A stretch of DNA of 64,000 nucleotides from Massalongia carnosa (lineage: Eukaryota): positions 930,001 to 994,000 of the forward strand of contig OZ287067.1 of the NCBI GenBank assembly GCA_965645245.1. The letters are read 5' to 3'. Made by a program: the position numbers and the translations under genes. Under the pieces are notes generated by a model. That model searched no databases. It was given only the letters and a program-made list of their open reading frames with translations, and had not been told where the DNA came from. Shown piece by piece: positions 1 to 64,000 of the stretch; position 1 is the stretch's first letter; each line of letters starts with the position of its first letter.

Positions 1-23
1 TTGCGAACTCAGTGCTACCTTTG

Positions 24-416
24 TGTTACGACCCTAGTAGGGATAGGACATCCTACTATGGATCGAACAGTTAAACCGTTCTGGGTTTGGACCCAGCGGG
101 AAGCTCACCTGGCTCACTGGTGAGCAAGGCGAGCTGGATAGCTCACCTGGCTCACTGACGAGCAGAGCGAGCAGGTGCTCATCGAGCTCACGAGCGAGCA
201 GAGTGAGCAAGAACTATATAAGTAGCGAAGATTCTCTTATGAAAGCTTCGTGTTCAATTCTCTTTATCATCTTAACTTCATAGTTACAATCTACTGCATT
301 GACGATTGTTCTCATTTACGTGAAGCTATTCTCGTTGCATCTGACGAACACTACAGATCGCTCTATATAAGATCAAACATTTCTCGCGTTTGAAACATCG
401 AAGAAGACGCGTAGCA
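24..416 (+). repeat. A 5' LTR
   Basis: Aligns with 49677-50069; TATATAA near 216; followed by a self-priming site and the gag ATG at 435. Confidence 0.9.
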
Positions 417-434
417 CTTTGAACATTTTTAAAG

Positions 435-1761
435 ATGTCTGTATCAGATCAACGAACTTTTACTTCAAGCATCATTGACAACACTCAACATTAAACAACG
501 ATTATCGATGACGACAAAATCAAAATCAACAAATCTGACGTATATCACGAAGATCGTAATGAACTGAACGATTGATTCACACAGATAAACATTTACTTTA
601 TTTTTAATAATGTTTCAACAGCAAAGAAAACTTTATTCGCATCAATCTTTTTTAAAGAAAAAATCGAAAAATGATTCAAATCATTTCTGCGCAAACATTT
701 AAATGATGACGAAAATCTCGAACATGTAATCGCGCGTTATGATTGTTTCAAGATCGAAATTCGAAGAATCTTTGAAATCTTTAATGAAGAAAAAACAGCG
801 AAAAGAACAATACAACATTTGCAACAACGAACGTCTGCGACGAAATATGCAGCACGATTTCAAAAACAAGTCAATTTAATGGAATGAAACGACGCAGCTT
901 TAATGATCATGTATAAGAAAAATCTTAAAAACAATGTCAAGAATGAATTTATGAAATGAAGCGAAGACATAAACAGTTTCAAATTCTTGATGAAAATCGC
1001 GATCGAATTCGACGACAAGCTTTACGAACGTGTCATGAAAAAACGTTACAACGATTCACGCAGAAATGCGAGCATTTTTGCGAAATCAGTTGATTATCGC
1101 AGAAAAGAATCACATTTCAGAAATAATATCGATAATTACGATATCACGTTTATGAAATTGAATTCGACACAACGACGCAAGAAGATCAACTCTAAAAGAA
1201 ATAAAAAAAACAATAAAAACAACAAAACGTGTTATTCATGTGACAAATCGAATCATTTCGCGAAAAATTGTCGATCAAAAAACTTAATGCAACGACGACA
1301 GATCAATGTTACATTGAAGAAAGATTCTGATGCATGAAAAAAAATAAAAAAGAAGAAAATCGCAAGAAACATCGAGAATTTTTTGAATTTCAGCACAGAT
1401 GACGAATACTTTCATGTGAAAATTCGAAAAAAATTACTCGAAATGCTCAATGAAAAAAAATCACACGAGACATCTGCGACGACAACGCAATTGAACGAAA
1501 CAATCAAAACGACGATTAAATCATCAACATCGTATTTTAAACAAGAGAATCAAGACGAATGTGAATGAATCGAATTAAAACGACAGCAGTTCGACGAAAT
1601 GATTGCAGAATTGAATCGAATGAACAGAATTTCTTGAATATGAAATATGTTCAATCAATTCGAAAAAATTTTCGAAAAACGCATGTTCGAGCGCGACTCT
1701 CAATTAAAAGAAATAATTGAAAAAACATTGAAAAGCACAATCTCGCAAACAAGTAATATTT
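435..1761 (+). pseudogene. gag: A gag remnant (continues at about 20127-20325)
   Basis: ATG 435 is in frame with ORFs 987 and 1383; degenerate zinc knuckle CYSCDKSNHFAKNC; many TGA stops at probable Trp codons. Confidence 0.85.
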
Positions 1762-2335
1762 TGTTGAATATTCAACTCCTACCAGTACTGTCATGAAATG
1801 CCTCCGACCTCACCACGTGCCTCTATCACGTGCCTTGATCTGATGACTACTCACGGACGTCGTGCCATGCCTTCGGGACCCTCATATCATTCTTCGAATT
1901 CGCCGATTACTGATCATTAATCAGCCTCGCATTGATGTTTGATGTCATGGAGTGACTGGGCACCTGCCAGTTAGTTCATTGAATCAACCTTAGCTGCTTG
2001 AACGAAGAACTAGCCGGTTAGCCGATCCGAAAGGAACTAAGCTTAATCCGGTTCAGTCAGGGCAAAGGTAAGTGTTCCGACTATCAATAGTGTCATGGCG
2101 ATAGTTTCATGCTAGGGACTTGGGGAAATTGGATCAACGGCTGGGTTGGGACTAGTTCCGTTCGCCAGAGTCTTATACTCGCCCACGTTGGATTTTCTGA
2201 TTCTTTTCTCCTTGTCGAACGTCTTGTCCACCTAGCTAGACAATCAAGTAACACGTTTGCACCACCTGAATTCCTACCTGACCTCGCACCGTGACACTAC
2301 GTTCGACCTGCCTATTCACCTGGTGCATCACCAAC

Positions 2336-3487
2336 ATGTCCATCAACCTCGACCCCCCTACCTCCGTTTCCAGCGCCGACGAACTGAGAACTGCCGTGCA
2401 GCAACAGCCACAGGCATGGCTCGAGTTCCTTCTTCGCGTCACCAACTTCTCGGCCAATGCTCAGGAACTTATCACCACTTTAGAGACCGACAAAGCAACT
2501 GCACTATCTTCCCTTGAGCAGGTTAACATCACTCTGTCCGAGAATGCAATCACCATGGCCGCTGGACAAGCTGTCATAGACGAACTTCGCACCAATCTGA
2601 TCGATGCCTCGCAGTCTAAGTCACATCGTTCTACCAAACATCCGGACCCATCTTCCTTTGGTGGCGATAAGGCAGAACTTCGGGGATGGATGACGCAACT
2701 CCGAATAAAGCTGAACATCAACAAGGACCACTATCCCACCGAGCAAAGCAAGCTCGCTTATGCACTAAGCCGCTTGAAGGAGAGAGCATTGGAACAACTG
2801 CAGCCGTACCTGGAAAAAGATGGAAATATCGCTCTTGTCGATATGGAAGCGTTTTATACAAAATTGCAATTGGCCTTCGGTGACCCCGATAGAAAAGCGA
2901 CAGCACAAAGGGAACTGCGACAGCTTCGACAAAAGAATAAAGAGTTCTACCTATACCTATCAGATTATCAACGTCTCGTTCCAGACACAGGCTTCGATGA
3001 TGAAGCCAAGCGATCCATTCTCCTAGATGGTCTCAGTGATGAGTTGAAATCTGCTCTCATCACGGTTGACCTACCCCCGTCGTTGGACGACACCATACAA
3101 GTTCTCCAGAAAATTGATAATCGATTCCGTTCCGTCCAGGCCTCAATCCGCAAACCATTTTCATATGGTTCATCTCGCTCTTCCTCCGCCCCGTCCACCC
3201 CGACTACCAAGACCTCTTCCACCTCCACCTTCAGCACTCCCGCTCCTAGGCCCGCAATCACCCCATCCGCAGACACGGACGCCATCCTGTCGACCTCCAG
3301 GCGTCGCGGTCCCATCACCCCGGCGGAAACATCACGCCGCATGAACGAAGGACTATGCATGTACTGTGGAGGATCAGGACATTTCGCCAATTCCTGCCCA
3401 GCCTCCAAGGGAAAACCTAGAGTGAGGACATATGAACTGAGCACGGTGACTTCGGAAGAGGAGGGAAAAGTTCAGTCTTCGGCCTAA
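2336..3487 (+). CDS. gag: D Gag (capsid plus CCHC knuckle CMYCGGSGHFANSC)
   Basis: First ATG after the LTR is in frame with ORF 2291-3487; retrotransposon Gag motifs. Confidence 0.93.
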   Translation: MSINLDPPTSVSSADELRTAVQQQPQAWLEFLLRVTNFSANAQELITTLETDKATALSSLEQVNITLSENAITMAAGQAVIDELRTNLIDASQSKSHRSTKHPDPSSFGGDKAELRGWMTQLRIKLNINKDHYPTEQSKLAYALSRLKERALEQLQPYLEKDGNIALVDMEAFYTKLQLAFGDPDRKATAQRELRQLRQKNKEFYLYLSDYQRLVPDTGFDDEAKRSILLDGLSDELKSALITVDLPPSLDDTIQVLQKIDNRFRSVQASIRKPFSYGSSRSSSAPSTPTTKTSSTSTFSTPAPRPAITPSADTDAILSTSRRRGPITPAETSRRMNEGLCMYCGGSGHFANSCPASKGKPRVRTYELSTVTSEEEGKVQSSA

Positions 3488-3502
3488 GTCGCGGCCGAAG
3501 AC
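3463..3502 (+). promoter_or_regulatory. D -1 ribosomal frameshift signal
   Basis: G_GGA_AAA in gag phase, then a 10-bp stem GTCTTCGGCC/GGCCGAAGAC; the -1 frame is open into pol. Confidence 0.85.
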
Positions 3503-3534
3503 AAAAAGAAACTATTTCGATTTCGGCATTTTCC

Positions 3535-6500
3535 TTGTCCAAAGAACCTCTATCCGAAGAACATTTGGATGGAAGGCATTTGGTTGTGTCTCTTGTTGTT
3601 TCCATAGGAACAATCAGAATCAAGACTTATGCATTGATTGATTGTGGAGCATCTGGATTTGCCTTTGTTGATTCCTCGTTCGCGCACCATCATCGCATAC
3701 CCCTCGCCCTCATGAAGAACCCTCGTATTCTTGAACTCGCAGACGGCCGTCCCGTGTCGTCTGGGAAGCTTACTCACCTCGCCCGTCTGAACCTTGACAT
3801 CGCCTCGCATTCCGAACCCGCTAACCTTCTCGTCACCAGCCTCGGTCACTATCCCATCGTTCTCGGCATTAAATGGCTGCAAATTCACGACGTCAGCATA
3901 CGATGGGCCATGAACTCTCTCACTTTCAACTCACCTTACTGCCGTCAGCACTGTCTTGACAACTCCGAGTCAAACACGGTCATCGGCATAACCAACGTTC
4001 CAGAACTCCGCGCTGAAAAACCCCTCGTCGTTGAAAGCAGCGCTAGTCCCGACTTGACTGCTGCAATCACCGAAGACCCTAGCCCCGAAGCGGTTAGATT
4101 TAACAGGCCCGGCCGGTTAAATCGGCGCGTTAATTCAAAATCGATCGCGATCGCCGCCCCCTCGCCCATCTTGCCTCCGACCTTGCCCGTTTCGCCTATC
4201 TTGCCTTGGACTTCACCCGTCCCGTCCCTGCTCGTTCCGCCGCCGACCCATAAGAATCCACCATTGAGCATATGTATGATAGGGGCAGCCCCCTTTACCC
4301 GTCTAGCGAAGAAGAAGGAGTGTGAACTCTTTACCGTGAACATGAGAGACATTGAACATTCCTTGAACCCTAAGCCGGAAGTTGATCCCGCTACAGTGTT
4401 GCCATCGGAATATCATGAATTTCTTGATGTATTTTCCAAGAAAGAAGCTGATAAACTTCCGGGGCGACGTAGCCATGATCATAAAATTCCGTTGATGAAT
4501 GGAAAGGAACCCACATATGGCCCGTTATATGGCATGAGTCGAGATGAACTGTTAGTTCTACAGAAGTATCTGACGGAAAACCTGAAGAAGGGTTTTATTC
4601 GGTCCAGTTCTTCCCCTGCTGCGTCCCCGGTGTTGTTCGTTAGGAAACCAGGCGGAGGCCTGCGTTTTTGTGTTGATTACAGAGCATTAAATGCGATAAC
4701 GATCAAGAACAGATACCCCCTACCTTTGATCAGAGAAACCTTGGACCGCTTGAGTAAAGCAGTTATCTTTACTAAGTTGGATATTGTCGCGGCCTTCAAC
4801 CGTCTCCGTGTAGCTCATGGAGAGGAATGGAAGACTGCCTTTCGAACACGCTATGGATTATATGAATATCTCGTCATGCCGTTTGGACTCTGTGGAGCCC
4901 CATCTTCGTTTCAGGAGTACATTAATGATGTGCTTCGTGAATATCTAGACATCTTCTGCACCGCGTACATCGATGACATATTGATTTACAGCAATTCCCT
5001 GAAAGAACACAAGGATCATGTGAGAAAAGTGCTGATGGCCTTACAAAAGGCCGGATTACAACTCGACATCTCAAAGTGTGAATTCCATGTCACGGAGACC
5101 ATTTACTTAGGGTTAATAATATCCAAAGATGGTATAAGAATGGACCCTAAGAAAATTGAAACTATTCAGAATTGGAACACCCCCGAGAACCTCAAGGACG
5201 TGCAGGCCTTCATAGGATTCGCGAATTTCTATCGTCGATTTGTCAAGGGTTTCTCTCGTATAGCCGGACCATTGACTGCTATGTCAAAAAAGAAGATACC
5301 ATTCGTATGGACCGATGACTGCGCAAAGGCCTTCGAAGATCTGAAGGCTATGTTCACTAGTGACCTTGTTCTGCTGCATTTTGACCCCGATAAGGAAAGC
5401 GTGGTTGAAACTGACTCTTCCGATTATGTCAATGCCGGAGTCCTCTCACAGTATGATGACGATGGAGTCCTTCGCCCCGTAGCCTTTTTCTCGCGACGTT
5501 TGTCACCCGCGGAGTGCAATTACGAGATTTATGATAAAGAACTATTAGCCATAATACGTGCCTTCGAGGAATGGAGACCAGAACTTCAGGGAGCCGCCTA
5601 CCCGGTCAAGGTAATCACTGATCATAAAAACCTGGAGTATTTCACCACCACCAAGCAGCTAAGCAGGCGACAGGCCCGCTGGGCAGAATATCTCTCACGT
5701 TTCGACTTCAAAATCACGTATCGACCCGGCAAATTAGGCGGAAAACCTGACGCTTTGACTAGAAGATCAGGAGATCTTCCTAAAGAAGGGGACGTGAGAC
5801 TAGAACATCAGAATCAGGTGGTATTAAAACCGCATAATTTTGAACTTCATGCTAACAACGTGCCTCGTGTGACTGACGTGTCCGACTCTGAACCTGACAT
5901 CGCACCTGACATCGCCATTGAACCATCGAATCTCGCCCCTGCCCTCGACTCGGATGACAAATCTATAGACGAACTCATTGATCTAGGATATGAACATGAC
6001 CCCACGCCTAACAAAATCCTGACCCTTCTCCGAAACGGTGCTCGACACAGCAAGGACATCACCCTAGCCGAATGCGAAGACAGGAATGGAAGACTATACT
6101 ACAAGGAAAGGCTTTATGTCCCTGATTGGCATGAACTAAAAATGAGACTATGCAAGGAATATCACGACAGCCCAGTCGCCGGCCATCCAGGCAGGTCTAA
6201 AACATTTAGTCTGATGGCGCGAGACTACTACTGGCCCCGATATCATCAATTCATTGCTCGCTATGTTCAACACTGTCATACATGCTCTCGCAGTAAAGCT
6301 TCCCATTATGCCAAGTACGGAGTGTTAAAACCTTTGCCCGTTCCCCAACAACGATGGAAGGACATATCTATGGATTTCGTTACCGGCCTACCCGAAAGTA
6401 GTGATAAAAACGCCGTGCTAAGCGTTGTTTGTCGACTAACCAAGATGAAGCACTTTATTCCCTGCAGAGAAACCACCGACGCTAAGGCCTTGGCTAGACT

Positions 6501-7443
6501 ATACGTTGAACATGTCTGGAAACTTCATGGCCTACCCGACTCCATTGTGTCGGATCGAGGAGGCCAGTTCATAGCTGACTTTTGGAAAGCACTATGTGAA
6601 CGACTAAGGATCAACAGTCGGCTATCTACGTCGTTTCACCCGGAAACTGACGGTCAAACGGAACGTTATAATGCAGTCATGGAACAATACCTCAGAAGCT
6701 ATGTGTCTTATCAACAAGATGATTGGACCGACTGGCTACCCATGGCTGAGTTCGCTAGTAATAACTCCGACTCCGAGACAACGTCCGTCAGCCCATTCCT
6801 TGCCAACTATGGTTTCCACCCCCGTCTTGGTTTTGAACCTGTTCATCGCGACTCGCCCAATGCACATGTCATTAGCGCTGACGAATTTGCTTTCAAAATG
6901 CAAAGTATCAGTGAACACCTCGGCGACGAAATGCGCCTAGCTCAAGCACGTTACGAAGCATCTGCTAATGCAAGTAGGACCCCGGCTCCTATGTTTCAGA
7001 TCGGTGACGAGGTCTGGTTGGACGCTCGACATATAAAGACCAAACGGCCATCGCGAAAGTTGGACTGGAAAAAGCTTGGAAGGTTCACTATAAAGAAAGT
7101 TGTCAGCAAGTACGCATACAAGTTAGACCTTCCCGCCTCCATGAACGTTCATCCTGTGTTCCATGTCTCCCTCCTAGAACCTGTCTCTCAACAACCCCAC
7201 GTCGGCCACATACCCGCTCCTTCCCCTCCTGTCGAAGTTGAAGGTGAAACGGAGTGGGAGGTCGAGGAAATTTTGGACTCCCGTTTCTTCCGAAGACGTT
7301 TACAGTACCTAATCAAGTGGACTGGTTGGGACGCACCCGACTGGACCGAAGCTAAGGACGTCACCCACTGCTCCGACCTATTGGAAGACTTTCATCGACT
7401 GAGGCCTACCAAGCCCGGTGGTCCTCGCGGAGCTCGGACCTAA
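3535..7443 (+). CDS. pol: D Pol (PR-RT-RNase H-IN-chromodomain), expressed by frameshift
   Basis: LIDCGA protease, YIDD RT, ETDSSDY RNase H, HHCC plus D,D35E integrase, EWEVEEILD chromodomain. Confidence 0.97.
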   Translation: MSKEPLSEEHLDGRHLVVSLVVSIGTIRIKTYALIDCGASGFAFVDSSFAHHHRIPLALMKNPRILELADGRPVSSGKLTHLARLNLDIASHSEPANLLVTSLGHYPIVLGIKWLQIHDVSIRWAMNSLTFNSPYCRQHCLDNSESNTVIGITNVPELRAEKPLVVESSASPDLTAAITEDPSPEAVRFNRPGRLNRRVNSKSIAIAAPSPILPPTLPVSPILPWTSPVPSLLVPPPTHKNPPLSICMIGAAPFTRLAKKKECELFTVNMRDIEHSLNPKPEVDPATVLPSEYHEFLDVFSKKEADKLPGRRSHDHKIPLMNGKEPTYGPLYGMSRDELLVLQKYLTENLKKGFIRSSSSPAASPVLFVRKPGGGLRFCVDYRALNAITIKNRYPLPLIRETLDRLSKAVIFTKLDIVAAFNRLRVAHGEEWKTAFRTRYGLYEYLVMPFGLCGAPSSFQEYINDVLREYLDIFCTAYIDDILIYSNSLKEHKDHVRKVLMALQKAGLQLDISKCEFHVTETIYLGLIISKDGIRMDPKKIETIQNWNTPENLKDVQAFIGFANFYRRFVKGFSRIAGPLTAMSKKKIPFVWTDDCAKAFEDLKAMFTSDLVLLHFDPDKESVVETDSSDYVNAGVLSQYDDDGVLRPVAFFSRRLSPAECNYEIYDKELLAIIRAFEEWRPELQGAAYPVKVITDHKNLEYFTTTKQLSRRQARWAEYLSRFDFKITYRPGKLGGKPDALTRRSGDLPKEGDVRLEHQNQVVLKPHNFELHANNVPRVTDVSDSEPDIAPDIAIEPSNLAPALDSDDKSIDELIDLGYEHDPTPNKILTLLRNGARHSKDITLAECEDRNGRLYYKERLYVPDWHELKMRLCKEYHDSPVAGHPGRSKTFSLMARDYYWPRYHQFIARYVQHCHTCSRSKASHYAKYGVLKPLPVPQQRWKDISMDFVTGLPESSDKNAVLSVVCRLTKMKHFIPCRETTDAKALARLYVEHVWKLHGLPDSIVSDRGGQFIADFWKALCERLRINSRLSTSFHPETDGQTERYNAVMEQYLRSYVSYQQDDWTDWLPMAEFASNNSDSETTSVSPFLANYGFHPRLGFEPVHRDSPNAHVISADEFAFKMQSISEHLGDEMRLAQARYEASANASRTPAPMFQIGDEVWLDARHIKTKRPSRKLDWKKLGRFTIKKVVSKYAYKLDLPASMNVHPVFHVSLLEPVSQQPHVGHIPAPSPPVEVEGETEWEVEEILDSRFFRRRLQYLIKWTGWDAPDWTEAKDVTHCSDLLEDFHRLRPTKPGGPRGART

Positions 7444-8172
7444 AAGGGGAGCTGGTGTCATGGAGTGACTGGGCACCTGCCAGTTAGTTCATTGAATCAA
7501 CCTTAGCTGCTTGAACGAAGAACTAGCCGGTTAGCCGATCCGAAAGGAACTAAGCTTAATCCGGTTCAGTCAGGGCAAAGGTAAGTGTTCCGACTATCAA
7601 TAGTGTCATGGCGATAGTTTCATGCTAGGGACTTGGGGAAATTGGATCAACGGCTGGGTTGGGACTAGTTCCGTTCGCCAGAGTCTTATACTCGCCCACG
7701 TTGGATTTTCTGATTCTTTTCTCCTTGTCGAACGTCTTGTCCACCTAGCTAGACAATCAAGTAACACGTTTGCACCACCTGAATTCCTACCTGACCTCGC
7801 ACCGTGACATTTGACATCTCCCGTCTCCTCGCTGACCCCATCGTGCTTATTGCCGCTATAATGCCCCTCATTCATCATCGCACTGACTAGACATCATTCG
7901 CCGCCACCCTAGAAAGATGAATATGGGAGGACAAAGATATAAGAAAGAAGTCGAATCATGGAAGTTCTGATTCTTTGTCGAACGTCTTGAATAGCCAACC
8001 TAGCCTAGCCTAGATTCATAGCTATAGACTCAATCAATAAGCTTGACCATCAACCCACCTTGCCTTTGCCCTTGCCCTCGACCTGATTTCGTGACATTAC
8101 GTTCGACCAAGATTCAAAAGTGCCTTCCATAGCATTTTCCCTCATCTCCCTTTATCTCATTCCCCCTCAATC

Positions 8173-9315
8173 ATGTCTTCAGCAGAAGAGAACCTCTCCG
8201 AGCTGGATAAGCGTATTCGATTCATTCAGGAACGTCTTCAGGCAGACCCTCAGCAATTCCTGAGTCAAATGGACAACCTAGAAGCCGAAGTAAACCAACT
8301 TCGCAACAATGCCAATACCCCTTCTATTTCCGAGCCCATACCTATCTCAAATCCACCCCCCCCTACCTTGGATCCGCAAATCATGGCCATGATGCAGCTG
8401 CTCCTGGCGTCAAAAAACTCCCTCATCCGCTCCGAAAAGCTCCCGGACATCACGGAGTATGAGGGCGAAGAAGTCAAGCTGGATGCGTGGGAGCAGTCCC
8501 TGATTCAAAGAATGCATGTCAACAATGATCGATACCCGTTCGATCAAGCCAAAATTGCCTATGCCGAAAGCCGACTCACCATAGGCAAAAAGGCTCATAA
8601 CCTAATGAATGCGTACAGGGTCGATGGCCTTTGCGTACTAACCTCATTTGCTGAATGGCGATCAGCCCTCCGCCGCGCATGCGGAAATCCCTACGAGCAG
8701 GAGGATGCTCGCAAATACCTTCGCGATATCCTCAAACAGGGAAGTAGTAGCTTCGAGGAGTACTACAACCTTTTTGCGCAGAAAAAAGACCGGTCCAAGA
8801 TGGAAGATGCCAGCCTGATCGATGCCATGAAGGCAAATGTGAATTATTCAACCCAGACCGCAGCCCTAATGTATAGGGTCCCCGGAACCCAAAGGCAACC
8901 AACCACCTTCGACGAGCACGTCACCATGTGGTTGGAGACAGATCGTGGCCTTCGGCAGATCCGCCACATTGCCCCAAAGGCGAACACCACCACTATCACC
9001 CCGACACCGAAAAAGCCAAACCCGTTATCAGCACTTCCCCCGACAGTCGCTCCCGCTGCCAAAGCACCTGTCGCTTCTCCCGCCTCCCCTGCGCTGCTCA
9101 TTGGCGACCCCATGGACCTAAGCTCTGCCATGGCAGCGGTGAAAGGCCAATCGCTCAAAACCGAGGGGGTCCGCAAAATCTGCGAAGACTGGAAGTTGTG
9201 TTTCTACTGCAAATTGCAGCATCCAGGGAAGTCAGCAACTGACTGTCCCAACAAGCGAACCAACCTTCGGAGCATGGAGCTCGAAGCCCCTGATATTGAT
9301 CAGGGAAAAGCCTAG
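8173..9315 (+). CDS. gag: B1 Gag
   Basis: 380-aa ORF after the LTR/PBS; knuckle-like CFYCKLQHPGKSATDC. Confidence 0.93.
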   Translation: MSSAEENLSELDKRIRFIQERLQADPQQFLSQMDNLEAEVNQLRNNANTPSISEPIPISNPPPPTLDPQIMAMMQLLLASKNSLIRSEKLPDITEYEGEEVKLDAWEQSLIQRMHVNNDRYPFDQAKIAYAESRLTIGKKAHNLMNAYRVDGLCVLTSFAEWRSALRRACGNPYEQEDARKYLRDILKQGSSSFEEYYNLFAQKKDRSKMEDASLIDAMKANVNYSTQTAALMYRVPGTQRQPTTFDEHVTMWLETDRGLRQIRHIAPKANTTTITPTPKKPNPLSALPPTVAPAAKAPVASPASPALLIGDPMDLSSAMAAVKGQSLKTEGVRKICEDWKLCFYCKLQHPGKSATDCPNKRTNLRSMELEAPDIDQGKA

Positions 9316-9343
9316 TCTCTGCACATCGTCGCGTGCAGGGACT
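9303..9343 (+). promoter_or_regulatory. B1 -1 frameshift signal
   Basis: G_GGA_AAA, then an 11-bp stem AGTCTCTGCAC/GTGCAGGGACT (one G-U pair); pol is in the -1 frame. Confidence 0.85.
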
Positions 9344-12300
9344 CCCCCCCCTTCTCATTTCCTCATGTTTGATGGCCAGTTTTTCCCCCTCTTTGAGATC
9401 CAATACGCGATTTTCCGCAGCCTCCGCTTTGGAGCTGTTTGAATCAGATAAGACGTTCAGAGACAGTCACATGGTGATGACAGGTATCTTGCGATTATCT
9501 AGATCTAGGATTAGAACGTATAATCTAATTGATTGTGGTGCATCTGGCTTTTCATTCATCGATGAGAAATTTGCGCATACTAACCAAATTCCCCTTCATC
9601 TTCTCAAATATCCCCGCCGGCTCGAAGGATTCGACGGCCAAAGGGCTCTATCCGGCAATATCACTCATGTGGCCGAAATCACCATGGATCTAGAAGGTCA
9701 TGTAGAAAAACTCTTTCTATATGTCACCGGGTTAAAAAATTATCCCATTATCCTGGGCCATCCATGGCTCCGCCGGCATAACGCCATAGCCGATTTTGGG
9801 CATAATACGCTCACCTTTGCCTCCCCCTACTGCCTCACTCACTGTTGCCCCCACCCCGTCAAGCTTCAAGCCGTTGAGGAAGAGTTCCTCACCCCAGCCG
9901 AGAGTCGAAAAATCTGGGATGAAGAGATCCTCGAAGACGCCCTAGGAAAAGTTATCAATCAAGACACGTCTATCAGAACGTCGATAACTTCTCTAGAAGA
10001 GGGGGAAGAAATTCCCACAATCAGAAATTCCATTCCTGACAATCCCGTCAAAATCGAGGAATCCATCCCTTTGTTCAAAACCGCGCGGCGCGATTTCACC
10101 TTAATCAAACCCGAAATCAATGAACCCGAACCCCAGCCTCAAAACCCCACCGATGAACCCAGTCGCATTGAAAATGCAATCCAGCAAGGGCTTCCCCCCC
10201 CGAAAATCCGATACCGAAGCCCGTCCAAATTGCGGACATCCACCCAAAGACGTGCTCATCAAGCAGCACGCAAAACCACCCCGCAGATGAATGTCTGCGA
10301 AATCGGAGCTATCTCCTTCAATCGACTGACTCGGAAGAAAAACCACGATAGTTTCGCCCTGTCCATGAAAGAAATTGACCTCTTTCTAGGAAAAACCAAC
10401 CCCGAACCTCTAGTAATGAAAGCCTCACCTAGTTCAGCCCCCGATTTGATCGAAAAAGCCAAAAAACCCAGCCCAGCCTACCAACCATTGCCATCTCGAG
10501 CAAGCCCGCACGAGAAAGAAATCCACCTAGCCTTATTTAAGATGAATAAGGCCCTAACCCTAGCCACCGCCGTGACTCGTGAAGAGTTAGACGCTTACCG
10601 AGAAAGTAAGAACGTCGACCCAGCCCCCCTTCTGCCCAAGCAATACCACGAATTCCTAGATGTCTTCTCGAAGAAGAAATCCGAAGACTTGCCCCCCCGC
10701 CGTCCCTACGATCATGCCATAAACCTGAAAGAAGGTACGCAGGCCCCTAGTCAGGCCCTGTATGGTATGAGTCGTACCGAAATCGAGGAGCTCCGCCGCT
10801 ACCTCGACGAAAATCTAGCCAAGGGATTTATTCGGGCTAGTCGCTCCCACGCCGCCTCCCCGGTGATGTTCGTGAAAAAGCCAGGTGGGGGACTTCGATT
10901 TTGCGTGGATTATCGTGCTCTGAATGCCATCACGATTAAGGATCGCTATCCGCTGCCCTTGATCGCCGAGACCCTGCACCAATTAATCAAAGCCAAGATA
11001 TTCACCAAGATAGACATCATCGCCGCCTTCAATATGCTCCGCATACGAGAAGGAGACGAAGAACTCACCGCTTTTCGCACTCGTTTCGGCCTTTTCGAGT
11101 CCTTGGTCCTACCCTTCGGCCTATGCAACGGGCCCGCCTCATTTCAGCACTTCATCAACGATACGCTTCACGAGTATCTTGCTGACTTTTGCACTGCGTA
11201 CCTAGATGATATCCTCATCTACAGTGACAATGAGCTGGAGCACGAGGTCCACGTCAAAAAAATCCTGTCTCGACTCCGAGATGCAGGCCTGCAAGCCGAC
11301 ATCACCAAGTGCAAGTTCCATGTCACCGAAATTGCATACCTAGGGATGATCGTGACCACCGAAGGGATAAAAATGGACCCGGCCAAGGTGGAAACCGTCG
11401 TCAATTGGCCAAACCTCGTCAATGTGAAAGATGTGCAAAGCTTTCTGGGTTTTGCTAACTTTTATAGACGATTCGTGTATGGGTTTAGCGACATAGCTGG
11501 CCCCCTAACCAACCTGACCAAGAAGGAGACGGAATTCCTGTGGACTGACAAATGCCAATTGGCATTCGAAATGCTGAAAAAAGCTTTCACCTCCGATGTC
11601 ATTCTCAGGCATTTCGACCCCGATCGTCCCATCATCGTCGAAACCGATGCCTCCGACTATGTTTCGGGGGGCATTCTTTCTCAATACGACGATGATGGGA
11701 TACTTCACCCCGTCGCCTACTTCTCAAAGAAGCACAATCCCGCCGAGTGCAACTACGAGATCTATGACAAAGAACTGATGGCAATCGTTCGATGTTTTGA
11801 AGAATGGCGACCCGAACTAGAAGGATCTGCCTTCCCCATCAGCGTCATATCCGACCACAAAAACCTGGAGTATTTTGCCTCCACCAAGCAGCTCAGCCGT
11901 CGCCAAGCTAGATGGAGCGAATTTCTCTCTCGATTTGACTTCAAGATAGTCTATCGACCAGGAAAAGCCGGAGGAAAACCGGACGCTCTAACTCGTCGAT
12001 CGGGAGATCTTCCTAAAGAAGGGGATGATACGGACGAGCGAAGGAAATTTCAACACCAAACCATTTTGAAAACCGAAAACCTGGATGAGGAAGTCGCAAA
12101 AAGTTATTTGCGATCCATTCTTCTGGCACCAGCTTTCCTAGATGATGCAGATATCGAAGAAGCAGAACCTCAGCTAGATGAGGACCTCATCGATCCCGAT
12201 GAGGATATCTCCACGGAGCTCCTCTGGGAACAAGCCCTGACACGAGACCAATTCGCCCCCGAAGTCCTGGAAGCCCTTCGTAATAACGAGAGGCATCACA

Positions 12301-13760
12301 ATCGAATCCAATTAGCCGAATGCGAAGATAGGGACGGTATCTTGTATTTTCGAAACAAGAAATACGTACCTCGATCCGATCGTCTGAGGCTTCGTATCAT
12401 TCAACTCGCTCACGATAGCGTCGCCGGCGGACATCCGGGCCGTTCCAAATGCCATGAGTTGGTAAATCGATCCTACTGGTGGCCCAGCATGCATCAGTCC
12501 ATCAAGCGATTTATCCGAAACTGCCACACTTGCAGAAGATCAAAACCATCCCGCCAGCGCTATCAGGGCTGGCTACGCCCACTCCCCCCCCCCGAGCGCA
12601 GATGGCGGGATATTTCCATGGATTATGTAGGCCCCCTGACCCCCAGCACCTTCATGGGAATCACTTATCGCTACATCTTGGTGGTTATAGATCGCCTGTC
12701 CAAGATGCGACATTTCATTCCTATCACGTCCATGGAAGTTGAAGACGCCGCCGATGCGTTCTATCAGAATGTCTGGAAACTACATGGGCTTCCCGAAGCC
12801 ATGGTTTCTGATCGTGGCCCCCAATTCGTCTCCGATTTCTGGCAGCTCATGTGCAAGAGGCTGAAAATCGACGCCAAGCTATCCACCGGATACCACCCGG
12901 AGACCGACGGGCAGACCGAGCGAGCCAACGCCACCATGGAGCACTACCTAAGGGCTTATGTCAACTACATGCAGGATGACTGGGCACAATGGCTTCCTGG
13001 CGCCGAATTCGCCAGCAATAACACCGATTCATCTAGTATCCTGGCCTCCCCCTTCCTAGCCAACTTCGGGCAACATCCCCGCATGGGATTTGAACCGGAG
13101 GAACCCCTGCCGCAAGACCTAACCGCTCAGGGCAGAGCAAACCTAGTTGCAGCCAATCAGTTCGTGAATAAGATGCAGGATATCGACACTCATCTTCGAG
13201 ACGAAATGCTGATGGCCCAAGCTTCGTACGAAGCAACTGCAAATGCTAACCGACGTCCCTGCCCCCGCTATTTCGTTGGCGATATGGTGTGGCTAAGCAC
13301 CAGAAATATCCAAACCGCTCGCCCCACAGTCAAGCTGGATGACCGAAATATCGGCCCCTACCGCGTCAGCAAGGTGTTTTCCAACCCCTTGATCGTACAG
13401 CTGGAGCTTCCCGATACCGTCAAAATCCATCCCGTCTTTCACGTCAATCTGTTGCAGCATGATGCCAATGACCCCCTCCCCGGGCAGAGACCGGAGCCTA
13501 GAGACCCCGTCATCGCCGAAGATGGCCAACGAGAATGGTATGTCAATAGGGTATTGAATTCCAAGCTCGACCGACGTTTTCAACCCCCGCTTCTGAAATA
13601 CCTAGTGGATTGGGAAGGGCATCCTTCCACCTGGGAGCCTTTCAACTATCTCATCAATTGTCAGCAAGTCATAGACGAATACCACCAAGCCTATCCCAAT
13701 GCGGCCGGCCCTCATCTAAACCCCTGTCAAATTCCCCGTTGCCAATGCCACGAGGCATAG
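9333..13760 (+). CDS. pol: B1 Pol (PR-RT-RH-IN-chromodomain)
   Basis: LIDCGA, YLDD, ETDASDY, HHCC/DDE, EWYVNRVL chromo-like C-terminus. Confidence 0.97.
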   Translation: MQGLPPLLISSCLMASFSPSLRSNTRFSAASALELFESDKTFRDSHMVMTGILRLSRSRIRTYNLIDCGASGFSFIDEKFAHTNQIPLHLLKYPRRLEGFDGQRALSGNITHVAEITMDLEGHVEKLFLYVTGLKNYPIILGHPWLRRHNAIADFGHNTLTFASPYCLTHCCPHPVKLQAVEEEFLTPAESRKIWDEEILEDALGKVINQDTSIRTSITSLEEGEEIPTIRNSIPDNPVKIEESIPLFKTARRDFTLIKPEINEPEPQPQNPTDEPSRIENAIQQGLPPPKIRYRSPSKLRTSTQRRAHQAARKTTPQMNVCEIGAISFNRLTRKKNHDSFALSMKEIDLFLGKTNPEPLVMKASPSSAPDLIEKAKKPSPAYQPLPSRASPHEKEIHLALFKMNKALTLATAVTREELDAYRESKNVDPAPLLPKQYHEFLDVFSKKKSEDLPPRRPYDHAINLKEGTQAPSQALYGMSRTEIEELRRYLDENLAKGFIRASRSHAASPVMFVKKPGGGLRFCVDYRALNAITIKDRYPLPLIAETLHQLIKAKIFTKIDIIAAFNMLRIREGDEELTAFRTRFGLFESLVLPFGLCNGPASFQHFINDTLHEYLADFCTAYLDDILIYSDNELEHEVHVKKILSRLRDAGLQADITKCKFHVTEIAYLGMIVTTEGIKMDPAKVETVVNWPNLVNVKDVQSFLGFANFYRRFVYGFSDIAGPLTNLTKKETEFLWTDKCQLAFEMLKKAFTSDVILRHFDPDRPIIVETDASDYVSGGILSQYDDDGILHPVAYFSKKHNPAECNYEIYDKELMAIVRCFEEWRPELEGSAFPISVISDHKNLEYFASTKQLSRRQARWSEFLSRFDFKIVYRPGKAGGKPDALTRRSGDLPKEGDDTDERRKFQHQTILKTENLDEEVAKSYLRSILLAPAFLDDADIEEAEPQLDEDLIDPDEDISTELLWEQALTRDQFAPEVLEALRNNERHHNRIQLAECEDRDGILYFRNKKYVPRSDRLRLRIIQLAHDSVAGGHPGRSKCHELVNRSYWWPSMHQSIKRFIRNCHTCRRSKPSRQRYQGWLRPLPPPERRWRDISMDYVGPLTPSTFMGITYRYILVVIDRLSKMRHFIPITSMEVEDAADAFYQNVWKLHGLPEAMVSDRGPQFVSDFWQLMCKRLKIDAKLSTGYHPETDGQTERANATMEHYLRAYVNYMQDDWAQWLPGAEFASNNTDSSSILASPFLANFGQHPRMGFEPEEPLPQDLTAQGRANLVAANQFVNKMQDIDTHLRDEMLMAQASYEATANANRRPCPRYFVGDMVWLSTRNIQTARPTVKLDDRNIGPYRVSKVFSNPLIVQLELPDTVKIHPVFHVNLLQHDANDPLPGQRPEPRDPVIAEDGQREWYVNRVLNSKLDRRFQPPLLKYLVDWEGHPSTWEPFNYLINCQQVIDEYHQAYPNAAGPHLNPCQIPRCQCHEA

Positions 13761-14507
13761 ATAAGATGGCATCGCAGGAGCTCTGCCTTGAAGGGGGAGC
13801 TACTGTCATGAAATGCCTCCGACCTCACCACGTGCCTCTATCACGTGCCTTGATCTGATGACTACTCACGGACGTCGTGCCATGCCTTCGGGACCCTCAT
13901 ATCATTCTTCGAATTCGCCGATTACTGATCATTAATCAGCCTCGCATTGATGTTTGACATCTCCCGTCTCCTCGCTGACCCCATCGTGCTTATTGCCGCT
14001 ATAATGCCCCTCATTCATCATCGCACTGACTAGACATCATTCGCCGCCACCCTAGAAAGATGAATATGGGAGGACAAAGATATAAGAAAGAAGTCGAATC
14101 ATGGAAGTTCTGATTCTTTGTCGAACGTCTTGAATAGCCAACCTAGCCTAGCCTAGATTCATAGCTATAGACTCAATCAATAAGCTTGACCATCAACCCA
14201 CCTTGCCTTTGCCCTTGCCCTCGACCTGATTTCGTGACAAGTACAGTGAACACCTACCAGTTCAATGAACATAGCACCTACGACTGCCCAAGATGGACAG
14301 AGCACCTACAGAAACCGTAGATGCCGTATTAGGCTTAGCCTAGAGATTAGATAAGATCAGCTCAGATAATCTTATCACCTCGCTTAGCAGAGGGTGACCA
14401 GTTATGGGACAAAGACTGCTGAACAGCACTCTTCATCCTTAACATCACGGTCATACATACCATTTTTATCATAGCCATATAGCCATAGTCATATACCTAT
14501 TTCAACA

Positions 14508-14519
14508 GGTTATGAGCCC
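14508..14519 (+). promoter_or_regulatory. C1 primer-binding site (Ty5/copia-type, initiator tRNA-Met fragment)
   Basis: GGTTATGAGCCC directly after the LTR; matches the anticodon-arm PBS type known from copia and Ty5. Confidence 0.85.
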
Positions 14520-15062
14520 GGAAGGGCGCTATCGATTCAATCACGAATCGAATTGCTCATCCGCAGCACTACAGTGCATAATAGCTAAGCATCATCGTTT
14601 ACAAAAAAAAAACCCCTTAGATGCAATACTAAAAAATTTCTTTGCGTACTTAGAATTTACCTCACCACGATTATCTATCGTGAACTACGCACACGCATCA
14701 TTACACGAAATTCAAATGCACAATACCTACAAAGACCTTGGACACCAGACAGGCCGTTAGCCCAAAGGCCCAAGGCAATCTCAACAAACCTTTGAATAGC
14801 GTGTATGCCTGGAGATTAGAAGGAACGATGAACCTCTAAAGACCAAAGGATACCACTATGTCAACTAGGTTCAGGGAGCAGGAAGAGATACAGACCCATC
14901 TTGGAAAAGTAGTCCTTCCTTGCCAAAAGAGATTTCTTGAACGCCACAGAAGGGAAAACATGGGAGTAGTGAAAGTGGAAGAACCCTGTTTCATTTAACA
15001 GGCCCTGTGCCTGTTAAATGAAAACGGTATATCCCTGTTCAGACTCTGTTTTTCCTTGTCGT

Positions 15063-15314
15063 CAAGTGATAGATAAAAGTTCACTAGGATACAAGCCGAT
15101 GATAGGTCAAAGTTCATCAGGTTACAATCAAGCCACCAAGTGATAGATAAAATTTCACTAGGATAGAAGCCGATGATAGATCAAAGTTCATCAGGTTACA
15201 ATCAAGCCACCAAGTGATAGGTAAAAGTTCACTAGGATACAAGCCGATGATAGATCAAAGTTCATCAGACTACAATCAAGCCACCAAGTGTTAGACAAAT
15301 TTTCACTAGGATAT
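15063..15314 (+). repeat. 74-bp tandem array (about 3.4 copies) in the C1 leader
   Basis: Units start at 15063, 15137, 15211 and 15285 (CAAGTGATAG...CAAGCCAC). Confidence 0.92.
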
Positions 15315-15504
15315 GGGCTTGGAGCAAATATTGCTAGGACAATGAGGTGCATGATGATAAGTAAAAGGAATGCTGCTTGTTTTTCTCATAAGGAGAAGTC
15401 AACACATCATCCTCCTACTTTATCCCTCACACATTGTATTATAGAACTCTAAGATATAAAAATCAAGTTCTTCATTCACAAGCTTTCTACTCTTCATTCA
15501 CAAG

Positions 15505-16446
15505 ATGTCTAGTTCTACTCAAGACGTGATTCAGTTGTTAGAAAAAGCGGAAGATTATCCACAATGGGTTGTGCACACCGAGGGCATTCTGAAGCAAAAG
15601 AATTGTATCTTTGCTATTCAAGACAACATTGCCGCTATCACGTATCAGACAGTCAAGCGCAAGTACTTGGAGATGGGCTTCACCGAGGCGAATCTCAAGG
15701 ATGAACAAATCTTTACCAAAGTCGGAGCTGACGTTGAAAAGCAGAGCCTTCTCATGCTCAAGGCCGAAGGAATCATTCAAATGCGTGTCGCCCCACAGCA
15801 TCACACTCTGATATCAACCCGCACAGCTGGCGATATGTGGAGAATCTTGAAGATCAAGTTTCAGGACATCGCACCCATGAGCATCACCGACATTCTCTAC
15901 AACATGAACTCCAAGAAGATGACGAATTATGAGAATGTCACTCAATACTGCGCTGAGTATGAAAAAGCATTGAACTCCATAAAAGGCATGATAGATGAGG
16001 ACTCGGAACTGAACGCAAAGGGAGCAGAACAAGTCCTTCAAGGATACTTGTTACGAAACGTCATCGAGGACTATCTACCCCTTATAGCTCAACTTCGTCG
16101 GGATTGGATTACTGGCAGATCGAACCTCACGACTGCATGCAGATCAATCACCGCTTACTCCATCAGCAGGCCAGAGAGGAAGGCACTCCACATCAATGCT
16201 TCCAGAACTGGCGTTGCCGGAAACAACGGAAAAGCACCACCAGGAACTTGCACCTTTCCAGAATGTGTCCGAAGAGGGCGGACTTCCCACTTACTAGAGA
16301 AATGCTTTCAGAAATACCCAAATCTGAGACGTCAAACATACCCCTTGGAGTCTATGAAGACAAGAGGAACAAGGACCTCTGATTCCAAAACGGAAACGGT
16401 CCCGACATCCACCGTATCAACAGACCTACCAACTGTGAGCAGTTGA
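15505..16446 (+). CDS. gag: C1 Gag
   Basis: 313-aa ORF; copia Gag-like motif (DMWRILKIKF) and knuckle-like CTFPECVRRGRTSHLLEKC. Confidence 0.9.
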   Translation: MSSSTQDVIQLLEKAEDYPQWVVHTEGILKQKNCIFAIQDNIAAITYQTVKRKYLEMGFTEANLKDEQIFTKVGADVEKQSLLMLKAEGIIQMRVAPQHHTLISTRTAGDMWRILKIKFQDIAPMSITDILYNMNSKKMTNYENVTQYCAEYEKALNSIKGMIDEDSELNAKGAEQVLQGYLLRNVIEDYLPLIAQLRRDWITGRSNLTTACRSITAYSISRPERKALHINASRTGVAGNNGKAPPGTCTFPECVRRGRTSHLLEKCFQKYPNLRRQTYPLESMKTRGTRTSDSKTETVPTSTVSTDLPTVSS

Positions 16447-16458
16447 CTCACAAAGGTC

Positions 16459-19400
16459 ATGACCGTTAGACTACAGAAGGTCATGACTATGACAAGTCTC
16501 AGTAGAAGTTCTTGGCTATTGGACAGCGCGGCAGATATGCATGTATGCAATCACAGACCCTCTTTCACTGACTACATAGACTATCCTACAGGACTAGCAG
16601 GATCAACGTCCACAGGCACATCGCCAGGAAGAGGGACTATTCAAAAAACTTTGACATCAGAGGACGGATCACCTTGTTCAGTTTTGACCCTCAACAATGT
16701 ACTTTACATTCCTCAATGCCCTGTGAGCCTCGTCAGCCTTGGACTACTCAATCAGCATTCTATTTTCTATGATAACTCGAACTGGAGACTGTTCCTTGAA
16801 CCTACCAAGAAAATCATATGTTATGTACCCAGAGTTAACAGCAACTTCATGCTACAAACCATAGACACTCTAGATATGAGGATGCATCTGAACAAGATTG
16901 ACGAGAACACTTATCAAGAAGAAAACGTCGCTATTCATCAAACTTTCATAAAATTCAAGCTCACAACTTGGCATGCACGTCTTGGTCATCTCAACATACC
17001 GACATGCCGAAAGTACCTGAAAACACTGAACATAACGTTTGTTGACGATATCAATCAGGGTTGGTTCTGTCATGCTTGCGAGATGGGGAAAGCCACCAAG
17101 ATATACAATCGAACTCCACAAGAGAAAGCCACGGAGATCTTCCAGAAAATAAACTCCGACATGGTAGGACCAATCAAACCAGTAGGGCTCCTTGAAGAGC
17201 TCTACTTCTTCACCTTCACCTGTGACGCCAGCAGATACACTCATGTTTATACGGGACACAAAAAAAGTGAATGGTTTGATCACTTGTTGACATACAACAA
17301 CATGGCTCAAAACAAATCTGGGAAAGCGAAACCAATAAGCATCTTTCGCACTGACTTCGGCACAGAACTACGCAGTCACAAGTCAGATAACTGGTTCCTT
17401 CAACAAGGTATAATATATGAACCTTCCGCCACATATTCTCAAGAAGAAAACGGTGTCGCAGAACGAATGGGTAGGACCATCATGGACATGACAAGATGCA
17501 CAGTTATTGGTGGAGGAATTCCAGATTATCTGTGGACAGAAGTCGTTTTAGCCATGGTTCACACCAAAAACGTTAGACCAACAAACGCCTTGGGAGGTAA
17601 AACCCCCTATGAAGTCTTTGAGAACAAACCACCCAAGCTAGATCACTTGAGAGTACTTGGATCCACCGTTTATGCATTGATTCATGAACAAGAGCGAAAG
17701 GGAATGAACAGCAAGTCTGCAAAATTCGCCCCAAGAGCTCAGAAAGGAATCTTGTGTGGATATGACGGAAACACTATCTATCGCGTCTTCCTGGAAAAAG
17801 ACTACAAGGTCATTCGAGTCAAAGATCTACGAATTCATGAAGATGCTATAGACAAGAATGAGACTGATCTGCCTACATACGATTCCGTGATGATTGTTGA
17901 AGAAGATGAGAATCTGCCTAAAGCCATTTCCAACTCTTCCAGAACTCAACCACGGTTAAATCCCGAAGTCACTGAAGCTTCAAAACGAGGAAGAGGTAGG
18001 CCCAGGAAACATGCTCATGTAGCACAAGTACTGGCCCTTCTGTCTAATGAAGCACTGACTGAACCAGAGCATATCTTCACAATGGTAGACAAAGATGAAG
18101 AAGATCCACTCATACTTCTAGCCAAGGAAATGGAAAAAGAGGGAGCAGCAAACCTAAACGATCTTGATGCGTTCGTTCAATCAGACATAGCTGAGCCACA
18201 GACATATCATCAAGCAATGAACTCCAGCTATTCAAACGAATGGAGCCTGGCAATGAACGAAGAGCACAAGAGCCTCATGGAAAACAACACCTGGGACACT
18301 GTACCTATCGAAACCATGAAACTTGGACACATAGCATTAAGCGGTAAGTGGGTATACAAGCTAAAGAAAGATGTGAATGGAAACATCACCCGCTTCAAAG
18401 CTAGATGGGTCGTCAAGGGATATCTACAACAATACGGAGTAGACTTCGATCAAACCTTCGCTTCTGTGGTCAAGCCGATGGCCTTTCGTCTGATATTCGC
18501 ATTAGCTGCTTATCATGACTTGGATATCGAACAACTCGATATAGTGACAGCTTTCCTCAATGGCTTCATTGATCAACTCATCTATGTTCACATGCCAAAA
18601 GGTTATGACGTACCCGGCATGATATGTAAACTGAACAAGGCCCTGTATGGTCTAAAACAGTCTCCTCGCCTCTGGTATGAACGACTTTCTACCTTTCTGC
18701 TGCAAAAATTAGGACTCGAGAAGCTTCACGCAGACCACAGCATCTTCGCCACACCTCAAGGCATAAAAGGTCCCATCGTTACTTCTTTCGTTGATGATCT
18801 GAACATCATAGGTCCAAAGGGCTCCCAAATGATCACCGAAGTCAAGAGACAACTCAAGCTAGCATTCAAAATGGTAGACATGGGACCGATCAGTTACTAC
18901 TTAGGTCTCAAGGTCGAACGAGATCGAGTCAAAAGGATCATCAAGCTATCTCAACCAACCTATATTGAGAAAGTGCTAGAAAGATTTCATATGCAAAATG
19001 CAAAAACAGCCAATACTCCCATGCGAGAAGAATGTCTTTTCACCAATGAATCCCAAGCCTCCGACAAAGACATTAGACAATATCAAACCATTGTTGGATC
19101 CATCATGTTCGCGATGATAGAAACAAGACCCGACATTGCTTTTGCAACATCTGCAGTCAGTCGACATTCGAAAAATCCAAGCAGGACACACATGGAAGCG
19201 GCCAAACATATTCTCAGGTATCTTAGCGCTACCAAGGACAGAGGTATCACCTTCGGCGGAGGAGACCTGACAATACAAGGGTATTCCGATTCCGACTGGG
19301 CCGGAGACAAGGAAGAACGCAAGTCAACGTCTGGTTATGTCTTCATGTTAAACAATGGACCCATAAGCTGGTGCTCCAAAAGACAAACAACCGTCGCATT

Positions 19401-19824
19401 ATCATCAACTGAAGCAGAGTATATGGCACTTACCTTAGCAGCAAAGGAGGCCACATGGCTACGTTTACTGATGACCGAACTTGGATTAATGACTATAGAC
19501 AACGAATCCCCAACGGTAAATGTGTTAAGAGGAGAAGGCACCATCGCATTAAAAGGCGACAATCAAAGCGCCATAGCCCTTGCCAACAATCCTGTCTTAC
19601 ACGCTAGGACTAAGCACATAGACATTCAGCATCACTTCATCCGGAACGAGGTCCTCGAGGGACGAATCGACCTCACCTATGTCTCAACAGAAGACATGAT
19701 AGCAGACGGACTGACAAAACCTCTCACTCATGTTAAGTTCTTCTCGTTTGTCAGACAATTACACATGGATAACAATTCAACCACGGTTGAACCTACAGGC
19801 AAAACAAGTACTGGCAGGACTTGA
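16459..19824 (+). CDS. pol: C1 Pol (PR-IN-RT-RNase H), in frame with gag behind a single TGA
   Basis: WLLDSAA protease, WHARLGH..CHAC integrase zinc finger, KARWVVKG/LYGLKQSPR/FVDD RT, YSDSDWAG RNase H. Confidence 0.97.
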   Translation: MTVRLQKVMTMTSLSRSSWLLDSAADMHVCNHRPSFTDYIDYPTGLAGSTSTGTSPGRGTIQKTLTSEDGSPCSVLTLNNVLYIPQCPVSLVSLGLLNQHSIFYDNSNWRLFLEPTKKIICYVPRVNSNFMLQTIDTLDMRMHLNKIDENTYQEENVAIHQTFIKFKLTTWHARLGHLNIPTCRKYLKTLNITFVDDINQGWFCHACEMGKATKIYNRTPQEKATEIFQKINSDMVGPIKPVGLLEELYFFTFTCDASRYTHVYTGHKKSEWFDHLLTYNNMAQNKSGKAKPISIFRTDFGTELRSHKSDNWFLQQGIIYEPSATYSQEENGVAERMGRTIMDMTRCTVIGGGIPDYLWTEVVLAMVHTKNVRPTNALGGKTPYEVFENKPPKLDHLRVLGSTVYALIHEQERKGMNSKSAKFAPRAQKGILCGYDGNTIYRVFLEKDYKVIRVKDLRIHEDAIDKNETDLPTYDSVMIVEEDENLPKAISNSSRTQPRLNPEVTEASKRGRGRPRKHAHVAQVLALLSNEALTEPEHIFTMVDKDEEDPLILLAKEMEKEGAANLNDLDAFVQSDIAEPQTYHQAMNSSYSNEWSLAMNEEHKSLMENNTWDTVPIETMKLGHIALSGKWVYKLKKDVNGNITRFKARWVVKGYLQQYGVDFDQTFASVVKPMAFRLIFALAAYHDLDIEQLDIVTAFLNGFIDQLIYVHMPKGYDVPGMICKLNKALYGLKQSPRLWYERLSTFLLQKLGLEKLHADHSIFATPQGIKGPIVTSFVDDLNIIGPKGSQMITEVKRQLKLAFKMVDMGPISYYLGLKVERDRVKRIIKLSQPTYIEKVLERFHMQNAKTANTPMREECLFTNESQASDKDIRQYQTIVGSIMFAMIETRPDIAFATSAVSRHSKNPSRTHMEAAKHILRYLSATKDRGITFGGGDLTIQGYSDSDWAGDKEERKSTSGYVFMLNNGPISWCSKRQTTVALSSTEAEYMALTLAAKEATWLRLLMTELGLMTIDNESPTVNVLRGEGTIALKGDNQSAIALANNPVLHARTKHIDIQHHFIRNEVLEGRIDLTYVSTEDMIADGLTKPLTHVKFFSFVRQLHMDNNSTTVEPTGKTSTGRT

Positions 19825-20126
19825 GGGGGGGTGTTGAATATTCAACTCCTACCAGTACAGTGAACACCTACCAGTTCAATGAACATAGCACCTACGACTG
19901 CCCAAGATGGACAGAGCACCTACAGAAACCGTAGATGCCGTATTAGGCTTAGCCTAGAGATTAGATAAGATCAGCTCAGATAATCTTATCACCTCGCTTA
20001 GCAGAGGGTGACCAGTTATGGGACAAAGACTGCTGAACAGCACTCTTCATCCTTAACATCACGGTCATACATACCATTTTTATCATAGCCATATAGCCAT
20101 AGTCATATACCTATTTCAACATATTT

Positions 20127-20528
20127 CGACGCTGAAACGAGAAAATGCGACATTACGAAAAAACAATCACGCATGTCTCAATTGAACGACTTGTTACAAA
20201 AACGACTGTCAGATACATATATTCGAAAAAAAAGATTTCGAATGATATTTCAAGAAATCACGAAAATCAAGAAAACAGCAGCAGTCAACGCAAGAAGAAT
20301 CGAGAAAAGACATAATCTTTTGATAAAAAGCATATCAAAAGAGATCAACACAATAATTCAAAAGCAATTAAATTCAGTTAATTATGCACGAATATTTCAA
20401 ACGTCGATTAATGTCAGCGAACATCGATTACAAGCAATGATTGATTCGAACGCGACAGAGAATTTTATGTCGTAATTTCTTGTCGATAAAAAAGAATTAT
20501 TTATTCGAAAAAAAGACGACGCGTACGA
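20127..20528 (+). pseudogene. A gag end and protease remnant
   Basis: QAMIDSNATENF is a degenerate aspartic-protease motif; flanked by the C1 and E TSDs. Confidence 0.8.
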
Positions 20529-21648
20529 TGTAATACGGATGGCGCTAGAGGGATACGTGATCGCCTATGGCGGTTGCGGGATTAACTAGCGTGGACCATG
20601 TCGTAGTACGAAGTCGCATAAGCCGTCGAGGCTGACACACTGCCATCTTGCCCCGAAACTTCGGAGTTATTGTTATCACGTTCTTGACTACTTACAGATC
20701 AAACACCTGTCGAGGCCGTGGTGGTAGATTGCCATGGAGTGTAAGGCGGACTCCTGTGGAGACGCCAAGGAACTCTATATGGGATCTACTGGCCTACTCG
20801 GAGCTACTGGATCTCTTGATGGATCAAGAGAGGTAGCAGGAGGCACGGCTCGCTGGACGCAGCTTGAGCTAGGCTCCCTGGTGTAAACTTCAGCTTCAAC
20901 CTTTATTACTACGTTGGTAGTGATGTCGGCTGAATGAACCTACATGACCTCGTTGTCTAGACCTTGTGTTTAGAGGCAGGTCCGCAGTGTAGCGAGGTAT
21001 TCAGTCGGAGGTAACCTTCCATCACTAGGTAGTGGTGACGGCGAAATGAAGCTACATAGCCTGAGGCATGTAGTGAGGGATCTAGCCGGGGGTAGAATTG
21101 TTCTACCTTGCAAGGGAAGGTCTAGAAGGCTGCTCGAGGCTGACTAGATGATCCAGCGAACGCCGAGTTCGTGGATGGATCCTGAGGGATGGTTGGATGT
21201 AATGCGATAAAGTCGAATGTGGATTGCAAGGCTGTAATGCTCGCAAGACTCCCAAGGCTTGCAAGGCTCCTAAGGTTCCAAGGCTCCCAAGGCTATAGGC
21301 TTGGGGTGAGTAGGATAAATATCAGAACGAATCTTGTAGTATTCGTTAGCAATTAGTCTTTATTCTATGAACAACCTACGTTTGGGTCTCGGACGAGATC
21401 TCTTGGTCTAAGCACTTCCACATCAATTAGTTCTTTGGATCACATATACTCTCGGAGACTAGCACGTAGTAGCTATCTTCCTCCTCTCACGCTGAGCATT
21501 TCCCCTTTCGAGATCAGTGTCGCTCGTGATAAGCTTACTGGTCTCGTAGCCCATTACAATTCTAATTGCTCTCATACCCTACGGGTCAGCCAGCCCGTTT
21601 GGAGGAAGCTTAGCTAGTGGAGCCATCTGTTTTTGAACTCCGCAAACG

Positions 21649-22800
21649 ATGTCTTCAAGCTCTCGCCCTCGCAGGAACGTTCGGCAAGGTCCAACAAGAT
21701 CTCCCCAGGCAGAAGATACTTCAAGGCCTGCGGAAGATAGGCCGACACCAAGTACTGAGGAAGCTACAAGCCCTGCCAAATACACCGAGGAAGATCTGCA
21801 GAGAATCACAAAGCTCTGCATGGAGTCGTTCCTCCAGGCACAAGGCAGTCGACATGAAGGCCCCCGAGAAGGTCAGTTGAAAGCTCGGTTCCCGGATCTC
21901 TACTATGGAAAGTCCCATATGGAGTGTTACCATTTCTGCCAACAATGCGAAGACCACTTTGACACCGCCGGCGCCACCGGGTCAAACCGTACACCCTTTG
22001 CCGCATCTTTCCTTCGTGGCCGGATTAGCTTTCGTTGGCACCAGCACAAACGTCGAAGCCAAGGCGAAGAGGTAGGACCTTTGTCTTGGATCGAGTTCAA
22101 GGCTTTCCTTCGGAAGAATCTTGGGGACTCCAGGGCTTTTGTGGACGCAACCTGGAGTAGGATCAAGCGGGACTCACAGTATCAACAAGAAGAAGTTCAG
22201 GATTGGGCTTCTCACCTGGAACATCTGCAATCTATACTCCTGGAGTTTGATGCTGAGGGAGCTCCAGAGGAGTCGGACCTTATCCGGTTCTTTCGTGAAG
22301 GCCTCAAGCCTTCGATAAAGGCCCAGATGGAACAACGAGGAAGGGAACTAGACAGTTGGGAGGAGCTGGTCGAAAAAGCGATCGATGCTGAGGCAAAAGC
22401 TAGCCTGCAGCCGCAATCGATCCTTCGTGAGATGGATCAGCGTTGTCCACATGGAAACCGGCCCGCTCATGCCACTGTGGCCAAACCCCAGACCTCTACT
22501 CGAGACCCTCGAGACGAGCCTAGCGAAAAGCCCAAACCGTCGGGTCCGAAGCAATTAAACTCCTCGCGCCCAGAGAACAGCGAGATTGCCGACAAGAAAG
22601 CTCGGAGAGAAAAGAAAAGGCAGCGACGTCTTGATCAAGGTCGAGATCGGAAAGGCTCGGAGTCCACTCCGGCCACCGGTGCCAACACTTCCAGTGGCAC
22701 CAGCAAGGACGTGTCCCAAATAACCTGCTTCAATTGCAACAAGAAGGGACACTACGCAAGTACTTGTCGCGAGCCCAAGAAGGATGCCTCAAAAAACTAG
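21649..22800 (+). CDS. gag: E Gag
   Basis: 383 aa; CFNCNKKGHYASTC knuckle; ends at the slippery site A_AAA_AAC (22791-22797). Confidence 0.94.
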   Translation: MSSSSRPRRNVRQGPTRSPQAEDTSRPAEDRPTPSTEEATSPAKYTEEDLQRITKLCMESFLQAQGSRHEGPREGQLKARFPDLYYGKSHMECYHFCQQCEDHFDTAGATGSNRTPFAASFLRGRISFRWHQHKRRSQGEEVGPLSWIEFKAFLRKNLGDSRAFVDATWSRIKRDSQYQQEEVQDWASHLEHLQSILLEFDAEGAPEESDLIRFFREGLKPSIKAQMEQRGRELDSWEELVEKAIDAEAKASLQPQSILREMDQRCPHGNRPAHATVAKPQTSTRDPRDEPSEKPKPSGPKQLNSSRPENSEIADKKARREKKRQRRLDQGRDRKGSESTPATGANTSSGTSKDVSQITCFNCNKKGHYASTCREPKKDASKN

Positions 22801-25800
22801 TATCGGTCTTGGCAACCTCCGCGCCTATGACTGAAACTAGTAAGGAGGCTAATCTTGAGCGGGTTCCTTGTATTCGATATCCGGTCCGTTTGAGGAAGGA
22901 TCAAGACGAGGTAGAAGCTTTGATAGATTCCGGCAGCGAGGTCAATGCAATGCACCCCGCTTATGCCGCGAAACTAGGGCTTCGTGTTAGGGAAGCAGAT
23001 GTTGGGGCGCAGAAGATTGATGGATCTCACCTGGATACCTTCGGTATGGTTATCGCAGGGTTCTTGGTCGAGGATAAGCTAGGGAAGGTTCGATTCTTCC
23101 AGGAAACCTTCTTGTTGGCTAATATTAGCCTGGAGGTGGTCCTGGGAATACCTTTTCTTACACTCAGCAGTGTGGATATACGGTTTCCAGAGCGAGAGCT
23201 TGCCTGGAGAACTTACACAGCTGCCGAGGCTTTACCAACAACCAGACGTGTGGAGATCATCGATAAGGAAGAGTTCGCGGAGACGGTCCTTGGAGGAGAC
23301 GATGAGGCATATGTGGTGCATGTAATGGCCGTAAGCAAGCCATCGTCCATGCCGATCCACGCCTCTCGCCAGGCCCAAGTAGCTTCGCTAGTGAGCGAGG
23401 AGGCCAATATCCCCGTTGAATATTCCGACTTCTCTGACGTTTTCTCCCCTGACTCTGCAGCGGAACTACCGGAGCACACCGGCTTTAACGACCATCCTAT
23501 CGATCTAGTAGATGGTAAGCAGCCACCTTATGGCCCAATCTACAGCTTAGGTCCTATGGAACTAGAGACACTGAAAACCTAAATTGAAACCAATCTAGCC
23601 AGCGGTTTTATTAGGCCTTCTCAGTCTCCGGCTGGTGCTCCTATACTGTTCATCCGCAAGAAGGACGGTAGTCTCCGCCTGTGTGTGGATTATCGAGGAC
23701 TCAATACCCTGACAATCAAGAATCGGTACCCGTTGCCCTTGATTGGAGAGTCGCTTGATCGACTAGGCCGTGCCAAGCGATTTACGCAGCTAGATCTCAC
23801 GAACGCGTATCATCGGATGCGAATTCGAGAGGGTGATGAATGGAAGACAGCCTTTAGGACTCGATATGGTCACTTCGAGTATCAGGTTATGCCCTTCGGC
23901 CTTTCCAATGCCCCAGCTAGTTTCCAGGGCTATATCAACAAAATTCTAGCAGAGAAACTCGACGTCTTTGTCATCGTATACTTAGATGACATCCTGATCT
24001 ATACCGAGGACGTAGGCCAAGGCCATGTTGAGGCTGTTAAGTGGGTCTTGGAGAATCTCCGAAAAAACGGACTCTTTGCCAATCTAAAGAAGTGCCGTTT
24101 TCATCAAGATGAGGTTCGCTTCCTAGGCTACGTTGTCTCTGGCCAAGGAATTCGTATGGAAGAGGAAAGGATTGAAGCTGTCACGAACTGGCCAGAACCC
24201 AAGTCAGTACGAGACGTCCAGGTGTTTATGGGATTCGCCAACTTCTACCGGCGGTTCATCCGGGGGTTCAGCAAGATTGCTGCTCCACTCACCTCAATGC
24301 TTAAAACAAACTTGGTAGCCAACACTGGGCCATCCCCAAAGGCAAGGCGCGGAGCGGAAGAATCTTGTTTCTTAACTCCTGCCGCTGAGTTAGCCTTTGC
24401 CCAATTAAAGCAGGCGTTCACTGAAGCACCGATCCTCCGACATTTTGACCCTGAGCGCCACATCCGACTTGAGACGGACGCCTCGGGTTACGCCATAGGT
24501 GGCGTTCTTAGCCAGCTGGATATCGAAACCGGCCAATGGCACCCAGTAGCGTATTTTTCTCGGAAAATGATTCCTGCAGAAACTCGTTACGAAACTCACG
24601 ATGGGGAACTACTGGCCATCGTTGAAGCCTTTAAGAATTGGAGGCATTATCTCGAAGGTTGTAAGCATGAAGTCCTCGTGCTTACAGACCACAACAACCT
24701 GCGGCGATTTATGGATACGAAGAGTTTAAGCCCCCGCCAGGTTCGCTGGGCGCAAGAACTCTCTCGTTACAATTTCCGCATCGATTATCGTCAAGGCAAG
24801 GCTAATGGAGCTGCCGATGCTTTATCTCGCTATCCTCAGAGGAGCCAAGGCGAAGAGGAAGTGCTTCGAGCTGAGAATACTCGAATCCTTCACCGACTGC
24901 AGTCCTCGCTGACCAGCGCCAGCATCTCTGGTATCACTAGTACTCAGCATCTCACCCCTCCACACCACATCATTATCTGTGGAACGCACGTCTTCCCTCA
25001 ACTGCGTCAGTTTTGGGATACGCTCCGCCAAGACTTGACCTCAGAAGGTCCTTACAAAGTCAGCATTGGTGGCATGAGGTTGAGGTTGCAGGAGTTGCAG
25101 GAGGAAGATACCCAAGCTCAGACGATCAGAGCAGAGAAGCTTGGAAAAGATGGTTGGGAAGACACCGAGGGGATTTTGCACTATCAAAGCCTGCCTTATG
25201 TCCCTGAGATCCTCAGAACTGAGCTAATCAGTAGGCATCATGATGATCCATTAGCAGGACACTTCGGCATCGAAAAGACGCGAGAACTCATTGCGAGAAA
25301 GTACTTCTGGGAGACTCTCCGCCGCGATGTCGAGAGCTATGTCAAGGGTTGCGACGTCTGCTTATCTTCTAAAGCGGTCAGACACAAGCCTTACGGAGAC
25401 CTACAGTCACTGCCAGTGCCAACTCATCGCTGGAAAGACTTGTCTATGGATTTCGTGACGGGGTTGCCTGAATCTGCGGATTGGAAGCGCGACAGTTACG
25501 ATTCGATCCTGGTTATCGTCGACCGGCTTACGAAGATGGTGCACTATGAGCCAGTGCTAACAACGATCACTGCGCCATTGCTAGCAGAGGTAATCATAGA
25601 CGTGGTAGTTCGTCACCACGGCTTGCCCGACTCTATCGTCAGCGACCGCGGCTCAGTTTTCACTTCCAAGTTCTGGTCTTCCTTGTGCTACTTTTTAGGC
25701 ATCAAGCGACGCCTCTCTACCGCGTTCCATCCACAGACCGATGGGCAGACCGAACGCCAGAACAGCACCATGGAAGCCTACCTTAGGGCGTTCGTCAACT

Positions 25801-26651
25801 ACGAACAAGACGACTGGGCGCGCCTGCTTCCGATGGCTGAGTTCGCGTACAACAATGCGAAAAACGCGAGTACTGGGCATACGCCGTTCGAGCTCAACTG
25901 TGGCTACCACCCCCGTGTCTCATATGAGGAAGACATCGACCCCCGTTCCAGGTCCAAGTCAGCAAATGAACTAGCTGCAGAACTAAAGGACTTGATGGCT
26001 ATCTATAAGGAAAACCTTCAGCACGCACAAGAATGGCAGACAAAGGCCCACAACAAAGGAACCAAGCCACGGAGCTATGCACCTGGCGATAAAGTTTGGT
26101 TGAACAGCAAATATATTAAGACCAAACGCAATCGCAAGCTAGAGGCTAAGTTCTTTGGGCCATTCCGTGTCTTGCAACCAGTGGGCAAGCAAGCCTACAA
26201 GCTGGAGCTTCCAAAGCGGTGGCGCATCCATGATGTCTTTCATGTATCACTGCTGGAGCAGGACACCACAAGGAAGGGGCGGGTGGACGAGAAGATCGCG
26301 GAACAGCTGGAATTCGAAGCTGGTAACGATGAGGAATACGAGGTTGAAGGCATTTTGGATAGCGCGGTCTATGCCAAGGAGTCAGAAGCTGGCCACCTAC
26401 CAGGCCTCTACTATCTGGTCTCCTGGAAGGGCTATCCAGAGGATGAAAGTACGTGGGAACCGGCGGCAGCGATCAAACACCTACGGAAGATCGTCAAAGC
26501 CTACCATGAGGGTAACCCCACCAAGCCGACAGCAACCTCTCCTCCTATTGACACCGCACCGCCAATGGCTAAGCCGGCCGTTAAGCCTCAAGGCAAGAGG
26601 AAACGCGGCCGACAAGCTACCAGTACTCGGAGCAAGAAGGCGAAGAAGTAG
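22791..26651 (+). pseudogene. pol: E Pol with one in-frame stop (TAA at 23580-23582)
   Basis: ORFs 22734-23582 and 23685-26651 share a frame; LIDSGS, YLDD, ETDASGY, DDE and chromodomain are otherwise intact. Confidence 0.92.
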
Positions 26652-26690
26652 AAGCCTCGGGGTTTCTCTCCTGCCACATGCTATGGAATC

Positions 26691-26932
26691 TAGGATCGGT
26701 TTTCCCTTCGTTTTCCCGTTATCTTATCAGGGTTTAAGGGTTTTTCATCGATCTTGAGAAGTCGGTTTTCCCTACGTTCTCCCGTTGTCTTATCAGGGTT
26801 TTAGGGTTTTTCATCGATTTCGATAAAGTCGGTTTTCCTCCTCAGTTCCCACTGGGTTAGGAGGTTTTTCATTGACTTCGGAGGCTGGTTTTCCTCCTTG
26901 CTATCATACAAGGAAGGAGGTTTTTCACCGCC
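26691..26932 (+). repeat. Four tandem imperfect hairpin units in the E 3' UTR
   Basis: Repeated GGTTTTCC...GGTTTTTCA frame with complementary arms in each unit. Confidence 0.8.
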
Positions 26933-28053
26933 TGCCATACACATCATACCACCCACCTAACGTGTCGTTATTATCCAGTACACGCTCGGCGGAGCTCGCG
27001 TCCTAGAGGGGAGGCAATTGTAATACGGATGGCGCTAGAGGGATACGTGATCGCCTATGGCGGTTGCGGGATTAACTAGCGTGGACCATGTCGTAGTACG
27101 AAGTCGCATAAGCCGTCGAGGCTGACACACTGCCATCTTGCCCCGAAACTTCGGAGTTATTGTTATCACGTTCTTGACTACTTACAGATCAAACACCTGT
27201 CGAGGCCGTGGTGGTAGATTGCCATGGAGTGTAAGGCGGACTCCTGTGGAGACGCCAAGGAACTCTATATGGGATCTACTGGCCTACTCGGAGCTACTGG
27301 ATCTCTTGATGGATCAAGAGAGGTAGCAGGAGGCACGGCTCGCTGGACGCAGCTTGAGCTAGGCTCCCTGGTGTAAACTTCAGCTTCAACCTTTATTACT
27401 ACGTTGGTAGTGATGTCGGCTGAATGAACCTACATGACCTCGTTGTCTAGACCTTGTGTTTAGAGGCAGGTCCGCAGTGTAGCGAGGTATTCAGTCGGAG
27501 GTAACCTTCCATCACTAGGTAGTGGTGACGGCGAAATGAAGCTACATAGCCTGAGGCATGTAGTGAGGGATCTAGCCGGGGGTAGAATTGTTCTACCTTG
27601 CAAGGGAAGGTCTAGAAGGCTGCTCGAGGCTGACTAGATGATCCAGCGAACGCCGAGTTCGTGGATGGATCCTGAGGGATGGTTGGATGTAATGCGATAA
27701 AGTCGAATGTGGATTGCAAGGCTGTAATGCTCGCAAGACTCCCAAGGCTTGCAAGGCTCCTAAGGTTCCAAGGCTCCCAAGGCTATAGGCTTGGGGTGAG
27801 TAGGATAAATATCAGAACGAATCTTGTAGTATTCGTTAGCAATTAGTCTTTATTCTATGAACAACCTACGTTTGGGTCTCGGACGAGATCTCTTGGTCTA
27901 AGCACTTCCACATCAATTAGTTCTTTGGATCACATATACTCTCGGAGACTAGCACGTAGTAGCTATCTTCCTCCTCTCACGCTGAGCATTTCCCCTTTCG
28001 AGATCAGTGTCGCTCGTGATAAGCTTACTGGTCTCGTAGCCCATTACATACGA

Positions 28054-28611
28054 TTTAATGATCATAAACGAAAATTCGTTATTTAATGAAGACGAAAAAA
28101 TGATGAATGAAACAACATCATTATCGATAACAATTCAACAGCATTACGAAAAATTAACATTTGATGTTGTTCGAATGATCAATCACGAAATCGTGTTAAA
28201 TATGTCTTGATTGAGAAAGCACAATTCAACGATAAATTGAACGAAAAGAATATTCAAGTTTAAGCGATGCAATTGCGTGATTGCAGCTCAATCTGCGCAT
28301 CGACAGAATTCGATGATAAATGAAAAGCAGAATTTAAAAAAGATCGCAAAACGCGAACTTGCAACTTCGAATAAAAACGATTCAATAACGAAATTCGACT
28401 CGACAGACATTGAATTAAATCAAACAAGTCACGAAGTCAGAATTAGTGAAAAAAGTCACGTATTTTTTGAGATTCTCGATAAATCTGAAGAAGAAATATC
28501 AAATGAATACAGAACATGAAAAAATCTGTTTCGAGAAAAAATGACGACAGCGATTCTATTTATACATCAATCGTGAAATCATGAGATCAAGTTAAAATCA
28601 GGCAAGCAATT
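28054..28611 (+). pseudogene. pol: A protease to RT linker remnant
   Basis: AT-rich degenerate reading (IVLNMS*LRKHNSTIN*) between the E and C2 TSDs. Confidence 0.75.
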
Positions 28612-28805
28612 TGTTGAAATAGGTATATGACTATGGCTATATGGCTATGTAATAATAAAGGTATGTATGACCGTGATGTTAAGGATGAAGAGTTGCTAGG
28701 CAGCAATCTTTTCCTATTACTGGTCACCCTTCTAAGCGAGGTGATCTTATCTTATCTTGGGACTAAGCCTAATGCGGCATCTACGGTTTCCGTAGATGAT
28801 CTGTC

Positions 28806-28976
28806 TGTGACGAAGCGAGATAGTGAATAGATTTCTACCATTGCGCCACCTGTCCTTCCCGACCAAAAGGCACAATACTTAGTCCGCAGACCAAGCTCTA
28901 TTCTACTATAACTGGGACTCCTGCTATGTTCGCTGTAGGTCCTGCCGTCCGTACCACGCTTGGTCGAACCGTTACA
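28806..28976. mobile_element. K: 171-bp solo LTR inside the C2 3' LTR
   Basis: TGTGACG..CGTTACA; TSD CTGTC (28801-28805/28977-28981); absent from the other C2 LTR. Confidence 0.92.
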
Positions 28977-29067
28977 CTGTCTATCTAGGGCAGCCGTAGG
29001 TGCTATGTTCATCGTACTGATAGGTGTTCATTGTGCTGGTAGGAATTGGATATTCAACACCCCCCCT

Positions 29068-32000
29068 CAAGTCCTACCAGTACTTGTTTCCATCGTGGAT
29101 TCAACCGTGGTTGAACTTCTTTACCTCTCATGTCTGTTTGTCCATGTTGAGCTGTCTGATAAAGGAGAAGAACTTGACGTGCGTGAGGGTTTTTGTCAGT
29201 CCATCTGCAATCATGTCTTCGGTCGGAACATAGGTGAGGTCGATTCTTCCTTCTAGCACCTCGTTTCGTATAAAGTAGTGCTGAATGTCGATATGCTTGG
29301 TCCTGGAGTGTAATACGGGGTTATTGGCCAGTGCTATGGCGCTTTGATTGTCGCCTTTCAATGCAATTGTGCCTTCTCCTCTTAACACGTTTATTGTCGG
29401 GGATCCGTCATCAGAAGTGATCAATCCGAGTTCGGTCATCAGTAAACGTAGCCATGTTGCCTCCTTTGCTGCTAAGGTGAGTGCCATATACTCTGCTTCG
29501 GTTGATGACAATGTGACGGTTATTTGTCTTTTGGAACACCAGCTTATTGGTCCATTGTTCAGCATGAACACATAACCCCAGTTGGATTTTCGCTGCTATT
29601 TGTCGAAGGTGATATCTCTATTCTTGGTACCGCTAAGGTATCTGAGAATGTGTTTGGCCGCTTTCATGTGTTTTGCCTGGATTCTTTGCATTTCGACTGA
29701 TTACGGACGTTGCGAAAGCTATGTCTGGCCTGGTTTCTATCATTGCGAACGTGATGGATCCGACCATGGTTTGATATTGCTTTATGTCCTTGTCGGAGTC
29801 CTGAAATTCATTGATGAAGAGACAGCCTTCTCGCATGGGAGTGCTTTATAGTTTTGTTGACTCGATCTCGTTCGACTTTAAGGCCTAGATAGTAGCTGAT
29901 TGGTCCCATGTCTACCATCTTGAAAGCTAGCTTGAGCTGTTTCTTGACTTCGGTGATCATCGGGGAACCCTTTGGGCCTATGATGTTCAAATCGTCAACG
30001 AAAGAGGTAACAATGTGTCCTTTTATCCCTTGAGGTGTGATGAAAATGTTATGATCTGCGTGGAGTTTCTCCAATCCTAATTTTCTCAATAGAAAAGCTG
30101 ACCGTCGTTCATACCAGGGACGCGGAGACTGTTCAAACCGTACAGGGCTTTGTTCAACCTACACACCATGCCAGCTGTGTCATATCCTTTCGGCATGTGG
30201 ACATAGATGAGTTGATAATGAGACCGTACAGAAAAGCTGTCAATATATCCAGTCGCTCGATGTGCAGATAGTGATGAGCAGCTAACGCGAATAGCAAGCG
30301 AAAAGCCATTGTTTGGCCATAGATGCAAAGGTTTGATCGAAATCTACTCAGTATTGTTGGAGATATCCTTGACAACCCATCTGGCTTTAAAGCGAACGAT
30401 CTTTTCATTTACGTCCCGTTTCAGCTTGAATACTCATTTGCCACTTAAGACTATATGTTCGGGTTCCATGGACTCGGTAGGTAATGTATCCCAGGTTTTA
30501 TTCTCCAGCAGACTTTTGATCTCATCCATTACCCAGACTGACTCCATTCGTTTGCGTATTTGGAGTTCATTGCTTGATGATATGTTGAGTCGTACGTGGG
30601 TAGATCGGTCCCATCTTTGAATGTGGCGTCTTCATGAATTCGTAAGTTCTTGACCCTGATGACCTTGTAGTCTTTTTCCATAAAGACGCGATAGATGGTG
30701 CTTCTGTCATATCCACACAGGATTCCTTTCTGAGCCCTCGGAGAAAATTTAGCAGCCTTGCTGTTTATTCCTTTTCGCTCTTCTTCGTGAATTAATGCAT
30801 AGACTGTAGATCCGAGAATTCTCAGGTGATCCAGCTTAGGTGACTTCTTCTCGAAGATCTCATACGGGGTTTTACCTGCTAAGGCGTTGGTTGGTCTGAC
30901 GTTCTTGGTGTGAACCATGGCTAGAACCACTTCTGCCCACAAGTAGTCTGGAATGTCTCCGGCAATGACACTGCATCTTGTCATGTCCATGATGGTTCTG
31001 CCCATTCGTTCCGCGACTCCGTTTTCATCTTGAGAGTATGGAGCAGCTGTTTCAAACGTTATGCCTTGTTCCAAGGACCAACCGTCTAACTTGTGACTGC
31101 GAAGCTCCGCGCCGAAGTCAGTGCGAAAACTGCTTATGAGTTTAGCCTTTCCGGATTTGTTTTGAGCCATGCTGTAGTATGTCAACAAGTGATCAAACCA
31201 TTCACTCTTCTTGTGTCCGGTATAGACATGAGTGTATCTGCTAGCATCATAGGTGAAAGTGAAGAGGTAAAGTTCTTCAAGAAGTCCTGATGGCTTGATT
31301 AGTCCCACTAGGTCAGAGTTTATCTCGGTTGTATATCTTTTTGGCTTTTCCCATTTCGCATGCATGGCAAAACCAACCGTGGTTGATATCGTCATCGTAC
31401 GTTATGTCTAGCGTTTTCAGATATTTTCGACACGTTGCTATGTTGAGATGACCAAGCCTTCCATGCCATGTAGTGAGTTTTGATTTGACAGATAATGACG
31501 TCCAGTCCTTGATAGGTGTCCTCGTCCACTTTGCTCAAATGCATCCTCAAATCTGGAGTGTCAATGGTCGTTGAAATGTTGGTTGATGTATGAGATAAGT
31601 CCGCCTTCGTTTCTAACGAGGTAGTCTTTTGTTCCTTTGCTCTTCCGGATTCGAGCGAACTTCTATGTCTTTTTAACTGTGGAAACTTCTGCAAACAGGT
31701 ATCTAGCCAATGACGAGTGTTCTTTCTCTTGACACATTAAGAGAAGGTGCAGTTCCCTGATGGGGCTCGACCTCTTGAGTCAGGTGTGCTGATATGAAGT
31801 GCATTGGTGATTTTCATGTTGACATAATAAGCAATAATGGTCTTCATTGCTTCCGACAGGTTTGTGGTTTCGTATGTTCAATCTCGTCGAAGTTGGGCTA
31901 TCAATGGGGAATAGACGTCTGGTGTTACCCAGCATCATTCCCTTAAGCATAAACTCCACGGTATGCACATCCACTTTGGCCTTGTCGTCCAGCATTCCTT

Positions 32001-32472
32001 TAATCTTGTTTAAAGCGCTCTCGTAATATGCACAGTATAGACTGGTCGTCTCGAAGTCGGTCATCTTCTTGGAACTAACCTTCAGAATGATGTCGCTGAT
32101 GCTCATTGGTGCTATATCTTGGAATCTATCCTTCAGGATTTTCCACATTTCTGCCATATTCTTGTTGTCGATGAGGCTGTAATGGCACTCCGCAACTAAT
32201 CCGTGAATGATTCCTATAGCCTTGGTCATCTCGGCCTTCTGTCTATTCTTCTAGTCACGCAGTTCTTTTACCAAGATGCTGACTGAAAGACCTTTGGCGT
32301 CGAAGCCTGCTTGTATTAAACCTTCCTTGATGGTTTCAGCGGTGATTTCTGATTGATTCTCCAGAATGGCTCCTTCGCAGTTGTTCTTGAGCAGAATGCC
32401 CTTCGTATAGCTTGCCCATGCCGAATATCTTTCGGCTTTCTCCAAAAGATGTGACGTATCTATGATAGACAT
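29068..32472 (-). pseudogene. C2 gag-pol pseudogene
   Basis: Fragments closely match C1 IN/RT/RH but with frameshifts, stops and deletions. Confidence 0.92.
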
Positions 32473-32965
32473 AATGGGAGAATGGGGAGCAATTGAACAA
32501 GGCGAGAAACTTAGTAGTGACTGAAAGAATGTGGATCTGTGACCTTTCTTATAGACAAGGAAAAAACAGTCCCTCCTTAGCCAGTGTCCACTCTGATGTC
32601 TCAACAGAGAAACCTGTTTGCTTAACATGCTTGTTTGCCATGATGAGAATTTCAACTCCGGCTTTTTCAAGGGTCCAATTGACCAAAAGCAAATTGAGCG
32701 CAGGGTTATTCCAATTTGATTTAACCGGCCTTAGGCCGGTTAAATAATAAGAGGCAACTGCCGCACAATCTCATCTAGTGCCTTAAGGAGGCATAATTGC
32801 CAAAAAGAAAGGTCTTTGTGCCTTCGATCAATGAGTTTACTAAGCTCATTGATGTCCGAGGGATTTTGTATTTTTTGCGTGTCCAGAACTCAACCACGGG
32901 TGAACTGACGCTTTGATGATTTTTGAACCAATGGGGCGCTCAGGGCCAGCAATATACTTTTTTTT

Positions 32966-33574
32966 GCCTTCGACCATCGAGCTTAGCGAGCTCTTTTGGT
33001 GTCCGAGGACTTCGGTGCCTTCGACCATCGAGCTTAGCAAGCTCTTTGGTGTCCGAGGACTTGAGTGCCTTCGACCATCGAGCTTAGCAAGCTCTTTGGT
33101 GTCCGAGGACTTGAGTGCCTTCGACCATCGAGCTTAGCAAGCTCATTGGTGTCCGAGGACTTGAGTGCCTTCGACCATCGAGCGTAGCAAGCTCTTCTGG
33201 TGTCCGAGGACTTGAGTGCCTTCGACCATCGAGCGTAGCAAGCTCTTCTGGTGTCCGAGGACTTGAGTGCCTTCGACCATCGAGCGTAGCAAGCTCTTCT
33301 GGTGTCCGAGGACTTGAGTGCCTTCGACCATCGAGCGTAGCAAGCTCTTCTGGTGTCCGAGGACTTGAGTGCCTTCGACCATCGAGCGTAGCAAGCTCTT
33401 CTGGTGTCCGAGGACTTGAGTGCCTTCGACCATCGAGCGTAGCAAGCTCTTCTGGTGTCCGAGGACTTGGGTGCCTTCGACCATCGAGCGTAGCAAGCTC
33501 TTCTGGTGTCCGAGGACTTGGGTGCCTTCGACCATCGAGCTTAGCAAGCTCTTTGGTGTCCGAGGGCTTCGGTG
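32966..33574. repeat. 50-51-bp tandem array (12 copies) in the C2 leader
   Basis: Unit GCCTTCGACCATCGAGCGTAGCAAGCTCTTCTGGTGTCCGAGGACTTGAGT, first at 32966 and last at 33524; one decayed copy near 32820. Confidence 0.97.
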
Positions 33575-34099
33575 TAGTACGATCAATGTGTTCATGCTCT
33601 TTCTAACACGCAGTTTGTGTGCTTCTGACAAGAAATCGCTGTGTACAGAAGAGAGAACTGATTGATGTGATTTAAGGGATCGTTTCTAAAGACACAGAAA
33701 GATTTTAGTCATGTGTCAACGATTCATTGAATAGGAACGATGCTTAGCTGATTGCACTGCGAAGCTGCGGATTAAAAGTTTCGATTCGTTTAAATCGATA
33801 GCACCCTTCCGGGCTCATAACCTGTTGAAATAGGTATATGACTATGGCTATATGGCTATGTAATAATAAAGGTATGTATGACCGTGATGTTAAGGATGAA
33901 GAGTTGCTAGGCAGCAATCTTTTCCTATTACTGGTCACCCTTCTAAGCGAGGTGATCTTATCTTATCTTGGGACTAAGCCTAATGCGGCATCTACGGTTT
34001 CCGTAGATGATCTGTCCATCTAGGGCAGCCGTAGGTGCTATGTTCATCGTACTGATAGGTGTTCATTGTGCTGGTAGGAATTGGATATTCAACACAATT

Positions 34100-36415
34100 C
34101 ACGTTTGAATTTATATATGCATTTTTCGAGAAAAAGTTAAAAGCACTTCGAAAATATCTGAATGAGAATATGAAAAAGAAATTCATTAAAAAATCTCAAT
34201 CATCGACAAAATATTCAATTCTTTTTGTATTCAAAAAGAATGAAACATTTCGTTTATGTGTCGATTATCGAAAATTAAACAACATCACGATCAAAAATCG
34301 ATATTCATTATTCAACATAAAAGAACTACAATCAAGATTAAATCAAGTCAAATATTTTATCAAATTAGACTTGAAAGAAGTCTACAATCTCATACGCATG
34401 AAAGAAAAAAAAAATGAAAAACAATTTTTCGTACACGATATGATCATTACGAATATCAAATTATGTCATTTGAATTAACGAACGTTTCGACAATTTGTCA
34501 AAAAATGATCAATGACACGCTTAAAAAATATCTCGACATTTTTGTTATCGCATATTTCGAGAACATATTGATATACTTCGAATTATTAAGAAAACACACA
34601 CGACACGTGTAAAGAATATTCGAATGCTTGAAAGAAAGAAACTTGAAATTGAAATCAGAAAAGTGTGAATTTCACAAAAAAGAAGTCAACTTTTTAAACT
34701 TCATTATCGATCAACATGAGATTCGTATCGATTCAGAAAAGATAAGAATTGTAAAAGAATGAAAGACATCAATTAATATAAAGAAACTGCAATCGTTTTT
34801 GAATTTTGTCAATTATAACAGAAAGTTCATTAAAGATTACTTCACGAAGACGATATTTTTAATTAAATTCACTGCAAAAAATGTAACATGATTGTGAAAA
34901 TCAAAACAAGAAACAGCGTTCAGAAAGCTGCAGCAAGGATGTATAAACGAATCAATTTTAAAAATGTTCGATGAAAGAAGAGCGATTAAAATCGAAATCG
35001 ACGCATCAGATTTAACGATTGAAGCATGTCTTAATCAAGAACATGATGACAAGTGACATTCAATTGCATATTTATCAAGGAAACTCTCGTCAGCAGAACA
35101 GAATTACGACATTCATGACAAGAAATTATTAACAATAGTAGCTTCTTTGAAGTCATGAAAAATGTACGCAAAAAAGCATCAAAACTTACAATATACACAA
35201 ATCATAAGAATTTACTGCACTTCACAATCACAAAGCAGTTGAATAAACGACAAGTGCGATGATCAGAATTGTTAAGACAATATAAGTTCACGATACAATA
35301 TACTTCGAAAAAAGAAAATGACAGAACGAATGCACTGAATCGACGAAGCGATCATATGAAAACAAAAAAGATTTTCAGTCACAGCATCTTACGAATCAAT
35401 AAAAATGAATCATTATCAACAAACAAACAGAAGTTGAGCGCAACACTTCGTATCATAAAAAACGATCAGAAAAATTTTTTCATAATGAAGAACAAATTTC
35501 AAATATCGAAAGACAAAATCGATGAATGTATAAAAAAGCATCATAACGAGTTATTACAAAATCATTCAAATGTCAGCAAGACGCTGCGACTTTTACGACA
35601 AAAATATACGTTTTCGAAAATGAGAAAACATGTCGAAACATATATCAAACGATGTTTTAATTGTCAAAAAAATTAACATGCGATTCATGCGAAATACGAC
35701 GAAATACAGTATCAGAAGTCATCTGAATCGTCTTGAAATGAAGTCACAATGAACTTTATCGTCAAGTTATCAAAATTTAAAAACTCGACAACGAAAAAAG
35801 AATACGATTCAATATTGATGATAATGAACAAATTCATCAAGTATTCTCATATAATATCATTTCGAGAAAATTACTCAGCGAAGCAATTAAAAATCATAAT
35901 GCTCGACAGATTGATCAAATATCACGAAATATCAAAAGAAATCATTAACAATAAAGACAAGCTTTTTACGTTTAATTATTGAAAGACGTTGATTTCAATG
36001 TTAGAAACGAGATTAAGAATGTTTACTGTTTATCATTCACAAACGAATGATCAAACGAAAAAAATTAATCAAAATCTGAAGCAATATTTGCGACATTATG
36101 TCAACGATACACAAAACAATTGAATTGAATTTTTATCAATGACACAGTTGACATTGAACGTCAAAATGTCTGACATCATCAAAGTTACGTCATTTTTCGC
36201 GAATTATAAAAGAGAATCGAATTTGTTTGAAGACGTTAAACAAGATTATTCGACACAATCAATTATGAAAAAAATAAAAATAATGAGACGAATACACGAA
36301 AACATCACGAGAATCAAAATAAAAAAAGAAAAACGAAACCTCAATTGAAAGAAGAAAATAAAATGTATCTATTAACAAAGAATTTGAAAACGAGAAAATC
36401 GAACAAGAAACTTGA
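34100..36415 (+). pseudogene. pol: A RT, RNase H and integrase remnant
   Basis: FRLCVDYRKLNNITIKNRY, EIDASD and MNFIVKLS motifs with many stops; YLDD reads YFEN. Confidence 0.92.
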
Positions 36416-36766
36416 TGTAGCACGTCGACCTAGATAGAAATCTAATAGGGACTATGTACGAAAACTAGTAAGATGAAGAAAGAAAGCTATGTACAGATCG
36501 CCGGTTAGTAAACACTCATACCCGTGCTAAGCCTAATGCAGGTTTTCATCACCGTCGTTGAACTGCTCATACCACGCGTGTTAATAATGTCGCTACAAGC
36601 AGTGCTAAATCCGTTTTCGGTTAGATAAGGTGAATAGCACTACGTCATTTGCTGCCTGAGGTTAGAGCGTTGTAATCCGTGACATTACCCCCTTCTTTAG
36701 ATCGCGAATCACCTGATCGCGATTAGCGCCGTTCTTGTCAGGTGACGTAATTCCCGTTGACTGTTG

Positions 36767-39700
36767 TCAACCTGGTGCGAAATTCCACCGTGGTTTGCTA
36801 GGATAGCGCAAATAGAAATCCTCCACTACCTCCTTAGCATTTCCAAATCCATTAGCATCGTACCAATCTGGATCTTCCGGATGGTCCTTCCATTTGACTC
36901 GAAATTGCACCTTTCCTCTTCGCCTTCTGGCATCCAGCACGTCATCAACTTCCCATTCTTCCTTACCTTCTATCACTACCGGAGGGGCTGGATCATTGAT
37001 CTGCCCTGGTAATGGATCCTCCGCGGCCTTTCTCAATAGACTAGTGTGGAATACATTATGAATTTTCATCGATTCGGGCAGAGCAAGCCTGCACGATGAC
37101 CCAATCATCTTGTCTATTCGGTACGGTCCGATCATCTTGTGGTCCAGTTTCTTCGAAGTTCTCTCGGTATGGATATTTTTCGTTGACAACCAAACCATAT
37201 CGCCCTCTTCATAGCTGACCTCCTTTCGATTCTGATTAGCCACCCTTTGCTGTCTATCCTGGGACTTCTTCATGTTTTCGTGAACGAACTCCCAGGTTTT
37301 CTTTATCCTTTCGGTGATATTTTGGGCACGTTCCTTAGCTAACCTTTCTCGAGTAGTATCTGCAGATAGATCAACCACATCGAAACTCATCCTTGGTTCA
37401 TATCCCTTTGTGGCCATAAACGGTGTCAACTTGGTGGAGGCCGATTCGCAAGCATTGGCCGCAAACTCCGCCATCGGTAGTAGCATCACCCAATCATCCT
37501 GGAAATAGTTTACATAGCTGCGCAGGTGTCGCTCCATTTCCTGATTGGCTATCTCGCTTTGGCCATCGGTTTCCGGATGAAATGCTGTGGAGAGTTTGGC
37601 CGTTATACCCAGTATTTTGCACATCGTTTTCCAGACCGTCGATACAAACTGCGGTCCCCGATCGGATACTATGCTACTGGGCAACCCATGGTATTTCCAG
37701 ACGTTATTGATCAACAACTTCGCCATTGCTTCGCTCGTAGTTCCATGTTCCTCGGTAGAGCATGGTATGTAATGCCTTTCCTTCGATAATCGATCTACCA
37801 CCATAAGAATCGCATTGAATCCTTCGCCCGACAGTGGAAGGCCCGTTACGAAGTCTAGTGATATATCCTGCCATGGTTGTTCGGGTATAGATAATGGCCT
37901 CAACAAACCATTGTACTTATCTCTAGGTGCTTTCGCGCGTCTGCACACATGACAATTCCGTACATACCGTTTGATATCCGCTTCCATTTTGGGCCAGTAG
38001 TAATTCCGAGTTATCATCTCCAAGGTTCGAGCGACGCCAGGATGCCCTACAGCTGGCTGATCATGAATCTGACGGATTACCTCCAGTTTCAATTCATCCT
38101 GTGCGGGCACCCATAGCTTATTCCGCTTGTATAGCAAGCCGTCCTTGACCTGACAGTCTTTTAACGCCGGCGAGTTTTCCGAGTCTGAATCAAGTCCAGT
38201 GCTTGCAGCACTCAATGCCTGACGCATATTATTGCAATCCTCATCTGTGAAATTGCCCTGCCTTACCTTTTCTTCCAAGGTCTGAACAGTCTCTTCCGTT
38301 TCTGTCTCGATGGGCGCCAGTTCGATGCGATTGCGGGGCAACAGAGTCTGTAGCTGATGCTGTTGGCGTTCGTCCTTCTCATCCTTGGGTTTATCATTGG
38401 GTCTCCGGGTTAGAGCATCAGCCTTTTCATTATTTTTACCCGTTTGATAAACGATGACGAAGTTGAACTCAGATAGGAATTCCGCCCATCTAGCCTGTCG
38501 ACGGGTCAACTTTTTGGTAGTCATGAAAAATTCCAAACTCTTGTGATCGGTGAAGACCTTTATAGGTATTTCTGTGCCTTCCAATTCTGGTCTCCATTGT
38601 TCAAAGCATCGAATGATAGCTAACAGTTCTTTATCGTAGATCTCGTAATTGCACTCGGCCGGGCTCATGTTCTTTGAGAAGAAGGCTACCGGATGCAACT
38701 CGTCATCCTCACCCATTTGGGACAGAATACCCCCACTGACATAATCCGAAGAGTCTGTTTCTAACCAACACTGTAGTTTTGGATCGAAATGAGCAAGAAC
38801 AGGTGCTTCCACCACTCGATCCTTCAGGTCCTGGAACCCCTGAGCGCAAGCTTCGGTCCATTCGAAGATTCTATCCTTCTTGGCCAGTGCATTTAATGGT
38901 CCAGCTAGTTTGGAAAAGCCTCGAATGAAGCGCCGATAGAAGTTGCAAAAACCTATAAATGATCGCACCTCGCGAAGACAGGTAGGAACGCTCCATTCCA
39001 TGATAGCCTTTATCTTTTCCGGGTCCATCTTGATACCATCCGTGCTGATGATCAGGCCCAAATACTTCGTTTCAGTGACGTGGAATTCACACTTATCCAC
39101 ATCGGCTTGAATGCCTGCCTCTCTTAACTTGGTGAGCACTCCCCTTACATGCTGACGGTGTTGTTTCAGATTTCTGCTATAAATCAGAATGTCATCCAGA
39201 TAGGCCGTACAAAATTTGTCTAAGTATTCAAAGAGGACATCATTAATGAAGTGCTGCCACGAAGCCGGTCCTCCAGTCAATCCAAATGGTAACACCTTGT
39301 ATTTATAGGCCCCAAACCGTGAGTTGAAGGTGGTGAGGTCCTCCGACGCAGCCTCCATCCGAAGTTTATGAAAGGCCTGACGAATATCTATTTTGGAGAA
39401 TATTTTAGCCTCTTTCAACTGAGCCAACGTTTCCTCGATCAAAGGTATTGGATAACGATCCTTTTTAGTGATCTGATTCAGCCTTCGGTAATCTACGCAG
39501 AACCGTAATCCACCACTAGGCTTTTTCGCTAACAGAATGGGCGATGAGCATGCGGCATGGCTTGCTTCGATAAAGCCTTTTCTGAGATTGTCTTCTAGAT
39601 ATTTCTTGACAAACTCCAGTTCTTTCTGGGACATGCTCCGAAGAGGACTATATCCATGATCTTTACCCCCTTCGAGCAGTATCTTGTGATCATGCAATCT

Positions 39701-40522
39701 ATGAGGTGACAACGTATCAGAATCTATCTTCGAAAACACGTCCAAAAACTCGTGATACTCCGGCGGCACTACCAACTTTGGATCAGTAGGAGGCCTCGAC
39801 TCCTTATTCAACTGATCGTCTATGTCCTTCATCGAGATCGCATAGACTTTTACCGCCTTACAGTGAGTAAGATATCGGTAGGAGTCTGCACCAATGATGG
39901 CTATATCAACCGGTTTAGATGGTTTCGGATCGATCCTCGGAACTTCCTTTGGGATTGGAGTAGCCTCCGGTTTATCTTCCATGATAGATCGACGCAATAT
40001 CCTTCGGGGTGAGATCACTGTAGTCAACTCCTCATCCGTCGATTTTTTATCGATCGTTTCCAGTTTCCTAGGAGGTTCTATCAACTTAGGAGCACCCGGG
40101 TGGGTGCAGTGTCCAGGCCAGAACATGATTTTATCGCAACTCATGTCCAGAATGACTCCATGCTTTCGCATCCATGGTTTTCCTAGTATCATTTTATGCT
40201 GCCCCAGCTGTGTAATCAACAGAGGCGAGATTGTTTCCCTATGATTCTGCACGGTGAGGGTAGGATAGATGGCGTGGGTGATAGGTTTACCCAAGCGGCC
40301 ATCGAAACCTCTCACCGGCTTCGGTTTCGTCAATCGCTGCGGTGATAGTTGCAGTCGTTCACAAATCGTGCGCACCATCTTTTCATCAATAAAAGCATGT
40401 CCTGTAGCACCAGTGTCTAACAGAGTAACAAGCTCTATTTCTTCCTGATTGCCTAGTTTACATGAAGTAACAAGAGGTTCATCGGTAAACAAATCACCAG
40501 GCAAACAAGAGGATGAGATCAA
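36767..40522 (-). CDS. pol: G Pol (PR-RT-RH-IN-chromodomain)
   Basis: LLDTGA, YLDD, ETDSSDY, DDE, EWEVDDVLD; in the -1 frame from A_AAA_AAA at 40579-40573, followed by a hairpin. Confidence 0.96.
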   Translation of the reverse strand: MISSSCLPGDLFTDEPLVTSCKLGNQEEIELVTLLDTGATGHAFIDEKMVRTICERLQLSPQRLTKPKPVRGFDGRLGKPITHAIYPTLTVQNHRETISPLLITQLGQHKMILGKPWMRKHGVILDMSCDKIMFWPGHCTHPGAPKLIEPPRKLETIDKKSTDEELTTVISPRRILRRSIMEDKPEATPIPKEVPRIDPKPSKPVDIAIIGADSYRYLTHCKAVKVYAISMKDIDDQLNKESRPPTDPKLVVPPEYHEFLDVFSKIDSDTLSPHRLHDHKILLEGGKDHGYSPLRSMSQKELEFVKKYLEDNLRKGFIEASHAACSSPILLAKKPSGGLRFCVDYRRLNQITKKDRYPIPLIEETLAQLKEAKIFSKIDIRQAFHKLRMEAASEDLTTFNSRFGAYKYKVLPFGLTGGPASWQHFINDVLFEYLDKFCTAYLDDILIYSRNLKQHRQHVRGVLTKLREAGIQADVDKCEFHVTETKYLGLIISTDGIKMDPEKIKAIMEWSVPTCLREVRSFIGFCNFYRRFIRGFSKLAGPLNALAKKDRIFEWTEACAQGFQDLKDRVVEAPVLAHFDPKLQCWLETDSSDYVSGGILSQMGEDDELHPVAFFSKNMSPAECNYEIYDKELLAIIRCFEQWRPELEGTEIPIKVFTDHKSLEFFMTTKKLTRRQARWAEFLSEFNFVIVYQTGKNNEKADALTRRPNDKPKDEKDERQQHQLQTLLPRNRIELAPIETETEETVQTLEEKVRQGNFTDEDCNNMRQALSAASTGLDSDSENSPALKDCQVKDGLLYKRNKLWVPAQDELKLEVIRQIHDQPAVGHPGVARTLEMITRNYYWPKMEADIKRYVRNCHVCRRAKAPRDKYNGLLRPLSIPEQPWQDISLDFVTGLPLSGEGFNAILMVVDRLSKERHYIPCSTEEHGTTSEAMAKLLINNVWKYHGLPSSIVSDRGPQFVSTVWKTMCKILGITAKLSTAFHPETDGQSEIANQEMERHLRSYVNYFQDDWVMLLPMAEFAANACESASTKLTPFMATKGYEPRMSFDVVDLSADTTRERLAKERAQNITERIKKTWEFVHENMKKSQDRQQRVANQNRKEVSYEEGDMVWLSTKNIHTERTSKKLDHKMIGPYRIDKMIGSSCRLALPESMKIHNVFHTSLLRKAAEDPLPGQINDPAPPVVIEGKEEWEVDDVLDARRRRGKVQFRVKWKDHPEDPDWYDANGFGNAKEVVEDFYLRYPSKPRWNFAPG

Positions 40523-40566
40523 AAGAGGTTTATCATCGTCATCTCCACTCGCGTCTTCGAGGGAGA

Positions 40567-41843
40567 TCAGTCTTTTTTTGACTTCGGCTCAACATCTAAC
40601 TCGTTAATGATGGCTGTCATCTTTGATTTCTTTTTAGGACAGTCCCTTGAGGGATGTCCGACCTCCTTGCAATTGAAGCACTTCCCTTCCCTGCTCAACC
40701 GCTCCCGTTCCGACTCCGATAGATAGGATCCTACGGTCCAGGACGACAAGGTCGATGGCGATGAAGGGGCACGAGACTCGGTGCGAGCATTTGGTGCCAC
40801 ATAGGTTTTGCTTTCGGTGGTAGCGGTAGGGGTGTTCGCCGGGACCACTACACTGGTTGGTTTTTTTCCTTCGGCAAAGCGTTCCATCCTAGCCTTGCTA
40901 CGATCCACATCCTTCAGAGCCTGATACATGCGCTGGCAACGCTGAGCGAACGCATATAGGTCGGTTGGTTCGTGATCGCCGGTGGCTAGCTGACGGCGCA
41001 TATCTAGGTTGAGCTTGTGTTTCAACTCACCGATAGGGTAGCCTCATTGTGATCCAACTCGGCGGCCAAACGCTGAAACTCCGCCCAAAAGGTATTGAAG
41101 TCCTTTTGACCCTGTCGCAGAGAACGGAATAGGTTCATGGCAGTCTGTTTGCGGTTCGGATCTCCATAAATTCGTTCCAAATGATCAAACATTTCCTCTG
41201 CAGTAAGAAAAGGTTTGATAGCATTTTTTCGGAGACGAGGTTCCAAATGGCCCATAGCCTCTCCGCCGACTCGGTTTTCCACATAGGCCTTTTTAAATAG
41301 CTCGGTAGGCATATGGTCTTCATTAGCTGCTAATTTGCTGCGCATTTTAGTCAACCAATGATCGATACTCGGTTCTTTTCCATCGATAAAAACCGGTGGG
41401 TCGGGAAGTTTCATCGACTTCCATAAAGATTCTTCGCTCTGATTGGATCGTGCAGGGGAGCCCTGCAGGTCATGTGGAGGTGGAAATGGTGGTGGTGCAT
41501 TACTCCCTGCAGGTGCAGTAGCTGCGGCCATCCGCCGAGCCTCTTCAAGTTCTTCCTTCTGGTATTCAATCATACCTGCTTGGCGATTGATTTTGATCTG
41601 ACTATCTTCTAAACTAAGCACAAGCTTATTATGTTCCACCACGACCTCCTCATAGTCTGACTTCATGTCTCGTATTATAGCCAAAACTGTTTCTGCATCC
41701 TCCTGCACCCAGTGCCGAAGATGTTGTACTGTTTCTATCCTCCATGGTGAGTCAGCCCCGGGGCCTTCTTCACCGATGTCTATGGGCGGGATGAGAGACT
41801 CCCGTTGATAGTAGGTGGGTGTTTCGTTCGCGGATCTAGCCAT
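40567..41843 (-). pseudogene. gag: G Gag with an apparent 1-bp deletion near 41033
   Basis: ORFs 41022-41843 and 40567-41025 form one Gag (knuckle CFNCKEVGHPSRDC) if one base is restored. Confidence 0.85.
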
Positions 41844-42908
41844 TTCTATCGCTCTTCCTTACTCGGCTCTGTTGAGTATAGTCCAGTTTCGTTCGTGTTC
41901 GGATTGTTATCGGATCTACTATCATATGCTGAGGATAGTCCTAGGATTTCGGATCTGGTTCGTGTTTCGGGTGCTGACTGTGTAAGAGTCAGACCTGGCG
42001 ATTATCAGACACCAGGCCTAGGGATATGTGACAATGTGAAGACACTAATGATTTGCTATACTAATATACTAAAAGAAGTATGTAGGTAAAGCGGAAGACT
42101 AATCGTTGAAGATTGCATCTCCCTCGAGCAGCCTCCTTATATACCCGGACCGAAGCCCTTGACCCTCTGGGCCCTTGATACTGTAACTATCTTGACCGCC
42201 CATTACTCCTACCGGATAAGCCGGCTAAACACTCTGCTGACTGCATCGTGGACACTGTGCTGACTGTATCGTGGACACTGTGCTGACTGTATCGTACCAT
42301 CCGCTCACTAATCGTACGAGCATCCTCGTATATCTCGATCGCTCGTACTATACTCTCGGCAGTAGATACCAGCCGCGTAACGCAGACCAACTGCTTTTCC
42401 ATATGACTAAGCCTAGCCGTAGAACTAAGCCCCGCTTAGTTAGCTTAGCCCTTATTCCTTCTATGCCCTGACAATTGCCTCCTCTCCTATAGTGCTGGTC
42501 CTCCAGCACGTACAGTACTCGAACGCGGAAGGGAGTGTGTAGGGACGTGATAGAAGATGTCGTGTAGATAGCAAGTTTGTTGTGTAGAAAGCGCGAATAC
42601 CTGGCGCTTGACGTAGGTAGATGTAAATATCACTAGCTTCTCGGTAATGCTGGGTCGCCGATGCCGCTCCAAGCGCTAGAAGTAGCGGAGAAGGGGACGA
42701 TGGCGATTATCAGCAGAGATCCGAGCTCGGTAACGCTAGCGTTGGTGGTTTGTTGATTTAGGTGAAGACGGTGAGGAGTACGAGACTGTTGTCTCCGAAA
42801 GCTCCTCCAGCGAGAGTCTCAAGGAAGAAAAGGGTGATGAGGAGTCGGACGAGGAAGTAGAAGGTTCCGATGGTGATGAGATGGCGAATAAGAAGTGTTT
42901 CGCTGGAT

Positions 42909-45900
42909 TCAGCGAGTAACCTGTAGTTTCTTGATTCGCCTGCGCTTTGCTTTCGGCTTTGCATCGAAATCCTGCTTCAGTTCTAAGGCTCCATCCAGAT
43001 CTTTCTCTGGTACCCACTCATCATATTCTTCAGGGTATCCTACCCATTTTACCTTATAGAATATTTCCCCTTTCTCAGACCTTCTACCTATAATTTCTTC
43101 CACTTCCCATTCCTGTTCATCGTTAATAATTTCAGGTGGGGGTAGAAACGGTATATGCTCTTGACCATCTCTTCGCTTGTAAGGTTCTAGGTAAGAGACA
43201 TGAAAGACCGGGTGAATTCTATAAGTCGTAGGAAGAGCAAGACGATATGCCTGCTTGCCGACTGCTTCTAGAATGCGAAAAGGACCTAAAAACTTATGTG
43301 AAAGTTTTTTACTAGGCCTTTTTTGTTTTAGATTCTTGGCAGATAACATTACCAAGTCCCCTTCATTGAAATCTTTCTCAAGATGTTTCTTGTTGTAGTA
43401 CTTGGCCTGCGCTTCGGATACGCTTTTCCAGCGTGCCTCTAAAGAATATCTGAACTCGTGTAATTGCTTTACTCGTTCTTTCGCAGCGGGCACCCTCTCC
43501 ACAGCGATGTCGTCCCCGACTTCGTAGCGAATCTCCGGGTTATAGCCGTACATACAATAAAAGGGGCTGCACCCAAGCGTACTTTGATAACTGACTTGGT
43601 AGACAAATTGTGCTAGGGGCAATAGTGCCACCCAGTTGGATTGATTGTCAGTGCAGTAAACTCTCAAATAGTGTTCAAGGGTCTGGTTTTGTCGTTCGGT
43701 TTGGCCATCAGTTTGAGGGTGAAAGGCCGTGCTAAGCCGGCGTTTCGTCTTTAAATGAAAACAAATTTCTGACCAGTACTCACTGGTAAAGACCGACCCT
43801 CTATCCGATACTATGCCCTCAGGAGCGCCGAACTGTAATACTACCGATTCAAACAGAATTTCTGCAAGGTCCACTGCATTGATTTTTTTCGTAACCGGGA
43901 TGTATAGCGCCATTTTGGTATATCTATCCACAATTACTAGGCACGAGTCATAAACCCGGCCGAAACGCTTGCTAGGTGGAAACCCAGTTATGAAATCCAT
44001 AGTGATTTCTTTCCAAGGACCGGAAGGACGTGGAAGCGATTGCATAACCCCGTAAGGTCGGTGCCTAGGCGCCTTCGTCCTTTGACAAATGTCGCAGGAT
44101 TCCGTGTACTTCTTCACAGTCTTGTTAAGTCCTTTCCAATAGTATTTGCGGGTAAGCAACTCAGCTGTTTTCTCCGCACCAAAATGACCCGCGAGCTCGT
44201 CGTCATGATGACGCCGCAACAGCTCCGCACGAATAGATTCTTCATCGGGCACGTAAATTCTGCCACGATGATTGAGAAGATCATTGCTATCTATAGTCCA
44301 AATTGCTTCGGGGGAGCGACCACCCTTGCGCTTCAAAGACTTAGCAACGGTCTCTCGCCTGCTAGACACGAATGCGTCTTTCCCCTGTAGCGCCTTGATG
44401 AGTTCAAGCACTGACTTGGAAACACTTTCCAAAGGCTTTTCTTCATCTGATAAGGCAACAGCTACAGCCCGGGGAATACATTGCGTCAAGCCGACTTCAA
44501 AAGTATCACTCTCTTCGTCAAGAGAAGTAATTGATTTAGAGGTTTCACCCTCTAAATTCTCCAGGGGTTCAATCCCGGACGAAGCTATCTTTGAGCGAAG
44601 ATCATACCTAAGTGCGGCAAGCACCGTACGAATCCCCGGCGTATAACCTACGCATAAGGAATCTATTTTGCTCAGCTTCTTTTGAAGAGTAGGCAACAAT
44701 CTCGTCACCTCGGTGTTGATGCTCTGATAATCAGGGCGCCTAGACGGTGCATCGGCAGGATTGGTCTTTCCCGAGCGATGCATGATTACGAAATCATAAG
44801 CGGCTAATTTCATAGCCCATCGCGCTTGCCGACCACTCAACACCTTAATATTCATAAAACCCCTCAAATTGTTGTGGTCTGTCAGGACCTCAACGGGGTG
44901 CAGGCTACCCTCCAGGTAATGCCTCCAGTGTTTAAAACACATCACAATGGCCAGCAACTCTTGATCATGGGTTTCATAGTTGCGCTCGGCCGGTATCATC
45001 TTCCGCGAGTAGAAAGCGACGGGATGCCATTGCCCATCCTTCTGCAACTGGGAGATAATGCCAGAGATTCCGAAATCCGATGCATCGGTCTCTAGGCGAA
45101 TGAGCAGTTCTGGATCGAAGTGAACCAAGATGGGCGCGCCCTGAAAGGCTTCTTTCAGCTTGCTAAACGCTTCCGCTCCTTCGGCCGTAAGATAAAAAGT
45201 ACCCCTTTTTATCCCAGCCTGCATGCCTTTCAGCATGTCAGTCAATGGCCTAGTGATTTGAGAATAATGACGTATGAAACGTCGATAGAAATTGGCGAAT
45301 CCTAGAAAGACCTGAATGTCTCGAAAGGACTGAAGTGCAGGCCAATCCCGCACGGTTTCAACCCGGCGTGGATCCATGGAGATACCATCGCTGCTAATGA
45401 TAAACCCTAGATATTCCACGGCCGCAGCAAAGAACTCGCACTTTTTAAGATTTGCATAGAGATCGTGTTTCCTTAGACGACGTAACACCTCTTTAACATG
45501 CTCCACATGGCTGGTTCTATCTTTGGAAAATACCAATATATCGTCCAGATAGACTACGCAGAAAACATCCACGATCCCAGATAAAGCTTTATTGATGTAA
45601 GCTTGAAAAGTTGCAGGGGCGTTGGCTAATCCAAAAGGCATAACCATATACTCGTAGTGTCCGTAACGGGATCGAAATGCCGTCTTCCACTCGTCGCCCT
45701 TGCGGATTCGGAGACGATGATAAGCATCTCGCAAATCCATTTTGGTAAAATAGGAACACCCGTTTAACTGATCCAGTATCTGCGTGATAAGAGGGAGCGG
45801 ATGACGATTCTTTTTGGTCACCTTATTCAATCCTCGATAGTCAACGCAGAGGCGCAGAGTACCGTCCTTCTTAGGCACAAATAGTATTGGTGCACCTGCA

Positions 45901-46592
45901 GAACTGGTGGAGTGCCGGATCCAACCCTTCGCCAGGGCGTCGTCAAGATATTCCCGAAGAGTCTTAAGCTCCGTATTCGATAAGTTGTATAAAGGACCAT
46001 AAGGTGGATCACCGCCTTCTAAATCGATAGCGTGGTCACAGTCCTTGTGCGTAGCTAATTGATTGGCTCTGTCCTTAGAAAAAACATCCTGGAATTCAGC
46101 AAATTCCACAGGTATCCCCTGCGTTTCGTTGGTGTTCCGGCTGTTGTTCTCATCAACAGCGCCAACATTAACAGGTTGTCTTTCGGAAGAAGGTGCAATG
46201 GGTTGAGCCACTATAGCATAGAGTGGTGCCCCGGAATCCAGGGTCTTCGCAAACTGTTTAGGCTTGCACAACTCGAACATATCAGACTGAAAGCCATAAC
46301 GCCAGCGCTTCGCTCCATAATCGATTACGATACCCAGCTGTTTGAGACCAGGGAGACCCAACACCAAGTCAGGGCCCTGTTTGTCAATTGCGTAAAACAC
46401 GCTGGTAAAGGTGCGCTGTCGTTCCCAAGTATCCTCGAGAGCCATTACTACCTCATAAGCTTCATAGCAGTAAACCTCTTTACCATCCATGAATTGAGGA
46501 GCAGGTAGTTCGCTTTCAATAGGTCTAAGATCTGAAGCGACGGCGAATCCCTGATTAATCACATTAATCTCGGCTGCTCCATCAAGCAACAC
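42909..46592 (-). CDS. pol: H Pol (PR-RT-RH-IN-chromodomain)
   Basis: YLDD, ETDASDF, HHCC/DDE, EWEVEEII; the -1 frame is open from G_GGA_AAA at 46673-46667. Confidence 0.96.
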   Translation of the reverse strand: MLLDGAAEINVINQGFAVASDLRPIESELPAPQFMDGKEVYCYEAYEVVMALEDTWERQRTFTSVFYAIDKQGPDLVLGLPGLKQLGIVIDYGAKRWRYGFQSDMFELCKPKQFAKTLDSGAPLYAIVAQPIAPSSERQPVNVGAVDENNSRNTNETQGIPVEFAEFQDVFSKDRANQLATHKDCDHAIDLEGGDPPYGPLYNLSNTELKTLREYLDDALAKGWIRHSTSSAGAPILFVPKKDGTLRLCVDYRGLNKVTKKNRHPLPLITQILDQLNGCSYFTKMDLRDAYHRLRIRKGDEWKTAFRSRYGHYEYMVMPFGLANAPATFQAYINKALSGIVDVFCVVYLDDILVFSKDRTSHVEHVKEVLRRLRKHDLYANLKKCEFFAAAVEYLGFIISSDGISMDPRRVETVRDWPALQSFRDIQVFLGFANFYRRFIRHYSQITRPLTDMLKGMQAGIKRGTFYLTAEGAEAFSKLKEAFQGAPILVHFDPELLIRLETDASDFGISGIISQLQKDGQWHPVAFYSRKMIPAERNYETHDQELLAIVMCFKHWRHYLEGSLHPVEVLTDHNNLRGFMNIKVLSGRQARWAMKLAAYDFVIMHRSGKTNPADAPSRRPDYQSINTEVTRLLPTLQKKLSKIDSLCVGYTPGIRTVLAALRYDLRSKIASSGIEPLENLEGETSKSITSLDEESDTFEVGLTQCIPRAVAVALSDEEKPLESVSKSVLELIKALQGKDAFVSSRRETVAKSLKRKGGRSPEAIWTIDSNDLLNHRGRIYVPDEESIRAELLRRHHDDELAGHFGAEKTAELLTRKYYWKGLNKTVKKYTESCDICQRTKAPRHRPYGVMQSLPRPSGPWKEITMDFITGFPPSKRFGRVYDSCLVIVDRYTKMALYIPVTKKINAVDLAEILFESVVLQFGAPEGIVSDRGSVFTSEYWSEICFHLKTKRRLSTAFHPQTDGQTERQNQTLEHYLRVYCTDNQSNWVALLPLAQFVYQVSYQSTLGCSPFYCMYGYNPEIRYEVGDDIAVERVPAAKERVKQLHEFRYSLEARWKSVSEAQAKYYNKKHLEKDFNEGDLVMLSAKNLKQKRPSKKLSHKFLGPFRILEAVGKQAYRLALPTTYRIHPVFHVSYLEPYKRRDGQEHIPFLPPPEIINDEQEWEVEEIIGRRSEKGEIFYKVKWVGYPEEYDEWVPEKDLDGALELKQDFDAKPKAKRRRIKKLQVTR

Positions 46593-46657
46593 TGTCGCCG
46601 GGTATTTTTGGCCTCCGCTCGTTATAGTCCCCTTAGGAATTAGGCTTGGCTCGCTTT

Positions 46658-47899
46658 CTACTGATCTTTTCCCTCCATCGGCTGGCGAGCTTTTCGTGGA
46701 GGTTTGGCTTTTCCCGACTTTGCGACGGCGTTCACACCGTGCTTCGGCTCCTTGTCGTCTTTAGGAGGGTTGGGACACTTGTTGGCGTAGTGACCCTGTT
46801 CTCCGCAGCGATAACATGTCACCTCGTCGGTACTTTCCTTTGTCTCAGCATGCTTTCTTTTCTGACCCCTTTTACCGTCTTTCGTAGGTTTTGGTTTGTC
46901 AGTGTCCTTTATCTCCTCGTTCCTCTTATCTCTATGTGATTTAGTGCGAGGGGGGTGAGAACCATTTGGACGCTCATGCTTCGACGTCGTTAAGACATCG
47001 TTTTCTCTTTTCTGATTGTTTTCCAGCCTACTGGCCAGAGTCACCAGAGCTTCTCTAGTCCTTGGAATATTCTGATAGTTGCCTATAGCTGCTCTAATAG
47101 ACGGCCGCAACTTAGTAAACAGATGAGTCGCTCTTTGTTCTTCGGTATAGGAGGGCAACTGGTCCTCGAGGCTACTCAAGTGCGCCTCGAAAGCTCTTAC
47201 CGTTTGCTTCTCTCCTTGCTTGGCTTCGGCAAATAATTGGGCCATATGCAGACCTCGATTAACTGGGTCCTCGACAATATTTAACAAGAATTTCAAGTAC
47301 TCTTCGAAGGTATAATTGTGCATTTCACCGTCTGCCTCATATCGATGCCAAGCTTCCTTAGGCTCCCCTTCCAGCGATTGCATTGCGAAAGCGATCTTGG
47401 ATTCATCATCTGGGAAGTCCTCTTTTGCCACGCGAAACGCCACTCTGCAGTTCCGCTCATAATCCAGATGTTCCTTGACCGTTTTTCCATGATAGGGACT
47501 GACTTTCTCGGGTCTAGCAGCGCGTCTCCTGTAAACAACAACAGGTACTGACTGGCTACTCGTCATCTCTACATCGTCGTCAGAACGAGGGTTAATGGCT
47601 CCTCTCATTACCGGTTCCTTGGATGATCCGGTAGGGTTTGGAGGTTTCGAAGGCTTTTGAGTTTGTTCTTGCAGTTGCTCAATACTGGCTTTCAAATTCC
47701 TCAGACGTACTTCCTTCTTAAGTTCGCTACGCCTGCGCTCAGCTTGCGCTATCTGTTCGTCCAACGTCAGGGGTTGAATGGGTTCGACTACTTTTTCCAT
47801 TGGGGTCAGGGCTCCTCTTCCAGGGCCCTCAGAATCCGAAAGTTCTTCGATCCGCTCTTCCGGCATCATGGTATCAGAGGCAACTTCTTGCGCGGACAT
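46658..47899 (-). CDS. gag: H Gag
   Basis: 413 aa; CYRCGEQGHYANKC knuckle. Confidence 0.94.
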   Translation of the reverse strand: MSAQEVASDTMMPEERIEELSDSEGPGRGALTPMEKVVEPIQPLTLDEQIAQAERRRSELKKEVRLRNLKASIEQLQEQTQKPSKPPNPTGSSKEPVMRGAINPRSDDDVEMTSSQSVPVVVYRRRAARPEKVSPYHGKTVKEHLDYERNCRVAFRVAKEDFPDDESKIAFAMQSLEGEPKEAWHRYEADGEMHNYTFEEYLKFLLNIVEDPVNRGLHMAQLFAEAKQGEKQTVRAFEAHLSSLEDQLPSYTEEQRATHLFTKLRPSIRAAIGNYQNIPRTREALVTLASRLENNQKRENDVLTTSKHERPNGSHPPRTKSHRDKRNEEIKDTDKPKPTKDGKRGQKRKHAETKESTDEVTCYRCGEQGHYANKCPNPPKDDKEPKHGVNAVAKSGKAKPPRKARQPMEGKDQ

Positions 47900-48831
47900 G
47901 GCGGGACGATAGTGTATAGAAGGTGTATAAATGTGTCAACGGATCGTCACTCCTTGAAGGATTGAACGATTAGAATTGTAAGAGTCAGACCTGGCGATTA
48001 TCAGACACCAGGCCTAGGGATATGTGACAATGTGAAGACACTAATGATTTGCTATACTAATATACTAAAAGAAGTATGTAGGTAAAGCGGAAGACTAATC
48101 GTTGAAGATTGCATCTCCCTCGAGCAGCCTCCTTATATACCCGGACCGAAGCCCTTGACCCTCTGGGCCCTTGATACTGTAACTATCTTGACCGCCCATT
48201 ACTCCTACCGGATAAGCCGGCTAAACACTCTGCTGACTGCATCGTGGACACTGTGCTGACTGTATCGTGGACACTGTGCTGACTGTATCGTACCATCCGC
48301 TCACTAATCGTACGAGCATCCTCGTATATCTCGATCGCTCGTACTATACTCTCGGCAGTAGATACCAGCCGCGTAACGCAGACCAACTGCTTTTCCATAT
48401 GACTAAGCCTAGCCGTAGAACTAAGCCCCGCTTAGTTAGCTTAGCCCTTATTCCTTCTATGCCCTGACAGACTGACTGACGGACTGACATACAGTTGGGT
48501 GGATTGTTTTATATCCTCCACAAGGGATAGCAAGATTTAGAGTGATCTTACTAGTTGTGTAGCACGTCGACCTAGATAGAAATCTAATAGGGACTATGTA
48601 CGAAAACTAGTAAGATGAAGAAAGAAAGCTATGTACAGATCGCCGGTTAGTAAACACTCATACCCGTGCTAAGCCTAATGCAGGTTTTCATCACCGTCGT
48701 TGAACTGCTCATACCACGCGTGTTAATAATGTCGCTACAAGCAGTGCTAAATCCGTTTTCGGTTAGATAAGGTGAATAGCACTACGTCATTTGCTGCCTG
48801 AGGTTAGAGCGTTGTAATCCGTGACACTTGA

Positions 48832-49180
48832 TCATGTCAAGATCGATTCGTTTTTCATCAAAGCACAAAAAAAAGCGATCAATTATGAATTGAAGCTGTC
48901 TCAAAACGTCAAAATACATTCAATATTTCATATATCGTTATTGAAATCAATCGACTCGAGTACGTTTATACAGAAAACATTTCATTACGAATTTCAAAAA
49001 GAAAACGAATTCGAAGTCGAGAAGATTCTAACACAGCAAAATCAGAAATATTTAATGAAGTGAAAGAGATATTTTACATCGAAAAACACATGAAAATCAT
49101 TTAAGAATCTTGAGAATTGTCAACAACGTTTGAGAAATTTTCGACAAGAACAGAAAAAGATGTTATCGAACGTCAAAAGT
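48832..49180 (+). pseudogene. pol: A integrase tail and chromodomain remnant
   Basis: KIHSIFHISLLK..EFEVEKIL..KYLMK* reading; end coordinate is approximate. Confidence 0.85.
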
Positions 49181-49595
49181 CGTCGAACAATTTCTTTATA
49201 AATTGAGACAGATCAGAAAAAACTTCGTTCTTCGTTTCAACATTATTCGCTGATAATTCTTGTGCGAAACAGAAAATCTTTTCAGCAATTTTCGATTTTG
49301 TATAAATTAACGTTTTGCGAAAACGAGTCATTTTCGTTAACGCATGAGCAAGTTTCTTTTCAATTAAATTAAGATCGAATTTCAACTTGTTTTGAATGCG
49401 ATTCAAATTTTCTCACGAAGCGTCAACACAGAAGCGATCACGACGAACACATTTCGCACATTTGAGATGATTCTTCATTCTCACGCAGACGATCGAAAAA
49501 GAAAAACAAAAAAAACAAACAATGATCGTCGAATCATCGTTTCGAATAATAATGTTGTAAAAACGCAAGCGATTGTGAATTTTGAAAAATGTCAT
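49101..49595 (-). pseudogene. Antisense accessory ORF of A: Zn2Cys6-like cluster plus probable coiled coil
   Basis: CFFC-x6-C-x8-CAKC-x6-C; ORFs 49413-49595 and 49173-49406 share a frame, broken by TGA codons. Confidence 0.72.
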
Positions 49596-49676
49596 GATGC
49601 GATGAGATGAAAATTCATCGAGAAATTATCTTCGTTATAAAACGCTAAAAACTAACGTTAAAAAAAAAGAAAATCG

Positions 49677-50069
49677 TGTTACGATTTTAATAAAAATAGA
49701 ACATTTTACTATGAATCGAACAATTAAATCGTTCTGAATTTGAATTCAGCGAAAAGCTCATCTGATTCATTGATGAGCAAGACGAGTTGAATAATTCATT
49801 TGATTCACTGACGAGCAGAGCGAGCAGATGTTCATCGAGCTCACGAGCGAGCAGAATGAGCAAGAACTATATAAATAGCGAAGATTCTCTTATGAAAGCT
49901 TCGTGTTCAATTCTTTCTATCATCTTAATTTCATAGTTACAATCTACTGCATTGACGATTGTTCTCATCTACGTGAAGCTATTCTCGTTGCATCTGACGA
50001 ACACTACAGACCGCTCTATATAAGATCAAATACTTCTCGCGTCTGAGACATCAAAGAAGACGCGTAGCA
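49677..50069 (+). repeat. A 3' LTR
   Basis: Matches 24-416 with many C>T and G>A changes; preceded by an A-rich, probably mutated PPT. Confidence 0.92.
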
Positions 50070-52274
50070 GTGTAGATCTCGATCGATCTTCTTTCATCTT
50101 TAATCTCAGCATAATCGAAGTTCGAGTACTCTACAATGTCATTCTCGATGTTTCTTTTGAACACGAGGCCTACGTTTAAGATATTAGAAATATAGCTGTC
50201 ACGATAGGCACAGGAAGATTCTATTCATGTGAGTGAGGTTATGATTGATGATTATACTACATGATAATTAGACAAGACGAACACAAGAAGAAAAGCATCA
50301 ATTATTGAACAAAGATTTTTTACATGTCTTCTGAAGAAGATTTTAAGCTCGATACGATAAATTTGCGATTTAATCGCATCGATTACTTAATCTCAGATTA
50401 AGCGATGATAAAGATCGAGAATTTCGACGCGTTAAATCTTATTTTCATCATGATTCAATGAATCTTTATCTGTTTATTTCTCACAACGACTGAATTCACA
50501 TCATGACGATAACTTTTTTATTCGAGATCTGAATTTTCGCAAATTATTGACATCAGTCGAAGTGAATCATTGAAATTTATTTGAATAACGTTGATGAAAT
50601 TTTTTCATTCGACTGATGACGTTGTTGACGTATTTCGCGTATTCTCAAATGAAATCATTTTATTTTATTTATTGAACGAGATACTTGAAACGTTTTCTTA
50701 CGAGCTTGAAGTCTAGAATTTTCTTCATTTTATATTCTTTCTCGTCATCGACGAGAACGATTGAAAACGTAAAAAAAATGTGATCAAAATGAGAATCGCG
50801 AGAAATCGAAATCAAAAGCGAAACGTGAAACATCGAATGAATCTTCATGCTCGAAGAAAGATCGAGACGATACGCGTATTTGTTGACGACTTGAGACACT
50901 CGAAATGAGTCGAGTTTCTTTCAATTCAATTTACGAGCAGATTTTTGAATACGTATGTTTTTAACGTTCAATCATACACTGTTTTTTATTTGATAAATCG
51001 AAATTGAAACTCGATGTTCATTGACATTGAACTCGTTCTTCGTCTGCGAAAACTGCATTTTTTTTTGAAGTCTCTTGCTTATATCTTGCATTTTGATTAC
51101 AAAATTCTTCGCATTAAGATTCGCAGATGATGACGTTTCGTTCGCAGATTCGAATTTCATACGAGAATGAAATCTCATTTTTGCGTAAAAAGAGCTGAAC
51201 TCGATCGTTTTCGAGATTGCATTATTTCTCGAGAATTTCGTCAACGACAATCAATTCACTCAATCGTTTTGTAAATAATCGAAGTACATTCGCAGATATT
51301 GTTTCATGAAAGAATTGACTCGTTTCGTTTGCTCGTCGATCTTTGAATGAAAAACTGTAAACAAAAGATTTTGAATTCTCAAACGTTTGCACAATGATTT
51401 TCAGAAATTCGCGACGAAAAGCATTTTTCGATTCGATATGATTGTTCGAGACAGATCATGTAATTTTCAAATATTTTTCATGAACAGTGCGACGAGATTC
51501 TCGACGTCAAGAATGATGAAACAAAACGAAAAATTACGTTTCTTGAATAAACGATCAATCATAATCATTATCGCTTCGAAATTCTTGCTTTTGAGCAAAT
51601 CGATGACGAAATTTATTGAAATATTCTGTCAGCGATGTTCTGATATTGATAAAAATCTGAACATTTTCATTTTTTTTTGACGTGAGATCTTGCTTCGAAC
51701 GCAAACATGACAGTGCTTCACATACTTGATTATGAATTGATAAAATCGAGATCAATAATATTGACGTTGCATAAAATCGAAGATCTTTGTTTTTCTTGAA
51801 TATTTTGTCATTGAACTGTCGTGCATTATTTTACAGAGCTGCATTTTCAGTGCATGTGAATTCGAGACGTACAACTTTTCTCGATAATGCAGTTGATCGT
51901 TGATTTTGTCGCATTTCGTCAAGAAGATTTTCTTCGAATGATTCACTTTGTTTCGCAATAATTCAAGAATTTTCGTCGAAAAAAAATCAATATGAAGATT
52001 TTCAATTCAGAATTCTTTCAGAATTCGTTCATTTTTCTGTTGTTTCATTTGTCGATCATGAATTTCGTTAACATTCTTTATATTATTGTTCAGAAGTTTC
52101 AGATTTCGAGATTTCAAGATCACTTGATGCTGAATTCTTAATCGAGAATCATTCTTTTTTTCAGATAAATCTTGAAATCTTTTAATCAATGCGTTCGATT
52201 TTTTTTCATTTTTTTTCGAGCGATACACGATCTTGAAATCAAAACGAAAAAGATATTTCGATCATCGAACTTGA

Positions 52275-53799
52275 TGTCACGGACAAGGTCCAGATAGGGA
52301 GATATACAAGAGTTACTATTAAGAAAGCTAGGTCTAGGGATAGTATACAAGACGTCCGACGAAGAGCTCCAAACACCTGAGAAACCACATAGGTTTTATA
52401 GCCATGGCTTCCAACTCCCCTATTCTTGACTTGCCCTCATCTCTGTTCCTGTTCTAATTTCCTAACCATGATCGCTTTGACCTGTTCCGCCTTTCTCCAT
52501 GCCGAAGCTGTAATACGGATGGCGCTAGAGGGATACGTGATCGCCTATGGCGGTTGCGGGATTAACTAGCGAGGACCATGCCGTAGTACGAAGTCGCATA
52601 AGCCGTCGAGGCTGACACACTGCCATCTTGCCCCGAAACTTCGGAGTTATTGTTATCACGTTCTTGACTACTTACAGATCAAACACCTGTCGAGGCCGTG
52701 GTGGTAGATTGCCATGGAGTATAAGGCGGACTCCTGTGGAGACGCCAAGGAACTCTATATGGGATCTACTGGCCTACTCGGAGCTACTGGATCTCTTGAT
52801 GGTTCAAGAGAGGTAGCAGGAGGCACGGCTCGCTGGACGCAGCTTGAGCTAGGCTCCCCGGTGTAAACTTCAGCTTCAACCTTTATTACTACGTTGGTAG
52901 TGATGTCGGCTGAATGAACCTACATGACCTCGTTGTCTAGACCTTGTGTCTAGAGGCAGGTCCGCAGTGTAGCGAGGTATTCAGTCGGAGGTAACCTTCC
53001 ATCACTAGGTAGTGGTGACGGCGAAATGAAGCTACATAGCCTGAGGCATGTAGTGAGGGATCTAGCCGGGGGTAGAATTGTTCTACCTTGCAAGGGAAGG
53101 TCTAGAAGGCTGCTCGAGGCTGACTAGATGATCCAGCGAACGCCGAGTTCGTGGATGGATCCTGAGGGATGGTTGGATGTAATGCGGTAAAGTCGGATGT
53201 GGATTGCAAGGCTGTAATGCTCGCAAGGCTCCCAAGGCTTGCAAGGCTCCTAAGGTTCCAAGGCTCCCAAGCCTATAGGCTTGGGGTGAGTAGGATAAAT
53301 ATCAGAACGAATCTTGTAGTATTCGTTAGCAATTAGTCTTTATTCTATGAACAACCTACGTTTGGGTCTCGGACGAGATCTCTTGGTCTAAGCACTTCCA
53401 CATCCATTAGTTCTTTGGATCACGTATACTCTCGGAGACTAGCACGTAGTAGCTATCTTCCTCCTCTCACGCTGAGCATTTCCCCTTTCGAGATCAGTGT
53501 CGCTCGTGATAAGCTTACTGGTCTCGTAGCCCATTACAGAAGCAATCTCTCTCTGCTGGGCAATCCCAGTCGTAGGCTTGGATAGTGGAGACGTTGAGAT
53601 TGGATTCGGGATATAAGAGTTTGGGAGTGCACTGAAGGCAGCGGAAGAACGTCTGAACACATGGGGCGAGGTTTCAGGATAGTTCGGAATAACGGGCCAC
53701 GGTTCTATTCAACATGCAGGGCAGGTTTCACGGCAAGAGAGCCTGTTAAATACTAACCCGATCAGGAAACGTGGGAGGGTGCGAGGTAATTCCATGACA
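52275..53799 (-). mobile_element. J: 490-bp solo LTR of a B/D-like family, containing the E solo LTR
   Basis: TGTCAC..ATGACA; TSD CTTGA (52270-52274/53800-53804); minus strand has TATAAAA and GTCGGACGTCTT, similar to B/D LTRs. Confidence 0.88.
52509..53538 (+). mobile_element. Solo LTR of family E (1030 bp)
   Basis: About 12 substitutions relative to the E LTRs; TSD GAAGC (52504-52508/53539-53543). Confidence 0.97.
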
Positions 53800-56016
53800 C
53801 TTGACGACGACTTAATTGCTTGATAATCATGAAATACTTTAAATTCTTGTGATTTGAAATGACATGAATGAGAAAGATAGTTTTTTCGAATTTTGATCGT
53901 CACTTCTCAGAAGCACGAACGATAATCATGAATTCTTTGTCATAAATTTCATAATTGATTTCTGCAGAAAAGTGTTTCTTGAAGAAGAAGATTATCGATT
54001 TCAATACTTCATCATCATCGTATTGTGACAGAACTTCTTTTACTATTCAATCGAAGAAATCGATTTCAATTATAATTTTCTTATCTGAATCAAAATGCAT
54101 CAAGACTTGATCGCTGACAAAAGCATTCTTTAAAGTCTGAAAGACTTTTTCGCATTTTTGATTTCAGACAAAGACAGTGTTTTTGCGAATCAATTTAATC
54201 AATGAAGAGACTATTTCAGAAAATCTTCTGACAAAACGACGATAAAAGTTGACAAAATTTACAAAGATCTGAATATTTTTAACGTTTTTCGACGAGACTC
54301 ATTCTTTGATGATCAAAACTTTTTGAAAATTCATGCGTATATTCTTGTTAAAGATTATCAGTTTCAGATAAATAATCTCGATAACGAAGAATTCGCACTT
54401 TTCAATGTTCAATTGTAATTCGACGAATCGAAGCGTTTTTAGCATTTTTCGTACATGAATCTTGTGTTTCTTGATTGATTTGTTGTAAATCAGAATGTCA
54501 TCGATATAAGCAATGCAAAAATCGTCAAAATATTTTTTAAGAACGTCATTGATATAAAACTGAAAGAAATCGAATTTTTCACATAATTCGAAAAACATTG
54601 CATTGTATTCATAAAAATCAAATCGCGTTTTGAACGTCGTCATTCATTTTTGTTTTTTTTGAATGCGCAGTTTGTTGAAGACTGTTACTATGTCGAACTT
54701 GAAAAAGATCATCGCTTTGATTAATCGATTTAAGATTTCTTGAATCAGAAACAATGAATAACGATTCTTAATTGTGATGATATTAAAAGCTCGATAATTT
54801 ACACAAAAACGAAGTTTTTCGAAAGACTTTCGAGCGAACAAAACAGAAAAAGAAACAAACGATGAATTTGAGCGAATGAATCTTTTCGCGAGATTTTTCT
54901 TCAAATATTTCTGTAAAACTTGTAATTCAAGAATTGACATCTTGTACAATGAGTTCGAAAAAAAAACAATTTCTTCGATCAAAACGATCTTGTGATCATA
55001 AAAACGATGAAATGAAAATTTATCGATTTTCTTTTTGAAGAAAACATTTAGTAAGTCATGAAATTTCTTGAGAACAACAGTTGCAGAATCAATATAAATC
55101 TTCGATTTCAACGTCTTTTCGACGTTCTTCAAAAATGCGACGAAAAGATTAACGATTTGACTGATTTTAATCCCTTTTTCAATTTCATAAAAAAAAGCAA
55201 TGAATATCTCATTTTTTCGATTTTTCATATAAATCGAGAACGAGACGATCTCGATCATGTGAATACTCAAATCTGAAGACAAAATAGAAAACAATACAGA
55301 ATGCAGAAATTTAAAACGTTCAAAACTAACGTCAACGCGAAGATTCTTAAATTCAAAAAACTCGATCATTTTTCATTTGACATTCGAAAAAGGCATGTGT
55401 AAATGAGCAGACGTGAGTGATTCAATAATCTCGCGAAAGATCTTGTTTTCGCGAGATTCAATAATTGCAGATTTCAAAAGAAAAGCAATCTCGAGAAAAG
55501 ACTCTTTCGAGAAATTATGAATATCAAAAATAACAAGAAATGAGCTTTAGTTCAATGAACACTTCTGAAAACAATAAGAAAACGAGAAAATCAGATTATT
55601 ATGCATTCAGTTGATGAGTGAATTGTGAATTTGAAATCATTTGATTCTCAGAACAACGAAATAATGATTCAATTGAATGACGAAGAACGAATCACATTTC
55701 GTGTGATTCTTGACGTTCATTCTCAATTTGATTCGATGAATCAACATTTTTTCAACGAATGAACGATTATTTATTACGTTGAGAACATGAGAATGAACAA
55801 AAAAAATAAAAGACAGAAAGTTTCTTTGCGTGAAGAAGACATCAATAAATGCATAATCAAAAACATCGCAATCAATCAAAGCATGAATGCAAAAAATACG
55901 ATTGTTTACAAAAAGTTTAATAAATATGACAAGATGTTTATCATTTAACGAATCTTTCGACAGAAAAAAAGTCGAAATTGACACTGAAATTTTTTTCGAC
56001 GATTTTCGAGAGCGAC

Positions 56017-57237
56017 TTAACTCGAAGATTTCACATTTTTCGTTGATTCGACGAGAATGATCTCATTGAAACGTGACGTTTTCGACTTTTTCGAATTCTT
56101 TATTAACTTTGAGCAGTTCGTAACGAAATGTTCAGACTGTTCGCAATAACGACAGAAATTCTTCGTCATTCGTCGATTAATTTTCGTCATGAACAGCTTT
56201 TCGCGACTGAAAACAGAGAGATTCATGAAATCGAAAAATAAAACGACAAACGAAGACGACGAAAAACGAGACAAAACAATTTCTTCGCTCGACGATGAAC
56301 GAGAAAAAATGTTTTCGAAAAAAGACGAAGAAGAACGAAACGAAAAGAATTTTCGAAAAAACGCGTTGACGTTGCGTTGTCGAGTGTTCAATCTCTGCAG
56401 CAAAGTAATTTACTCGTTAAACTCGTTCGATATATTTTGAATGATCATAAGTTGTTTGAACTCGTCGCTGACTTCGTTCAAAAGAATCGAGCGCTGCGCT
56501 TCTTCGTCAAAATTGATGTCAGATGTCAAACGCTGAAAGTTCGAAAAGTAAATATGAAATTCTCGATTTCGTTGACGAAAAGAGCGAAATTCTCGTTGAA
56601 CGATTGTCTTTTTATTCGAATCATCGAAGACTTTTTTCAACACAGTTAATAAAGAGACGACGTTGTCAAGCGCGATTTCGTTTTCGAATTTCACATATGA
56701 TTGAATCTGCGACAGAATCAGTTTTTTCAAGCGATTGATGACATAAATGAGACTTGTCTTGAATTCAATGTATCGATCAACATTGACGAAGAATTTCAGA
56801 TGTAATTGCGCGATTCAAGATCGAAGTTCGTTCTTGCTTTCAAAGAATTTTGAAATATTCGAGAATTTTTCAAAGCGAGAATCTCGATTGATTAAATTAT
56901 GATTTTGATGTTTCTGATCTTGTTGACGAAAAACAAATATTATGACTCGAGCGACGATGAATTCGTCATTGAAAGTTTGAAGTTGAGCACGAACATTATG
57001 ATGCTTCGTCTTCAAAAAACTGTATTGTCGAATCTTCTTTTCGATGACTTTCTCGATTCTCGAAACGAAATTCATGAAACGAAGCGTGTATCGATATCAT
57101 TCTTTCGAATAAATCAGAATCGATTGAGGTCATTTTTTCTGAGAAACGATAATCGCAGTCAAATCGAAATCAGTTTCGAGAATTGAGATTCGAAAAAACT
57201 GAATGAACAATGAAATGTTGAAAATTGAAAACGACAT
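56017..57237 (-). pseudogene. gag: I gag remnant
   Basis: ATG 57237 is in frame with ORFs at 57075, 56730 and 56403; CRYCEQSEHFVTNC knuckle; similar to D Gag. Confidence 0.85.
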
Positions 57238-58570
57238 ATTCGAAATGACGAGAAACAAGAATCACATTGAAGTATGAATGTGATGTTCGTAATGTCACGA
57301 TAAACACAGAAAGATTTTATTCATGTGAATGAAATTATGATTGATGATTATATTATATGATAACTAGACAAGACGAACACAAAAAAAAAAGCATCAATTA
57401 TTGAACAGAAATTTTTTACATGTCTTTTGAAGAAGACTTTAAACTCGATACGATAAGCTTGCGATTTAATCGCATCGATTACTTAATTTCAGATTAAGCG
57501 ATGATAGAAATCGAGGATTTCGACGCGTTAAACCTTATTTTCATCATGATTCAATGAATCTTCACCTGTTCATTTCTCACAATGACTGAGTTCACATCAT
57601 GACAATAACGCATAATTCGTTGAAAATATTTACAATGAAGTGAGCCTGAATTCAAAAAATATCGACTCAGAACTTTCACTGCATAGACGATGTCGAGACG
57701 TGTATGCATGATTGATCACATCAGCGAGCTCATCATCGATTGATATCAGATAATTGTTTTCTTGTCGATCTGATTATTCGACGACATGAGTGGGTTTTCG
57801 ACATCGAAGTTCATGAAAATGAAAATGAATTTGCAATCGAGCATGTTAAATCGATGCAGCATTTCATCGGGAAATCGGGAGATGACTAATAGATCTTGAT
57901 GATTAAATATTCGACTTTTTGGTTTCTTTAGTCTTTATTCGTCAACCTTTAGTCAGTTGCCTTTATCTATTGTACGTCTTGTCGTCATATTAGTCAGTGC
58001 AACCTGCATCTCAACAAATAATTGTCGCTCTGTCTTTACTTCTCGTCTCGATAAGCTTTATTATTCTCTGTACCTTGACCTTTTAACAATTCAGTCGTAT
58101 ATTATCCAGTCTATCCTATCTTTACGTCCTCTTTATCCGTCGCAGAGTAATTTTGGTTGTTCAGCTGCTCTCTTTACATGTCGCATCGTCATACATTGAC
58201 TTCGTTGCAGCTTTTGTATCTTGCGTATAACATATCTTTATAATGCGCAACCCACCTTGCATGTCTCATCGAAGATAAAGTTACGCACATTCAGTTCTCG
58301 AAGATCAACAGTATTCTACATCATTACGTGGTTGTGATTCTCATTATTCTTTGAATTGATGATTATCTGTTACTTGATGACGAGAAAGCCTGCTTAATGC
58401 CTACAGAGCCCAAATCTTAGAAGACCAACTACTACCGCGACGACATATTAAGCTCATCTGTTCTGGAACAACAGCCCCTCTTAGACGGAAGCCCTTCCTT
58501 ATCCTATCAAAAAGCGCATGCGTTTAGGAAACCAATTCTCTTTAATCCTAACATAACACAACAGGTTACG

Positions 58571-58609
58571 TGTGACGAAGCGAGATAGTGAATATATTTC
58601 TACCATTGC
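58571..58609. mobile_element. First 39 bp of a K-family LTR, interrupted by B2
   Basis: Matches 28806-28844 with one mismatch. Confidence 0.85.
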
Positions 58610-59172
58610 TGTCATGAAATGCCTCCGACCTCACCACGTGCCTCTATCACGTGCCTTGATCTGATGACTACTCACGGACGTCGTGCCATGCCTTCGGGAC
58701 CCTCATATCATTCTTCGAATTCGCCGATTACTGATCATTAATCAGCCTCGCATTGATGATTTATTCCCGTCTTTCGACTATTATCATGTCTAATAGCTTC
58801 GCATTGATGTTTGACATCTCCCGTCTCCTCGCTGACCCCATCGTGCTTATTGCCGCTATAATGCCCCTCATTCATCATCGCACTGACTAGACATCATTCG
58901 CCGCCACCCTAGAAAGATGAATATGGGAGGACAAAGATATAAGAAAGAAGCCGAATCATGGAAGTTCTGATTCTTTGTCGAACGTCTTGAATAGCCAACC
59001 TAGCCTAGCCTAGATTCATAGCTATAGACTCAATCAATAAGCTTGACCATCAACCCACCTTGCCTTTGCCCTTGCCCTCGACCTGATTTCGTGACATTAC
59101 GTTCGACCAACATTCAAAAGTGCCTTCCATAGCATTTTCCCTCATCTCCCTTTATCTCATTCCCCCTCAATC

Positions 59173-60315
59173 ATGTCTTCAGCAGAAGAGAACCTCTCCG
59201 AGCTGGATAAGCGTATTCGATTCATTCAGGAACGTCTTCAGGCAGACCCTCAGCAATTCCTGAGTCAAATGGACAACCTAGAAGCCGAAGTAAACCAACT
59301 TCGCAACAATGCCAATACCCCTTCTATTTCCGAGCCCATACCTATCTCAAATCCACCCCCCCCTACCTTGGATCCGCAAATCATGGCCATGATGCAGCTG
59401 CTCCTGGCGTCAAAAAACTCCCTCATCCGCTCCGAAAAGCTCCCGGACATCACGGAGTATGAGGGCGAAGAAGTCAAGCTGGATGCGTGGGAGCAGTCCC
59501 TGATTCAAAGAATGCATGTCAACAATGATCGATACCCGTTCGATCAAGCCAAAATTGCCTATGCCGAAAGCCGACTCACCATAGGCAAAAAGGCTCATAA
59601 CCTAATGAATGCGTACAGGGTCGATGGCCTTTGCGTACTCACCTCATTTGCTGAATGGCGATCAGCCCTCCGCCGCGCATGCGGAAATCCCTACGAGCAG
59701 GAGGATGCTCGCAAATACCTTCGCGATATCCTCAAACAGGGAAGTAGTAGCTTCGAGGAGTACTACAACCTTTTTGCGCAGAAAAAAGACCGGTCCAAGA
59801 TGGAAGATGCCAGCCTGATCGATGCCATGAAGGCAAATGTGAATTATTCAACCCAGACCGCAGCCCTAATGTATAGGGTCCCCGGAACCCAAAGGCAACC
59901 AACCACCTTCGACGAGCACGTCACCATGTGGTTGGAGACAGATCGTGGCCTTCGGCAGATCCGCCACATTGCCCCAAAGGCGAACACCACCACTATCACC
60001 CCGACACCGAAAAAGCCAAACCCGTTATCAGCACTTCCCCCGACAGTCGCTCCCGCTGCCAAAGCACCTGTCGCTTCTCCCGCCTCCCCTGCGCTGCTCA
60101 TTGGCGACCCCATGGACCTAAGCTCTGCCATGGCAGCGGTGAAAGGCCAATCGCTCAAAACCGAGGGGGTCCGCAAAATCTGCGAAGACTGGAAGTTGTG
60201 TTTCTACTGCAAATTGCAGCATCCAGGGAAGTCAGCAACTGACTGTCCCAACAAGCGAACCAACCTTCGGAGCATGGAGCTCGAAGCCCCTGATATTGAG
60301 CAGGGAAAAGCCTAG
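59173..60315 (+). CDS. gag: B2 Gag
   Basis: Identical to B1 Gag except one D/E change near the end. Confidence 0.94.
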   Translation: MSSAEENLSELDKRIRFIQERLQADPQQFLSQMDNLEAEVNQLRNNANTPSISEPIPISNPPPPTLDPQIMAMMQLLLASKNSLIRSEKLPDITEYEGEEVKLDAWEQSLIQRMHVNNDRYPFDQAKIAYAESRLTIGKKAHNLMNAYRVDGLCVLTSFAEWRSALRRACGNPYEQEDARKYLRDILKQGSSSFEEYYNLFAQKKDRSKMEDASLIDAMKANVNYSTQTAALMYRVPGTQRQPTTFDEHVTMWLETDRGLRQIRHIAPKANTTTITPTPKKPNPLSALPPTVAPAAKAPVASPASPALLIGDPMDLSSAMAAVKGQSLKTEGVRKICEDWKLCFYCKLQHPGKSATDCPNKRTNLRSMELEAPDIEQGKA

Positions 60316-60332
60316 TCTCTGCACATCGTCGC

Positions 60333-63300
60333 GTGCAGGGACTCCCCCCCCTTCTCATTTCCTCATGTTTGATGGCCAGTTTTTCCCCCTCTTTGAGATC
60401 CAATACGCGATTTTCCGCAGCCTCCGCTTTGGAGCTGTTTGAATCAGATAAGACGTTCAGAGACAGTCACATGGTGATGACAGGTATCTTGCGATTATCT
60501 AGATCTAGGATTAGAACGTATAATCTAATTGATTGTGGTGCATCTGGCTTTTCATTCATCGATGAGAAATTTGCGCATACTAACCAAATTCCCCTTCATC
60601 TTCTCAAATATCCCCGCCGGCTCGAAGGATTCGACGGCCAAAGGGCTCTATCCGGCAATATCACTCATGTGGCCGAAATCACCATGGATCTAGAAGGTCA
60701 TGTAGAAAAACTCTTTCTATATGTCACCGGGTTAAAAAATTATCCCATTATCCTGGGCCATCCATGGCTCCGCCGGCATAACGCCATAGCCGATTTTGGG
60801 CATAATACGCTCACCTTTGCCTCCCCCTACTGCCTCACTCACTGTTGCCCCCACCCCGTCAAGCTTCAAGCCGTTGAGGAAGAATTCCTCACCCCAGCCG
60901 AGAGTCGAAAAATCTGGGATGAAGAGATCCTCGAAGACGCCCTAGGAAAAGTTATCAATCAAGACACGTCTATCAGAACGTCGATAACTTCTCTAGAAGA
61001 GGGGGAAGAAATTCCCACAATCAAAAATTCCATTCCTGACAATCCCGTCAAAATCGAGGAATCCATCCCTTTGTTCAAAACCGCGCCGCGCGATTTCACC
61101 TTAATCAAACCCGAAATCAATGAACCCGAACCCCAGCCTCAAAACCCCACCGATGAACCCAGTCGCATTGAAAATGCAATCCAGCAAGGGCTTCCCCCCC
61201 CGAAAATCCGATACCGAAGCCCGTCCAAATTGCGGACATCCACCCAAAGACGTGCTCATCAAGCAGCACGCAAAACCACCCCGCAGATGAATGTCTGCGA
61301 AATCGGAGCTATCTCCTTCAATCGACTGACTCGGAAGAAAAACCACGATAGTTTCGCCCTGTCCATGAAAGAAATTGACCTCTTTCTAGGAAAAACCAAC
61401 CCCGAACCTCTAGTAATGAAAGCCTCACCTAGTTCAGCCCCCGATTTGATCGAAAAAGCCAAAAAACCCAGCCCAGCCTACCAACCATTGCCATCTCGAG
61501 CAAGCCCGCACGAGAAAGAAATCCACCTAGCCTTATTTAAGATGAATAAGGCCCTAACCCTAGCCACCGCCGTGACTCGTGAAGAGTTAGACGCTTACCG
61601 AGAAAGTAAGAACGTCGACCCAGCCCCCCTTCTGCCCAAGCAATACCACGAATTCCTAGATGTCTTCTCGAAGAAGAAATCCGAAGACTTGCCCCCCCGC
61701 CGTCCCTACGATCATGCCATAAACCTGAAAGAAGGTACGCAGGCCCCTAGTCAGGCCCTGTATGGTATGAGTCGTACCGAAATCGAGGAGCTCCGCCGCT
61801 ACCTCGACGAAAATCTAGCCAAGGGATTTATTCGGGCTAGTCGCTCCCACGCCGCCTCCCCGGTGATGTTCGTGAAAAAGCCAGGTGGGGGACTTCGATT
61901 TTGCGTGGATTATCGTGCTCTGAATGCCATCACGATTAAGGATCGCTATCCGCTGCCCTTGATCGCCGAGACCCTGCACCAATTAATCAAAGCCAAGATA
62001 TTCACCAAGATAGACATCATCGCCGCCTTCAATATGCTCCGCATACGAGAAGGAGACGAAGAACTCACCGCTTTTCGCACTCGTTTCGGCCTTTTCGAGT
62101 CCTTGGTCCTACCCTTCGGCCTATGCAACGGGCCCGCCTCATTTCAGCACTTCATCAACGATACGCTTCACGAGTATCTTGCTGACTTTTGCACTGCGTA
62201 CCTAGATGATATCCTCATCTACAGTGACAATGAGCTGGAGCACGAGGTCCACGTCAAAAAAATCCTGTCTCGACTCCGAGATGCAGGCCTGCAAGCCGAC
62301 ATCACCAAGTGCAAGTTCCATGTCACCGAAATTGCATACCTAGGGATGATCGTGACCACCGAAGGGATAAAAATGGACCCGGCCAAGGTGGAAACCGTCG
62401 TCAATTGGCCAAACCTCGTCAATGTGAAAGATGTGCAAAGCTTTCTGGGTTTTGCTAACTTTTATAGACGATTCGTGTATGGGTTTAGCGACATAGCTGG
62501 CCCCCTAACCAACCTGACCAAGAAGGAGACGGAATTCCTGTGGACTGACAAATGCCAATTGGCATTCGAAATGCTGAAAAAAGCTTTCACCTCCGATGTC
62601 ATTCTCAGGCATTTCGACCCCGATCGTCCCATCATCGTCGAAACCGATGCCTCCGACTATGTTTCGGGGGGCATTCTTTCTCAATACGACGATGATGGGA
62701 TACTTCACCCCGTCGCCTACTTCTCAAAGAAGCACAATCCCGCCGAGTGCAACTACGAGATCTATGACAAAGAACTGATGGCAATCGTTCGATGTTTTGA
62801 AGAATGGCGACCCGAACTAGAAGGATCTGCCTTCCCCATCAGCGTCATATCCGACCACAAAAACCTGGAGTATTTTGCCTCCACCAAGCAGCTCAGCCGT
62901 CGCCAAGCTAGATGGAGCGAATTTCTCTCTCGATTTGACTTCAAGATAGTCTATCGACCAGGAAAAGCCGGAGGAAAACCGGACGCTCTAACTCGTCGAT
63001 CGGGAGATCTTCCTAAAGAAGGGGATGATACGGACGAGCGAAGGAAATTTCAACACCAAACCATTTTGAAAACCGAAAACCTGGATGAGGAAGTCGCAAA
63101 AAGTTATTTGCGATCCATTCTTCTGGCACCAGCTTTCCTAGATGATGCAGATATCGAAGAAGCAGAACCTCAGCTAGATGAGGACCTCATCGATCCCGAT
63201 GAGGATATCTCCACGGAGCTCCTCTGGGAACAAGCCCTGACACGAGACCAATTCGCCCCCGAAGTCCTGGAAGCCCTTCGTAATAACGAGAGGCATCACA

Positions 63301-64000
63301 ATCGAATCCAATTAGCCGAATGCGAAGATAGGGACGGTATCTTGTATTTTCGAAACAAGAAATACGTACCTCGATCCGATCGTCTGAGGCTTCGTATCAT
63401 TCAACTCGCTCACGATAGCGTCGCCGGCGGACATCCGGGCCGTTCCAAATGCCATGAGTTGGTAAATCGATCCTACTGGTGGCCCAGCATGCATCAGTCC
63501 ATCAAGCGATTTATCCGAAACTGCCACACTTGCAGAAGATCAAAACCATCCCGCCAGCGCTATCAGGGCTGGCTACGCCCACTCCCCCCCCCCGAGCGCA
63601 GATGGCGGGATATTTCCATGGATTATGTAGGCCCCCTGACCCCCAGCACCTTCATGGGAATCACTTATCGCTACATCTTGGTGGTTATAGATCGCCTGTC
63701 CAAGATGCGACATTTCATTCCTATCACGTCCATGGAAGTTGAAGACGCCGCCGATGCGTTCTATCAGAATGTCTGGAAACTACATGGGCTTCCCGAAGCC
63801 ATGGTTTCTGATCGTGGCCCCCAATTCGTCTCCGATTTCTGGCAGCTCATGTGCAAGAGGCTGAAAATCGACGCCAATCTATCCACCGGATACCACCCGG
63901 AGACCGACGGGCAGACCGAGCGAGCCAACGCCACCATGGAGCACTACCTAAGGGCTTATGTCAACTACATGCAGGATGACTGGGCACAATGGCTTCCTGG
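60333..64000 (+). CDS. pol: B2 Pol (partial, runs off the window)
   Basis: Near-identical to B1 pol 9333-13000; no stop seen. Confidence 0.93.
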   Translation, partial: MQGLPPLLISSCLMASFSPSLRSNTRFSAASALELFESDKTFRDSHMVMTGILRLSRSRIRTYNLIDCGASGFSFIDEKFAHTNQIPLHLLKYPRRLEGFDGQRALSGNITHVAEITMDLEGHVEKLFLYVTGLKNYPIILGHPWLRRHNAIADFGHNTLTFASPYCLTHCCPHPVKLQAVEEEFLTPAESRKIWDEEILEDALGKVINQDTSIRTSITSLEEGEEIPTIKNSIPDNPVKIEESIPLFKTAPRDFTLIKPEINEPEPQPQNPTDEPSRIENAIQQGLPPPKIRYRSPSKLRTSTQRRAHQAARKTTPQMNVCEIGAISFNRLTRKKNHDSFALSMKEIDLFLGKTNPEPLVMKASPSSAPDLIEKAKKPSPAYQPLPSRASPHEKEIHLALFKMNKALTLATAVTREELDAYRESKNVDPAPLLPKQYHEFLDVFSKKKSEDLPPRRPYDHAINLKEGTQAPSQALYGMSRTEIEELRRYLDENLAKGFIRASRSHAASPVMFVKKPGGGLRFCVDYRALNAITIKDRYPLPLIAETLHQLIKAKIFTKIDIIAAFNMLRIREGDEELTAFRTRFGLFESLVLPFGLCNGPASFQHFINDTLHEYLADFCTAYLDDILIYSDNELEHEVHVKKILSRLRDAGLQADITKCKFHVTEIAYLGMIVTTEGIKMDPAKVETVVNWPNLVNVKDVQSFLGFANFYRRFVYGFSDIAGPLTNLTKKETEFLWTDKCQLAFEMLKKAFTSDVILRHFDPDRPIIVETDASDYVSGGILSQYDDDGILHPVAYFSKKHNPAECNYEIYDKELMAIVRCFEEWRPELEGSAFPISVISDHKNLEYFASTKQLSRRQARWSEFLSRFDFKIVYRPGKAGGKPDALTRRSGDLPKEGDDTDERRKFQHQTILKTENLDEEVAKSYLRSILLAPAFLDDADIEEAEPQLDEDLIDPDEDISTELLWEQALTRDQFAPEVLEALRNNERHHNRIQLAECEDRDGILYFRNKKYVPRSDRLRLRIIQLAHDSVAGGHPGRSKCHELVNRSYWWPSMHQSIKRFIRNCHTCRRSKPSRQRYQGWLRPLPPPERRWRDISMDYVGPLTPSTFMGITYRYILVVIDRLSKMRHFIPITSMEVEDAADAFYQNVWKLHGLPEAMVSDRGPQFVSDFWQLMCKRLKIDANLSTGYHPETDGQTERANATMEHYLRAYVNYMQDDWAQWLP

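Follow-up and report, generated by a model that had tools for sequence, protein, structure and literature searches.

The window analysed here, a 64,000-nt stretch of Massalongia carnosa DNA (contig OZ287067.1, positions 930,001 to 994,000), is repetitive throughout, and the mutation-context tests described below cover repeat DNA only. Two LTR elements, A and I, carry heavy mutation, as do the spacer between them and the adjoining part of the right flank. Six young LTR families, some of very high copy number, lie unmutated within this mutated domain.

Features of the window, numbered from its first letter (CC/GG, number of CC plus GG dinucleotides, observed versus expected)
Feature	Position	Strand	State
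Element A 5' LTR (24-416), outer part	24..222	+	U3 as far as TATATAAG at 213-220; unmutated, CC/GG density normal
Element A 5' LTR, inner part	223..416	+	mutated; CC/GG 0; 10 differences from 3' LTR
Element A gag region	417..1764	+	mutated; CC/GG 1 across 223-1764
Young Gypsy C	1765-14239	+	unmutated insert
Young Gypsy B	1943-7809	+	unmutated; nested inside 5' LTR of C
Young Copia D	14237-20121	+	unmutated insert
Element A internal piece, between D and E	20122..20528	+	mutated; CC/GG 0 vs 21
Young Gypsy E	20529..28048	+	unmutated; LTRs 1030 nt, 100% identical; target-site duplication TACGA
Element A internal piece, between E and F	28049..28611	+	mutated; CC/GG 1 vs 27
Young Copia F	28612..34095	-	unmutated
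Element A RT-RNase H-integrase region	34096..36415	+	mutated; CC/GG 3 vs 93; few frame shifts
Young Gypsy G	36416..48826	-	unmutated; contains nested Gypsy H (41981-48469); LTR pairs of G and H both 100% identical; duplications CTTGA and GACTG
Element A 3' end incl. 3' LTR (49677-50069)	48827..50069	+	wholly mutated; CC/GG 1 vs 67
A/I spacer (127 nt)	50070..50196	.	mutated; CC/GG 2 vs 8.4
Element I, Ty3/Gypsy	50197..57609	-	LTRs 50197-50513 and 57293-57609; wholly mutated outside its insert
Insert in element I	52274-53791		unmutated; contains family E solo LTR, 52509-53538
Right flank, itself moderately repeated	57610..58588	.	partly mutated; CC/GG 41 vs 73

An ungapped comparison of the two A LTRs over 394 nt showed 48 differing sites, all of them transitions (25 C/T and 23 A/G), and found neither transversions nor gaps. 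Over the first 200 nt, where the 5' LTR was taken as the unmutated state, none of its 109 cytosines was changed relative to the other LTR, and the changes in the 3' LTR (strands pooled) fell on every CpC (23/23) and on part of the CpT sites (15/39), but on no CpA (0/26) or CpG (0/21). Both CpY versus CpR and CpC versus CpT differ strongly (Fisher test, p = 5e-13 and p = 3e-7, respectively). The base preceding the target made no such difference: ACC (8/8), CCC (5/5), GCC (3/3) and TCC (7/7) were all changed, and CCA (0/8), TCA (0/9) and TCG (0/10) were all spared. The target rule is set by the 3' neighbour of the cytosine. The I LTR pair differs at 30 sites, again exclusively by transitions (30/30; C/T to A/G, 13:17), 25 of which lie in CpY/RpG context. 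Across both pairs, transversions make up 0 of 78 differences, and seven changes (two in A and five in I) lie at sites other than CpY/RpG. CpC is the primary target and is saturated, and CpT is a secondary target of which about 10-40% of sites are changed, varying with place. A preliminary description of the locus had counted about 34 differences between the A LTRs over their initial ~135 nt, where we find exactly 34. It had read them as CpC/CpT cytosines turned to T and GpG/ApG guanines turned to A, with CpA and CpG surviving, and had inferred action on both strands. The LTR-pair counts agree on each point, the changes of the two kinds being interleaved, and the effect proves stronger than described there.

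The same rule is visible across the whole elements. Base composition predicts about 583 CC/GG dinucleotides in the ~12 kb of A and I, of which 17 are left (6 versus 288 expected in the 6,075 nt of A, and 11 versus 295 in the 5,895 nt of I). CpA, TpG and TpA stand at the same level as in the young unmutated elements, and CpG, at 52.5 and 57.0 per kb in A and I, matches the 51-59 per kb of the young Gypsy elements, which led us to reject 5-methylcytosine decay at CpG. TCGA/ACGA words are enriched 2.6-4.3 times (TCGA words 2.6-3.5 times), in line with the richness noted earlier. As CpG, CpA and TpA remain at normal levels, the classical RIP indices are blind to the process: TpA/ApT is 0.47 and 0.37, and (CpA+TpG)/(ApC+GpT) is 1.38 and 1.42, in A and I, and with the RIP thresholds given in PMC3897900 (at least 0.89 and at most 1.03, respectively) both indices score both elements as 'no RIP'.

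At the coding level, the frame from position 495 in the A gag region is open solely when 13 TGA codons are taken as Trp. Element I read with TGA as Trp has open frames of 547, 597, 209 and 317 aa, whereas the standard code leaves one frame of at least 150 aa; this reopening upholds the proposed conversion of Trp codons to TGA. No conserved Pro (0/65) or Gly (0/54) and a single conserved Trp (1/18) survive in I, and none of the three does in A at 34096-36415 (Pro 0/28, Gly 0/25, Trp 0/9), whereas the residues that a CpY rule should spare (F, I, K, N, Y, M, H, Q and C) are largely retained (88% in I, 84% in A).

The direction of change was tested for I in the 1,030 columns where two unmutated relatives (P0001 and P0002) are identical. 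I differs in 446 of these, with C>T/G>A accounting for 343 and the opposite direction for 10; a 3' pyrimidine is found at 167/172 inferred C>T sites and a 5' purine at 197/221 inferred G>A sites. For A, columns where its unmutated relatives P0137 and P0138 agree yielded 218 differences, of which the forward direction explains 159 and the reverse six, and 55/59 C>T and 106/116 G>A changes lie in the expected context. A DNA-level check against other copies (34 variant rows out of a table of 825) gave the same picture: where the window has A and the other copy G, a 5' purine is present in 11/11 rows, and where the window has T and the other copy C, a 3' pyrimidine is present in 16/17. Paralogues P0139, P0140 and P0143, together with paralogous contigs, carry differing subsets of the same changes. 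Together, the differing LTR pairs of A and I, the mutated spacer and flank, and the differently mutated paralogues argue for mutation in place.

It could instead be that a single-strand deaminase, APOBEC-like and packaged or cytoplasmic, edited retrotransposon RNA and/or cDNA before integration, and that the copies arrived dead. Frames that are almost intact, TGA aside, the near-identical partial CpT pattern in the inner parts of the A LTRs and the same saturated state in many copies would all fit such editing. We nevertheless regard it as unlikely, as C>T and G>A are about equally frequent (25 versus 23) and interleaved within a few bases, the 30 differences between the I LTRs run in both directions, and mutation extends to the flank and to the spacer, which belongs to neither element. 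The 38 differing sites in the outer 200 nt of the A LTRs likewise involve both strands, which, on the standard model of reverse transcription, the order of strand synthesis cannot yield. Moreover, the base that decides is the 3' neighbour, whereas known AID/APOBEC enzymes read the 5' neighbour.

Whether mutation followed integration is less clear-cut for A than for its surroundings. Clean 5-bp target-site duplications flank all five of the young insertions examined (B, E, G, H and the solo E LTR), and A shows no recognisable duplication (CTTTG versus GTGTA at its two ends), so that its two LTRs may derive from two copies. Such an origin would weaken the case for mutation after integration for A alone; the evidence from I, the spacer and the flank would be unaffected. 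Over their inner 194 nt the two A LTRs have nearly matching, partly mutated CpT patterns, with seven CpT sites differing and 27 kept in both. As independent hits at 38% would leave more differences, this suggests a lower intensity in that part, mutation partly before LTR duplication, or LTR homogenisation.

The mutated domain is bounded. On its left, 24-222 is unmutated, with 23 CC/GG within positions 32-174, and on its right the effect fades across the flank, a repeated sequence in an entirely repetitive window, where only three CC/GG occur in the first 259 nt and the effect weakens away from element I. The six later-inserted elements have LTRs that are 99.6-100% identical, and two C copies, both unmutated, are 99.85% identical across 5,191 nt. 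Comparisons of young copies served as controls: D versus F gave 318 transitions and 150 transversions without context bias, and C versus C2 gave three transitions and five transversions. The insert with the family E solo LTR is also unmutated, and contigs covering it have a depth several hundred times that of single-copy sequence. As the six young elements are untouched, the burst of mutation preceded their insertion, and as young high-copy families are unmutated, the process is episodic, lost or selective rather than constitutive RIP, which mutates every sufficiently long and similar repeat that is there when a sexual cycle takes place.

This timing also bears on a passive origin, namely dense non-CG methylation of heterochromatic repeats at CpC/CpT followed by slow spontaneous deamination of 5-methylcytosine. 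Fungal DIM-2 is described as methylating non-CG sites with CpT preferred (review PMC13297926), which would suit such decay. We consider it very unlikely, as CpC loss is 100% and yet the LTR differences are free of transversions and nearly all in context, the frames are otherwise intact, and the near-identity of the later insertions' LTRs implies that the change was fast, not slow. In addition, known systems usually methylate CpC less than any other context.

The mutated sequence is reproduced independently. In a contig comparison covering 48827-58700, contigs from two runs belonging to two studies (X2 and X4) matched 48827-57893 with 0 differences, and a contig identical to the A 3' end (48827..50069) is present in run X2. 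The abrupt switch within the A 5' LTR lies at the left end of the window, outside that comparison, and might be attributed to an assembly or sequencing artefact such as a chimeric join near position 222. This is highly improbable given the exact contigs from two runs, the coherent codon-level signature and its recurrence in unrelated public assemblies.

The recurrence was seen in 80 public metagenome loci near relatives of a Pro/Gly-free polyprotein, in which 843 of 909 kb are CC/GG-poor. CC/GG densities are 0.5 and 0.7 per kb in these tracts and 45.6 and 41.9 outside. Tract edges are sharp, within ~100 nt, and an intact Argonaute gene lies ~1 kb from one of them. Across 44 repeat pairs, 1,466 transitions stand against 107 transversions. 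The second-tier contexts differ from those of the window (CpG 70/121, CpT 64/158, CpA 33/136), the only metagenome match to the window is under 200 nt at 74-79% identity, and the tracts stem from one or more other organisms. Among the 316 proteins retrieved, 16 contain neither Pro nor Gly. A bolder reading of the footprint is an undescribed genome-defence mutator other than RID or DIM-2, of a different enzyme class and acting on duplex DNA. It might deaminate cytosine in double strands or alkylate guanine, its primary site would be CpC (at the 5' C, or on the other strand the 3' G of GpG), and it would be used episodically by several poorly sampled lichen- and metagenome-associated eukaryote lineages. 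We hold this only tentatively and think it rather improbable.

Dependence on the +1 neighbour is typical of RIP and of DNA cytosine methyltransferases, and dependence on the -1 neighbour of AID/APOBEC. APOBEC3G acts on a single strand and deaminates the 3' C of a CC pair; it resembles the present process in hitting CC dinucleotides and in inactivating retroelements by G-to-A changes and Trp-to-stop conversion. Here, by contrast, it is the 5' C that changes (ACCCA to ATTCA), both strands are affected, and the two LTRs of an element differ from each other. AID/APOBEC cDNA editing, expected to show a one-strand bias (G-to-A on the plus strand) and to follow the 5' neighbour, was rejected because both strands are affected equally and the 3' neighbour decides (NCC 23/23, CCA 0/8). 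Like the RID- and DIM-2-dependent RIP of Neurospora and other Pezizomycotina, the process yields only C:G-to-T:A transitions on both strands, is dense to saturating in a bounded repeat tract with some spill into adjoining sequence, picks its target by the 3' neighbour of the cytosine and kills transposon genes. Neurospora-type RIP acts premeiotically and is restricted to duplicated DNA, leaking only a short way into single-copy sequence. It departs from RIP in its order of preference, CpC over CpT and far over CpA and CpG, and in sparing high-copy young elements, whereas Neurospora RIP is reported to prefer CpA (PMC3318451, PMC12543289). The earlier judgement that Neurospora-type CpA RIP, CpG decay and APOBEC3G-type editing do not fit is therefore supported by the spectrum.

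Other fungal signatures come closer in part. CpT changes were noted with RIPCAL (PMC2621366), and in Botrytis, Sclerotinia and Magnaporthe CpT accompanies CpA, with CpA, CpT and CpG the only signatures listed (Amselem et al. 2015, PMC4352252); the CpT target is shared, whereas the portion of that paper available to us does not describe a CpC-dominant, CpA-sparing pattern. TpCpG hypermutation of transposons in Pucciniomycotina (Horns et al. 2012, PMC3318451) is likewise a RIP-like, context-specific, non-CpA C-to-T process, but in the window TCG is spared and TCGA words are enriched. The question of novelty had been raised beforehand, and our literature search on RIP-like signatures found CpA, CpT, CpG and TpCpG reported and no CpC-dominant case.

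The closest match in context lies outside genome defence. Cancer signature SBS11 (temozolomide), as presented in PMC12556801, consists of C>T at CpC and CpT, arises via O6-methylguanine and requires double-stranded DNA. By analogy, the same targeting could have placed an O6-alkylguanine-type adduct in duplex DNA, at the 3' G of RpG, with no cytosine deamination involved. However, SBS11 reflects genome-wide chemical damage at low density, whereas the mutation here is saturating, with sharp domain borders and untouched later insertions, and environmental alkylation cannot saturate 100% of sites across 12 kb yet spare 24-222 and the later insertions. We know of no enzyme for locus-confined guanine alkylation, and a guanine lesion appears quite unlikely.

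Overall, A and I were probably subject to RIP-type genome-defence mutagenesis, in place and after integration, confined to a repeat domain and directed first at CpC. In this model, a burst of double-strand C:G-to-T:A hypermutation would have struck A and I once integrated, along with the 127-nt spacer and the nearest few hundred bases of flank on the right; the six young LTR elements inserted afterwards. The process reads the base that follows the cytosine, converting all CpC and roughly 10-40% of CpT while essentially sparing CpA and CpG, a target order close to the reverse of that in Neurospora. The consequence for coding is severe, with all Pro (CCN) and Gly (GGN) codons lost and Trp converted to TGA. 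The spectrum and its saturation, the involvement of both strands, the sparing of CpA and CpG, the restriction to a domain and the sequence of events are directly observed. From these we infer that it acted in place on duplex DNA with repeats as the trigger, and a candidate enzyme would be a RID-like cytosine methyltransferase/deaminase whose +1 preference has changed.

A 2025 survey covering 1,239 fungal genomes concluded that a preference for CpA is common to RIP-like defences (PMC12543289), a generalisation that a saturating CpC-first process contradicts. As both classical indices shift the wrong way, index-based RIP scans would miss it, and gene callers that try TGA as Trp render the relics as full-length 'proteins', contaminating protein collections. 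On the bolder reading of a mutator other than RID or DIM-2, its activity would escape all CpA-based RIP indices, and its relics would sit in public protein databases as long Pro/Gly-free 'proteins', called with TGA taken as Trp. The sharpness of the rule (23/23 versus 0/47) provides a clean handle for an enzyme hunt by comparative genomics, and helps to ask how a cytosine methyltransferase/deaminase reads the +1 base. It also marks a distinct route of gene killing, by removal of Pro, Gly and Trp codons rather than by Gln/Trp stops via CpA.

The preliminary description had counted about 34 differences in the first 135 nt of the LTRs of A, one of two old hypermutated Gypsy elements (A and I) in the window, and had read them as C>T changes in CpC and CpT (seen as G>A at GpG and ApG on the other strand; the CpY rule) that spare CpA and CpG. 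Exactly 34 were counted, and a gapless alignment of the LTR pair of A differs at 48 of 394 positions, all of them transitions (25 C/T and 23 A/G). As the first 200 nt of the A 5′ LTR are unmutated, they could be used as the 'before' copy against which changes in the 3′ LTR were scored, both strands pooled. The described context was borne out: all CpC sites were changed (23/23), together with 15/39 CpT sites, and none of the CpA (0/26) or CpG (0/21) sites (CpY versus CpA and CpG, Fisher's test, p = 5e-13). The 3′ neighbour was decisive, with ACC, CCC, GCC and TCC all changed and CCA (0/8), TCA (0/9) and TCG (0/10) untouched. No wider motif separated changed from unchanged CpT sites, as identical heptamers were found in both states. 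The LTR pair of I differs at 30 of 317 sites, again all transitions, 25 of which lie in the CpY context of either strand. As controls, the young copies D and F differ by 318 transitions and 150 transversions without context bias, and C and its second copy, C2, by 3 transitions and 5 transversions. A strand asymmetry of remaining CpT versus ApG (1.87 in A, 0.83 in I, 0.84–1.27 in young elements) was judged not robust, the value for I being taken as within the young range and that for A above it.

The depletion extends through both elements. In 200-nt windows, the CC+GG count was 0 almost throughout A and I and ∼20–30 in young elements. Compared with expectations computed from present base composition, 6 CC/GG remain in A (288 expected), 11 in I (295 expected), 2 in the spacer between them (8.4 expected) and 41 in the right flank of I (73 expected), 3 of these in its first 259 nt. 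CpG stands at 52.5 (A) and 57.0 (I) per kb, and CpG, CpA, TpG and TpA are all at the level of young Gypsy elements, while CT+AG is down by roughly 45% and TT, AA and AT are up. Classical indices of repeat-induced point mutation (RIP) shift in the wrong direction for A and I (TpA/ApT of 0.47 and 0.37; (CpA+TpG)/(ApC+GpT) of 1.38 and 1.42). The hypermutation of A and I is genuine, has gone to saturation and shows high specificity.

The 64-kb window is a nest of LTR retrotransposons of which A is the oldest. Later inserts split it, namely Gypsy C (with Gypsy B within the LTR of C), Copia D, Gypsy E, Copia F and Gypsy G (with Gypsy H inside). LTR pairs of these young elements are 99.6–100% identical, and clean 5-bp target-site duplications flank the five insertions examined, namely E, G, H, the E solo LTR and B.

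Features of the repeat nest and their positions in the window
Feature	Class	Strand	Position (nt)	Remarks
A, LTRs	Ty3/Gypsy	plus	24-416; 49677-50069	
A, pieces (n = 5)	Ty3/Gypsy	plus	24-1764; 20122-20528; 28049-28611; 34096-36415; 48827-50069	
Tandem units in D	Copia		15063-15313	three 74-nt units near the 5′ end
Tandem array in F	Copia		32965-33655	interior; ∼13-14 units of 50-51 nt
Spacer				127 nt; right of A, followed by I
I	second old Gypsy	minus	50197-57609	LTRs of 317 nt; interrupted by an unmutated 1.5-kb insert
Unmutated insert in I			52274-53791	483-nt high-copy repeat carrying a solo LTR of family E
Right of I				repeated flank, then second copy of C

The 1035-nt solo LTR is missing from contigs of the public sequencing runs X1 and X2, which thus mark the empty site. 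In one X2 contig (n = 1), the end of an A LTR is joined directly to sequence resembling 58601 onwards (window 50069 / 58600), suggesting another locus at which these two repeats abut. The right flank is itself a repeat, judged by contig depth; the reading of an open frame at 57687–58397 in this flank as a gene was dropped because it is not gene-like. Among the distant named matches of family A are Talaromyces, Sordaria, Scytalidium and a single record from a plant; those of Copia D are mostly from plants at ∼30% identity. The assignment of atlas neighbours is weakly 'Basidiomycota', only three members having a known phylum.

Database searches with read-through translations retrieved unmutated relatives of I (proteins P0001 and P0002, 54% identity) and of A (P0137 and P0138, 53–56% identity). 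The direction of change was inferred solely from alignment columns in which both references agree, and because transitions preserve the purine or pyrimidine class, the context reading is independent of the neighbouring base's own history. Among the residues predicted to be immune under the CpY rule are His, Gln, Cys and Met, all expected targets of a CpA-type process. The earlier claim that Trp codons had become TGA was likewise upheld: reading TGA as Trp opens frames of 547, 597, 209 and 317 aa in I, where a single frame of at least 150 aa is left under the standard code.

Direction and coding effect of changes relative to unmutated relatives
Measure	I	A
Differences explained by C>T/G>A	343/446	159/218
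Differences explained by reverse changes	10	6
Inferred C>T followed by a 3′ pyrimidine	167/172	55/59
Inferred G>A preceded by a 5′ purine	197/221	106/116
Pro kept	0/65	0/28
Gly kept	0/54	0/25
Trp kept	1/18	0/9
F, I, K, N, Y, M, H, Q, C (predicted immune) kept	88%	84%

Contigs from four public runs were compared with 48827–58700. Those of X2, which may be the source sample, showed 0 differences over 48827–49905, 50147–52302, 53774–54122 and 54097–57893; X4, from another study, reproduced the mutated locus in six short contigs, and the X1 copy of this locus is ∼10% different. Paralogous contigs differ chiefly by carrying C for T, or G for A, of the window (134 T/C and 126 A/G in X2 paralogues, versus 44 C>T and 49 G>A differences along with 69 transversions). 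Among the 34 printed variant rows checked, of 825, the expected context was seen in 11/11 A/G and 16/17 T/C cases. Three A-family proteins, P0139, P0140 and P0143, share these replacements in differing subsets (Pro retained at 14/43, 1/40 and 2/42 columns, respectively), indicating copies mutated to different degrees.

The same signature was found in protein collections and metagenomes. Of 316 proteins fetched, 16 are Gypsy polyproteins of 794–1706 aa with zero Pro, zero Gly and normal Trp, His, Gln, Cys and Met; examples of Pro/Gly-free proteins in public collections are P0008, P0025, P0032, P0048, P0053 and P0173. These 'polyproteins' probably represent hypermutated relics for which gene callers took TGA as Trp, which would best explain their retained Trp. 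Word-indexed searches with mutated queries, which are biased to matches of like composition, returned 33/105 and 12/75 matches with <1% Pro+Gly, and an index-free search 6 among the best 150; an unmutated Copia query returned 0/104. Starting from P0173, we found at least 584 metagenome loci with CC/GG-free Gypsy copies in a series of public assemblies, 80 of which were kept for analysis (listed, for example, as L001–L079). CC/GG-poor domains make up 843 of the 909 kb in these 80 loci, with 0.5 and 0.7 per kb versus 45.6 and 41.9 outside, and entire 15-kb loci are without CC/GG. Across 44 near-full-length pol stretches, the best copies (GC ∼0.33–0.36) have 13–21 in-frame TGA and almost no TGG (1 kept in each of three copies), and 7 copies are without any stop besides TGA; lower-GC copies have more stops. 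Domain edges are sharp, and an intact Argonaute gene (L074:8101–10732) lies ∼1 kb away from one of them. Its ArgoN, PAZ, Mid and Piwi domains are encoded in two frames separated by 10 nt, pointing to a short intron.

Forty-four metagenome repeat pairs, including two non-LTR pairs and taken from loci of at least 9 kb that had a suitable repeat, showed 1466 transitions versus 107 transversions. A context table from all 44 aligned pol copies was set aside because it is confounded by subfamily divergence. In a closer subset of 16 pol copies, CpG-type transitions were seen between close copies, showing CpG decay to be at work in the metagenome organism as well. By sequence comparison, the metagenome organisms are not that of the window: the best DNA match is 74–79% over <200 nt; the degenerate A-LTR pattern had 0 matches in the metagenome contigs. 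One metagenome pair had changes at CpC 19/19, CpG 70/121, CpT 64/158 and CpA 33/136. CpC comes first in both the window and the metagenome organisms, whereas the second-tier targets differ.

The changes could have arisen in place or before integration, in reverse-transcription intermediates. The latter would give LTR-specific changes on one strand at most, and cannot yield the 20 C>T and 18 G>A that are limited to one A LTR. Mutation in place is favoured by the LTR differences within A and I, by the interleaving of C>T and G>A within a few bases, by the mutated spacer and flank, and by the fading right edge of the domain. The flanks of A (CTTTG at 24 and GTGTA at 50069) show no matching target-site duplication, so its LTRs may stem from two recombined copies. 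In the inner 194 nt of the A LTRs, a partial CpT pattern is nearly shared (7 sites differ, 27 are kept in both), which would reflect lower intensity there, earlier mutation or homogenisation. The border between unmutated and mutated sequence in the A 5′ LTR (∼222, as assembled) coincides with a likely promoter. A TATA-like TATATAAG is present at 213–220, just inside this border. That the transcribed part alone is mutated was rejected as a general rule, as both I LTRs are mutated over their full length and 41/44 metagenome repeat pairs have 0–4 CC/GG in both copies. A milder edge effect at 5′ LTRs is possible; metagenome loci L043 and L029 retain 10 and 9 CC/GG in the 5′ LTR and 1 and 4 in the 3′ LTR.

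None of the six young elements within the domain has been mutated. Copies of family C are 99.85% identical over 5191 nt, indicating that repeats had been available as targets, and contig depth over the insert with the family-E solo LTR reaches up to several hundred times the single-copy level. As even available repeats were spared, the process appears to have been a burst that has been inactive at the window locus since. The old LTR pairs, with 0 transversions and 7 out-of-context differences, point to a recent date for the whole history.

RIP-like contexts described in the earlier reports consulted are CpA (Pezizomycotina), CpG, CpT beside CpA, and TpCpG (Pucciniomycotina) (PMC4352252, PMC2621366, PMC4014442, PMC3318451), and a kingdom-wide k-mer survey gives CpA preference as common to RIP-like defences (PMC12543289). 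No CpC-dominant signature was found in the freely readable main texts. The sole process found there to share the CpC+CpT context of the window is the alkylation signature SBS11 (PMC12556801), and this match leaves room for guanine-directed chemistry as a minority reading. The data are best read as RIP-like hypermutation of duplex DNA, confined to a domain and following the rule CpC > CpT >> CpA, CpG. Pro/Gly-free database 'proteins' are probably an annotation artefact that deserves flagging. Overall, on this reading the process would be a novel form of a type of genome defence already known, whose signature is also carried by other public data.
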